Of a stretch of 64,000 nt of DNA, positions 1 through 64,000 are shown piece by piece. Numbering within the stretch: the stretch's first letter is position 1; the number at the start of each line of letters is the position of its first letter. Origin of the DNA: Chiloscyllium plagiosum (taxonomy: Eukaryota); assembly GCF_004010195.1 (NCBI RefSeq), contig NC_057753.1:7004273-7068272 (forward strand), written 5' to 3'. The position numbers and the translations under genes are program-made. Below the pieces are notes generated by a model, which was not told the DNA's origin, did not search any database, and saw only the letters and a list, made by a program, of their open reading frames with translations.

Positions 1-140
1 AAAAGGTAATTGGATAAATGCATTGATAGGAAAAAAGTTGAGGTGGAAATGGGCCAAGTGTAGGGAAATGGGTTCAGAGTGGACAGACATTTAGGTTGGC
101 ATGATTCAGTTTTGGCCAGTCTGTGTTGGCAGAAGCGATG
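1..140 (+). mobile_element. 3' end of a degenerate CR1-type LINE
   Basis: Resembles the CR1 3' ends elsewhere in the window and ends in a short-repeat tail (gactctgtgactctttatgac). Confidence 0.55.
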
Positions 141-1357
141 ACTCTGTGACTCTTTATGACCCATTCTACTTACTTCAAAAACAGATTTTGTCTACCAGAT
201 ATTCCCACGCAACAAGAAGAGAAAAACCGAAAATGCTGGAAATTTTCAGGAACAGCTCCGTGTTCTGCAGAAGTGTCACTGCACCCAAATCGTTTGCAGT
301 AATATCTCTACACAGCCCTTCTGAGATTTTCGAGTAGGTTGCATTTCTGTCTCAGACCTTCAGCATTAGCCGTTCTTTGGGTTTCTTTTTATGTCATTTA
401 ATCTAATACAGCTGGCTTGCTATGTCCGGGGATTGCTTCACAATTCTGAATCATTTTCTTTAATTATAAATAGGTTCTCTGTTCATTGCGCAATTCTAAT
501 AATGACGAATATTTGAATTATGAAAATACCAGATCAATTTGCACACATTTTAACATCTCCAATGTTGGAAAACGTGTATGAACAAAAGTGTAGTTAAATG
601 CCTGCAGTGGCTTGTTTCAAAGTAGCAGCAATGCCATTGTCTTAAGGGGCAGGTGTGCAAATCCATGTCTACACTGGAAAAACTAATCAGCAGTGAAATT
701 TGTTTGGCCTATTTTGAAATGAGTACAAATTTCGCTGGAAGTTGGGCCTACCATATTGAACTCTGTAATTACGTTTGCTTTCATTGGATCACATAAGACA
801 ATTCGTTAATTTCCAATCACTTGCAATTGTTAAGTTCCCAAGGCAGTTGGTATTCTCACATAGCAACCAGATGAAATTTAATTTTCGATATGAGAGGATT
901 TTTGTTTGAAATCCACATGCTCCTTTTCGTTTAAAATAAATCAAGTAATAATTTCGAAGGAGATTTCTGAACATTCTTCAATTCATTTCTGAATGTACTC
1001 TACGTTGTTGCATAAATACACATTTATGCTCGAATCCAAACACATGAGCAGACATCCATTCCGTAGGAACATATTCATTGTTTCTGTCATCGCATGATAA
1101 TACACACTTCTTGAGAATCTAATGTCTCCAAAAAAGTCCAAGGACTGTTAACTGTAAGAGAATAAACCGCTTGTTGCTGTGCAGAGTAGACTGATTGACT
1201 TCTTGCAGCCCCTGACCTCTGGATCACTCCGTCTCTCACTGCCTTTTGCTCGGAGTCCCTTGTGTGCTTTACTTGCCAATAAAATGTGTCTCACGATAAA
1301 TGCATTCAAAAAAATGGTGAGAGCATAAGGAAGTAAAACTACTGATGGTGGGTACAT

Positions 1358-1585
1358 GCACATTCTCCCCGTGTCTGCGTGGGTTTCCTCCGGGTGCTCC
1401 GGCTTCCTCCCGCAGTCCAAAACTGTGCAGGTTAGGGTGGATTGGCCGTGCTAAAATTGCCTGTAGTGTTAGATGAAGGGTTAAATGTAGGGGGGTGGAT
1501 TGCTCTTCGGAGGGTCGGTGTGGACTTGTTGGGCCAAAGGGCCTGTTTCTACACTGTAGGTAATCTAATCTAATCTAATCTAATT
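1358..1585 (+). mobile_element. V-SINE/HE1-like SINE, 5' truncated
   Basis: V-SINE-type core gcacattctccccgtgtctgcgtgggtttcctccgggtgctccgg, a CR1-derived 3' end (gggccaaagggcctgtttctacactgt) and a (TAATC)n tail. Confidence 0.85.
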
Positions 1586-2773
1586 TAACTCTACACGACT
1601 ACGCTGGACCTTTTTAATCAGCGGTTTTATACAGCAGCCGCGTTGCACAGTATTAGCTATAGATTCATCTACAAATGAATAGAATGCAGGAACAAACGTT
1701 AAACACGTCAGGACGGAAGATGTTAATATAACTGTAGCTGCAGTTATCCTGCTGCAATACGTTTCTTTAAACTCGTCGCATCAGATTGCTTCAAATTGCT
1801 CGGAAGTTTATGTGACTGAGAACCTTATCAACATATGTGGAGCGGCATAAGAAATGTGTTGGCCATCTGGCAGACGGGTGAGTCAGACACAGATGAATAT
1901 GGAAAGTACTAATGAAATATCAAGTATAATATTACCTTGAAAATTATGGCAAGTAGATCTTCTGCCGCCATGCCCACTGTGTAGAGCAAGGGATATTGGG
2001 AGAGGCCACAATCTGTTCTGGTAGAATCACACTCATCATAATATTCCTTGTAAGGAATAACAAGAGAAGATGAAAGTTACAATGACCCAAACGGAAACAT
2101 CTTATCTATAAAGTCTTACAAATTTTGCCGTCTAAACATGGGTTTTGAGATAGGGTTTTTATTGGGAAGAAGCAGAACAGAAAGTGTTTACTGGAACAAA
2201 AGTAGGGGATGAATGCTCCATTTGTCTACCAGTTTAGGTTTGCTGGAATTTTGCCAGGTGAAAATCATGGGATAACAATTAGTGTTAGAATTATGAAGGT
2301 TAAAGGGGCAGTAAAAAAAATCGTCTTCCCCCTTCCTATCTCAGTTTGCTTGCAGCTGCATAAGGGAGTTGATCTTCAACTGATCAGATACTATTAAATC
2401 TTCGAGAGTCAATATATTGGCGTTCACGGGGCCCAGAACTGAACTGGGCTAAACATGTGCATACTGTCTCTGCATCAGCAGGCATGAGCAAGGGATTCAA
2501 TGGTAAATGACGCATCTTTGATCTCTCCAAAATCTCCCATATAGAAAGTATGATTCGGAAAAGAGACTGTATATTTTTCACTTACCTTCCATACTTAAGC
2601 TCAGCTGTAATTAAATTGGGCAAACTCGAACACCATTCAATGAAGCTGCCTGCTCGTTTGGCATTGAATACAGTGGGGTTCACATTTACTCCCTCCACAC
2701 GCAACACGTGGACTCACCAGTTTCTACAATCGACAAGTCGCACTGTTATAACTTACCAATTCTACTTCGGTAG

Positions 2774-3503
2774 CATTCTGAAGTCACAGGATCTCTGCCA
2801 CCCAATTAGACAAGGGCAACAGTGAGGTGGAAGAAGCACTGCCCGAAATCTTTCCCCTCCTGCCCGAAGGAAAACATTGTTCTGACTGAGAACTGAATTT
2901 CTATTCCTTTATACGTTGCTCTTTCAGTATCTAGGAGCTCACGTTCCTACAGGTGATCAAAAGAGTAAATTACAAGATAAATCGAACTTCATCATCGTTA
3001 ACAGTATCAACGAGGTGTATGCAGACCGCTTGGGTATAACTCAAATTTTCACAAATTCCACAACTTTTTCTGTATGTCCAATAATATGGCACAGTTATAT
3101 CCAAGTCTATTGTCAGTCAGCTGAAGGAGTGGTCGGATGTGTTCTGGAGCAAAGGTAGCTCTGGAAAGCATGATGTTTTCCTTAGATATATATGACGTTT
3201 GTTATGTTTCAAAGAATGTGTAGTTAAGGTGGATGCAGATACAATGAAGTAGCACGTCTTAATAATAAAAGTAAAAGATTTTTAATGAAATCCTTATCAA
3301 TAAGGATTTAATAATACATTCTTATTTAATAATACATTCTGAAGTCCCAGGATCTCTGTCACCCAACTAGACAAGGGCAACAGTGACGTGGGAGAAGCAC
3401 TGCCTGAAATCCTTCCCCTCTCCCCTCAAGGAAAACATTATTCTGAGAACTGAATTTTTAAATTCCTTATACGTTGCTGTTTCAAAACCCTGGAGTTCAC
3501 ATT
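2774..3503 (+). repeat. ~170-bp imperfect direct repeat (2774-2945 and 3335-3503)
   Basis: Both copies start cattctgaagtc(a/c)caggatctctg and align through to ggag(c/t)tcac(g/a)tt. Confidence 0.85.
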
Positions 3504-3529
3504 ACGTTAAAAGTTAATTTAAAAAGCAG

Positions 3530-6500
3530 TTATGGCTGGACAGGTTATGTGCTGTAGCTGATGATGTGGGAGTGGGCTGATCCCGTTGTGAACAGCAGTG
3601 ACCACATCTGCAGCAAGTGTTGGCTGCTGGAAGCACTGCAGATCAGAATTGATTCTCTAGAATCTGAGCTTCAAACTCTGCTGCACATCCAGGAGGGAGA
3701 GCGTTACCTGTACACTTTGTTCCGGGAGGCATTCACATCCGGTAGATTAAGTAATTCAAATTCAGTGAGTGTTCAGGGAGAACTAGGTGTGACTCTCGAT
3801 GAGGCAGGAAGGGGGATTCTGATTTCAGGAGTGCTGGAGTCTCAGCTCTAGACTTTGTCCAACAGGTATGAGATTCTTGCTCCCTGTATGGATGAGTGAA
3901 AGGGCTGTGGACAGGATCAGCCGACTGATCACGGCACCATGGTGTAGAAGGTCATTCAAGGGGGGAGGGGTAGCAAAAGTTGTTATAGGGCATTCTATAA
4001 TTAGAGATCAGATAGTGTCCAATGCAAGCCGGATTTGGAGTCCAGCATGATGTGTTGCCTGCCCGGTGCCAGGGTGCAGGACATCTCTGGCCCGCTTGAA
4101 AGGATATTGGAGCGGGAAAATAAGGATCCAGTTGTTGTGGTCCACGATGCGACTAACACCATAGGCAAAGTTAGCGTGGCGGATCTATATGGGGATTAAG
4201 AAGTACTAGAAACGAAATTGACCTGTAGGTCTTCAAGGGTCCTAATCTCCGCATTACTGCCGAAGCTACGTGCCAATTGGAATAGGGATAAGAAAGATAA
4301 GGAAGTAAACACATGGCTAAGGGATTGGTGTGTGAAAGAGGGATTCCATTTCATGGGGAATTGGCATCAGTTTTGGAACCTGGGGCTTCTGCACCGTTGG
4401 CACATCTCCACCTGAACTAACCTGGAACCAGTGTTCTAGCGAAAAGGATACAAAGAGTGGTCAGGAGGACTTTAAACCTCTGAGTCGGGTGGCGCGGGGA
4501 GGAATGGAAAGCAAAAGCGATGGGGAGTATGGAGTTAAATGGAAAGATATGCAGTAGGATAGCATTTGTGCAGGTGAGTTCAAACTCAAGGCAGACTAGG
4601 AATACAGCAAAAAGAACTGATAACTTATGACATCTTATGATTTACAATATCTCTAATAATGACAAGAAATTTAGCATTAAAGCATTTTACCTGCATGTTC
4701 ATAGTATTCGTAACAAAGGAGATGAATTAATGGCACAAATCATCGTGAATGTTTATGATGTGATCAGAATCACAGAGACGTGGTTGCAGGAGTTTCAGGT
4801 CTGGCAGTTAAACATCCAATGCTTTACAACTTATCGAAAAGACAGGGAGGTGAACAGAGGGGGCGAGGTTGCCTTGTCAGTTAAGATAGAAATCAAACCA
4901 ATGGCAATGAATGACATATAGCCAGATGATGTGGAGTCTGTGGAGGTCGAGTTGAGGAACCACAAAGGCAAGTAAATTACGTAATGGGAGTTATGTACAG
5001 ACCTCCTAACAGTGGTGAGGATCAGAGGGGCAAGATGTACTAGGAACTAGATAGAGTATGTCAGAAAAGTAAGGTCACGGTGATTATGAGTTACTTCAGT
5101 ATGCAGGTGGACTGTGTGAATAATGTTGCTGGTGGATCCAAAGAAAATGAATTAATGGAAAGCTTTTTGGAACAGCTTGTGATGGAGCCCACAAGGGAGT
5201 AGGCTATACTGGACTTAGTGTGTTGTAATGAGTTAGACTTTATAAAAGATTCTAATGTAGGGAATACTTCGGACGCAGCCACCATAATATGGTAGAGTTC
5301 AGTCTGCAGTTTGAAAGAAAGAAGGCAACATCGGATGCAATGGTGTTACACTTAAATAAGGTAACTACAGGGGCATGAGAGAGGAACTGACGAAAATCGA
5401 GTGGAAGCAGAGCCTAGCGAGGAAGATAATACAGCAACAGTGGCAGGAGATTCTGGGTGTAATTGAGGACACAGTACAGAGGTTCAATCCAAAGAAAAGA
5501 AATATTATCAGAGGGGGGTGCATTAGAGAGCCATGGTCGACAAAGGAAGTCAGGGAATGTATCAAAGAAAACGATAGAGCCAAAAAAGTGACCAAGAGCA
5601 CTGGGAAATCAGAAGCTTGGGAAAACTACAAAAAACCAAAAAGAAGGTTACAAAGGGAGAAATAGGGAAGGAAAGAATCAAATATGAAGATAAGTTAGCC
5701 AGTAATATTAGGGACAATATTAAAAGTTTCTTTCCATGCATAAGAGGCAAAAGTGGATATTGGGCCACTCCTAATTGATGCTGGAAGGCTAGTGATGGGA
5801 ATGAAGGAATTAGCTGAAGAACCTAAGAAGCACTTTGTGTCAGTCTTTACAGTCTTTACAGCAGAAGACATGTGTAATATCCCAACAATTAAGGAGAATC
5901 ACGGCAGGGTTTAATATGGTAGCCATTACAAAAGAGAAAACCAAAATGTCAAAAAATTGATAAATTTCCTGGCCCTGATTGTCGACATCCTAGAGTTCTG
6001 AGGTAGATCATAAGACCATAAGACCATAAGACATAGGAGTGGAAGTAAGGCCATTCGGCCCATCGAGTCCACTCCGCCATTCAATCATGGCTGATGCGCA
6101 TTTCAGCTCCACTTACCAGCGTTCTCCCCGGAGCCCTTAATTCCTCTAGACAACAAGAATCTATCAATCTCGGCCTTGAAGACATTTAGCGTCCCGGCTT
6201 CCACTGCACTCCGTGGCAATGAATTCCACAGGCCCACCACTCTCTGGCTGAAGAAATGTCTCTGCATTTCTGATCTGAATTGACCCCCTCTAATTCTAAG
6301 GCTGTGTCCACGGGTCCTAGTCTCCTCGTTTAACTGAAACAATTTCCTAGCATCCACCTTTTCCAAGCCATGTATTATTTTGTGCGTCTCTATTAAGTCT
6401 CCCCTTAATCTTCTAAACTCCAACGAGTACAATCCCAGTATCCTCAGCCGTTCCTCATATGTTAGACCTGACATTCCTGGGATCATCCGTGTGAATCTCC

Positions 6501-8548
6501 GCTGGACACGTTCCAGTGCCAGTATGTCCTTCCTGAGGTGTGGGGACCAAAACTGGACACAGTACTCCAAATGGGGCCTAACCAGAGCTTTATAAAGTCT
6601 TAGTAGTACATCTCTGCTTTTATATTCCAACCCTCTTGAGATAAGAGACAACATTGCATTCGCTTTCTTAATCACGGACTCAACCTGCATGTTTACCTTT
6701 AGAGAATCCTCGACTAGAACTCCCAGATCCATTTGTGCTTTGGCTTTATTAATTTTCTCACCATTTAGAAAGTAGTCTATGCTTTTATTCTTTTTGCCAA
6801 AGTGCAAGACGGCGCACATGCTCACGTTAAATTCCATCAGCCATTTCCTGGACCACTCTCCCAACCTGTCTAGATCCTTCTGTAGCCTCCCCACTTCCTC
6901 AGTACTACCTGCCTGTCCACCTAACTTCGTATCATCGGCAAACTTCGCTAGAATGCCCCCGGTTCCCTCATCCAAATCATTAATATATAATGCGAACAGC
7001 TGTGGCCCCAGCACCGAACCCTGCGGGACACCGCTCGTCACCGGCTGGCATTCTGAAAAAGAACCTTTTATCCCAACTCTCTGCCTTCTGAAAAAGAACC
7101 TTTTATCCCAACTCTCTGCCTAGATGGCTTAGGAAATAGCGAGGTGCTGGTTGTGGTATTTCAAAAGTCACTGGAGTCAGGTAAAGTCCCAGATGTTGGA
7201 AAATCTTGTTCAAAAAAAGGATTAAGACAAAAGATTGTGGGCCAATTAGCCTAACCTCGGTTGTTGGTAAAATTCTAGAATCCATCGTTGAAGATGAGAT
7301 TTCTAAATTTTTGGAAATGCAGGAACGGATTAGAACAAGTCAGCATGGACTTAGGAAGGGGAGGTCGTGCCTGACAAATCTGTTAGAATTATTCGAAGAA
7401 TTAAAAAGTAGATTAGACACAGGAAATCCAGTGGATATTATCTATCTAGACTTCCAAAAGGCCTTTGATAGGTTGCCTCACGGGAGGCTGCTGAGTAGGT
7501 GAGGGCCCCTGGTGAGGTGAGCTATTGGCATGGATGGAGGATTGGCTGATTGACAGAAGGTAGAGAGTTGGGATAAAAGGTAGTTTATCGGAATGACAGC
7601 CAGTGACAAGTGGTGTCCTGCAGGGTTCAGTGTTGGAGCCACAGCTGTTCACTTTTATGTTAATAATCTGGGTGAATGGACTGGGGGCATTCTGGCGAAG
7701 TGAGGTGGACTGACAGTTAGTGCAGAGTAGGTGGGGAGACTGCAGAAAGATTTAGATAGTATAGGAGAATGTTACAGGAAATATCTGATGAAATCCAACA
7801 TGAGAAATCGCGAGGTCTTGCACTTTGGAATAAAAATATTTTCTAAACGGTGAGTAAATTGATAAAGACGAAGTACAAAGGAATCTGAGAGCGCAAGGTT
7901 TCATTCTCTAAACGTTAACTAGCAGGTTGTGTCCGTGCTTAAGAAAGTGAATGGAATATTGTCAATTATCTCAAGAGGGTTGGAATATAGAAGCAGCAAT
8001 GTGCTTCTGAAACTTTATAAAGCTTTAGTTAGGCCTAAATTAAAATACCGTGTCCAATTTTGCACCCAACACCTCGGGAAGGACATATTAGCAGAGGAGC
8101 ATATCCAGTGGAGATTCAATGGATGATCGCTGGAACGTTAGGACTAACATACTATGAATGGCTGAGGGTCCTGTGATTGTATTCATTAGTGTTTAGAAGC
8201 TTGAGGGGCGATCTCATAGAAACTTACAAGATAATATATGGCATAGAAAAGCTAACGGTGGGGTGACTAGCCTTGGAAGTAGAAGAGGTCAATTTAGAAT
8301 GGAAATGAGGAGACATTTCTTCAGCCAGAGAATGGTGGTCTTCTGGAATTCATTACCACGGAGAGCAGAGAAGGCCGGGACGTCAAATGTCTTCAAGGCA
8401 GAGATTGATAAATTATTGATCTTGCAAGGAATTAAAAGCTAAGGAGAGAGTGCATGTAAGTGGAATTGAAATACCCATCAACTATGATTAAATGGCAGAG
8501 TGGACTCGATGGGCCTAATGGCCTTACTTCCACTATTACGTCTTATGA
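3530..8548 (+). mobile_element. Near full-length degenerate CR1 LINE (ORF1 with SGNH/esterase-like domain, ORF2 endonuclease + RT), interrupted by a nested insertion at 6009-7120
   Basis: ORF1 remnants ICSKCWLL and CCLPGARVQDI; endonuclease remnant ITETWL...YRKDR...GGEVAL; RT remnants PISLTSVVGKILES, QHGLRKGRSCLTNL, YLDFQKAFD and SGVLQGSVL. Many stops and frameshifts. 3' tail gggcctaatggccttacttcc. Confidence 0.9.
6009..7120 (-). mobile_element. Young 5'-truncated CR1 LINE, antisense, nested in the older CR1
   Basis: Uninterrupted 312-aa ORF at 6103-7041 with GVPQGSVLGP, FADD and LVRPHLEYC; (GTCTTATG)n tail; candidate 5-bp TSD TAGAT at 6004-6008 and 7121-7125. Confidence 0.95.
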
Positions 8549-8799
8549 ACATACGATCTAACTAAACCAGTTCAGAATGAGCAGAAGGAATAGCTGATTT
8601 TGAAATGTGTAATAAATTTTACAAAGATAGCCTGGTGCACCTCATAGAATATAAATTCCCTCTCGTGAGCTGATAATATAGATTAATCAGAAGCCGTTGG
8701 CTGACAGAGGAGAACAAGAGCGGCAGACGTCTTCTTCATGCTGAGAGTTGACTCTGAACGTGGTGAACTTCACTTGAGTGAAGGTAATTGCTTATTGTC

Positions 8800-10130
8800 A
8801 CATAAGACGTAACCTGAACAGACAGATAGCAGAGCATCTCACAGCAAAACCCCAAATACAAAGCCAAGCCAAAGTGAATGAGTGAACTATTTCTTCAGGA
8901 ACTGGATTAGCAACCCGTTGCAGTTGCTGCTGGTAAGTGGACTCGAGACAGCAAAAGAGTCCCATGAGATCTAAGTTGAATGAGAAAACTCATCGGCCTG
9001 GTATCCAGGAATCACATTCTCGCAAGTCCACTGGCATTTAGATTGCAGCACTTAAATTACTTAGCAACAATCAAATCAGAACCAATCAAAATATACGTCT
9101 TTGTAAATGTTCACCCAGTTGTAATAGAAGGCGACAATTATGCGGTTGTTACAGTAAGGGCAGCAAAGAAAATTCACTCTGGACTCACTCTTGTGTTTGT
9201 GCAAGACCTCTCCTAGGCTGAGAACTTAAACAGGGGACCCTTTACAGATTAAGGGACAACTTCGATTCCAATCTATTGTGAAAACCAGCTGGTTCAGTGA
9301 CTTCTGATCGTAGTAAAAGGCTCGTGCCCAAGCTTCATGGGGTGATATCGGTTGAGACCAATTCACCTGGATTGTCTCAACACTTTTCAATTAGAAAATT
9401 GTATGTCTGAGTAAACTCTATTTAAACATCTGGAACTTTTTCAGGAGGTCCAGGGTCTATCAAATGAAGGAAAACTAACTTGAGCGTTGACCATGAAGCA
9501 ATTCCACCATTCTGCTCGAGCTACCCAGTATCAATTGCTTTCTGGGAAAATTTTGAAGTAGAAATCAGAATGCTGGAAATGGAGAGAATCATGAAATAAG
9601 GACAGATTTTACAATAGTCAGCATCAGTCAGAAGCGCAACGGGTCGGTTCTCCTTTGTAGGATTTTAAACAAACAGTGAACTTCTTTTCACAGCTCGCTA
9701 CGTATCCAATCACCCGCATTGTGAAATTATATGCAAAGCTGGTAGGGGACCTCTCCTTCACGAAGATGGGCATGGGTTATGCAAACTTTCCATTGTGGTT
9801 TGATGAGGTTTTCCAGACAAAAAATGTTTTGATAAATATCAAACGGTTTGTCGCAATAAATAACGATTTCTTTCATTGTATAGTCAACCTGTGCATTTTT
9901 TCAGCTGAAGATCGAAAAAAATTTAAAAGGTCTACCTTGGGTTGCCATTTATGTAGACGATGCATGAAGCATGAGGACAATTAATATGGAGATCTTGGAG
10001 AACTTGAACATAGTCCTTAGACGTTTACAACAGGTATGTATATGCCTTACAATACAGTCCGGGACGCCAAGTAACAAAATTGTCTCTGATAATTTGAAAT
10101 AAAATAGGGTATTGATATTATAAATGACAG
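8800..10130 (+). mobile_element. Degenerate Ty3/Gypsy LTR-retrotransposon pol relic (protease + RT)
   Basis: Protease-like KSEPIKIYVFVNVHPVVIEGDNYA at ~9070-9145; RT remnants DFKQTVN..SQLATYPITRI..LYAKL.G..SFTK and LKGLPWVAIYVDD (YVDD at 9950-9961), then ENLNIVLRRL. Frameshifted; boundaries approximate. Confidence 0.75.
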
Positions 10131-11030
10131 AAGCCTGCATTCTCTTGATATTGGATAGTGAATCAATGGAAGTGACTCATACCGATTCGAAACCATGGTT
10201 TAGATTAGCATGAAGCTCCGAACACTAATCTCCATCAGAAATTTACGCTTGTGTTTCCCCACATAATATCATGCCATTGATCTTTAAATTTAAACAATAG
10301 AACGATTAGAGCGACAGTTGGAAATGATATTGAAATAGAATTGTTGATCCCTGTTTCCTGAACACAGAAAAACAGCGAGACTTTACTCACAACCTCAGAT
10401 CAGCTGATGAACGGAAATGCGGAGTGAGCATCGCAGATTGCAGCACATCAATCATGAACTGAATCGAATTTCAAAGACAAGGGAAATGAAAAACAAATCT
10501 GGACATCCAACAGCAGGAGGATAACCAGAAAAGTGGCAAAACAGCAGGAGCTCAATTGATGAAGGACAGGAGACAAGACAGCAGGAGTCTCATCAACGAA
10601 GGAAAAAGGGAAAGTGAGCAGTCGTACAGATAATCAAGGATATGGGCCAAGATAGCACCATTCTTAATGTCGAATGGCAAGTGGCAAGACAGCAGAAATC
10701 TTATTAATAATTGGTTTCATTTAGTGAATGTAGTGGTTGAAAGGTGAATGAAATATTGCCACATATCCAGTGAAAACTTGTTGCTGACGGGATTCTCAAG
10801 GCATGGCATTGCTGGGTACAGCCAACAGATAGGACAACATCTGTAGAAAGATAACAAGAATTTCCATAAATCTCTATGTGCTTTTTTCAGGATTCAGATC
10901 ATATTTTCCATCCAGTTATGACTGACAGTAAAGTGTGAATGCATTTGTATTTCTCTCTTTATAGATAAAACGAGATTGCTTCTGCGAATTGAACTGGTCA
11001 TTTTTCATCTGAAGCGAACATATAACTGCA

Positions 11031-11476
11031 ATGGATGTGGAGGATCTGAGCTCCAGGGAGAGGCTGAACAGGCTGAGGCTGTTTTCCCTGGAGCATCGGA
11101 GGCTGAGGGGTGACCTTATAGAGGTTTACAAAATTATGAGGGGCATGGATAGGATAAATAGGCAAAGTCTTTTCCCTGTGTTCGGGGAGTGCAGAACTAG
11201 AGGGCATAGTTTTAGGTGAGGGGAAAGATATAAAAGAGACCTAAGGGGCAACGTTTTCACGCAGAGGAATGAGCTGCCAGAGGATGTGGTGGCGGCGTGT
11301 ACAATTGCAACATTTAAGAGGCATTTGGATGGGTATATGAATAGGAAGTGTTTGGAGGGATATGGGCCGGGTGCTAGCAGGTGGGACTAGATTGGGTTGG
11401 GATATGTGGTGGGCATGGACGGTTTGGACCGAAGGGTCTGTTTCCATGTTGTACATTTCTATGACTCCATGACTCT
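11031..11476 (+). mobile_element. CR1 LINE 3' fragment
   Basis: Translates as ERLNRLRLFSLEHRRLRGDLIEVYKIM...RTRGH; ends in an atgactccatgactct tail. Confidence 0.9.
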
Positions 11477-11550
11477 AAGCACAGTGAAGCATGTCACTGA
11501 TCAAAATGATGTCACTCAAAGACAAACACTCCAGGTTTGGATGAGGAGAG

Positions 11551-11554
<4 letters not shown>

Positions 11555-11605
<51 letters not shown>
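11555..11605. repeat. (GA)n microsatellite
   Basis: Direct reading of the sequence. Confidence 0.95.
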
Positions 11606-12989
11606 CAGAAACATACAGACAGACAGGAAGTGCGAGAAAGAGAGAAAATCCAGTGCCAGAGAGAGGCATTTCAATCTCCATTTCTGCATTATTTATCGAC
11701 CTAAATGATAATCATACATGCCATAAGGAGTTTTGAAGTGGTGCATTCAAGCGGTTCTGTGCAATAATGTTGAAAAAGGGAATTGGTAAAAAAAATCTAT
11801 CAGCCATATTATTTAAAGTCCCATTGCATGAACGAATAAATAATAATATATTGAATTACCGTGAACACGAAACTCTTCCAGAATGGGCCCTTTATCTGGA
11901 GGATTGTCTCTCGTAACATTCTTCTCTACCATTAAAACATGAATTCATTCCTGACCAATGTTCCAAGTGAAGGACATCTCATGCCCATCAGCGACTACCC
12001 TTTATGCATCACACAGTGCCTTGCTGAGAAAAGTTGTTTTCATGATACTGAACCTCACTTACACTCACTGAACGAATAGCGGTACGTTTTCTACTTGCAC
12101 GCCATCTCCTGGGAACAGGATCAAAGAATAGTTATAGTGGAGAAGGAGAGAATTTGTTTGCACTGGCGTTATTACCAAGTACAAATTTGCCAATTTTCCA
12201 CATATCCGTTCACACTTCTGGTTCTTTCTATAGGACTTCAATTGAAACTGCATGCACTATATTTCGAAGGTGTGCATTCCTCAACAGAACTACCAGAAAA
12301 GCCATATTAACATTCCACGTTTTCTTTTTACATATCATATCAAATTTATGCTTCCTCAGCCTTTGCTCCCTTTACATCTCCATCATGATTTGGAACGCTT
12401 GTGTCAAAATTTCCTTCCAGCCTTCCTCTCTCCAAAGTGAACAGTCTCAACTTATTTAATTTATCCTCATAACTGAAGCAAACCGTATAGCTTAGGTCGT
12501 GAAGTACGATTCTTTCATGTGTGGTTTTCCTCAGATGCAACAGAGCACGTCTATATTTTTAGGATTGCGGGAATATTCTTTTGTAAAAGAACAAAAACAG
12601 AGAGCGACAGCAAAGATTTGGTAGGACAGGTAGCACTGCATCTGTACAAAAAGAAACAGAATTCAGGGTCATTAGATTTGCAATCTTAACGTTTCAACTT
12701 TCTCTCTCCACGACCTCGCCACACCTCATGAGGTTCTGCAGCACTATCTTTCGTTTTGGTTGCTTCAGATCTCCAGAATTCAGAGTTTTGATTTATTTTA
12801 TGTCAGTTGCGATAATTATATTCAGTCTGGATACAGACTTAAAGAGAAAATCAGCAATTACTTAACGTGAGGTTTGCATAAAGCAAGTCACTTCCATCGA
12901 GGTGTATGGGATGTGGAATGCAATGAGTTTTCTGGAGAATTGCTTTGAGGTGCACCTCAACAAACGGATCATCACACTACAGAGTTATT

Positions 12990-13590
12990 CCTAGTGGTAT
13001 GGACGAGGCTGCGCTCCCTCAAAGTATTTAGAGAAGGGAGACTAGAACCTAACTGTTCCTTATTTTAAACGTTGATGTGATCTGGATATTACAAGTGTGA
13101 GGCAGCTAGTCAAACACTCGGCTTTAAGCAAAACAGAATTATTTAAATACGACAGTTGAAACTACAACGAAGGAATACATAACTTAGAATAACTAACTTA
13201 ACAATCTGAAATACAATTAATTCAATATAGCGACTTAATTGTGCAACGGTTCGAATTCCCACAACGCTCATAAACACATCCCTTGGCAAAACGTAAATTC
13301 AAACTTAGATTTTTACAGGTAGGAGGGATGTCAGAGAGAAAAGCCAGTAAGTGATCATCTGCTGAAGCATGGAATCCTTTGCACAGTTGTGGCTTCTGCG
13401 CCTGCTAACAACAGCTTCTACGCTATAACTAAGCCAAACCGGACAAATTCGAACAGGGAGAACTAGTCACATCCATGCCATTGCTAAACTGGGCTCTTCC
13501 AAAAACGTATAGACACCTCTGTCATGAAGAAATCTCTTGAAAAAGAAACCCAAGGGTAAAATAACCTTATTGAAGTGACAGCATAGTCCT
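12990..13590 (-). mobile_element. Solo-LTR-like relic; paralogous copies at ~28600-29200, 42021-42095 (partial) and ~61440-62040
   Basis: Aligns by eye with 56655-57247, which lies directly upstream of a minus-strand gag relic. Shared blocks include aaacactc(g/a)g(c/t)tttaa.caaa.cagaat, caggaga..gatgtcaga and the terminal cagcat.gt. Confidence 0.6.
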
Positions 13591-14551
13591 TCCGGGTAGC
13601 AATTACATTAGGCAGTAATAAGTGCAAAATTACATGGAACTAAAGTTGTTAAATGGTGCATTAGCAACGCAACTAAATTGATACATATTCAGCTTCCTAT
13701 CTTAGCTAATATGTTGAGCAAGGTAGCTGAGAAGAATTGTCACTAATGCAACATAGAGAAGGTACATGGTGACCTCAGCTCGCTCCTTGTCTTGAAAATC
13801 CACTCAGTTGAACACTAGTTTCCAAGATCTCTTGACACGGTCCATGCACGCCTTTTGCAGAAAATTCCACGTCCCAGATCTAATCGCACTTTAATTAGCA
13901 GGAATCTGTGAGATCAAACTCATCACTCAACGAAAGATTAATAAAAACTAACCTGAACTGAAAAACATTCAGTCTTTATTGAGAAAAAAAGCCACATGCA
14001 GTGTTTCTGGGTAAAAAAAGAGGGAGAAACTAAAGGATCCCGGCACTCTCCAAGTCTATTGCACCTTCACAAAGAAAAAGAGTAAAATCATATATTTTTA
14101 AATATGCTGAGAAATTGCAGATTACATGAAATGTACGTCATGTGCAGTGCTGAACCTTTGCCTTATTAGTTTTACCAAATATTAATCACTTGCATCATTC
14201 CATAACTCTGTTTCTGTTGTATGGACATTTTGTTTAAGCTAAACCCTGCAGTTCAAATTATACAAGGAGCCATTAAGAAGATTACTGATGTTTTATCAAG
14301 CTTATACAATATGTGTCCATTCAGACTCGTCCTGAAAGCCGTTTCTGAACTTTTGCCACAAATCTGTTTAACTTGCTGATCCTTAATTCGAGAATTAGTC
14401 TTCTTTCCTATCATGCAATGTTAAACGTTCCCCACAATACCACACCTAGACCTGAGCATTCATAATACGGCAAGCTGCAAGAACAGACTGGGCACACATC
14501 TGATCTACCTGCAACATACTTGTGCAATTCTATGTTGCACGTTAAATGTTA

Positions 14552-16130
14552 ACAAGGAGGGGACATGAAAGGTCCTTAGTTGGTAGGATTAGGGAAAACC
14601 CTAAGGCTTTCTATAGGTATGTCAGGAATAAAAGAATGACTAGGGTAGGAATAGGTCCAGTCAAGGATAGTAGTGGGAAGTTGCGTGTGGAGGCTGAAGA
14701 GATTGGGGAGACACTGAACGAATACTTTTCGTCAGTATTCANNNNNNNNNNNNNNNNNNNNNNNNNNNNNNNNNNNNNNNNNNNNNNNNNNNNNNNNNNN
14801 NNNNNNNNNNNNNNNNNNNNNNNNNNNNNNNNNNNNNNNNNNNNNNNNNNNNNNNNNNNNNNNNNNNNNNNNNNNNNNNNNNNNNNNNNNNNNNNNNNNN
14901 NNNNNNNNNNNNNNNNNNNNNNNNNNNNNNNNNNNNNNNNNNNNNNNNNNNNNNNNNNNNNNNNNNNNNNNNNNNNNNNNNNNNNNNNNNNNNNNNNNNN
15001 NNNNNNNNNNNNNNNNNNNNNNNNNNNNNNNNNNNNNNNNNNNNNNNNNNNNNNNNNNNNNNNNNNNNNNNNNNNNNNNNNNNNNNNNNNNNNNNNNNNN
15101 NNNNNNNNNNNNNNNNNNNNNNNNNNNNNNNNNNNNNNNNNNNNNNNNNNNNNNNNNNNNNNNNNNNNNNNNNNNNNNNNNNNNNNNNNNNNNNNNNNNN
15201 NNNNNNNNNNNNNNNNNNNNNNNNNNNCTCCACTCATTCTCCGTGTCCCATCTCTCAAAACTCCCTCTTTCAGTTTAGAAATATTGTTCACTTTTGGATG
15301 TGATGCGGTTATAACTGAGTAGCAAAAAACTATAAAGACTTGAGGGAGGAAGTGTTAATTGAAATGGAAGATTAGTTGGGAAGACGATGGGGCAGTAATG
15401 GGAGGACTATCTGGTAGTAATTAGGAGGCACAGCTGAAACTCATCCCTCTCAGAGGAGGACAAGGCAACCGTAGCTGACAAGGGAAATCATGGACAGTAG
15501 AAAAGCAAATGAAGAAAACATACAACGTGGTGAAGATTATTGGGAATGTAAGGAATTAGGAAACCTTTAAAAACCAGCTGAAACAAAAAAGATGAAATAT
15601 GAACGGGTGCAGAGGAGGTTTACCAGGATGTTGCCTGGTATGGTAGGAAGATCGTATGAGGAAAGGCTGAGGCACTTGTGGTTGTTTTCATTGGAGAAAA
15701 GAAGGTTTAGGGGTGACTTGATACAGGTGTACAAGATGATTAGGGGGTTAGATAGGGTCGACAGTGAGAATCTTTTTCCACGTATGGAGTCAGCTATTAC
15801 AAGGGGGCATAGCTTTAAATTAGGGAGGGGGTATGTATAGGACAGATGTTAGGGGTAGGTTCTTTACTCAGCGAGTCGTGAGTTCATGGAATGCCCTGCC
15901 AGTAGCAGTGGTGGACTCTCCCTCATAATGGGCATTTAAGCGGGCATTGAATAGGCATATGGAGGATAGTGGGCTAGTGTAGGTTAGGTGGGCTTGGATC
16001 GGCGCAACATCGAGGGCCGAAGGGCCTGTACTGTGCTGTATTCTTCTATGCTCTATGTTCTAAGTGGGCTTGGATCGGCGCAACATCGAGGGCCAAAGGG
16101 CCTGTACTGTGCTGTATTTTTCTATGTTCT
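14552..16130 (+). mobile_element. CR1 LINE insertion spanning assembly gap 1, with a duplicated 3' tail
   Basis: Translates as RIRENPKAFYRYV...LNEYFSSVF before the gap and ERVQRRFTRMLPGM...RGDLIQVYKMI after it. Candidate TSD ATGTTA at 14546-14551 and 16131-16136. Absent from units 2 and 3 (empty site aaatgctccagcaagga). Confidence 0.85.
14742..15227. other. Assembly gap (486 N)
   Basis: Run of N. Confidence 1.
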
Positions 16131-19100
16131 ATGTTATAGCAAGGAACACAATGTGCGCTAGAAGAAAAGCATTTAGCTCATGAGTTGGACCAAGGTTGCA
16201 TCCCTGAGCCCTTTGTTAATTGCCAAACACAATACCAGTCCACCATTGCCTCGGCTGTTTGCACCCTCAACCAAACACATTTTACTCAGAAGACTTCAAT
16301 CTTGACTTACTGCTTCGCATGAACTCAGAGCTGGATTGTTGTCAAGGTTTCACCAGGCTTCATTCGAGTCAAGATAGAGATCTTTTGCACAGGGGCTCCG
16401 CAGCACAGTAACTCTGCGACAGACTCTGGTGGTAGTCAAGAGAATTTGGCACAGTCAATCAGACACTCAAGACAATCCGTGTCAGGATGCACACCGATCA
16501 AGTACGTTTGGAGCCAACTGTTGTATGTCCAATGGTGTTGGATTGAAGGCCAACATTTGGTGCCAATGTCTACTTCTCCTTGAACCAAGGGTCTATGTCA
16601 TCTATGGCCTTCGGCAGTCATGACTCCACAAACACTAAAAACTATCTCTTGAATATATTCAGTGATGTGTCCACCAATGTTTGCTGTAGGAGAGAACTCC
16701 ATGTGTTCACTGTTCTCTAATTGAAGAAATGTTCTCTCAACTGAGTCGTACCCCATATCCAGAGACTTCGACACCTGGTTATAGAGTCGCCAACCAGGGG
16801 AAGTATGCTCCCTGAATCAGTCAGTCCAGCAACGTTAAAAAGTATACTTTACAGTCATATCATCTCACATCTTTCTAAATTATATTGAATAAACGACAAC
16901 TCAAAACAATCTCTCCTCGAGACCAGTTCTGCTGTCTCTCGTGACAACCGTGTGAACCTCCACTGCAAGTCCACTCTGTCAAGTGCACTCTGTCTCAGCG
17001 AGTGAGAACAAAACCACTCGTGATTCTCTAAGCGTGGTCTCACAGAGCCCTTCTAAAACTATAGTTTCGTTTACAGATTTAAGCCAGGCCTAAAACAAAG
17101 AACGATAATTTGAAACTTTCCCTTTAAGGGTTTATGGCAACAGCAATTGGAGGTATAAACAGATGGACTCCTGAGACTTCACGTTTTGTTTAACAGAAGT
17201 GGGATAGAATGCAAGCAGTTCACTCTTGACCTGTATGTCAAACACAGCCGAATTAATGTCATTTAATTACTGTAAATACCTAGATTGATTTATCTCTAAA
17301 AAAAGCGTGATTGAGTCATATGGCAAGGTAACAGATCCTCCGATCCAAATAATCCGGTTGACAATGTTCTGAACTACATTTGACTTGCTGCACAAATGCT
17401 GTCTGAACTGTTTTGAGATTTCAGCGATTGCTACTTTCTGATACTTGCTTCAACACTCGAATTCTTTACTTCAATCAACGATTAATGGCTCCAAACCACG
17501 AAAATGCAACAGGTGATCATGTCGTTCTGTTCTCTAATGTGAGAGAGATGACTGGTGGTAGCTTTAGCCTGAGATTCCGAACACCCCAGACGTGGAGAGA
17601 GGTTAGGAAGGAGAGTCATTCATGCTGACTTCATGTCTTATGCTAATCTGCTCTGCTGCTCTCAATGTGCATTGCAAACAAGGCATCGAACCAACTAAAA
17701 TAATCGACACTGTCCCAGAAGGTAGTTTGTTAATGCATGTATAAGCAGGAGAGTTCATTATATGGCTGAAACCTACATTAAAACAAATAAATTTAAATTG
17801 ATTAATTTAGGCAAACATAATGACTTTCGACAAAAGCTATTGGCAGATGCTTCTGGCCAATAGGAACATTTCATGAGCAGAATATTTCTTTTCTCTGGAG
17901 CAAAGGCCACAAATCCTGCTTCTGCCTAGATACCACAGTTGGAGATATCCACTCGGTGGTGTCGCTGTAGTCTAGAACTACCAACAGAAAATATTCAGTT
18001 TGTGCGTGCATCGGCTGCTTTAAAGTGATCACAAGTTCACAATATTTCGCAAAAGACCGTCCTCTTTGTTCAAAATAGTGCCGAATGAAAATGATTTGCG
18101 ATTCACGAGATATGCTTCAACGAGGTGGATTCCTGAAGGAAATAGACAAAAGCTAATATTTTCGAGGTGACACAGCAGCACAAGATTCGCTTCAAATTAA
18201 GTTCGTTGAAGGACATCTATCTTGAATCAGTGCTCACGCAGTTTTGTTCTGGAGCGAGAATTACTCTCTAGCCCATTAATGTTGCTTCTCTCCATTCTCA
18301 TCAGAGGACACATTTCACTCCTGAAACTATCCCACCGAAGCAATATTCCTCTTTTGTCCAGTAGACTGTGGAGGGCATAGAGCACAGGATAATGGGGTAC
18401 AATATCCCTTAGATGTTATGACTTGTCACCCAAGCCCTCCCATCTCATTGTTCAGGACATCCTTCCATCTGCCCAACAAATCCTTGACCCGGATTGTGCA
18501 CAGTCTTCCCGAAATTCTTATCAATCCGAGAATTCCGAACCAATGTGATACGGTTTCTTACCCATGATTTGCATCCTTCATATCTACCTGCACAGCTTGG
18601 CGCAGAAGTGAATATAGGAATGATTTGAATCTGTAATCCCAAAATAGCATCGCAGTAACTTAATACCTCACGGTACAGAAAAAAAAATAAACTCACAAGA
18701 TTCCTTAAAAATGCAGTCGAGTGTTTGAAAAATGACCTTCAACCTTAGGCAGATGTTCTTAGAAAATGCCCAAAGAATTCTCACAATTTCTGCTTTTGTT
18801 AAGATTCTACTTCAATTAGGTAAGATGTCAGAAAACGGCATACGGAATGATTAAATTGATAATCAAGTTTAGAAAATAAACTTGCACAAGATTATCTGGA
18901 CTGCATTTCGTTTTGAAGTCTCGATCAAATTACTTCAGGTATGCAACATTCTCCGCATGATTCTGAATCTGATTGCAGTCATAATCTAAACGTCATGCAA
19001 CTCTTCTGGTTTGATACAACACTTGTATGCCTTGACATATCAAGTGGACTTTTAAATACTTCTTAACTGTTCGAAGTATGTCTATCTTTTCTGCAAATAG

Positions 19101-20214
19101 GGATCGTGAGATCCACATTCCACTATCCTTTGAGTGATTCTTTTCCCTCACATTTCGTGTAACTTCTGCTCTTACTTGCTTTCTGTCCATCCTCCCCGCC
19201 CTGTAACAGATCCCTTCACCATTTTGTTTCCTGTCTTCGATGGCTATGTCCCTCATTTTTTGACAGTTTTTATACGTCCCCCCGAATCTTCCCTGATCCA
19301 AGGACAAAAAAAAATCCGTCTGCCGATGTACTCCATAATTACAACTCCAGAAACTAGAAAGTTTTGTGGTTAATCTTTTATGAACCATTTCAGTTACAAT
19401 TATATCGTTCCAAAAGCTTTCAGAACTCTAACGGTGGTCTTATATTTTTTGCAACATTTCAGGGTACAGTGGTTTTTATTCTTCCACACAGACAGTTCCC
19501 AACATCTGTAACCAACTACGTTGAAGATTGCCATAATCTAACCTTATCATTCTCATACTGTACTGAAATCAAGGGATATGGCGGAAGGACAGCGCAATTA
19601 ATGTTGGATCAGCTGTGATCCCATTGAATGAAAGAACAGACTCGAGGGTAGGAACGGCCTTTTTTATTATTATTACATATGGTCGTATGGAACAAGACCA
19701 ATTTTCGGCGTTGACAGCAGAAAATCGGGGGATTGAAACAAAATTTGATGAATTCCTGTTTGATGGAATAATAAACCTCTTTAGTTCTGTTTACTGTCAT
19801 ATTTATTCGATTACCCCATGGAGTTACGGAAAGGGATGTCGGAGATCTTGATCATGTCATGCCAATGAGGTTTCGAACGATATTTAATATAATGTCACAC
19901 AAAATGCTCTTTGGAGAAGTGAAGTCCTTGGAATTGAAAGGACAGTGAGATGGGTAGTTTCAGTTAGAACATTGTTACAGCTGACATTTACGTTTGTCGA
20001 AAGCTTTTGGGCACATGTCTGAAACTAGAGGGAAATAAAACATTGGAAAACTCAAATAAAAATTTGGATGTCAGAGAACTGACAGTTCGTAGGTCAGAAA
20101 AATAAAACATTTTATTTAACTGACAGTTTGATCAGGGAGCCGACAATTTAACAGAAAACATGGTTAACTCTTAAAAACGTGGTTTGTCTAATTAATTTAA
20201 ACTAATGTGAGTGA

Positions 20215-20260
20215 TGATATCACATGAATAACTCTCTGGAGACCTGATGCGTTTATAAAT
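20215..20260 (+). promoter_or_regulatory. Putative core promoter of GPCR gene 1 (TGATATCA palindrome + TATAAAT)
   Basis: TATAAAT at 20254-20260 lies 73 nt upstream of the ATG. The same spacing is kept in paralogs 2 and 3. Confidence 0.5.
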
Positions 20261-20326
20261 ATTAGCAACTTGATCATGTACCAGCCACAGATATTCAGCA
20301 CCGACCGAAGTAATTGATTCCTGAGT

Positions 20327-20396
20327 ATGGGGAAACCATGGATTTGGCTCATGAAAGAAATATGTTATCCGATTCTAGCAGTTATTTGCATTCCAG
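20327..20396 (+). CDS. GPCR gene 1, exon 1 (MGKPWIWLMKEICYPILAVICIP)
   Basis: Runs from ATG to a CCAG|GTAAAT donor; 70 nt, phase 1. It supplies the N-terminus and the first half of TM1 missing from the 22990 ORF, and is conserved in all three units. Confidence 0.9.
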
Positions 20397-20669
20397 GTAA
20401 ATCTTCCTAATCTGTTTGTTTTTGAGTCAGTGTTTTTCTTTCATGCTAATGCCCTATTGTGGAAAGATCTATTTGCCATTGCCAAAACAGTGTTACAACA
20501 ACAAAATCAACAATGATTTGTGGGCATTTTCCAATCTTCCTACTTTCTCAAAATATTACTGGTGTAATAATAATGTAATATAACTGACGTCTGCAATTTT
20601 GTTTTTCCTTAATCCTTACACTGTCAAACTATAGTGGATAGAATACCGACAGTACTGCCATACGAAAGG

Positions 20670-20975
20670 GTCAGTAGCTCGTGGTACGAACTGCTGCCTC
20701 ACAGCACAACGGACCTGAGCACGATTCCATCTCGTTCCACAGTCTGGATATAGCTGGTTCTGGTTGCCTCCCATAGTGGAAAACTGTGCGCGTTACGTGG
20801 ATTGGCAGTGATAAATTGCCCATTGGGTGCAGGATGTTTAAATTAGGTGCATAAGCCTTCGATAATCCCTGGGAAACCTGATGAGACTCATGGGTCTTGA
20901 TGGGCTGCTCTTTGGAGATGAGTGTGCAGTTGTTGGACTGAATGGCCTGTATTCACCTGTAATGATGCTATGAAT
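20670..20975 (+). mobile_element. Degenerate HE1/V-SINE-like SINE in the GPCR intron (paralogs ~35820-36150 and ~47510-47810)
   Basis: ctgctgcctcacagc head, gtggattggc..tg.taaattgcccat core and gttggactgaatggcctgt tail. Confidence 0.6.
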
Positions 20976-21989
20976 TACATGGCTTGTGTTCAAATGTTGG
21001 CAGTAAGTATCTTCACATGCATTTGAATCATGCATTGATACATTGATATAACTCTGAGGTGTGGTGATGCAATAGTGATATATTTGCTGAATTATTAATG
21101 CAGAGACTCAGATGATGTTCTGGACTGTTGCGTATGAATTTCGACACAGTCAGCCTTGCGTTATGAATTTCTGAACAATATAGAAATAATGCAATGCTGG
21201 CACACACATATATAAGCCTACAGGGTGAATTTGCATTCGCAGAATTGTATCTGTAAATACATTGTACTCTGTTCAAAAAGTACGTAACGTGTAGACAATC
21301 ATTTTTAAAAAATAATCCATGGAACATTTTATGAATTCCTACTTTGGAATAGTGCAATTCTGACACAAGGTTTGAATACTTATGGACTCTAACCTCACAC
21401 TGCAAATGTATTGCCCGAACTGAGATGTCATCTTTTTTACGAACACCTTACGTTAACTCGGGAATGTGACTTGTAAAAAGTTCTGAGGTTTACATTATAA
21501 TGAATCAAAAACTGCAAACCTTTCTCAAATATGAAAGACTTAACACCACTCTAGGTTTGTTCAGTATGACTCATCAGTGTATGAGATTTTGATCTTTTGT
21601 GATAAATTCTACGTCCAATGATCCTACTCCATGGTGTACATGATAAAGGAGCAGGGTTTCGAAGGCTTGTACTTTCAAATAAACCTGCTGTAACAAAGCT
21701 GATGTCGTTTAATTTAAGACAAAACTCATCCACCACAGTCGAACACTGATACCTCCACATCATAATCCAATGACGACCAGATATCCATCGCTGATTATTG
21801 AGAAAACCTTACTAAGGTAACTAACGTTCGTTATGAAAGTTAAATACCATCCTTACCTCTTCAGGCCGATGCATAACATTACATTTGTCTCGTAATTTAG
21901 CTTTGGAGAATGAGACATGTGCAATGAGTGCCAGCTGAGCGCATGACACCGTCATCCAATGAATGATTTCTTTTTTTAAAATACTGACC

Positions 21990-22990
21990 AATTACTAGCG
22001 GCGTACCTCAAGGGTCGGTGTTGGATCCACTGCTGTTCCTCATTTTTGTGAATGACGTGGATGAGGGCTTAGAAGGATGGTTTAGTAAATTTGCGGATGA
22101 CACTAAGATCGGTGGAGTTGTGGACAGTGACGAAGAATGTAGTAGGTTACAGAGAGACATAGATAAGATGTCGAGCTGGGCTGCGAGGTGGCAAATGGAG
22201 TTTAATGTGGACAATGGTGAGGTGATACACTTTGGACGGAGTAATCGGAATGCAAACTACTCGGCTAATGGTAAGATTCTTGGGAGTGCAGATGAGCAGG
22301 GAGATCTCGGTGTCAAGGTATACAGATCCTTGAACGTTGCCACCTAGATTGACAGGGTTGTTAAGAAGGCATACTGTGTTTTGGTCTTTATAAATCGAGG
22401 GATTGAGTTCCAGAACCAGGAGGCTAAGGTGCAGCTGTACAAAGCTCTGGCACGGCCACACTTTGGGTATTGTGTACAATTCTGGTCACCACATTATAAA
22501 AAGGATTTGGAAGCTTTGAAAAGGTGCAGAGGACATTTAATAGGATGGTGCCTGGTGTGGAAGGAATGTCTTTTGAGGAAAGGCTGAGGGCCTTGAGACT
22601 GTTCTCGTTATAGAGAAGAAGGTTGAAAGGTGACTTAATAGAGACATACAAGATATTCAGAGGGTTAGATAGGGTGGACAGGGAGAGCCTTTTTCCAAGT
22701 ATGGGAACGGCAAACACAAGGGGACAAAACTTTAAAGTGAGATTAGACAGATGTCAGAGGTAGTGTCTTTACTCATAGAGTAATACGGGCAACGAATGCT
22801 TTACCTGCAACGGTAGTAGATTCGCCAAGTTTAAGTGCATTTAAGTTGTCATTGGACAGGCATATGGATCGACATGGAATAGTGTAGGTGGGAAGGGCTT
22901 CAGATTAGTATGACAGGGCAGCGCAACATCGAGGGCCAAAGGGCCTGTACTGCACTTTAATGTAATATGTTCTATGTTCTATATGTTCTA
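21990..22990 (+). mobile_element. 5'-truncated CR1 LINE inserted at the 3' end of the gene-1 intron
   Basis: Translates as ITSGVPQGSVLDPLLF, SKFADDTK and [15 protein letters not shown]; (TATGTTC)n tail; candidate TSD TGACC at 21985-21989 and 22991-22995. Absent from paralogs 2 and 3. Confidence 0.92.
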
Positions 22991-23014
22991 TGACCTTCTC
23001 AATCTCTCTTACAG

Positions 23015-23913
23015 CGAATTCGATGACAATTTTGATTCTCTTGAGAGGCGACTGTGGTCTTTCCAAGTGTATCTCGGTTTACATGGTGGCTATGGCAACT
23101 TCAGATCTATTGGCCATTATCATTAATTCTGTAGTGTATCGCATTTTGAACTATTATTTTCCATTTTCCTTCTTGTCTCACACACCTGTATGCTTATTCA
23201 TTGCATACATGAGTGCCATATCTCTCGATATAACTGTTTGGTTCACCGTATCCTTCACATTTGACAGATTTGTGATGATTTGTTGTCAGGAGTTTAAAAG
23301 AAAGTATTGCACAAAAATAACCGCAATCACATTATTAATAATCGTCTCAGCCCTGATCCTATTGAAGAATATTCCGGTGTTGTTTGCATATGAGCCTGAG
23401 AAGATCGTTCAAAACGTCCAGTGGGGCTGTAGAACAAGAGCAACTTTCTTTGCTTCACCTCTTGCGATGACGTTTGTCTGGTTTTACAGTGCCTCGGTTG
23501 CGTGGATTCCATTTCCACTAATATTCGTGTTCAATTCTTTAACCGTCTACCGCATTTTCGTGGCAAATAGAAGGCGTAATGGACTCCAGGGACACAGAAA
23601 TGTGAATCATAGCAATTCAGTGGTCGAGAACCGGAGGAAATCTATCATTTTATTATTCACTGTGTCAATCAGCTTCATCGTGCTTTGGTTCACATATTCC
23701 CTGTGTTTGGCCATCACTCGAGTGTCACACCCTAATTATTACCGAGGCGACTTCGCAAACCCTGAATATATCGCAACGGAAACAGGAAATATCCTGAAGC
23801 TGCTGAGTTGTTTTGTTAATCCATGTATTTATGCAGCAACACAGAACAAATTCAGGGAATCGCTGCTGAATATGATGAAACCTTTATGGAAACAAACCCT
23901 CAGCATATGCTAA
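23015..23913 (+). CDS. GPCR gene 1, exon 2: class A 7TM orphan receptor, GPR139-like (322 aa after splicing)
   Basis: The ctctcttacag| acceptor joins in frame (G|CG = Ala). Motifs: TM1 Asn (PAN), TM2 AMATSDLL, TM3 Cys and FTFDRF (DRY variant), ECL2 WGC, TM5 WIPF..IFVFN, ENRRKSIILLF, TM6 SF..LW, TM7 NPCIY and helix 8 KFRE. No internal stops. Confidence 0.93.
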
Positions 23914-24510
23914 AATGTATAAACAGAATCCTTATTTTCAAAGTACAACAACGTAGCTGAGTTTTCATCTCATTTATTTCTAAAACAATAGGTTTTTCTT
24001 CGACTCTGTTAATGTACGTTTTAAAAAAGTTGTTAGCTTACATTACTTAGTTTTGCTGTGAGACAATTTATTCGGAATATTTTTCTGTTCTTTATCCTTT
24101 TTTTGTGATGTTACAAATAGCATATTCATTCAAAGGGGACAAATTTCAAATTGTGAATCAATATTTTTAAAAAGTATAATGAAGTCGGAAGTGATGTCTC
24201 ACCTATGAATTAATATCAAAAGAATCTGAGCACATATCAGGAGCCAATGTGGCACTTCTGCTTTTAAGTTTGGACTGGAAACAATCCGAGATTGGTGTCT
24301 TGTTTGACAATTCAACTAAGGTGTGTGTGTTTGTGTGTGTGTTTGCGTGAGAGATTTGTTTTTTTCTGTGTTTGTGTTAATGTTTGTGTTTGTTTGAAAA
24401 GATTCACTACGCTGAACCATGACGTTTTTTTGGCAATGTGAGTGGATAGAATAGATCTGCAGTTTGGAGACAACTTCCTAGTTCTTATTCTGTCCAGAGA
24501 GTCAAAAATT

Positions 24511-24724
24511 TGACTTTCACAGAGCTGAGAGTGTGTTGCTGCAAAAAGCATTGAAAGTCAGGCAGCATCCGAGGAGTGTGAACACTGCTGATGTGCTCTG
24601 GCCCGAAACGTCGGTTTTTATGCTCCTGGGATGCCGTCTGACTTGCTGTGCTATTCCAGCAACACATTCTCAAGTCTGATCTTAGCATCTGCAGACCTCA
24701 CTGCCTCCCTGACTTTCACAGAGC
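24511..24724. mobile_element. Short palindromic Penelope-derived element downstream of gene 1 (paralogs ~38890-39020, ~39465-39670 and ~50193-50407)
   Basis: Inverted arms gagagtgtgttgctg...ggcagcatcc / ggatgc..tctgac...cagcaacacattctc, flanked by the direct repeat TGACTTTCACAGAGC (24511-24525 and 24710-24724). Confidence 0.7.
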
Positions 24725-25052
24725 GTCATTTAGCAAAACCACTCTGACGAGCCAACACTCAGATGAGACCGAAATTCTTGTAGACTGCAAGTAGTCAGTC
24801 AGAAACACAGGAAAAAAAATTGAGAAAAGAGCTGGAGAATATGGTGAAATATCTATAGACACAAATCTGAAGACTTGATAAAAATGCGGACGAACATACA
24901 TGTTTTATCAAAAGACTCCTTGATAATTAATCTTAGTTTCACCTCTTTTACTGTCATCCTTACTTACTGAACACCTAAAATAAAAGATTGCACGTTGTGT
25001 TTTGCGTGCACATTCTTTTGAATTCCTATTGGATATTTGCTGTGGTTGACTT

Positions 25053-25348
25053 TAGAACAAAGTAAATTGAACAAAGTGATTTTGCAGCCAAGGAACAGAC
25101 CCTTCGGACCGCCAAGCCTGAGACGTTCCAAATGTATTGTCATAACTTGTCGGTCACTTCCTAAGCATTTGTATTCCTCTGCTCCCCACCTATTGAATCA
25201 TCTGTCCAGATGCATATTAAATGAATCTCCCGTGCCTGCCTCTACCACCTCTGCTGTTCCAAACGCCCACCACCCTCTTGGTGATGTACTTGCTGCGTGT
25301 ATCCCCCTTAAACTTTCCACCTCTCAGCTTGAAAGCGAGACCTCTCGT
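25053..25348 (-). mobile_element. CR1 LINE 3' end running into gap 2
   Basis: Minus-strand translation TRGLAFKLRGGKFKGD.R.KY.TKRVVGVWN. Not present at the homologous site in units 2 and 3. Confidence 0.8.
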
Positions 25349-25848
25349 NNNNNNNNNNNNNNNNNNNNNNNNNNNNNNNNNNNNNNNNNNNNNNNNNNNN
25401 NNNNNNNNNNNNNNNNNNNNNNNNNNNNNNNNNNNNNNNNNNNNNNNNNNNNNNNNNNNNNNNNNNNNNNNNNNNNNNNNNNNNNNNNNNNNNNNNNNNN
25501 NNNNNNNNNNNNNNNNNNNNNNNNNNNNNNNNNNNNNNNNNNNNNNNNNNNNNNNNNNNNNNNNNNNNNNNNNNNNNNNNNNNNNNNNNNNNNNNNNNNN
25601 NNNNNNNNNNNNNNNNNNNNNNNNNNNNNNNNNNNNNNNNNNNNNNNNNNNNNNNNNNNNNNNNNNNNNNNNNNNNNNNNNNNNNNNNNNNNNNNNNNNN
25701 NNNNNNNNNNNNNNNNNNNNNNNNNNNNNNNNNNNNNNNNNNNNNNNNNNNNNNNNNNNNNNNNNNNNNNNNNNNNNNNNNNNNNNNNNNNNNNNNNNNN
25801 NNNNNNNNNNNNNNNNNNNNNNNNNNNNNNNNNNNNNNNNNNNNNNNN
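25349..25848. other. Assembly gap (exactly 500 N, probably a placeholder length)
   Basis: Run of N. Confidence 1.
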
Positions 25849-27440
25849 GCATTGGAAGCATACACACAATGGTTCACAAACGTAACGAAGGAAACAGGTC
25901 AGACTTACCTTGAGTTTGAAAAAATTAAATATGGTCATTTTGCTCGGTGAGTACTTGCTTTAAAAATTGATAAGACCACTTAGTCTCTCCGAAAGATTAT
26001 TCGGCTGAATGATTTTAAAATCTCACTTTTAAAGCTGGTAAGAATTCACGTGAAGCAACAGAAAGTTCAGGAAATAGGAAGGGCAGCAGAATTAGCAGCT
26101 GAATACACGTTGCTTCAGAAAACAAGATTGCAAACAAAATTTCGACCTGTGAGGGATAGAAGTTAGGAGAAGGGAGATCCTAAAATACTTAACCAAGTGT
26201 GCAGAGCACTGGTAAGATTTTTAAAAAGATGCCCAATAGGAGCGAAAGGATAGGTAAGACATCAGGTGTTTCCACTGTGGTAAAGTGGGACATGTACATT
26301 CGCAGTGCTGGACAGTCAAGAAAGCTGCTGTGAAAAAAAAATGTGGTAAGGGAAGCTAAGCCAGAGACATTCGTGAAGGTATTAAAATAACCACAAGAAG
26401 AGTTGAGGAGCTGCAGGAGAGAGTACAGCCTCGGCAGGGGCTCAGTATCGAGTTAGTACCTTATCTCAAAAAAGATTTCGCCTTTGTGGCTCATGTTTAT
26501 TCCGAAAGAACGGGGAAGAAATACAAAACAAACCTAATGTTCAGAGATGCAGGTTCTCATCAGTCATTGATCGTGGAAGATGAGCAAATACGCAGTCTTA
26601 CTGATCTGTAAGCCATGAGTGTGTAATCTGTGGGATAGATGGAGGGAAACTTAGCGTTCCCCTATGTAAGATCTGGTTGGAATATCAACTTAAGTCTGAG
26701 GAAGTTACAATGGGAATGTCAGTTTCAGGATTTCAGTTTGTTCTTGGGAATGATTTGGTAAGATCCAATGTGGGAGTGACACCCCATGTTGTGGAAAGGC
26801 CCAAGAATGTCCAAGAAACTGAGGAGTTAAAATAGAAATAACCTGGTATTTTCCCAGACTGTGCAGTAATTAGATCTGACTATCATAGGAAACACCACGA
26901 AGCGAAAAGTAGAGAAAGATGAAGGAGTTGAAGTTAAGTTAGCAGACACCCTGATTGACGTAATTGTGCAGGAAAAACCTGAACAGGCCGAGGATCAGAC
27001 GGGAGTGTTTCGTCCTGGAAAGCTAAGAGACGTGCAATAGCAAGACAACATGATGACAAGTTTTATATGTGTAGGCGTACTACAAAAAGAGGCAAAACAT
27101 TTTCTGGGAGGTTGTAATCTAGAATACAGAATTCCAAGACAGAAAATGAGACCACGGCGAGTTAGTGCAGAAGGGGAATGGGCCGAAGTGCACCAGAGCA
27201 CTGGGAGCAGACAAACTGAAGGTGTTACATAAAGCACACGAACTCGGGGTAGGAAATGCTCAGCTCGGGGTAGGAAATGCTCAGGCGACGGTACAATATT
27301 TTTTCATTGCCCTGAACTGCACAAGGATGTGGTAACCGTTTGCTGAACGTGTCATACATACCAAATGGTAAGGCACAGACGAGAAACAAACCAGCACCTT
27401 TGTTGTCAATTCATTAATTTGAATAATTTTTCACGCGTGT
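25849..27440 (+). mobile_element. Gmr1-like Ty3/Gypsy LTR-retrotransposon relic (gag with CCHC knuckle, protease, integrase N-terminus)
   Basis: AAELAAEY, the zinc knuckle CFHCGKVGHVHSQC at 26267-26308, protease RDAGSHQSLI, QFVLGNDL, then integrase zinc-finger remnants. Paralogous to 58583-60180. Confidence 0.8.
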
Positions 27441-27571
27441 TACCACTCTTCCCCCCACAGATTCGAAACATTCTGCTGAGTCCCAACAGAGATTTCTCTT
27501 TTTGATTCAATATTATTTACAACCCGTTCCTTTGCATGACCCTAGTTTTATCTCTTTCCCTATCTATGGAG

Positions 27572-27678
27572 GAGAAAGTGAGGGCTGCGGATGCTGGAGA
27601 TCAGAGCTGAAAATGTGTTGCTGGAAAAGCGCAGCAGGTCAGGCAGCATCCAAGGAACAGGACATTCGACGTTTTGGG
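27572..27678. mobile_element. Short Penelope-derived insertion with a 14-bp TSD
   Basis: gagaaagtgagggctgcggatgctggagatcagagc...cgacgttttggg, flanked by CCCTATCTATGGAG at 27558-27571 and 27679-27692. Confidence 0.75.
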
Positions 27679-29730
27679 CCCTATCTATGGAGCCCAATCT
27701 TCGGCCATCATAGCTGTTCTTCTCAACTGGATCAGGAAACTAAGGTTTTCTTAGTCAAATCTGCTGTTTGCTACATTTTAACAGATGTTTCTACGAAAAC
27801 ATCAACGTTTCAAAACATTGATTTAATATTTTGAAATATTTTGTGGATTTTGTGCGTGGAAGGGCCAAAACCGATGCAACGGAGAACGTCTATATTTTTA
27901 GGTTTGTGCGAATATTTTTCTGTAAATAATCAAAAGCAGAAAGCGACAGCAAAGAAAGCACAGCATCTGTTCAGACAGAAACAGAACTCAAGGTCATTAA
28001 ATTTGTAATGCCAACATTCCATCTTTCTCTCTCCACGACCTCGCCACACCTAATGAGTTTCTCCAGCTTATCTTTTATTTTAGTTGTTCTAGATCTCCAG
28101 CATTCATAGTTTTGATTTATTTTATGTCAGTGTCTCAGGACTTATATTCAGTCCCGAGACAGACTTCAAGAGAAAGACAGCAATTAATCTGCGAATATCT
28201 AATGCAGACATAGATTTATCTCAGATAATTTCTGTCATTCTTTCCATCTTCATAATAGCTCGTCAGTTAACTGTAGAACCAACACCGATAATCTCTAAGA
28301 AACTGTGTTAAATCTTGTAGGCCCGACTTAGACTTCGTATTAAGCTTCGATTTAGACGTTTCCGAATTAGATTGGAAACTTGTTAGTAATTGAGCGAAAT
28401 TACCGTCACTGGCCAGGCCGTTCGATCTAGGATACTGATCGTATGTGGGAGGGCTTGCACAACGTGAGAGTAGCATAAAGCAGGTTACTTCCACTGAGTT
28501 CTATGGGACGTGGAATGTCATGAGATTTATGGAAAATTGTCTGTGATGTTTCGTGAGGTGCACCTCAACAAATGGATTATCTCACTGCAGAGATATTCTC
28601 GTTGATATGGACGAGGCTGGGCATCCCCAAAATATTTTGAAAAGGCAGCCTGACCCGAACTGTTCCTCATTTTAAACGCTGATGTGTTTTAGATATTCCA
28701 GGTGTGAGGCAGCTGGCCAAACCACTCGGCTTTAAGCAAAACATAACGTATTTAAATACTACAATTGAAACAAAAACGAAATAATACATAATTTAGAATA
28801 ACGAGCTCAACGATATGAAAAAACAAGTAATTCAATATAACAACTTAAATATGGAGTGGTTAGAATTCCCACAACGCCCATAAACACACCCCTTGGCAAA
28901 ACGGAAATTCAAATTTAGGTTCTTACAGGAAGGAGAGATGTCAGAGAGAAACGTCAATCCGTGATCTTCTGCTGAAGCATGGAATCCTTTGCACATTTTC
29001 AGCTTCTGCGCCTGCTAACAACAGCTTTTATGATAAAACTAAGCCAAACCGGACAAACTCCGAACAGGGAGAACCAATTACTTCAATGAGGTTGCTCAAC
29101 CGGGCTCTTCCCTAAACGTATACACACATCTGCCATTCCGAAATCCCTAGAAAAAGAAACCCAAGGGTAAAATACCCTTACTAATGTGACAGCATTGTCC
29201 TTCCGTTTAGCAATTATGTTAGGCAGTAATGAGTGCAAACTTACATGGAATTAAAGTTGTAAAATGGTGCATTAGCAACGCAACTTAGCTAATACATATT
29301 CAGCATCCTAACTTACCTAATATGTTGAGCCAGATAACTGAGAAGAACTGTCAATAATGCAACATAGAGAAGGTACATGGTGACCTCAGCTCGCTCCTTG
29401 CCCTGAAAATCCACTCAGATGAACACTAGTTCCCAAGATCTCATGACACAGTCCATGCACGCCTTTTCCAGAAAGCTGCATGTCCCCACATCTAAACGCA
29501 CTTTAAGTGGCAGAAATCTGTGAGATCAAACTCAAAGCTCAGCGAAAGCTTAAAAAAAACTTGAACTGTCAAACGTTCAGTCTTTATTTAAGAAGACCCA
29601 CATGCAGTGTTTATGGCTAAAACAAATAAGAGAGGTAAAAACCAAAGGATCCCGGCACTCTCCAAGTCGATTGCACCTTCACAAAGAAAAAGAGTAATAT
29701 CATAAATTTTAAAATATGCTGAGAAATTGG

Positions 29731-31092
29731 AGATTACATGAAATGTACGTCATCTGTCATGCTGAACATTTGCCTTACTAGTTTTAGCAAACATTAATCG
29801 TTTGCATCATTCCATGACTCTATTTCTGTTGCATGGACATTTTGTTTCGATAAACTCTGCAGTTCAAATTATACAAGGAGCCATTAAGAAGATTACTGAC
29901 GTTTTATCAAGCTTGTACAATTTGTTTACATTCAGACTCTTCGTGAAAGCTCTTTCTGATCTTTTGCCACAGGCCTGTTTTAGTTGCTGATCCTTAATTC
30001 GAGAATTTGTCGTTTTTCCCATCATGCAATGTTAAACGTTCCCCACAATGCCACACCTAGGCCTGAGCATTTATAATATGGCAAACTGCAAGCACAGACC
30101 GGGCACACTTCTGATCTACTTACAACACACTTGTGCAATTCTAGGTTCCACGTGAAATGCTCCAGCAAGGAACACATTGTGCGCTGGAAGAAATGCATTT
30201 AGCTCATGAATTGGACTAAGATTACATCCCTGAGCCCTTTGTTTATTTTCAAACACAATGCTAGTCCACCGTTGCCTGGGCTGTTTGCCTCCTCAAACAA
30301 AGACATTTGTCTCCTAAGACTTCAGTCTTGCCTTGCTGGTTCGCAAGAACCCAGAGCAGGATTGTTGTCAAGTTTTCACGGAGCTTCATTCTAGTCAAGA
30401 GAGAGATCCTTAGATTACATGAAATGTACGTCATCTGTCATGCTGAACATTTGCCTTACTAGTTTTAGCAAACATTAATCGTTTGCATCATTCCATGACT
30501 CTATTTCTGTTGCATGGACATTTTGTTTCGATAAACTCTGCAGTTCAAATTATACAAGGAGCCATTAAGAAGATTACTGACGTTTTATCAAGCTTGTACA
30601 ATTTGTTTACATTCAGACTCGTCGTGAAAGCTCTTTCTGATCTTTTGCCACAGACCTGTTTTAGTTGCTGATCCTTAATTCGAGAATTTGTCGTTTTTCC
30701 CATCATGCAATGTTAAACGTTCCCCACAATGCCACACCTAGGCCTGAGCATTTATAATATGGCAAACTGCAAGTTCAGACCGGGCACACTTGTGATCTAC
30801 TTACAACACACTTGTGCAATTCTAGGTTCCACGTGAAATGCTCCAGCAAGGAACGCATTGTGCGCTGGAAGAAATGCATTTAGCTCATGACTTGGACTAA
30901 GATTACATCCCTGAGCCCTTTGTTTATGTTCAAACACAATGCTAGTCCACCGTTGCCTGGGCTGTTTGCCTCCTCAAACAAAAACATTTGTCTCCTAAGA
31001 CTTCAGTCTTGCCTTGCTGCTTCGCAAGAACCCAGAGCAGGATTGTTGTCAAGTTTTCACGGAGCTTCATTCTAGTCAAGAGAGAGATCCTT
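29731..31092 (+). repeat. 681-bp near-perfect tandem duplication (29731-30411 and 30412-31092)
   Basis: Junction gagagatcctt|agattacatg. The ORF pairs 29802/30483 and 30206/30887 are each offset by exactly 681. Confidence 0.97.
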
Positions 31093-31621
31093 TGTACAGG
31101 GCCCCACAGCACAGTAACTTTGCAACAGACTCTTGTAATAGTCAAGAGTATTGGGAACCGTCAGTCAGTCAGACACTCAAGATGTTCCATGTCAGGATGT
31201 ACACCAATCGAATAAGCTTGGAACCAACTGTTGTATGTCCAATGATGTGAGAGGGAAGGTCAACATTTAGTGCCAATGTCTACTTATGCTTGAACCGAGG
31301 GGCTAAGTCACCTATCGCAGAAGGCAGTCATGCCTCGACAAACACTAAAAACTATCTCTTGAATGTATTCAGTGACGTGACCGCCATTGCCTGCTGTGGG
31401 AGAGAACTCCACATGTTCACTGTTCTATAACAGAAGAAATGTTCCCTCATCTCATTCGTACCCAATATCCTGAGACATCGACACCTGGTGAAAGAGTCAC
31501 GAACCAGGGGAAGGATGCTCTTGTATCGGTTAGTCCAGCAACGTGAAAAATGTATACCTTGCAGTCAGATCATCTCTCATCATTCTAAGCTGTATTGAAT
31601 AAACGAGCACCCAACTCCATT

Positions 31622-31893
31622 AGAGGGCAGCACGGTGGCACAGTGCCCAAGACCCGCGTTCAATTCCTGCCTCAGGCGACTCTCTGTGTGGAGTTTGCAC
31701 ATTCTCCCCAAGACTGCGTGAGTTTCCTCCCACAATCCAAAAATGTGCAGGTTAGGTGAATTGGCCATGCTCAATTGCCTGTAGTGTCAGGTGAAGGGGT
31801 AAATGTAGGAGAATGGGTCTTTGTGTGTGCGCTTGGCGGGTCGGTGTGGACTTGTTGGGCCGAAGGGCCTGTTTCTACACTGTAAGTAATCTA
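31622..31893 (+). mobile_element. HE1/V-SINE-like SINE specific to unit 2
   Basis: gggcagcacggtggcacagtg head, gtggagtttgcacattctcccc core and taatctaatct tail. Empty site in units 1 and 3. Confidence 0.85.
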
Positions 31894-33728
31894 ATCTCTC
31901 CTCGAGGACAGTTCTGCTGTCTCTCGTGACAGTTTTGTGACTTCCACTCTGGCAAATGTATTCTATCTCAGCGAGTGAGAACAAAACCACTCGTGGTAGT
32001 CTAAGCGTGGTATCACAGCGCACGTGTAAAACTGTAGTTTCGTTTACAGATTACAGCCAGACCTAAAACAAACAACGCCCCGTTGAAACTTTCCCTTTAA
32101 TGGTTTACGGCAACAGAATTGGAGATATAACCAGATGAACTCCTGAGACTTGACGTTTTGTTTAACAGAAATGGGATAGAATGCAAACATTCCATTCTTG
32201 AGCTGTATATCAAGCACAGCCCCTTTAAAGTCATTTAATTACTGAATATATCTTGACTGATTTATCTCTTAATAAAAAGCGTGATAGAGTCATTTAGCAT
32301 AGAAACAGATATTAGGATCCAACAAGATCAGTCGACAATATTCCAAACTAAATATCACTTGCTGCACAAATGCTGTCTGAACTGTTTTGTGCTTTCAGCA
32401 TTTGCTACTTTCTGATGCAAGGGAATACTTGCCTCAACACTCGAATACTTTACTTCACTCAACAATTAATGGTTCCAAACCACTGGAAATGAAACTGTTG
32501 ATCGTACTATCCTGTTCTCCAATGAGAGAGAGAGGTGACTATTGATGGATTTACCCTGAGATTCAGAACAACTCAGACGTGGAGTGAGGTTAGAAAGAAA
32601 AGGTTTTCATGCTCACGTCAGCTGATGTGCTAATCTACTCTATTGTTGTCAATGTGCATTGCAAGCAACACAACTAACCAACTGAGTTAATTGACGCTAT
32701 CCCAAAAGACAGTTTGATAATTCATGTGTAAACAGGAGAATGTATTAAATGGCAAAAACCTACATTAAAACAAAAAAAAGGCATTTTATATCTGTTAATT
32801 TAGGCAAACATAATGTCGTTCAACAAAATTTCTTGAAAGGGGATTCTGGCCGGCAGGAACATATTATGAGCAGAAAATTACTTTTTCAGGAACAAATGCC
32901 ACAAATTTTGCTTCTGCCTCGCTACCCCACTTGTAGATATCCTTTCTGTAGAATCACTGTAATCTGGACCAACCAGCAGAAAATATTCAGTTTGTGCTTG
33001 CATTTGTTGGTTTAAAGTGATCACAAGATCACAATGTTTCGCAAAATATCGTCCTCTTTGTCCAAAACAATTCCAGATGAAAATGATTATCAATTCACAA
33101 GATATGCTCCAACGAGGTGGATTCCCGAAGGAAACAGACAAAAGCAAGTACTTTCCAGGTGACTCAGCCACACAAGGTTCGCTTCAAATTAAGTTCGTTG
33201 AGGGGTTTCTATCTTGAATCATTTCTCAATCAGTTTTGTTCTTGAGCGAGAATTATTCCCTGGCCCATTATTGATAACTCTTTACTTACTCATCAGAGAA
33301 CACCTTTGACTCCAGAAGCTGTTCCACGTACTTCATATTCCTCTTTTGTCCAGTAGGTTGCAGAGGGCACAGTGCGCAGGATAATGTGGTACAATATCCC
33401 TGAGATGTTCCGCCTTGTCTCCCAAGCCATGCAATTTCATTATCCAGGACATCCCTCCGTCTGCTCAACAAAGTCTTGACCAGGTTTGTGCACATTTTCC
33501 GAAGTTCTTATCAGTCGGAGTATTCCTAACCAAAATGAATCAGATTCTTTCCTATAATTTTCATCCTTCAACAGGATTTGAAGCTGGAATCCCCAAATAG
33601 CATCGCAACAACGTACTGTCTGAAGGTCCAGAAGAAAATTAAACTCACCAGATTCCTTGAAAATGCAGTCGAGTGTTTGAAAAATGTTTTTCAGCATTAG
33701 GCAGCTTTTCGTTGGAAATACCTAATGA

Positions 33729-34138
33729 AATCTGACAATTTCTGTGTTCATTAAGATTCTTTTGCAATTGGATAAGCTGATAGAAAACGGAATACGGAAA
33801 GATTGAACTGATAATCAAAGAAGGAAAACAAAACTTGCATAAGATTATCTAAACAGCATTTCGTTTCTAAATCTCTCGATGAAATAACTGGAGGAATTCT
33901 GCATTCTCTTCATGATTCTGTATCTGATTGCAATCTGACAATTTCTGTGTTCGTTAAGATTCTTTTGCAATTGGATAAGCTGTTAGAAAACGGAATACGG
34001 AACGATTGAACTGATAATCAAAGAAGGAAAACAAAACTTGCAAAAGATTATCTGAACAGCATTTCGTTTCTAAATCTCTCGATGAAATAACTGGAGGAAT
34101 TCTGCATTCTCTTCATGATTCTTTATCTGATTGCAATC
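33729..34138 (+). repeat. 203-bp tandem duplication
   Basis: Copies start at 33729 and 33932, with AATC microhomology at 33729, 33932 and 34135. Confidence 0.95.
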
Positions 34139-35345
34139 ATTATATGAATGTCAGGCAACTATCATGGTTTGATACAACCCTTGTATGCTTGATATATCCA
34201 GTGCACTTTAAAATACTTCTTCACTGTTAGAAGTGTGTTTATCTTTTCTAAACCTAGTGATAGTGAGATCCCACTATCCTTCCATTGATTCTATTCCATC
34301 ACATTTCCGATAACCCTGCTGTTACTTGCTTTCTGTCCATTCTCCCCGCCCTGTAACGGATCCCTTCACCAAAGGGAACATTTTTTTTCCTGCCTTCGCT
34401 AGCAATGTTTCTCATTTTTTAAATACTTCTTTACGCTTTATACATCCACTGAATCTTTCCTGCTCCAAGGAAAGAAAATCCGTCTCCCAATTTATTCACA
34501 TAAATATAACCCTATAAACTAGGAAATATGATGGTTAAAATATTCTGAATCCTTTCAGTTGGAATTTGCTTGTTTCAAAAGCTTCCAGTACTGTAGCCGT
34601 GGTCTTATGCTGTTTTTTGTAACATTGCAGGAGACATTGTTTTCTACTCTTTCATACAGACAGTTCCCAACATCTGTAACCAAGTAAACTTTTCAAACTG
34701 CCCTGGGATCAATGGATAAGGGGGGAAGGCCAGTGCAATGAATACTGGATCAGCCGTGATCCTATTGAATGAAAGAGCAGACTCGAGGGAACGAAGAGCC
34801 GATTCCTGTTCATTTTACTTATTGTCATATGGAATAGGGTCCACTTTCGGGATTGACAGCACAAAATCGGGGGAGTAAAACAAAATTGTACGAGTAGGGG
34901 TTTGATGGAATAACAAACTTCTTTTGTTCTGTATTACTGTTATATTTATTCGAGTACGCCATGGAGTTGCAGACAGGGCTATCAGAAGTCTTGTTCATGT
35001 CATGCCAATGAGGTTTCGAACGATATTTAATGAAATGTCGCACAAAATGCTCTTGGGAGAAGTGAAGCCCTTGGAATTGAAAGGACAGTGAGATGGATCG
35101 TTTCAGATGGACCCCGTTACAGCTAACATTCAAGTTTGTCGAATGCTTATGTGAGCAACACTGAAACTATAGGGAACGAAAAAATTGGAAAACTGAAGCA
35201 TTGGATGTCAGATAACTGAAAGTCAGTAGGTCAGTAAAATAAAACATTTGATTGAACTCACAGTTTGAGCAGGGAACAGACAACTTAACAGAAAATATCT
35301 CCAAAGAAAAACGTTTGTCGAATTCATTCAAACTAACGTGAGTGA

Positions 35346-35391
35346 TGATATCACATGAATGACTCTCTGGAGACCTGAAGCATTCATAAAT
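35346..35391 (+). promoter_or_regulatory. Putative core promoter of GPCR gene 2 (TGATATCA + variant TATA CATAAAT)
   Basis: Positional homolog of the promoter motifs in units 1 and 3. Confidence 0.4.
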
Positions 35392-35457
35392 GAAAGCATC
35401 CCGGTCATGCACCAGCCACAGATATTTAGCACTGGCAGAAGTAATTGATTGTTGAAA

Positions 35458-35527
35458 ATGGTTAAACCATGGATTTTGCTCATGAAAGAAGTATGTTATC
35501 CAATTCTCGCAGTCATTTGCATTCCAG
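35458..35527 (+). CDS. GPCR gene 2, exon 1 (MVKPWILLMKEVCYPILAVICIP)
   Basis: ATG at 35458 to a CCAG|GTAAAT donor; 70 nt, phase 1. Confidence 0.9.
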
Positions 35528-36966
35528 GTAAATCATTCTAGTCTTTTCGTTTTTGTGCAAGTGTTTTTCTTTCATTGTTAATGCCCTACTGAGAAAAGAA
35601 CTAATTGCAAATGCCAATGTTTTATAACACAATGTTACCAAAAGCAAAATCAACAATTGTTTGTGGACACTTTCACCTCTTCCTACCTTCTCAAAATATT
35701 ACTGCTGTAATAATAATAACGTAATATAACTGACGTTTGCAATTTTCATTTTCCTTTATCGTTGCACTGTCAGACTACAGAGGATAGAATGCCGATGTTA
35801 CTGGCACACAAACGTCTCAGTAGGTAAATGGTTAGCACTGTTGCCTCACAGCATCAGGGAACTGAGCACGATTCCATTTTATAGACAGTCTGCATGTAGT
35901 TTGTACGTTATCCTCGTGTTTTTGTGAGCTTCAGCCACTGGACCTGGTTGCCACCCACCGTTGAAAACCGTGAATGTTAGGTGGATTGGCAATTATAAAT
36001 TGCCCATCGTGGGCAGGACGTGTAAAGTAGGTGCATCAGCCATCAGTAATCCAGGGATAGCCTGATTCGGGTCACGGGTCTGGTTGGGCTGCTCTTTGAA
36101 GCGTCAGTGTGCAGTTGTTGGACCGAATGGTCTGAACTACCCTGTAATGATGCCACGAATTAATGGCTTATGTTGAAATGTTGATAGTATGCATCTTCAC
36201 ACTCATTTCAATCATGCATTGGAACACTGATATAAAAGTGAGGGGTGGGATATAGTAGTGAGAAAGTCGCTGGACTATTAATGCAGACACCCAGATGATG
36301 GGCTGGACTGTTGTTTACGCATCCCGCCACAGTCAACGTTGGATTCTGAATTTGAGAAAATATATTGAATTAATGCAATGCTCGCACACGCACGTAAAAG
36401 TCTATTGCGTTAATTTGCATTTGCAGAATTGTATTTGGAGACACATTCTGTTCTTTTCAAAGAGCACGTAATCTGTAGGCAGCCATTTCGTTTTTGATAA
36501 TCCATGGAACTTTTTATGAATTTACACTTTGAGAATAGAACTATTCAGATACAAGGTTGGAAAGCGTAGGGAATCTAGCCTCACACCATTTATGCATTGT
36601 CTCAGCTGAGGTGTCACTTTTTTGTGAACACCCTAAGTTAACTCGGGAATGTGACTTGAAAAAAGTTCTGGCGTTGACATTTTAATGAATCGAAAACGGT
36701 AACCTTTTCTCAAAGATGAAAGACGTAACAGCAATCTGGGTTTGTTCAATATGACGCATCAGAGTATGACATTTTGATAATTCGTGATCGATTCTTTCAC
36801 CTATGATCCTACTCCACGATGTACGTGACGAAGGATCAGAGATCTGAAGGCTTGTACTTCCAAATAAATCTGTTGTAACAAAGCTGGTGAAGGGTGCTTT
36901 TTTATTTCGTTCACCCTCGTCGAAACTGACATCTGCACGTCATAATCCAATGATAACCAGGTATCC

Positions 36967-37189
36967 GAGGAGAAAGTGAGGACTGGAGATGCTGGAGATC
37001 AGAGCTGAAAATGTGTTGCTGGAAAGACGCAGCAGGTCATGCAGCATCCAAGGAGCAGGAGAATCGACGTTTCGGGCATGGGCCTTTCTTCAGGAAGGCT
37101 CATTCGTGAAGAAGGGCTCATTTCCAAAACGTCGATTCTCCTGATCCTTGGATGCTGCCTGACCTCCTGCGCTTTTCCTGCAATACATC
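36967..37189. mobile_element. Palindromic Penelope-derived element in the gene-2 intron, with hammerhead-like cores on both arms
   Basis: Long inverted arms around aggctca; candidate 11-bp TSD ACC(A/G)GGTATCC at 36956-36966 and 37190-37200. Absent from genes 1 and 3. Confidence 0.75.
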
Positions 37190-37420
37190 ACCGGGTATCC
37201 ATCTTACTCAGGTCACGAACGTTCATCATGGATGTAAACTACCATCTTTACCTCGTTAGGTTGACAAGGAATTGCATATGCATAACAATGTATTTTGTCT
37301 CTAAACTTCACTTTGGAGAATGAAACATGGACAATGTATGCCAGCCGTGCCAATGACACCACCACTCAATTTACGATTCCTTTTTTTTTTAAGTGCTGAA
37401 CCTCTATGTCTCTCTTACAG

Positions 37421-38319
37421 CGAATTCGATGACGATTTTGATTCTCGTGCGAGGCGACTGTGGTCTTTCCAAGTGTATCTCGGTTTACATGGTAGCTATG
37501 GCAACTTCCGATCTATTGGCCAGTATGATTAATATTGTCGTGTATCGCATTTTGAACTATTACTTTCCATTTTCCTTCTTGTCTCACACACCTATATGCT
37601 TATTCATTGTATACATGATTACCATCACTCTCGATCTATGTGTTTGGTTCACTGTTTCATTCACATTTGACAGATTTGTGATGATCTGCTGTCAGGAGTT
37701 TAAAAGAAAGTATTGCACAAAAAAAACCGCGATCACATTATTAATAATCGTCTCAGCCCTGATCCTATTGAAGAATATTCCGTTGTTGTTTGCATATGAG
37801 CCTGAGAAGATCGTTCAAAATATCCAGTGGGGCTGTAGAACAAGAGCAACTTTCTTAGCTTCACCTCTTGCGATGACGTTTGTCTGGTTTTACAGCGCCT
37901 CTGTTGCTTGGATCCCATTTCTGCTAATATTCGTGTTCAATTCTTTAACCGTCTACCTCATTTTCGTGGCAAATAGAAGGCGTATTGGACTCCAGGGGCA
38001 CAGAAATGAGAATCATAGCAATTCAATGGGCGAGAATCGGAGGAAATCTATCATTTTATTATTCTGTGTGTCAGTCAGTTTTCTAATGCTTTGGCTGACA
38101 TATTCCCTATGTTTGGTCATTACCAGAGTGTCACACCCTAATTATTACCGAGGTGACTTCTCAAAGCCTGAATATATCGCAACGGAAACAGGAAATATCT
38201 TGAAGCTGCTGAGTTGTTTCCTTAATCCATGTATTTATGCAGCAACACAGAACAAATTCAGGCAAGCGCTGCTGAATATGATGAGACCTGTATGGAAACA
38301 AATCCTCAGAATATGTTAA
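37421..38319 (+). CDS. GPCR gene 2, exon 2: GPR139-like class A 7TM receptor (322 aa after splicing)
   Basis: In-frame ctctcttacag| acceptor; same SDLL, DRF, WGC and NPCIY motifs; no internal stops. Confidence 0.93.
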
Positions 38320-38487
38320 TACAAAACAGCGTGTGTATTTTGACAGCATAACATCGTAGCTGAGTTTTTATTTCATTTAATTCTAAAACAATAGATTTTT
38401 CTTAGATTATGGTTATGTACATGCAACAAAAACAAGTATTTCGCTTACATTAATTAGTTTTGATGTGGGACAAATTATTCTGCATTA

Positions 38488-39596
38488 TTTTCTCTAATTT
38501 ATAATTTATTTTTATGTTGTTACAGATAGTATATTTATTTAAAGGGAAAAACTTACAACTTTGTCAATCAATGTTAAAACAAAAAGTACAATGAAGGTAG
38601 GAGTGATGTCTCAGATGTGAATTAACATCAAAGGAATCTGAACATATACCAGGTTTGCATTTAAATTTAGACTGGTAACAATACAAGATTACTGTCTTGC
38701 TTTACAATTCAGCTAATGTGTGTGTGTGTGTGTGTGTGTGTGACGTGTTTGTGTTAATTTTTTTAATTGTTTAAAATTATTAACTCCGCTGAAACGTGAA
38801 GTGTTTTTGGCTATGTTAGTAGACAGAATAAATCTGCAGTTAGAACATAACATCTCAGCTCTTATTCTCCACAGAGAGTCAAAAACCTGACTGTCGCAGA
38901 GCTGAGAGTGTGTTTCTGGAAAAAACACTGCAGGTCATTCAGCATGCGAGGAGGAGGACAATCGACGTTTCGGGCCGGAGCCCTTCATCAAGGAATCCTG
39001 GGATGCTGCCTGACCTGCTTTTCTGTAATTTATAATTTATATATATGTTGTTACAGATAGTATATTTATTTAAAGGGAAAAACTTACAACTTTGTAAATC
39101 AATGTTAAAACAAAAAGTTCAATGAAGGTAGGAGTGATGTCTCAGATGTGAATTAACATCAAAGGAATCTGAACACATACCAGGTTTGCTTTTAAATTTA
39201 GACTGGCAACAATACAAGATTACTGCCTTGCTTGACAATTCAGCTTGTGTGTGCGTGTGTGTGTGTGTGCGTGTGTGCGTGTGTTTGTGTGTTTGTGTGT
39301 GTGTGTGTGAGAGAGAGAGACGTGTTTGTGTTTATTTTTTTATTTGTTTAAAATTATTAACTCCGCTGAAACGTGAAGTGTTTTTGGCTATGTCAGTAGA
39401 CAGAATAGATCTGCAGTTAGGAGATAACATCTCAGCTCTTATTCTCCACAGAGAGTCAAAAACCTGACTTTCGCAGAGCTGAGAGTGTGTTGCTGGAAAT
39501 AACACTGCAGGTCATTCATCATGCGAGGAGGAGTTCAATTGACGTTTCGGGCCGGAGCCCTTCATCAAGGAATTCTGGGATGCTGCCTGACCTGCT
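38488..39596 (+). repeat. ~530-580-bp tandem duplication downstream of gene 2, including (GT)n microsatellites
   Basis: Copies begin ttttct.taatttataattt at ~38488 and ~39019 and run to ggatgctgcctgacctgct. Confidence 0.92.
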
Positions 39597-40249
39597 GTGC
39601 TTTTCCAACAACACACCCACAACTCTGATCTCAGCATCTGTAGACCTTACTGTCTCGCAGATTTTCACACAGCGTCATTCACCAAAACCACTCCTAGGAG
39701 CCAACACTCAGATGAGAACGAAATTGCTGTAGACTGCAGCTATCAATCAGAAACACAGAAAAAAATTGAGAAAAGAGTTGAAGAATGGGTGTCGTCCTGA
39801 TAGAGACAAATCTGAATACTTGATAAAAATGCGAACGAAAATACATCTTTGATTAAAAGACTCCGTGATGCTGAACCTTAGCTTCACCTCTTTTACTGTA
39901 ATCCTTACTTATTGAAAACGAAAAAGGAAAGAATCAACGTTGAGTTTTGCGTGCACATTCCTTCGTTTTACTATTGGTAATTTGCTATGGGTAACTTTAT
40001 ATTATTAAGCAATGGGCGTCAGGAGTAAAATCTGACTATTAATTAATGGTAATCATTACAGATACTAAAAACGATACTAGTATTTTCTCGCTATCTTGGT
40101 GATTGTATAAAGCGGTACTGAATAAAGCGTAGTTTTTTGACCAGTTGGAACAGGCAATCTTTCTTAATTAGTTGATAACACAAGCAGTCATAACACCTTA
40201 TCACTCAGTGGTAAGTTCATTCATGAATCGTACATTTACAGAAAAATTG

Positions 40250-41729
40250 AAAATAAGAAAACGTTTAGAAGAAGAATTGTGAACAAGCAAACAATACTCG
40301 CCAAACGTGTGTGGACACCTCTGTGCCAAGGTCAGGGATGTCTCGGATCGAGCTGACAGGGTTCGAAAGGGGAAAGTTGAGCAGTCAGAAGCCTTGGTAT
40401 ACATCGGTGCGAACGACATATGTAGAAAGGGATGAGGACGTGAAAAATGAATATAGGCAATTAGTTTCGCAGTTAAATGCATGATAAGCAGAATAGTGTT
40501 GTCAGGATTGCTACCTATACCACGGGGTTGTGTGTGCATTTGAACACGTGGATGCAGAGCTGGTGTGGTGGGGGAAGGCTTCAGATATGTGCATCATCGC
40601 AATAAATTCTGAGGAAGGTGGGACCTGAACAAGAAGTACGTGTTGTACCTGAACTGGAGGGGCACCAGTTTGCAATAGGTGTTCAGGAAGGTTAAAACTA
40701 GTTTGGCAGGGGGATGGGAACTGGAGCTACGTATGATAGGTTGGGGGTAGCTGGTGAACAGGCAGAGACAACGAGAACAGAGTCTGTGAGGGAGGATAAA
40801 CACTTAACAGTTCAACGTTACAGTCAGTGTGTTTGATTGTAGTGTGTCTATTTTAACACCAAATAGTTAGGAATATTGTTGATGAACTTATAGCATAGGG
40901 GTAGGAATTGTTCTTGGATGTTGCGCAGTTTACACGTTTCACAATTAAGAGGGAGGGAAATAAAATAGGTACTGGGGTGGAATTGCTAATCAGAGGTAGT
41001 ATCACAGATGCAGAAAAGGAGTTCGTCGACGAGAGTTTGCTTTTTGAGTCAGTATGGGTTAAAGTCAGAAACAGGGAAGAGAAACTCAATTTGTAGGGAG
41101 GTTTCCACAGATCTCCAATACCAACGGAGACCTGGAGGAGCAGATTAGATGGCAGATTTTGGAAAGGTGCCAAACTAACAGGGTTGTTGTAATGGGTGAT
41201 ATCAACTTCCTTAATATTGGTTGGCACATCCTTATGGAAAATAAATTGGATGGATCAAATTCTGTCAGGTGTGTCTGTGAAGGATTCCTCACTCAGTGTG
41301 GAGATGGGCTGCAGATTACAGGTTTGAAGGCAGGTTTTGACAGTGTTGGGGAACAGAGTAATTTGGGGATTCATGTGCACGGATCCCTCAAAGCTGGCAC
41401 TCAAGTTCATAGGGTTCATAAAAAGGCGAATGTTTTGTTGAATTTCATTAGCAGGGGGGCTGAGTTTGAGAGCCACGAAGTTATGCTGCAGCTCTATGCA
41501 ACCCTAATTATGTAACACCTGGAATATTGTGTTCAGTTCTGGTCGCCTCCTGATAGGAAAGATATGCAAGCTTTAGAGAAGGTGCAGAGGAAATTTACTA
41601 AAATGCTGCCTGGATGGAGAGCATGTCTGATGAAGATAGGTAAGGGAGCGACTGTTTTTCTCATTGGAGTGAAGAAGATGAGAAATGGCTAGATGAATGT
41701 GCACGAGTTGATGCGAGGCGTAAAAAGAT
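40250..41729 (+). mobile_element. Old, internally deleted CR1 LINE relic (part of the duplicated unit)
   Basis: ORF1 SGNH-like remnant (ARVRDVSDR, HIG.ND), endonuclease remnant RVVVMGDINF and RT C-terminal remnants. Paralog at 51230-53470. Confidence 0.8.
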
Positions 41730-42018
41730 TTCCTAGAGGCATGGTACTCATTCACTGATTTAATCAACAAGCACATCGACCTGGACCCAATATACCGGCC
41801 ACTGCAGTGGACAGCTGGAACTGACAACCGGAAGCGGCAGATGCAATTCACTATAAATGCCGGAGGAAGCATCACAGAAGCGTTTCACAGGAGCCTCCCA
41901 AGCACTGACGATGTCACCGAGACAGGGGACGAAACGTCTGCAACACAAATTCCCAGATCGGCGAACAGAACCACAACAACGAGCACCCGAGCTACAAATC
42001 TTCTCACAAACTTTGAAC
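41730..42018 (+). mobile_element. Penelope-like element 3' fragment (GIY-YIG C-terminus + terminal repeat)
   Basis: Translates as FLEAWYSFTDLINKHIDLDPIYRPLQ, matching the tail of the GIY-YIG relic at 57545-57810. It is followed by a TATAAAT and a hammerhead-like motif. Confidence 0.8.
41902..41941 (+). ncRNA. Putative minimal type I hammerhead ribozyme
   Basis: GCA-CTGACGA-T-GTCACC-gagaca-GGGGAC-GAAA-CG-TC|TGC: CUGANGA box, stem II with one mismatch, GAAA, GUC cleavage triplet and a 3-bp stem I. Confidence 0.65.
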
Positions 42019-45000
42019 ACCTCTGCCTTTGCGAAATCTCTTAAATAAGAAACCCAAGGGTAAAATAGCCTTATTAAAATGACAGCATCGTCCTTCCGAT
42101 TAAAGTTGTGAAATGGTGCATTAGCAACGCAACTTAGCTAATACATATTCAGCTTCCTATCTTACCTAATATGCTGAGCAAGGTAGCTGAGATGAACTGT
42201 CAATAATGCAACATAGAGAAGGTACATTGTGACCGCAGCTCGCTCCTTGCCCTGCAAATCCACTCAGATGAACACCAGTTCCGAATATCTCTTGACACGG
42301 TCCATGCACGACTTTTGCAGAAAGCTCTATGTCTCCAGATCTAATTGCACTTAAATTAGCAGGAATCTGTGCGATCAACCACAACACTCAGAGAAAGATT
42401 TTTTAAAAACTAACTTGAACTGAAAAAGTTCAGTCTTTATTTTAAACAAATCCGCATGCAGTGTTTCTGACTCAAAAAAAACTTAAGAGACGGAGAAACT
42501 CCAAGTCGATTGCACCTTTACAAAGAATAAGAGTAACATCATACATTTGCACGTATGCTGAGAAATTGCAGATTACATGAAGTGTACGTCATCTGTAGTG
42601 CTAAACATTTGCCTTATTAGTTTTACCAAACATTAAGAATTTGCATCATTCTATAACTCTATTTCTGTTGTATGGACATTTTGTTTAAGCTAAACTCTGC
42701 AGTTCAAATTGTACAAGGAGTCATTAAGAAGATTGCTGATGTTTTGTCAAGCGTATACTATTTGTTTACATTCAGACTGGTCCTGAAAGCCGGTTCTGAA
42801 CTTTTGCCTGTTTAATTTGATGATCCTTCATTCGACAATTAGTCTTCATTCCCATCATGCAGTGTTAAACATTCCCTACAATGTCGAACATAGGCCTGAG
42901 CATTCATAATAAGGCAAACTGCAAGAACAGACAGGACACATTTTGATACACTTGCAACATTCTTGTGCAATTCTACGTTGCGCATGAAATGCTCCAGCAA
43001 GGACCACCTTGTGCTTTGGATGAAATGCATTTAGCTCATAACTTTGACCAAGGTTGCATCCCTGAGTCCTTTGTTCATTGCCATACAAAATACCAGTCCA
43101 CCATTGCGTAGTGTGTTTGCACCCTCAAACAAAGACTCGTAAGACTTCAGTCTTGGCTTGCTGCTTAACATGAACCCAGAGTAGGATTGTTGTCAAGATT
43201 TCACCAGTCTTCGTTGTATTCAAGAAAGTGATCCTTTGCACAGGGGCCCAACGGCACATTAACTCTGCGACAGACTCTGGTAGTAGTCAAAAGGATTGGG
43301 CACAGTCAGTCAGGTACTCAAGTTGTTCCATGTCAGGATGTACACCAATCCAAATAGTTTGGAGTCAACTGTTGTATGTGTTGGAGTGGAGGCCAACATT
43401 TGGTGCCAATGTCTTCTTATCCTTGAACCGAGGGGCTACGTCATCTATTGCCTAAGGCAGTCATGACTCTAAAAACACTATAAACTACCTCTTGGATATA
43501 TTCAGTGACGTGGACGCCATTGCCTGCTGTAGGAGAGAACTCCACATGTTCACTGTTCTCTAATGGAAGAAATGTTCCCTCATCTCAGTCGTTCCCCATA
43601 TCCTGAGACTTCGACACCTGATGAAAGAACCAGGGGAAGGATGCTCCATGCATCGGTCAGTCCAACAATGTTCAAATGTATACGTTAAAATCAGATTATC
43701 TCTCATGCATCTAAACTGTATTGAATAAATGACCACTCAAAACAGTCTCTCCTCGAGGATAATTCTGCTATCTCTCCTGAAAGCCTTGTGAACCTGCACT
43801 GCACGTCCACTCTGGCAAGTGCACTCTCAGTGAGTGAGGACAAAACGACTTGTGATTCTCTGAGCGTGGTCTAAATGAACCTTTGTAAAACTGCAGTTTC
43901 GTTTACAGATTACAGTCGGGCCTAAAACAAGGAACGCTCATTCGAAACTTTCCCTTTAAAAGTTTATGGCAACAGCAACTGGAGGTATAAACAGGTGAAC
44001 TCCTGAGACTTCACGTTTTGTTTAACAGAAGTGGAATAGAATGAAAGCTTTCCACTCTTGACCTGTATGTCAAACACAGACCCATCAATGCCATGTAATT
44101 ACTGAAATTACCTTGATTGTTTTATCTCTAAAAAAACAGTGTGATAGATTCATATAGCATGGAAACAGATGCTACAATCCAATTTGTCCAGTCGCAATGT
44201 TCTGAACTAAATTTGACTTGCTGCACAAATGCTGTCTGAAATGCTTTGTGATTTCAGCGTTTGCTACTTTCTGATACTTCCCTCAACACTCGAATACTTT
44301 ACTTCAATCAACGATTAATGGCTCCAAACCACGAAAATGAAACAGGTGATCATATCGTTCTGTTCTCTAATGTGAGAGAGATGACTGGTGGTGGTTTTAC
44401 CCTGAGATTCAGAGCACCTCAGAGATGGAGAGAGTTTAGGAAGGAGAGTCATTCATGCTGACTTCATGTCTTATGCTAATCTGCTCTGCTGCTCTCAATG
44501 TGCATTGCAAACAAAGCATCGAACCAACTAAAATAATCGACACTATCCCAGACGTTGGTATGTTAATGCACGTATAAACATGAGAGTTCATTATATGGCT
44601 GAAACCTACATTAAAACAAATAAATTTATATTGATTAATTTAGGCAAACATAATGACGTTCGACAAAAGCTATTGAAAGGTGCTTCTGGCCAACAGGAAC
44701 ATTTTATGAGCAGAATATTTCTTTTCTCTGGAGCAAAGGCCACAAATCCTGCTTCTGCCCAGATACCACAGTTGTAGATATCCACTCGGTGGTGTTGCTT
44801 TAATCTGGAACTACCAACAAAAAATATTCAGTTTGTGCGTGCATCTGCTTCTTTAAAGTGATCACAAGATCACAATATTTCGCAAAAGACCGTCCTCTTT
44901 GTTTAAAATAGTGCCAGATGAAAATGATTCGCGATTCACGAGATAGAGGTCGATTCCTGAAGGAAATAGACAACAGCCAGTACTTTCAAGGTGACTCAGC

Positions 45001-47041
45001 CGCACAAGATTCGCTTCAAATTAAGTTCGTTGTGGGGTATCTATCTTGAATCAGTACTCACGCAGTTTTGTTCTTGAATGAGAATAATTCTCTGGCCCGT
45101 TATTGTTTCCTCTCTCCTTTCTCATCAGAAGACACCCATCACTCCTGAAACTGTTCCACCTATGTTGTATTCCTCTTTTGCCCAGTGGCCTGTGGAGGGC
45201 ACAGTGCACAGGAGAATGTGGTACAATATCCCTGAGATATTCCGACTTCACTCCCATGCCCTCCAATCTCATTGTCCAGGACATCACTCCATCTGCTCAA
45301 CAGGATTGTGCACAGTTTTCCCTAGGTTCTTATCAATCGAAGTATTCCTAACCAATGTTTTATGTTTTATGCACATATTTTGCATCCTTCAACTCTTCCT
45401 GCATAGCTTTGCGCAGACGTGAATATAGGGATAATATGAAGCTGTAATCCCAAAATGACATCGCAGCAACGTACTACCTCAAAGTATGGAAAAACATTAA
45501 ACTCACAAGATTAACTGAAAATGCAGTCGAGTTTTGGAAAAATGGCGTTCAACTTTAGGCAAATGTTCATTGACAACGCCCAAAGAAATCTGACAATTTC
45601 TGCTTTTGTTCAGATTCTGTTGTAATTAGATAAGCTGATGGAAAACGGCATACGGAAGGATTGAATTGATAATCAAGTTAAGAAAAAACTTGCACAAGAT
45701 TATCTGGACTGCATTTCGTTTCTAAGTCTCGATCAAATCACTTCAGGCATTCAGCATTCTCCTCATGAATCTGATTCTCATTGCAGCCATAATCTCAACG
45801 TTATGCAACACTTCTGGTTTGATACAACCCTTGTCTGCCTTGACATACCAAGTGTACTTCCAAATACGTCTTAACTGATAATAGTGTGTCTATCTTTTCT
45901 GCAGATAGGTTTCGTGAGATTCACGTTCCAATATCCTTTGAGTGACTCTTTTCCCTCACATTTCGTGTAACTTCTGCTGTGATTTGCTTTCTGTCCATCA
46001 TCCCCGTTCTTTAGCATATCCCTTCACCAAAGGAAACATTTCCTTCCTGTCTTCGCTCGCGATGTCTCTCATTTTTTGATACTTCTTTACGCTTTATACA
46101 TCCCTCCGAATCTTCCCTGCTCCAAGGACAAAAAAAAGCCCGTCTCCCATTGTAGACCATACATACAACTCCAGAAACTAGAAAATAGTGTGGTTAATCT
46201 TTTCTGAACCCTTGCAGTTAGAATTAGACCGTTCCAAAAGCTTCCAGAACTCTAAAGGTGGTCTTACCTTTTTTTGCAACATGGCAGGATACATTGATTT
46301 TTACTCTTCCACACAAACAGTTCCCAACATCTGTAACCAACTATGCTGAAGAGTGCTATAATCTCACCTTATTGTTCCCAAACTGTACTGGAATCAAGGG
46401 ATAGGCGGAAGGGCAGCCCAATGAATGTGGGATCAGCCATGATCCTATTAAATGAAAGAGCAGACTCGAGGGAACGAACGGCCTATTCCTGTTCTTATTA
46501 CATATCGTCGTATGGAACAAGGCCGATTTTCAGGATTGACAGCAGAAAATTGGGGGAGTAAAACAAAATTGGACGAATACGTGTTTGATGGAATAATAAA
46601 CCTCTTTTGTTCTGTATTGCTGTAATATTTATTCAATTACCCCATGTAGTTACAGAAACGGATGTCAGAGGTATTGTTCATGACATGCCAAGGAGGTTTC
46701 AAACGATATTTAATGCAATGTCACACAAAATGCTCTTGGGAGAAGTGAAGTCCTTGGAATTGAAAGGACAGTGAGATGGGTAGTTTCAGTTAGAACACTG
46801 TTACAGCTGACTTTAAAGTTTGTCGAATGATTATTGGCACATGACTGAAACTGGAGGGAACGAAATCATTGGAAAACTCAACTAAAGCATTGGATGTCAG
46901 ATAACTGACAGTCTGTAGGTCAGAAAAATAAAACATTTTATTGAACTCACAGTTTGATCAGGGAGTCGACAATTTAACAGAAAACATAGTTATCTCTAAA
47001 AAATAGACGTTTGTCTAATTAATTCTAACTAATGTGAGTGA

Positions 47042-47087
47042 TGACGTCACATTAATGACTCTCTGGAGACCTGATGCGTTTATAAAT
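47042..47087 (+). promoter_or_regulatory. Putative core promoter of GPCR gene 3: perfect CRE palindrome TGACGTCA (47042-47049) + TATAAAT (47081-47087)
   Basis: Direct motif match. TATA is 73 nt upstream of the ATG. Confidence 0.55.
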
Positions 47088-47153
47088 GTAAGCACCTTGG
47101 TCATGTACCAGCCACAGACATTCAGCACCGACAGAAGTAATTGGTTCTTGAAT

Positions 47154-47223
47154 ATGGGGACACCATGGATTTTTCTCATGAAAGAAATATGTTATCCGAT
47201 TCTAGCAGTTATTTGTATTCCAG
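47154..47223 (+). CDS. GPCR gene 3, exon 1 (MGTPWIFLMKEICYPILAVICIP)
   Basis: ATG at 47154 to a CCAG|GTAAAT donor; 70 nt, phase 1. Confidence 0.9.
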
Positions 47224-48828
47224 GTAAATCATTCTCGTCTGTTTGTTTTTGAGTCAGTGTTTTTTCTATCATTGCTAATGCCCTATTGTGAAAAGAGCCA
47301 TTTGCCAATGGCAATTTTTTTTTAACACAGTGTCACCACAACAAAATTAATAATGGTTTCTGGACACTTTCCACTCTTCCTACTTTCTCAAAATGTTAGT
47401 GGTGTAATAATAACGTAAAATAACTGACGTCTGCGATTTTATTTTCCTTAATTCTTACATCATCATACTGTAGTGGATAGAATACCGGCAGAACTGGTAT
47501 ATGAAAGGCTTGGCAGCTAAGTGGTTAGAACTGCTGCCTCACAGTAGAAGGAACCTGAGCACGATTCCATCTTCGGGCGTTAGTCAGTATATAGCTGGCC
47601 CTGGTTGCCTTCCACAATTGAAAACTATGCATGTTAGGTGGATTGGCAGTGGAAAGTTGCCCATAATGTGCAGGATGTGTAAGGTACCTGCATAAGCTTT
47701 CGGTAATGCAGGGGGAGCCTGATTAGAGTCATGGGTCTTGATGGGCTGCTCTTTGGAGTGTCAGTGTGCAATTATTGGACTGAATGGCTTGTATTCCCCT
47801 GTAATTATGCTATGAATTACTTGACTTGTGTTCAAATATTGGTAGTAAATATCATCACATGCATTTCAATCATGCGTTGGTACATTGACATAAAACTGAG
47901 GGGTGGTGATGCAGTAGTGATATATTCGCTGGACTATTAATTCAGAGACCCAGTTGATGTTCTGGACTGTTCCGTACAAATCCCGACACAGTCAGCATTG
48001 CATTTTGAATTTCAAAAAATATAAAATTAATGCAATGCTCTCACAGACACACATAGAAGTCCATTGGGTGAATTTGCATTTGCAGAATTATATTGGTAGG
48101 TGCATTCTATTCTGTTCTAAAAGTACGTAACCTGTAGTCAATAATTTTTAAAAATATAATCCATGGTACATTTTATGAATTCCTACATTGGAATCGAGCC
48201 ATTCTGACACAAGTTTGGAATACGTATGGACTCTAACCTCACACTACTATTGCATTGCCTGAGATGAGATGTCACTTTTTTTCGAACACCTCAAGTTAAC
48301 TCGCGAATGTGACTTGAAAAAAGTTCTGGGGAATACATTTTAATGAATCGAAAACTGCAAACCTTTCTTAAATATGAAAGACTTAACAACAGTCTAGGTT
48401 CGTTCAATATGACTCATCAGTGCATGACATTTTGATCATTTGTGTTAAATTCTATGTCCTGTGATCCTACTCCACAATGTCCATGATGAAGGAACATGGC
48501 TACGAAGGCTTGTACTTTCAAATAAACCTGTTCTAACAAAGCCCTTGTCATGTAACTTTTTTTAAAATTTCATCCGCCCCCGCACCATAATCCAGTGACA
48601 ACCAGATATCCGTCACTGATTGTTGAGAAAACCTTACTGAGGTAACTAACGTTCGTTATGAAAGTTAAATACCATCCTTACCTCATCAGGCCGATGCATA
48701 ACATTATACTTGTCTCGTAAGTTAGCTTTGGAGAACGAGACATGTGCAATGAGTGTCAGCTGAGCGAATGACATCGTCATCCAATGAATGATTTTTTTTA
48801 AAGTACTCATCTTCTCTGTCTCTCACAG

Positions 48829-49748
48829 CGAATTCGATGACGATTTTGATTCTCTTGCGAGGGAACTGTGGTCTTTCCAAGTGTATCTCGGTTTACATGG
48901 TGGCTATGGCGACTTCTGATCTACTGGCCATTATCATTATTGCTGTCGTGTATCGCATTTTGAACTATTATTTTCCATTGTCCTTCTTGTCTCACACACC
49001 TGTATGCTTATTCATTGTATACATGACTACCATCACTCTCGATCTATCTGTTTGGTTCACCGTATCATTCACATTTGACAGATTTGTGATGATCTGCTGC
49101 CAGGAGTTCAAAAGAAAGCATTGCACAAAAAGAACCGCTATCACATTATTAATAATCGTCTCAGCCCTGATCCTATTGAAGAATATTCCGGTGTTGTTTG
49201 CATATGAACCTGAGAAGATTATTCAAAACGTCCAGTGGGGCTGTAAAACAAGTGCAACTTTCTTAGCTTCACCTCTTGGGATGACGTTTGTCTGGTTTTA
49301 CAGCGCCTCTGTTGCTTGGATTCCATTTCTGCTAATATTCGTGTTTAATTCTTTAACCGTCTGCCGCATTTTCGTGGCAAATAGAACGCGTATTGGACTC
49401 CAGGGGCACAGAAATGGGAATCAAAGCAATTCAGTGGGCGAGAACCGGAGGAAATCTGTCATTTTATTATTCTCTGTGTCAATCAGCTTCATCGTGCTTT
49501 GGTTGACATATTCCCTATGTTTGGCCATCACCAGAGTGTCACACCCTAATTATTACCGAGGCGACTTCGCAAACCCTGAATATATCGCAACAGAAACAGG
49601 AAATATCCTGAAGCTGCTGAGTTGTTTTCTTAATCCATGTATTTATGCAGCAACACAGAACAAATTCAGGGAAGCACTGCTTAACGTAATGAAACTTATA
49701 TGGAAAAAACCCTCAGAATATGTTAAAAAGAATAAACAGAGTGTTTAG
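48829..49748 (+). CDS. GPCR gene 3, exon 2: GPR139-like class A 7TM receptor (329 aa after splicing, altered C-terminus)
   Basis: In-frame tctctcacag| acceptor; all 7TM motifs intact. A 1-nt deletion after helix 8 changes the tail. Confidence 0.92.
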
Positions 49749-51229
49749 TTTCAAAGTACAACAATGTAGCAGAGTTTTCATTTCATTAATTTCTAATACA
49801 ATAGATTTTTATTAGACTCTGGTGATGTCCATACAAAAAAAAAAGTTTTTAGCTTACATTAATTAGTTTTGATTTGGGACTACCTATTCTGCATTTTTTT
49901 CTATTCTTCATAATTTATTTTTATGTTGTTACAAGTAGTATATTAATTCAAAGGGAACAATTTTCAACTTTGTGAATCAGTATTTTAAAAAAGTACAATG
50001 ACGGTGGAAGTGATGTCTCACCTATGAATTAATATCAATGGAATCTGAGCACATACCAGGATCCAATGTGACTTTTGTTTTTTAAGTTTAGGCTGGAAAA
50101 CTGTCTTGCTTCACAATTCAGCTAGTGTGTGTGTGTGTGCGTGTGGTTTGGAGACAACGTCTTAACCCTTATTCTCCACAGAAAGTCAAAAACCTGACTT
50201 TCACACAGATGAGAGTGTTTTGCTGGAAAAGGCACTGCCGGTCAGGTAGCATCCGCGGAGTGTGAACCTGATGAAGGGCTCAGGCCCGAAATGGCGAGTT
50301 TCCTGCTCCTGGGATGCTGCCTGACCTGCTGTGCTTTTGCAGCAACACACTCTCAACTCTGATCTCAGCATCTGCAGACCTCACTGTCTCCCTGACTTTC
50401 ACACAGCGTCATTCACCGAAACCACTTCGAGCAGCCAACCATCAGATGAGAAATAAATTGCTATAGACTGCAGGTGGTCAGTCAGAAACACAGGAAACAA
50501 AAAGTGAGAAAACAGCTGAAGAATGTGGTAAAATCTCTCTTGAGGCAAATCTGAAGACTTGACAAAAATGCGAACGGAAATACATGTTTTATCAAACGAC
50601 TCCTTGATGATTAATCTTAGTTTCACCTCTTTTACTGTCATTCTTACTTATTGAAAACTTAAAAGAAAAGAGTCAACGTTGTGCTTTGTGTGCACATTTC
50701 TTTGATTTCCTATTGGATATTTCCTATGGGTGACTGTATGTTATTAATGTTTCCTTTTAAATTGTACAGATAGCATATCCTTTTTAAGGTACCATTTTCA
50801 GTCTCAAGAGTCAAAGCTTAAAAAAGCAATGGGCTTCAGGAGTAAAACCTGACTAATAATGAATAGAATTCACCACAGAGACTAAAATCGAGTGCACCAG
50901 TTTAATGTCATAACAAAAACAATCAAAGCTTTTACTGTGACAAACGTGGATACATTGCAAAACATTTACTTGAATATGAGACATGATCATCCCCCAAAAT
51001 GACTTTGAAACCTCATGCTGAGTAAATTCTAAGAAACGAAATTCGAAAGAAAGGTATTTTCTTGCTATCCTGGTTATTGGGCGGTACTAAGTAAAGCATT
51101 GTTTATTGACTAGATGGAACATGCAATATTTTTTAATTAGTTGATAGCGCAAACAGGCATGATGCCTCAACACTCAGTGATATGTTAATTAATGAATCGT
51201 ACATTTATTTCAACATTGAAAATACGAAC

Positions 51230-53470
51230 ACGTTTAGAAGAAGGATTGTGAACAAGCGAACAATACCCCCCAAACGTGAGTTGAAACCTCAGCGCCAGGG
51301 TCACGGACGTCTCAGATCGAGCTGACAGGACTCTTAAGGGGAAATGTGAGCAGCCAAAAGTCGTGGTACACATCGGTGAGAACCACATAGATAGAAAAGG
51401 ATGCGGACTTGAAAAGTGAATATAGGCAGTTGGTTTAGAAGCTAACCTGCCGGACAATCAGAGTAGTGCTGTCAGGATTGCTACTTAAACCACGGGCGTG
51501 AGGCTCGGAAAAGAATGTGTGTGCAGTTGAACACGTGGCTGCAAAGCTGGTGTTGGAGGGAGGGTTTCATATATGTTCATCATTGCGATAAATTCAGGGG
51601 AAGGTATGATCTGTACAAGAAGGACGTGCTGCACCTGAACCGGAGGGGCATCAGTATCTTTGGCTGGACGTTTGCAATAGCTCTTCATTCAGGAAGGTAT
51701 AAACTCGTTTGGCAGTGAGATGGGAACCGGAGCCACGTATGAGTGGTTCGGGGTAGCTGGTGATCAGGCAGATACAGCGAGAACAGAGTCTGTGACGAAG
51801 GATAAAAACTTCATTGGTCAACGTTGCAGTCAGTGTTTTTGATTGAAGTGCATCTATTTTAACACAAAAGAGTGAGGATTATGGATGATGAATTTAGAGC
51901 ATAGGATTATGAATGAGTCTTGGATGTTCTGAGATTTACATCTTTCAAAATTAATAGGGAGGGAGGTAAAAGAGGTGCTGGAGTGGAATTGCTAATCGGA
52001 GATGATATCACAGCTGTAGAAAAGGACGTCTTCGACGAGAGTTTGCTTATTGAGTCAGTATAAGTGAAATACAGAAACAGGGAAGGAACACTCAATTTGT
52101 TGGGACTTGTCCACAGATCCCCAATACCAACAGAGACATGGAGGAGCAGATTGGATGGCAGATTATGGAAACGTGCAAAAGTAACAGGGTTGTTGTAATG
52201 GGTGACGTCAACTTCCTTAATATTGGTTGGCACCTCCTTAGGGAAAATAATTTGGATGGAACAAATTCTGTCAGGTGTGTCTGTGAAGGATTCCTCACTC
52301 ATTGTGGAGATGGACCGATTAGAGGGGAGGCCATTTTAGATTTGGTGCTTGGCAAAGAGTCAGGTCAGGTGGAAGATCTCTGAGTTGGAGAACATTTCAG
52401 AAATAGTGATCACAACTCTTTGATCATTATAATAGTCATGGTGTGAGATAGAAGCAGACATCATGGAAAAGCATTTAATTGGGGAAGGGGGAATTACAGT
52501 GCTGTTATTTCAGGAACTTTAGGAAACAAATGTTCAAGGGAACCTCTTTGTTATTTTCTTTAATGACTGGGATCAGGAAGGGGAAGGATTGATTTGTAAG
52601 TTTGCCGGTTAAACGAAGGATGGTGAAGTTATGGATAGTGTGGAAGCTGTTGTGATTTATCAAAGGGGCATTGAAAGAATGCAGACGCTGTCAGATTAAT
52701 GGCAGAATCAATTCAAACTGGAAAAGAGAGAAGTGATTCATTTTGAAAGTTCGGATTTGAATGCATATTACAGGTTTGAAGGCAAGTTTTGACAGTGCTG
52801 GGGAACAGAGGGATCTTGAGGTTCATGTACTTGGATCTCTCAAAGTTGCCACTCAAGTTGATAGGGTTCTTAAAAAGGTGAACGTTTTGGTGTTTTCCAG
52901 TCACAGGGTACTATTTTTAAGAGCGACGAGGTTATGCTGCAGCTCTATGTAACCCTAAATATGTAATACCTGGAATATTGTGTTCATTTCTGGTCGCCTC
53001 ATGGTAGGAAGGAAATGCAAGCTTAAGACATGGTGCAGAGGTGATTTACTGAAATGCTGCGTGGACTGGAGAGCATGTCATATAAAGATAGGTTAGGGAA
53101 CGAGGGTTTTGTTTCCCATTTGGAGTGAAGAAAGATGAGAGATGTCTTGATGGAGGTGCACAAGATGATGAGAGGCATAAACAAAGTGGTAGCCCAAGAG
53201 AGTATCCCAGGCCAGAAATAGATACCACGAGTGTGCATAATATATTGATTGGAGAAAGGTTTTTGGCGAGATGGCAGAGGTAGGTTCTGCTTACACAGAA
53301 AGGTCTGTGGAATGATCTGCCAGCAGTCGTAATGGAGTCAGATGCATTTAGGATATTTAAGTTACTCTTTTGTAGTAAAATGAAGGGTATGTCAATCAGT
53401 TTGATTGTACACTAAGATGAAAGCTCGGCTCAACGTGGAGGGTCAAAGGGCCTGTACTCTGCAGTGCTGT
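51230..53470 (+). mobile_element. Old CR1 LINE relic (paralog of 40250-41729)
   Basis: Remnants LNTWLQSWCWREGF...DLYKKDVLHLN, RVVVMGDVNF and EAILDLVLG; 3' tail gagggtcaaagggcctgtact. Confidence 0.8.
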
Positions 53471-54859
53471 TCTATAATGTCTTTCCTGTGTTTATGGGAC
53501 GTTCAGACCATCAAGTCTGCTCCACATTCAAAATGTTTATTGCTGACCATCAATCCCACAAAACTTTATCCGCTTGCTACCTGGACCATTTGTGACCTGG
53601 CTCCCTCAGAAATACGCAGAACTACGTTTTCAAACATTTACTTTTTACGTCTTGTCCATTCTCTGCAACATTAAATCATCAGGCTCACCATTCTCCGAAT
53701 GAAACACGTCATGATCAATCATATCCTAAATGACTTCGTTCATGCTCTTGGAAAGTCATTCATGGTTACACTTCACAATTACATTGTGGGAAAGCTATTT
53801 TAGCTTATTTTACTCTCACTCATGAAAACAATTTTTTCTGCTCTCAGTCCGAATATCTAATTATTTGTTCAATGTGAGCATGTTTGTGCCACTGCCTAAA
53901 ACTGAAACTGTGGTGCACGTTGTTCTTCACATGCTTCTTGTTAAACACAAAAATGCGCTGTTTGGGTTTTGCTTCAGGGAATGGATAGATACAGCTGATT
54001 ATTGACCCTTTACACAAGCAGATACAAAGAATAGCAGACGTTTGTTCTCAGTGGAGCCAACACCGAGCGACTCCCAGTGAGTGATCTCCAACGGACCTTA
54101 TCACAACATTGCGTGCATATATTCCACTCTTTTAAATATAAATCTGATGCTGTCTCTATGCCTCACGATGAACCTGATGTTTCGGATGTCTTGGCTTGCT
54201 GCATCCTTCCTCTATGGCTCACAAACAAATTCTTTTAATGTACTTAGGCACACGTTGTCACAATAAACTAATTAAGACAATTGAATTTTATCTGTTGGAA
54301 CGTTTAAAACAGTCTTGAAAAATTCAGAACGTACGAAGTAAGATTTGAAACTGGCAGCTCACTCTGATTTTGGATGCATCAAACACTGTACTTACTGAAG
54401 TCTTAGCTCTCTCATCTTTTCTTCTTTGAAAATAATTTTCTCCATCAAATAAATCGACCAATTGAAAGTTGAGGTGCACTTTAATTGACTGGACCATTAA
54501 ACAATAATTTTGCTTTGAATTGAATGGGGAAGATTTTGTGAAGATGATGAACGAAATTATGAATATTGGGTGCCAGTGTCAACTAAAAAGTAAACAAAAT
54601 TCTCATATGCCTACTGTGCAAAATACTATTTCATTTCACAGTGATCTAGACAGTGATTATCTTTGCTACATTCTAGCATTTGAAAGAAAATGGGAAGAAA
54701 TATGAAAAAACACAGGGGTCTCGATGCACATTGAACTAGAGTCAACAATTTGACTGTTGCCCCATGTATGCTGTTATCAGTTTATTTCCAGTAAATGAAG
54801 AGATTTCTGTCTTTGAAAAACAATTTTTAAAAAATCCTTCACATGAAGATGGTGAATGT

Positions 54860-55430
54860 GACATAGATCATAAATTTTATGAATAATTTGCGACAAGGGT
54901 TTCTGAGAGACGGATTGACATACATTTGGAGAAGCAATGACGAATTAGGAACAGTCAACATAGGTTTGTTCATGGAAAATCGTGTCTCAGAAATTTGATT
55001 TTTTGACACGATGAACATAAAGATACATGAAGGCAGGGTTGGCTATTTAGCAAAGTGAGTCGATATCGAAATCAGGGAGAGCTTGACAATTGAATGGAAC
55101 TTCGGTTTGACGGTAGGAGACAGATTTGGGTAAGCGAGAATTGTTTCTCAGATTGATGGCCAGTGGTCAGGTGTGGGGATGGGTGGTGCTTGTCTTTGGT
55201 AAAAACGATTGTGATGCGAATTTAGGAGTCATGGTTAATCAATTAGGGGAATGACACCAAAATTGTTCGTATATTTGACAAAGAAGAAGATTATCTAAGA
55301 ACACAAAGGAATCTTGATCAATTAAGCCAGTTAGCTGAGGGGTGGCAATTGGAGTTTAATTTAGATAAAGATGCTTTCGTTCGTTCTGGCAACAGAAGGA
55401 ATGACAGGATTTACACAGTTAATGTTCAGG
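54860..55430 (+). mobile_element. Highly degenerate CR1 RT fragment
   Basis: Remnants SQHRFVHGKSCLRNL, DDTKIV and W..EFNLDK. Confidence 0.6.
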
Positions 55431-55479
55431 CCTTCCCGTTGCTACATTAGAATTTTTCTTTTGCCCTATTTCTGTCCCT

Positions 55480-56530
55480 TACGGATTGACATTGGTATTG
55501 GAAGCCAAATTTAATTATTCAACCAACTCGCCATTTCGTCAGCTAACCTTACCGTTTTAACTTTCCACTCTTCCACATGATTTCCCATGACTTCAGGAAG
55601 TGATTTTTTTGAACCCCAACGAATTAATCTTGTCTCTAAAAGTGTCATAGTTTTGCTGTATCTTTAATGCCCATATCCACCTATAAAAATTACTTTGTTC
55701 TATCCTTTAAATCTCAATGTAGGTTTGACGATTGTCCCTCCGTAGGCTACTGAAATGCTGCCTGTAGATTTCTGGCAAAAGCTTATTTGAACCTAAAATG
55801 GCTGTCTTCACTTCCTCATATGGCCCAAATACCTCCTCTGATAAGTGATGCAAATAACTCACTAGCTCAAATCGACAAGTTTGGTTGGATCACCAAATTC
55901 CACATGGACTCTGACCACTTCAGTTGATTAACCACCTTGTCAAATGAGATAGATAAAGACTTCTACATCCTTCTAGTCGAATGTAGACCATGGTTGAATA
56001 CATTTGAACAAATTCCGAACAGGCCTTTGGTTGCCAATGGTTTGCTCATCCACCTCTCTTCGTCACTAAGCTTAACTTCAACCTTCATCACCATCCTTTT
56101 AAGCTGACTTTCCTGCCTAAGTGTCAATTTTTGAAGTTAAAACCCTCCTTCCCTCTCTTTCCTTTCCCTCCTGTACTTTGCTGTTTTATTCTGCAAGGAC
56201 ATTTCGTTCTTTTTTTCTGCTAACTCATCTCTTAATCGTGATTCATACAGTTTCAAGTCTTTTTTCTCTTTCCTTTTCTCTTGCCTCTATCTCAAGCTGC
56301 TTCATTTTCATTTCAATTTTTCACTAAATCTAAAGCTTCCGCTGGCGTTTCCAGCATATTGAAATGCGGAGTGATTGTTTTAATTATCTTTTCCTTCCTC
56401 ATGGAATGAGGCAGCTTCAACTCCAGCTAGACTGCCAATTCCAGCAGCTTCTCCTTGATCGCCTTTTGGAAAGATCACAAAGTCAGTTTTTTCACCACCA
56501 GAAAACTCTTGTTGAGTGATGAGGCCATTA
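55480..56530 (-). mobile_element. Gmr1-like gag (SCAN-like) relic on the minus strand
   Basis: The reverse complement gives KDVEVF, YEEVKTAIL, LLPEIYRQHF, QTYIE and HVEEWKVKTVRLADEMA, matching the + strand gag relic at ~58370-58840. Confidence 0.65.
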
Positions 56531-56654
56531 CTACATCAAGCACTGCTTAAAACAAACGAGTTGAACGCCCAGCCCAAAAAAAACTAACAGCGACCACTCG
56601 CCAAACTCGAGTCTTCCAACCGTTATCCCAAATCAAAATCTTAATGAAAATCCG

Positions 56655-57247
56655 GTGACGACACACCAGTCTACATGAAGCAGCCGGACCCTCTCACAAC
56701 AATTCAAAAAAGTAGCCCAGATCCAAATAGTTCTAGTTTTTTTAAGCAGTTGTGTAGTGGATATTCTAGGGCTGACGCATCTAGTCCAAACACTCAGTTT
56801 TAAACAAATCAGAATATTATTTACGCCCAAACAAAAGAAAACCAAATTTAGAATTGCATAACTATTTGAAATCTCAATCAACTCTATCACAACTTAATGA
56901 TGTTGTTCCAAATTCCTGAAACGTCCCACAAATTTCGCAAAAAGGGAATTTCAGACTCAGGTTCTTGCAGGAGAGATGTCAGAAGGAGAAGGGATCGGCA
57001 TGAAAGTGCTTCATTGAGTCCACAACAGCTTTCTGATTTCCCACCTAAAGCTGGAAGAGGACTTTTTAAAAAATCAGCTTGCCCACACCAACCTTATCCA
57101 TGCTCTGAACTTTGAGAACTCGCCACTCCGTTCTCATTGTACAAGTGTTTAAATACAAATTGAACGATTTTTCAAGCAAACATATCCATTCTGAAATTAA
57201 AAAAAACGTGGACAGAATGGCCTTGTAAAGGAAGCAGCATCGTTACA
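56655..57247 (-). mobile_element. Putative LTR of the minus-strand element
   Basis: On the minus strand it begins TGTAACGA and ends TCGTCA, sits just upstream of the gag relic, and is homologous to the solo-LTR-like segments. Confidence 0.5.
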
Positions 57248-57544
57248 AGAGCTATCTGAATTTTTCAAGTTCAACACTGACTTGTCAGGTGGAGTGAAGG
57301 GATAAAGGAGTTAAAATCAGACCTGATGTCAAGTCTAAAATTTTACGTATCCATTTCTTTTTAACACAATTCTCATTATGGATAGTTACATATGGCTCTA
57401 AGACTTAGAGTGCTGCATGCGTGTTGGAACTTATCCAATGTCATTTGGTGACGACATTCCCTGTGGTTATGCCATTTCCCGGGTGACATCATATTCTGTG
57501 GTGATGTTATTTCCCATGGCTGTGTCATTTCCTGCTCTTCTTCT

Positions 57545-57810
57545 CAGGGCGTGGTAAGTATGATCCAAGTCAATGTGTTTGTTGGTAGAGTTCTGGTTCG
57601 AATGTCATGCCTCCAGGACTTCTCGTGCGTGTCTCTGTTGGGCTTGTCCTTGGATGGATGCATTGTGCCAATCATAGTGATACCCGTCGTCATGTATATG
57701 TAATGATAATAGTGAGAGTCGTCGTGTCTTTTTGTGGCAAGTTGATGTTCATGTGTCCTCGTGTCTGGTTTTCTGCCTGTTTGTCCAATGTAGTGTTTAG
57801 TATAGTTCTT
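57545..57810 (-). mobile_element. Penelope-like GIY-YIG endonuclease fragment
   Basis: Minus-strand KHYIGQTGRKPDTRTHEHQLATKRHD, then HYDWHNASIQGQAQQRHAREVLEA*HSNQNSTNKHIDLD. Confidence 0.85.
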
Positions 57811-57879
57811 TCAAGATATTTAAAAATAAAGAAATGCCTTGAAAGGCCCTATACAGAAAGCAAGTAAAAGTAACATCCT

Positions 57880-60180
57880 TTACAAAATAGAGGGGTGACT
57901 AAACGTCTGAAAACAAACCTTACATCTCAGCAAGCAAACTTACATCCAGAAGATAGTTTGGGGTTTAACCACGGACAAACGTAAAGCTGAAATTGTCAGG
58001 GAAATATTTAGGTGTTTCAGAGAAATAGACATTTGCAGTAGAGGAAGCGAAACATAAATTTTAATTGAGGAAAATGGAATGAGAAGATAAACAGAGAGAG
58101 AGGAAAAAGAGAGAGAAAAGCGACAGAGAGAAGGTTCTTCGCTGAGCAAAGAGAGAGATTAGAAAGGGAGAAAGAAAGAGAGTGAGAAGAAAGAGAGACA
58201 GAAAGGGAGAGAGTAGAAAGAAAGAGAGATACAGAGAGAGAAGTAATGGAAAGACAAAACGAACGAGAATTTAAAACTTCAGAAGTTTCGATATGGTCAG
58301 CAAAGTCAAGTTAACAGGATGGAGGCTGAAAAAGTCGGTAGTGATATGTACAATATGTCAGTGCTCTGCCACATTTTGATGAGGAAGATGTTGAAGCTTT
58401 CTTTCTTTTTCATTTGAAACTTTGGGGAGGGAGATGGAACAGTCCGAGGATTTGTGGCTCATGGTAATTCATATACAACTGGCTGGCAGAGCTATTGAGG
58501 TATTTGTCGCACTCTCACATAAGGTGTCAAGTGACTATGAAGAGGTTAAAAAGACCATCTTAAGTGCTGATCAATTGGCACAATAAGCATACAGACATCA
58601 GTTCAGAATCACAATGAAGGAAACAGACCAGACTAACTTTGAGTTCTAAAGAATTAAACATGGTCATTTTGCTCGGTGAGTGCGTGCTTTAAAAAAATCG
58701 AGACTACCGAGTCTCTATGAGAGATCTTTTCTCCGGTTGAGTTTAAAAACTCACTTTCAGAGCTGGTAAGAATTCACGTGGAGGAGCAGAAAGTTCAGTA
58801 AGTGAGAAGGGCAGCAGAATTAGCAGATGAATACATGTTGCTTCTTAAAACAAGTTTCCGAACTCAATTTCAACCTGTGAGAGATAGAAGTTGGGAGAAG
58901 GGAGATCCTAAACTACTTAACAAAGAGTGGAGAGCACTGGTAAGACTTTAGCACAGATTTTATAAAAATGCCCAAGAGGGGCAAAACAGGAGAAATACCT
59001 CAGACGTTTCCACTGTGGTAAAGTGGGACATGTAAAGTCACCGTGCTAGTCAGTAAAGAAAGGAGCTGTGGAAACAAAGGATGTGGTAAGTGATGCTAAG
59101 CTAGTGGCATTAGTGAAGGTACTAAAATAACCCCAAGAAGAACCGAGGAGCTGCGGGAGAGTGCACAGCCTAGGCAGGGGCTTGGTATGGAGTTAGTAAC
59201 TTATCTAGAAAAAGAGTTCGATTCTGTGGCTAAAGTTGACTCAGAAAGAACGGGTGAGAAATACAGAAAATTATAACGTTCAGAGATGCAGGATCTCACC
59301 AGTCACTGATCTTGAGAGATGAGCAAATATGCATTCTTTCTGATCTATTAGCCGTGGATGTGGTGATTTATGGGATAGATGGACAGAAATTTAGCTATGC
59401 CCTATGTTAGATCCAGTTGGAGTTCCAACTTAAGACTGAGGAAGTTACAGTGGGAGTGATTGACAGAGTGTCAATTCCAGGTATTCAGTTTGTTCTTGGG
59501 AATGATGTGGCAGGATCCGAGGTGGGAGTGACACCCCTTGTTGTGGAGAAGCCCAAGGAAGACCAAGAAATGGAGGTGTTAAAACAGAAATATCCTGGTA
59601 ACTTCTCAGACTGTGCAGTAACTAGATCTCACTATCATAAGTAACACCACGAAGAGAGAAGTAAAGTGAAAGATTACGGAGTTGAAGCTTCGTTAGCAGA
59701 CACCCTGCCTGACGTAATGGTGCAGGAAAACCTGAACAGGCAGAGAGTCAGGATGGGGTGTTTAGTCTTCGAAGGCTAAGAGACTTGCAGTAGCAAGACA
59801 AGACGATGAAAATTTTTATATGTGCATGCGTCAAACAAAAAGAGGTAAAACATTTTTCTGGAAGGTTAAAATCTGGAAGATAGAATCCGAAGGCAGAAAC
59901 TGAGATCATGGCTGATTAGTGTAGATGGGAAATCGGCTGAAGTGCACCAGATGGTGTTGCTGGGAGCACACAGACTGGAGATTTTACAGGTAGCACATGA
60001 ACGACCCATCGGAGGTCACCTAAGGGCAATAAAGGCACAGACGAAGCTACTTTTCCTTTCATTGGCCTGGAATGCACAAAAACGTGTTAATACGTGTGAT
60101 ACATGCTACAGGTGGTAATAAAACCAGCACCTTTGTTGCCAATTCACACATTTGAAGATCATTTGACGCGGGTTGTAAAC
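57880..60180 (+). mobile_element. Gmr1-like LTR-retrotransposon relic: gag - protease - integrase, no RT in between
   Basis: FDEEDVEAF, HVEEQKV..RRAAELADEY, knuckle RFHCGKVGHVKSPC (~59005-59046), RDAGSHQSLI (59282-59311), IQFVLGNDVAG, then VAHERPIGGHL, HWPGMHKNV, CDTC and PAPLLPI..FED.LTRV. Confidence 0.82.
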
Positions 60181-61045
60181 GACTATCCCTTGCTGAGTTC
60201 TAACACTGATTTCAGTTTTTATTTAACGCTATTATTCCGGCTCTGTTGCATGACGCTGATTTCATCCCTGTCCCAGTCTATTAGGTCATGGGAACCAATC
60301 TCTTGCCATCATAGCTGCTTTCCTCAACTGTATCGGGATACTACGGTTTTATTCGTTAGCTTTGGTGTTTACTGCGTTTTAATATCTGTTTTTACTAATA
60401 AATCATTCATTCAAACAATTTATTTAATAGTTTGGTATATGCGCAGTCATTTTTGCAAACGTTTTGGCCAATGCTGATAGAAGGTAGTACGCTTATGTTG
60501 TTCAACGTTTGCATTAATATTCTTCTGTAACAGAGCAAAAACAAAAATCCACAGAAAAGATTTGGCACGTCTGGTGGCATCGCATCTCTAGAGACAGAAA
60601 CACAGGCAAGTGTCATTGGATTAGGAATGTTAATGCCATTTGTCTCTCTCTGTACCATCTCATCAGACCTGATGAGTTTCTCCAACACTATATTTGTTTT
60701 GAATACTGCAGATCTCCAGCGTCCAGAGCTTTGTTTTATTTCACGTTTGATGAGTTTACTTATAGTCAGTCTTGGTATAGGTTTCAAGAGAAAATCAGAA
60801 ATCAATTTACAAATACGTAATCCAGAACTAAATTTCAATCAGTAATTTCTGTTTTTCTTTAAGTCTTCAAAATGGCAAATTAGTTTACTGCAGAGGAAAT
60901 AACCATAAACCCTTTTAAACTGCATTAAATATTGAAGGACTAACTACAAGTTTTGCGTTAAATCTCGATCTATGCTTTCCTGGATCAATTGGCAAGTGGT
61001 AAGTAATTGAGCAAATGCAATATTTTTGGCTAGACAATGGGATCA

Positions 61046-61267
61046 TAGAATCACAGAGTCACGACAGTGTGAAAACAGACCCTTTGGCCGAACAGGTCCA
61101 CACCAACCCTCCGAAAGATAGCCCCCTGAGACCTATTCCCCTAATGCTATATTTACTCTAAACTACATATCCCGGAAAATAACGGGAAATTGAGCATGGC
61201 TGGAATCAAACCTGGGTCACTGACGTTTTCAGGCAGCAGCACGCCCCACTGAGCCACTGTGCCGCCC
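61046..61267 (-). mobile_element. Internally deleted HE1-like SINE
   Basis: The reverse complement starts gggcggcacagtggctcagtgg and ends with the CR1-derived tail ggccaaagggtctgttttcacactgt. Confidence 0.7.
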
Positions 61268-62133
61268 TACAGAATGTCGGATTCTGTTCAAAATGCTGAC
61301 CCAAAGTGAGGAAAGCATAAAGCAGGGTAATTTCATCCATATCTCTCGAATGTCCGACATGAAGAGATTCCTGGAAAATTGTCTGTGATGTCCCGTGAGG
61401 TCCATCTCAATGACCACATCTTCTCGCAACATTGTTATTAAAATGGTGTTATGGTCCAAGCCAGACCACGATAAAAAAAAAAGATGCTGGACCCTAATCT
61501 TTTCTTATTTCAAAACACATGTGAAGTGCATACTCCAGTTTTAATGCAGCTGGTCATAACTCTCGGCTTTGAACAAAGCAGAATTTATTTAAACACTACA
61601 GTTGAAAAGCGAACAAAAGAAAGCAGAATTTAGAATATCTTTATTAAACTTTCTGAAAAACCGAAGACTTGATATAGCAACTTAACTATGGATCTGTTCG
61701 AATTCTCACAACACCCACACGCACACCCCTTGGAAAAAGTTAAATTCAAATACAGGTTCTGAAAGGTAAGAGAGATTTCAGGCAGAAAGATTAGTCAGGG
61801 AGCATTTGCTGAAGCATGGGAACTTTTACATTGTAGCAGTTTCCGTGTCTAATATCAGCGGCTTTGAAGCTACAACTAAAACAAAACTACACAAAATCAT
61901 AATTGGGAGAACTAGCCACTCCCCTGCCTTTGTTAAACTTGGCTCTTTCCGAGACATTTAGGCACATCTGCCTTTATGCCCTCTCATTAAATAAAAACTC
62001 CAACGACAAAATAGCCTTATTAAAGTAACAGCATCATCCCAATTAGAAATCACGTTTGTTTTAATTAGTGACAAAGCCTATGGAATTATACTTGTTAAAT
62101 AGTACATTAGCGGCACAAATTAGCCGATTCATA

Positions 62134-63329
62134 GAACATAGAACATAGAACAGTACAGCACAGAACAGGCCCTTCAGCCCACGATGTTGTGCCGACCACT
62201 GATCCTCATGTATACACCCTCAAATTTCTGTGACCATATGCATGTCCAGTAGTCTCTTAAATGTCCCCAATTACCGTGCTTCCACAAATGCTGCTGGCAA
62301 GACATTCCATGCTCTCACAACTCTCTGTGTAAAGAACTCGCCTCTGACATCCCCTCTATACTTTCCTCCAACCAGCTTAAAACTATGACCCATCTTTTAG
62401 TCATTTCTGCCCTGGGAAATAGTCTCTGGCTATTGACTCCATCTATGCCTCTCATTATCTTGTATACCTCAATTGGGTCCCCTCTCCTCCTCCTTTTCTC
62501 CAATGAAAAACGTCCGAGCTCAGTCAACCTAGCTTCATACGATAAGCCCTCCAGTCCAGACAGCATCCTCTGAACCCTTTCCAAAGCATCCACATCTTTC
62601 CGATAATCGGGTGACCAGAACTGGATGCAGTATTCCAAGTGCGGTCTAACCAAAGTTTTATAGAGCTGCAACAAGATCTCACGACTCTTAAACTCAATAC
62701 CCCTGTTAATGAAAGCCAAAACACCATATGCTTTCTTAACAACCCTGTCCACTTGGGTGTCCATTTTAAGGGATAAATGTACCTGCACACCAAGATCCCT
62801 CTGTTCCTCCACACTGCCAATAATCCTATCCTTAATCCTGTACTCAGCTTTCAAATTCGACCTTCCAAAATGCATCACCTCGCATTTATCCAGGTTAAAC
62901 TCCGTCTGCCATCTCTCAGCCCATCTCTGCATCCTGTCAATATCCCGCTGCAGCCTACAACAGCCCTCTATACTGTCAATGACACCTCCAACCTTTGTGT
63001 CGTCTGCAAACTTGCTGAACCATCCTTCAATCCCTTCATCCATGTCATTAATATAAATTACAAACAGAAGAGGCCCAAGGACAGAGCCCTGTGTAACACC
63101 ACTCACCACAGACTTCCAGGCAGAATATTTTCCTTCTACTACCACTCGCTGTCTTCTGTTGGCCAGCCAATTCTGTATCCAGACAGCTAAGTTCCCTTGT
63201 ATCCCATTCCTCCTGACCATCTGAATGAGCCTACCATGGGGAACCTTATCAAATGCCTTGCTGAAGTCCATATACACCACATCCACAGCTCGACCCTCAT
63301 AAACTTTTCTAGTCACATCCTCAAAGAAC
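62134..63329 (-). mobile_element. Young 5'-truncated CR1 LINE
   Basis: 333-aa ORF at 62315-63316 with YMDFSKAFDKV, SGVTQGSVLGP, FADD and LVRPHLEYC; (TATGTTC)n tail. The empty site atacatattcagc is present in units 1-3. Confidence 0.95.
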
Positions 63330-64000
63330 TATTCAGCTTTTTATCTTACCTAACATGCTGGGCAAGGTAGACATGGAGGATTTTCGACAACGCAACTAAC
63401 AGGAATCACCTGTTGACCTCAACTCTCTTCTGGCCCTGAAAGGCCACCTCGATGAACAAAAGTCACCAAGGTCTCATGGCACGGTCCATGCGTACTTCTG
63501 CACACAACGCCATTTCTCCAAACTTGAGCATTCATACAATGACAACCTGAAAGAATTCACAGGACACTTTTCCAATTTGCTTAAATCATGCTTCTCTTGT
63601 AGTTTGTTGCATGCAAATTGCTCCAGCAAAGAAGACATTGCACTGGAGGAAATGCATCGAGCTCATGACTTGAACCAGGTTAAAACCCCGAGTCCTTCGT
63701 TCATTGTCGTACACAATGCCAATATTTCACTGACATCACTGCTTCCCCCTTCAATCAAAAACATTTTACGCATAAGACTTGCCTTGGTGCTTTGGATTCT
63801 TGTTGGTGTTTCAGCAGACTTCATTCCAGGTGGAGAGTTTTTGCGCAGGAACTACCAGGAAAGTAAGTCAAGAACAGCCTCTGATATTTGTCCAAAGGAT
63901 TGGGAACAGTCAGCCAGTCACTCAAGATGTCCCGAGACAGTATGTACTCCAAAATAATGAGGTTACAGCCAACTGTTGTATGTCAAATGATGTCGCTGGA

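Follow-up and report, generated by a model that had tools for sequence, protein, structure and literature searches.

The question raised by this locus is whether three receptor-like genes lying in tandem within a 64,000-nucleotide stretch of the Chiloscyllium plagiosum genome (the window; contig NC_057753.1) are functional, and what kind of receptor family they represent. A preliminary description had proposed three intact, co-oriented, two-exon 7TM genes, in which a 70-nt first exon must be spliced on to restore TM1, and this structure holds on the forward strand. Exon 1 of gene A (20327..20396, 70 nt) carries the ATG, a short N-terminus and most of TM1, with a GT donor at 20397, and exon 2 (23015..23913) runs from the end of TM1 to the stop; the 2618-nt intron harbors a LINE reverse-transcriptase fragment (~22027-22982), and the spliced protein has 322 aa. 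Gene B (35458..35527, 70 nt, and 37421..38319; intron 1893 nt) also encodes 322 aa, while gene C (47154..47223, 70 nt, and 48829..49748; intron 1605 nt) encodes 329 aa and its exon-2 product is P0001 of the protein collection. Each gene has a GT donor after exon 1, a phase-1 AG acceptor and no internal stops. Full-length models of other sharks (P0003, P0005, P0008-P0016) open with a homologue of exon 1, which independently supports the splice. The claim that the coding exons lack internal indels stands for genes A and B; in gene C one nucleotide is missing six codons upstream of the A/B stop, which exchanges the last six residues for 13 different ones.

Genes A, B and C are real and intact class A (rhodopsin-like) GPCR genes. 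Exon 2 of each matches Pfam 7tm_1, the sole Pfam family detected, at 57-70 bits (curated cut-off 30.5), and all three proteins carry N1.50, D2.50, D/E-R3.50, P5.50, W6.48 and NPxxY. As described before, DRY reads DRF, Pro6.50 is replaced (by Thr), and the N-terminus, with 24 residues ahead of Asn1.50, has no sequon. An AlphaFold model of gene A (pLDDT 75) forms a seven-helix bundle with an ECL2 hairpin, scoring TM 0.61-0.79 against class A structures in a fold search. Ghrelin and neurotensin receptors were the top matches and GPR139 came eighth; the class A scores were near-equal, and the search was set aside as non-discriminating for receptor identity.

The genes sit in three forward-strand duplicated blocks (~12534-25054, 25856-41724 and 42017-53181, together spanning 12534..53181), recovered by self-BLAST as repeat-rich aligned pieces 77-88% identical. 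The start of a fourth block, also noted earlier, can be placed at 58585..63993 (forward strand), where the sequence is collinear with the 5′ part of block B (25856-31248) and is split by a LINE fragment in inverted orientation (62131-63328). This copy is 20-32% diverged, compared with 16-17% among A, B and C in the two segments that it has in common with them, and no receptor exon was found in it up to the window end; it could represent either an earlier duplication or a repeat. The sequence at its start resembles a degenerate LTR retroelement (Integrase_H2C2, E=0.024, below cut-off). Absent from the preliminary description is a decayed paralogue on the reverse strand (~950..2050), the remains of an exon 2 that is broken by frameshifts and stops and has a short repeat inserted near 1404-1590. 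It retains 47-52% identity to family members in tblastn (E down to 5e-28), has a pyrimidine-rich sequence resembling an acceptor where the intact genes have theirs, and was counted as support for a birth-and-death family. Rfam gave no matches in the window, and Pfam found nothing above cut-off on the stop-free flank fragments (41 + 11). New copies would most likely be supplied by unequal crossing-over between the 12-16-kb repeat-rich blocks.

The three coding sequences are 92-93% identical and their introns differ by 15-21% with 12-16 gaps, so A, B and C are paralogues and not haplotypes. Pairwise dN/dS values are 0.30, 0.33 and 0.35 (Fisher p 5e-7 to 3e-5), well below the ratio of about 1 that the preliminary description had named as evidence against it, and show that the genes evolve under purifying selection; dS (0.16-0.19) is near the intron divergence (0.15-0.21). 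Within this trio, variability is no higher at pocket sites than elsewhere in the TM region (4 of 31 versus 19 of 132, p=1), and the extracellular and intracellular halves are alike in replacement (p 0.23). Excess replacement is confined to residues 57-98, a segment chosen post hoc from the alignment (16 N/3 S versus 38 N/45 S, p 0.004).

Beyond the window, the genes belong to a large family. Among the best 120 matches, 119 are named shark proteins with 49-71% identity and the remaining one is gene C itself; all 21 named proteins among the 90 representatives at E<=1e-30 come from a shark, ray, skate or chimaera. Judged by these sequence matches, the family spans the cartilaginous fishes (sharks, rays and chimaeras), and the earlier proposal of a lineage-specific expansion has to be given up in this respect. 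Distinct members (<95% core identity) number 31 of 31 rows in sawshark, 28 of 28 in horn shark and 24 of 25 in sevengill; the 24-31 members in these three sharks are a lower bound and cover one subfamily. In a 45-row tree, which contains no true GPR139/142 sequence, A-C group at 100/100, a carpet-shark clade at 100/100 and the whole family at 90/81, and the family joins an amphibian/sturgeon gene at 98/95. The 90/81 value for family monophyly is unstarred. The tree supports reading the family as a multi-copy equivalent of a single GPR139/GPR210-related gene, which amphibian and sturgeon species have in one copy each; sharks, rays and chimaeras probably built the family from such a single gene. 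The family was not described in the openly accessible literature searched. It is not mentioned in the accessible text of PMC11979771, PMC10620051, PMC8455134, PMC13113109 or 10.1101/2025.02.19.638963, in the accessible supplement of PMC13188829, or in the searched half of the supplement of PMC8455134.

Relatives are automatically labelled ‘probable GPR139’ in databases, a label that covers at least three separate clades. According to the accessible text of PMC8807744, GPR139 and GPR142 are orphan class A receptors for which L-Trp and L-Phe are activators (PDB 7vug, 9m42), and Arg6.51 is reported only in these two receptors and required for activation. The preliminary description had called the genes GPR139-like, and GPR139 is indeed the nearest solved relative of the family profile (E 2.6e-17; next 7e-13). 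Like GPR139, the family has Asn5.58, Trp6.48 and an acid in outer TM7 (D268 in GPR139, Glu in 98% of near family members), and A-C also have the Asn matching N271. Unlike GPR139, A-C are without Arg6.51, Pro6.50, Glu3.32, Phe3.33, His5.43 and Phe7.50, the family has a Cys3.25 that GPR139 lacks in the profile alignment, and it is many-copy where GPR139 is single. For the GPR139/142 pocket set E3.32, F3.33, H5.43, W6.48, N7x38 and F7.50, A-C have S/I/T, A/T/T, S, W, N and P (2/6 match), with positions numbered sequentially from motif anchors. Human GPR139 aligns with gene A at 27 bits (E 3e-5), the salamander sister gene at 123 bits. Since the score to human GPR139 is this low and Arg6.51 is absent, the family does not appear to be orthologous to GPR139 and would descend from another gene. 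A motif scan of 392 proteins found no true GPR139/142.

Two other groups of relatives are informative. GPR210A/B are orphans of non-mammalian vertebrates named beside GPR139/142 in Rinne et al. 2019 (PMC6504862), the only relevant mention of ‘GPR210’ in the literature searched; the passage there mentions neither a cartilaginous fish nor an expansion. From accession spacing, coelacanth P0221/P0273 are probably GPR210B and P0266 an unnamed third subtype. These proteins share a short N-terminus with the family, and P0221's group shares F3.51 (99%) and T6.50 (89%). The GPR210B-like proteins differ from the family in keeping R6.51; they group apart from it in a clade of their own (100/100), which also includes shark proteins (P0275, P0278, P0282). 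Joining the expanded family to the GPR210B-like group, a grouping named after the tree was seen, was rejected (AU p 0.024). The amphibian/sturgeon ‘probable GPR139’ gene (P0210, P0404-P0423) resembles the family in its short sequon-free N-terminus (18/18 amphibian genes), DR-F/Y and a similar TM6 start. It differs in its conserved pocket with Lys6.51 and Pro6.50 kept, and is 28-33% identical to the shark family. It forms one cluster per species (21 bony-vertebrate rows of 25 matches); a word-limited search gave no match in teleosts or amniotes. Low-copy relatives thus have several of the features (short sequon-free N-terminus, DRF, missing Pro6.50) that were considered as chemoreceptor hallmarks, and these were discarded as such.

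The choice of residues in the ligand pocket separates the family from these relatives. Position 6.51 is K in 100% of the sister group, R in 99% of GPR210B-like rows and R or K in 5/5 others; in the expanded family R or K is kept in 3/166 rows, with Tyr in A-C. Pocket entropy exceeds that of other TM sites in 118 near members (1.46 versus 0.94, ratio 1.55, p 0.003) and in 48 distant members (2.40 versus 1.46, ratio 1.65, p 7e-6), and the order is reversed in the amphibian/sturgeon rows (n=21; 0.17 versus 0.50, ratio 0.33) and the GPR210B-like rows (n=120; 0.68 versus 0.96, ratio 0.70, p 0.06), all values being taken over rows irrespective of phylogeny. W3.41, R3.50, N5.58, W6.48, N7.49 and Y7.53 are 94-100% fixed, and the Cys3.25-ECL2 disulfide pair and hairpin are retained. 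In the family, the basic 6.51 residue that serves GPR139 as ligand anchor has been lost and the pocket has diversified, while the core has stayed fixed. With many copies and a decayed paralogue, this bears out the earlier view of an expanded orphan class A family in birth-and-death evolution. The contrast between a variable pocket and a fixed core is consistent with a repertoire of sensors whose ligands have diversified, and Glu7.36, Asp3.37 and Lys7.42 are candidate new anchors.

A possible explanation, to which we give an even chance, is that A-C are functional products of recent duplication within a large cartilaginous-fish class A family, itself a candidate chemosensory repertoire. Two of the features looked for in such a repertoire, a tandem multigene family with births and deaths and a pocket more variable family-wide than the rest of the TM region, are present. 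OR, TAAR, V1R/ORA, V2R/OlfC and T2R families likewise show tandem arrays, pseudogenes and compact coding sequences, as far as the accessible text of PMC10869828 goes, and a variable pocket on a fixed core; they have no sequence kinship to the family beyond class A. Each receptor would act as a monomeric G-protein-coupled detector, through Gq/11 or Gi by analogy with GPR139, binding small polar compounds, amino-acid-like molecules or short peptides between TM2, TM3, TM6 and TM7. Least securely, the ligands would come from outside the animal, and the repertoire might serve the epithelium of nose, mouth/gill, skin or gut. We propose only tentatively that cartilaginous fishes possess an additional chemoreceptor family that has no name so far, drawn from the GPR139/GPR210 neuropeptide-receptor clade through loss of Arg/Lys6.51. 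It would be at least as large as their known olfactory repertoire, would be hidden under ‘probable GPR139’, and could go some way towards accounting for the good sense of smell of sharks despite their few known receptors.

Counted against the chemosensory reading is that immune receptor families evolve in the same pattern. MRGPR and FPR arrays combine tandem arrays, pseudogenes and compact coding sequences with a variable pocket over a fixed core. The receptors could be sensors of granulocytes, mast-like cells or barrier epithelia for microbial or damage-derived peptides and metabolites, as mammalian MRGPRs and formyl-peptide receptors are, and tandem birth-and-death with a variable pocket is equally expected there. 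The peptide-receptor-like fold with its ECL2 hairpin agrees with this, and MAS1-related receptors are absent from cartilaginous fishes according to the accessible text of PMC8455134, which may leave the niche open. We consider this rather unlikely, as the relatives examined have no immune link: GPR139 is neural and its invertebrate kin are neuropeptide receptors (accessible text of PMC12208981 and PMC8514136). Such kinship could instead mean that the family keeps a MIP/FMRFamide/GPR139 neuropeptide role, its ligands being a diversified set of peptides or metabolites made by the animal itself, such as neuro-endocrine, reproductive or conspecific signals; its Atlas neighbours are FMRFamide-receptor-like clusters, and the disulfide and hairpin are kept. 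However, receptors for endogenous peptides are usually low-copy with a conserved pocket, like the sister and GPR210B-like groups, and the family is the opposite, making this improbable.

It is also conceivable, though distinctly improbable, that repeat-rich DNA duplicates a redundant gene by non-adaptive drift, so that copies are transiently intact and pocket variation reflects relaxed constraint. The repeat-filled blocks, the decayed copy, the C-terminal frameshift and the non-significant pocket enrichment among A-C are in line with this, as are two shallow single-cell runs of unstated tissue without a transcript. In run X5 (~2% read), all 217 placed reads fell on intron or flank repeats and none on gene A exons, and in X6 no reads fell on the locus; this weak test is not evidence of silence. 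Yet dN/dS is ~0.3 after 16-19% synonymous divergence, the signalling core is fixed across members only ~40% identical, and relaxation alone would not raise pocket variability above other TM sites. Counted against the chemosensory reading, as another weak test, is a catshark brain-plus-olfactory library with no GPCR in its top 50 genes (accessible text of PMC11979771). A Y3CAR4 sequence, which we take to be an O/E-like motif, lies at -94 in all three promoters; with 0.57 expected per 300 bp it was dismissed as chance.

Cartilaginous fishes are reported to have the smallest vertebrate olfactory repertoire (mean 43.8 genes; accessible text of PMC10869828) and a paucity of GPCRs (accessible text of PMC8455134). 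If the family is sensory, surveys restricted to six known families missed a major one; if it is immune, it would be a shark analogue of MRGPRs. The sister gene, single-copy in Xenopus and salamander, is a tractable starting point for finding the ancestral ligand and tissue. Additionally, contigs of public run X1 span the gene A intron and flanks with ~2-3% differences. Their summed depth, which is not a copy number and was left out of the argument, is 691-1655 over exon 2 versus ~50-130 over unique flank, hinting at further close paralogues.

The three long open reading frames on the + strand of the window are 7tm_1 receptors by Pfam, and each is the second exon of a two-exon gene: A (20327-20396/23015-23913), B (35458-35527/37421-38319) and C (47154-47223/48829-49748). 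Exon 1 is 70 nt long, carries a GT donor and lies 1.6-2.6 kb upstream of exon 2, with successive exons 1 spaced 15.1 and 11.7 kb apart across the duplicated blocks. The preliminary description of three intact, co-oriented 7TM genes is borne out by in-phase splicing (phase 1 junction), by stop-free products of 322, 322 and 329 aa and by recurrence of the exon-1 peptide at the start of other sharks' full-length models; the receptor gene cluster is a real observation. Its claim that the coding exons lack internal indels holds for A and B, while C has a 1-nt deletion close to the 3′ end of its coding sequence. Coding sequences are 92-93% identical pairwise, and dN of 0.05-0.06 against dS of 0.16-0.19 gives a dN/dS of 0.30-0.35, not about 1. 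Introns diverge by 15-21%, which indicates that synonymous sites are near neutral, with no sign of recent conversion.

The nearest named relatives of A-C, at 69-71% identity, are proteins of Chiloscyllium plagiosum, Stegostoma and Rhincodon, with which they cluster at 100/100; on this basis the window would belong to a carpet shark and probably to a bamboo shark. Relatives are already in databases as automatic predictions: of the best 120 among 538 protein matches (E<=0.001), one is gene C itself and the other 119 are named shark proteins, most of them labelled 'probable GPR139'. Rows distinct at <95% core identity number 31/31 in sawshark, 28/28 in horn shark and 24/25 in sevengill, all lower bounds from one subfamily. 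Searching 50% representatives returned 90 at E<=1e-30, and all 21 of those named come from cartilaginous fish, with Callorhinchus, rays and skates among them.

GPR139 is the best solved relative by family profile search, and gene A alone matches it at only 27 bits; a salamander protein (P0210) and a coelacanth protein (P0221), each representing an uncharacterised group, are closer, at 123 and 108 bits. Seeding with P0210 gave 25 matches, namely 20 amphibian rows, one sturgeon and four cartilaginous-fish members of the expanded family. The P0221-seeded group spans sharks, ray-finned fishes, coelacanth, amphibians, turtles and squamates and matches GPR139 at only 70 bits; it is a conserved low-copy orphan labelled 'probable GPR139', not GPR139. 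Two of its members (zebra shark, a tree frog) carry the name 'TMEM183A isoform', hinting at a conserved neighbour gene. Rinne et al. 2019 (PMC6504862) name the orphans GPR210A/B beside GPR139/142. Provided that accession numbering passes over the letter O, two coelacanth accessions are spaced like the corresponding Ensembl ids of that study, which makes P0221 a probable GPR210B.

In a 45-row IQ-TREE phylogeny (27 chosen family rows; three invertebrate outgroups, two long-branched; true GPR139/142 absent), the expanded family forms one side of a branch (90/81) and joins the amphibian/sturgeon gene at 98/95; a FastTree phylogeny of 98 rows agreed in shape (support 0.86). A topology uniting the expanded family with the GPR210B-like group was rejected (p 0.024). 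Genes A-C form their own clade, and their triplication is therefore recent, atop an expansion that includes chimaeras. Proteins of lamprey, anchovy and coelacanth (P0258, P0263, P0266) make up another GPR139-related orphan clade (100/98) that keeps Arg/Lys6.51.

According to Zhou et al. (PMC8807744), Arg6.51 of GPR139 contacts agonist and tolerates substitution only to Lys, and docking places the carboxyl of L-Trp and L-Phe at this residue. In our alignment Arg occupies 6.51 in 99% of the 120 GPR210B-like rows and Lys does so in 21/21 sister rows; one or other of the two also stands there in amphioxus, lamprey, anchovy and a second coelacanth protein. Only 3/166 expanded-family rows have either, and A-C have Tyr. 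Lys7.42, present in 66% of near members, may substitute for the lost basic anchor. The pocket of A-C remains polar (Asp3.37, Tyr5.42, Trp6.48, Tyr6.51, Glu7.36, Asn7.39, Lys7.42) and an ECL2 hairpin is predicted, which together suggest small polar molecules or peptides as ligands; the G-protein class of the three receptors is likewise a predicted one.

Pocket variability was compared between 31 pocket-facing positions, a set general to class A and fixed beforehand, and 132 others in TM1-3 and TM5-7. The pocket/other entropy ratio is 1.55 and 1.65 in the expanded family versus 0.33 and 0.70 in the two low-copy groups, and signalling residues remain fixed across the family. High variability of the pocket on a fixed signalling core is the pattern expected when a single scaffold has been adapted to a range of ligands. 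Among A-C alone, 4/31 pocket and 19/132 other positions vary (p=1), and excess replacement occurs solely in segment 57-98, picked post hoc. A search of sequencing runs listed no RNA run containing the locus, and receptor exons had no reads in two single-cell runs, sampled at just 2% and 6%, whose species label is that of the best-matching DNA run. We give even chances to the expanded family being chemosensory. That these are immune receptors is possible but rather doubtful, that they serve an endogenous ligand is improbable, and that the expansion reflects drift is marginally more so. No description of this expansion was found in the literature searched, and supplements and subscription papers outside that search could contain one; the present analysis adds that the sister gene is single-copy, that the family is separate from GPR210B, that it lost the 6.51 anchor and that its pocket variability is reversed.

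Other features singled out beforehand, namely the short sequon-free N-terminus, DRF and absent Pro6.50, are present and carry no weight, being shared with the sister or GPR210B-like group. Such an N-terminus occurs in 18/18 sister rows with a start, a short one in most GPR210B-like rows (49/71), and DRF and Thr6.50 are common to the expanded family and GPR210B-like group. Nor does Pro7.50 carry weight, since only 36% of the near family have it and Thr is commoner there (61%).

Counting back from the ATG, each of A (20233-20260), B and C has a TATA-like box (-73) and, further upstream, an O/E-like 9-mer (-94); they were rejected as a regulatory signal, occurring no more often than by chance. 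A decayed receptor copy was found by sequence match at ~950-2050 (-). The reported start of a fourth block (58585-63993) proved to be a more diverged copy of the 5′ part of block B (25856-41724), with no receptor exon inside the window. Within it, a 185-codon open frame (63400-63957, +) had no match in a Pfam search and is probably chance. Decayed stretches at 25856-27441 and 58300-60200 resemble gag, protease and integrase (Pfam Integrase_H2C2 at only E=0.024) of an LTR retrotransposon, presumably Gypsy/Gmr1-type from their motifs. LINE reverse-transcriptase fragments (RVT_1; open frames of ~338 aa), which we take to be CR1-like, lie at 6103-7119 and 62315-63328 (both -), with an inverted copy at 7554-8547. 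Assembly gaps (N) at 14742-15227 and 25349-25848, at block boundaries or within block A (~12534-25054), could hold further collapsed copies. Block B contains tandem duplications at 29731-31092 (681 bp, 98.5%), 33729-34138 (203 bp, 97%) and 38488-39596 (~530 bp, 87%), of which the first two are either very recent or artefacts of assembly.
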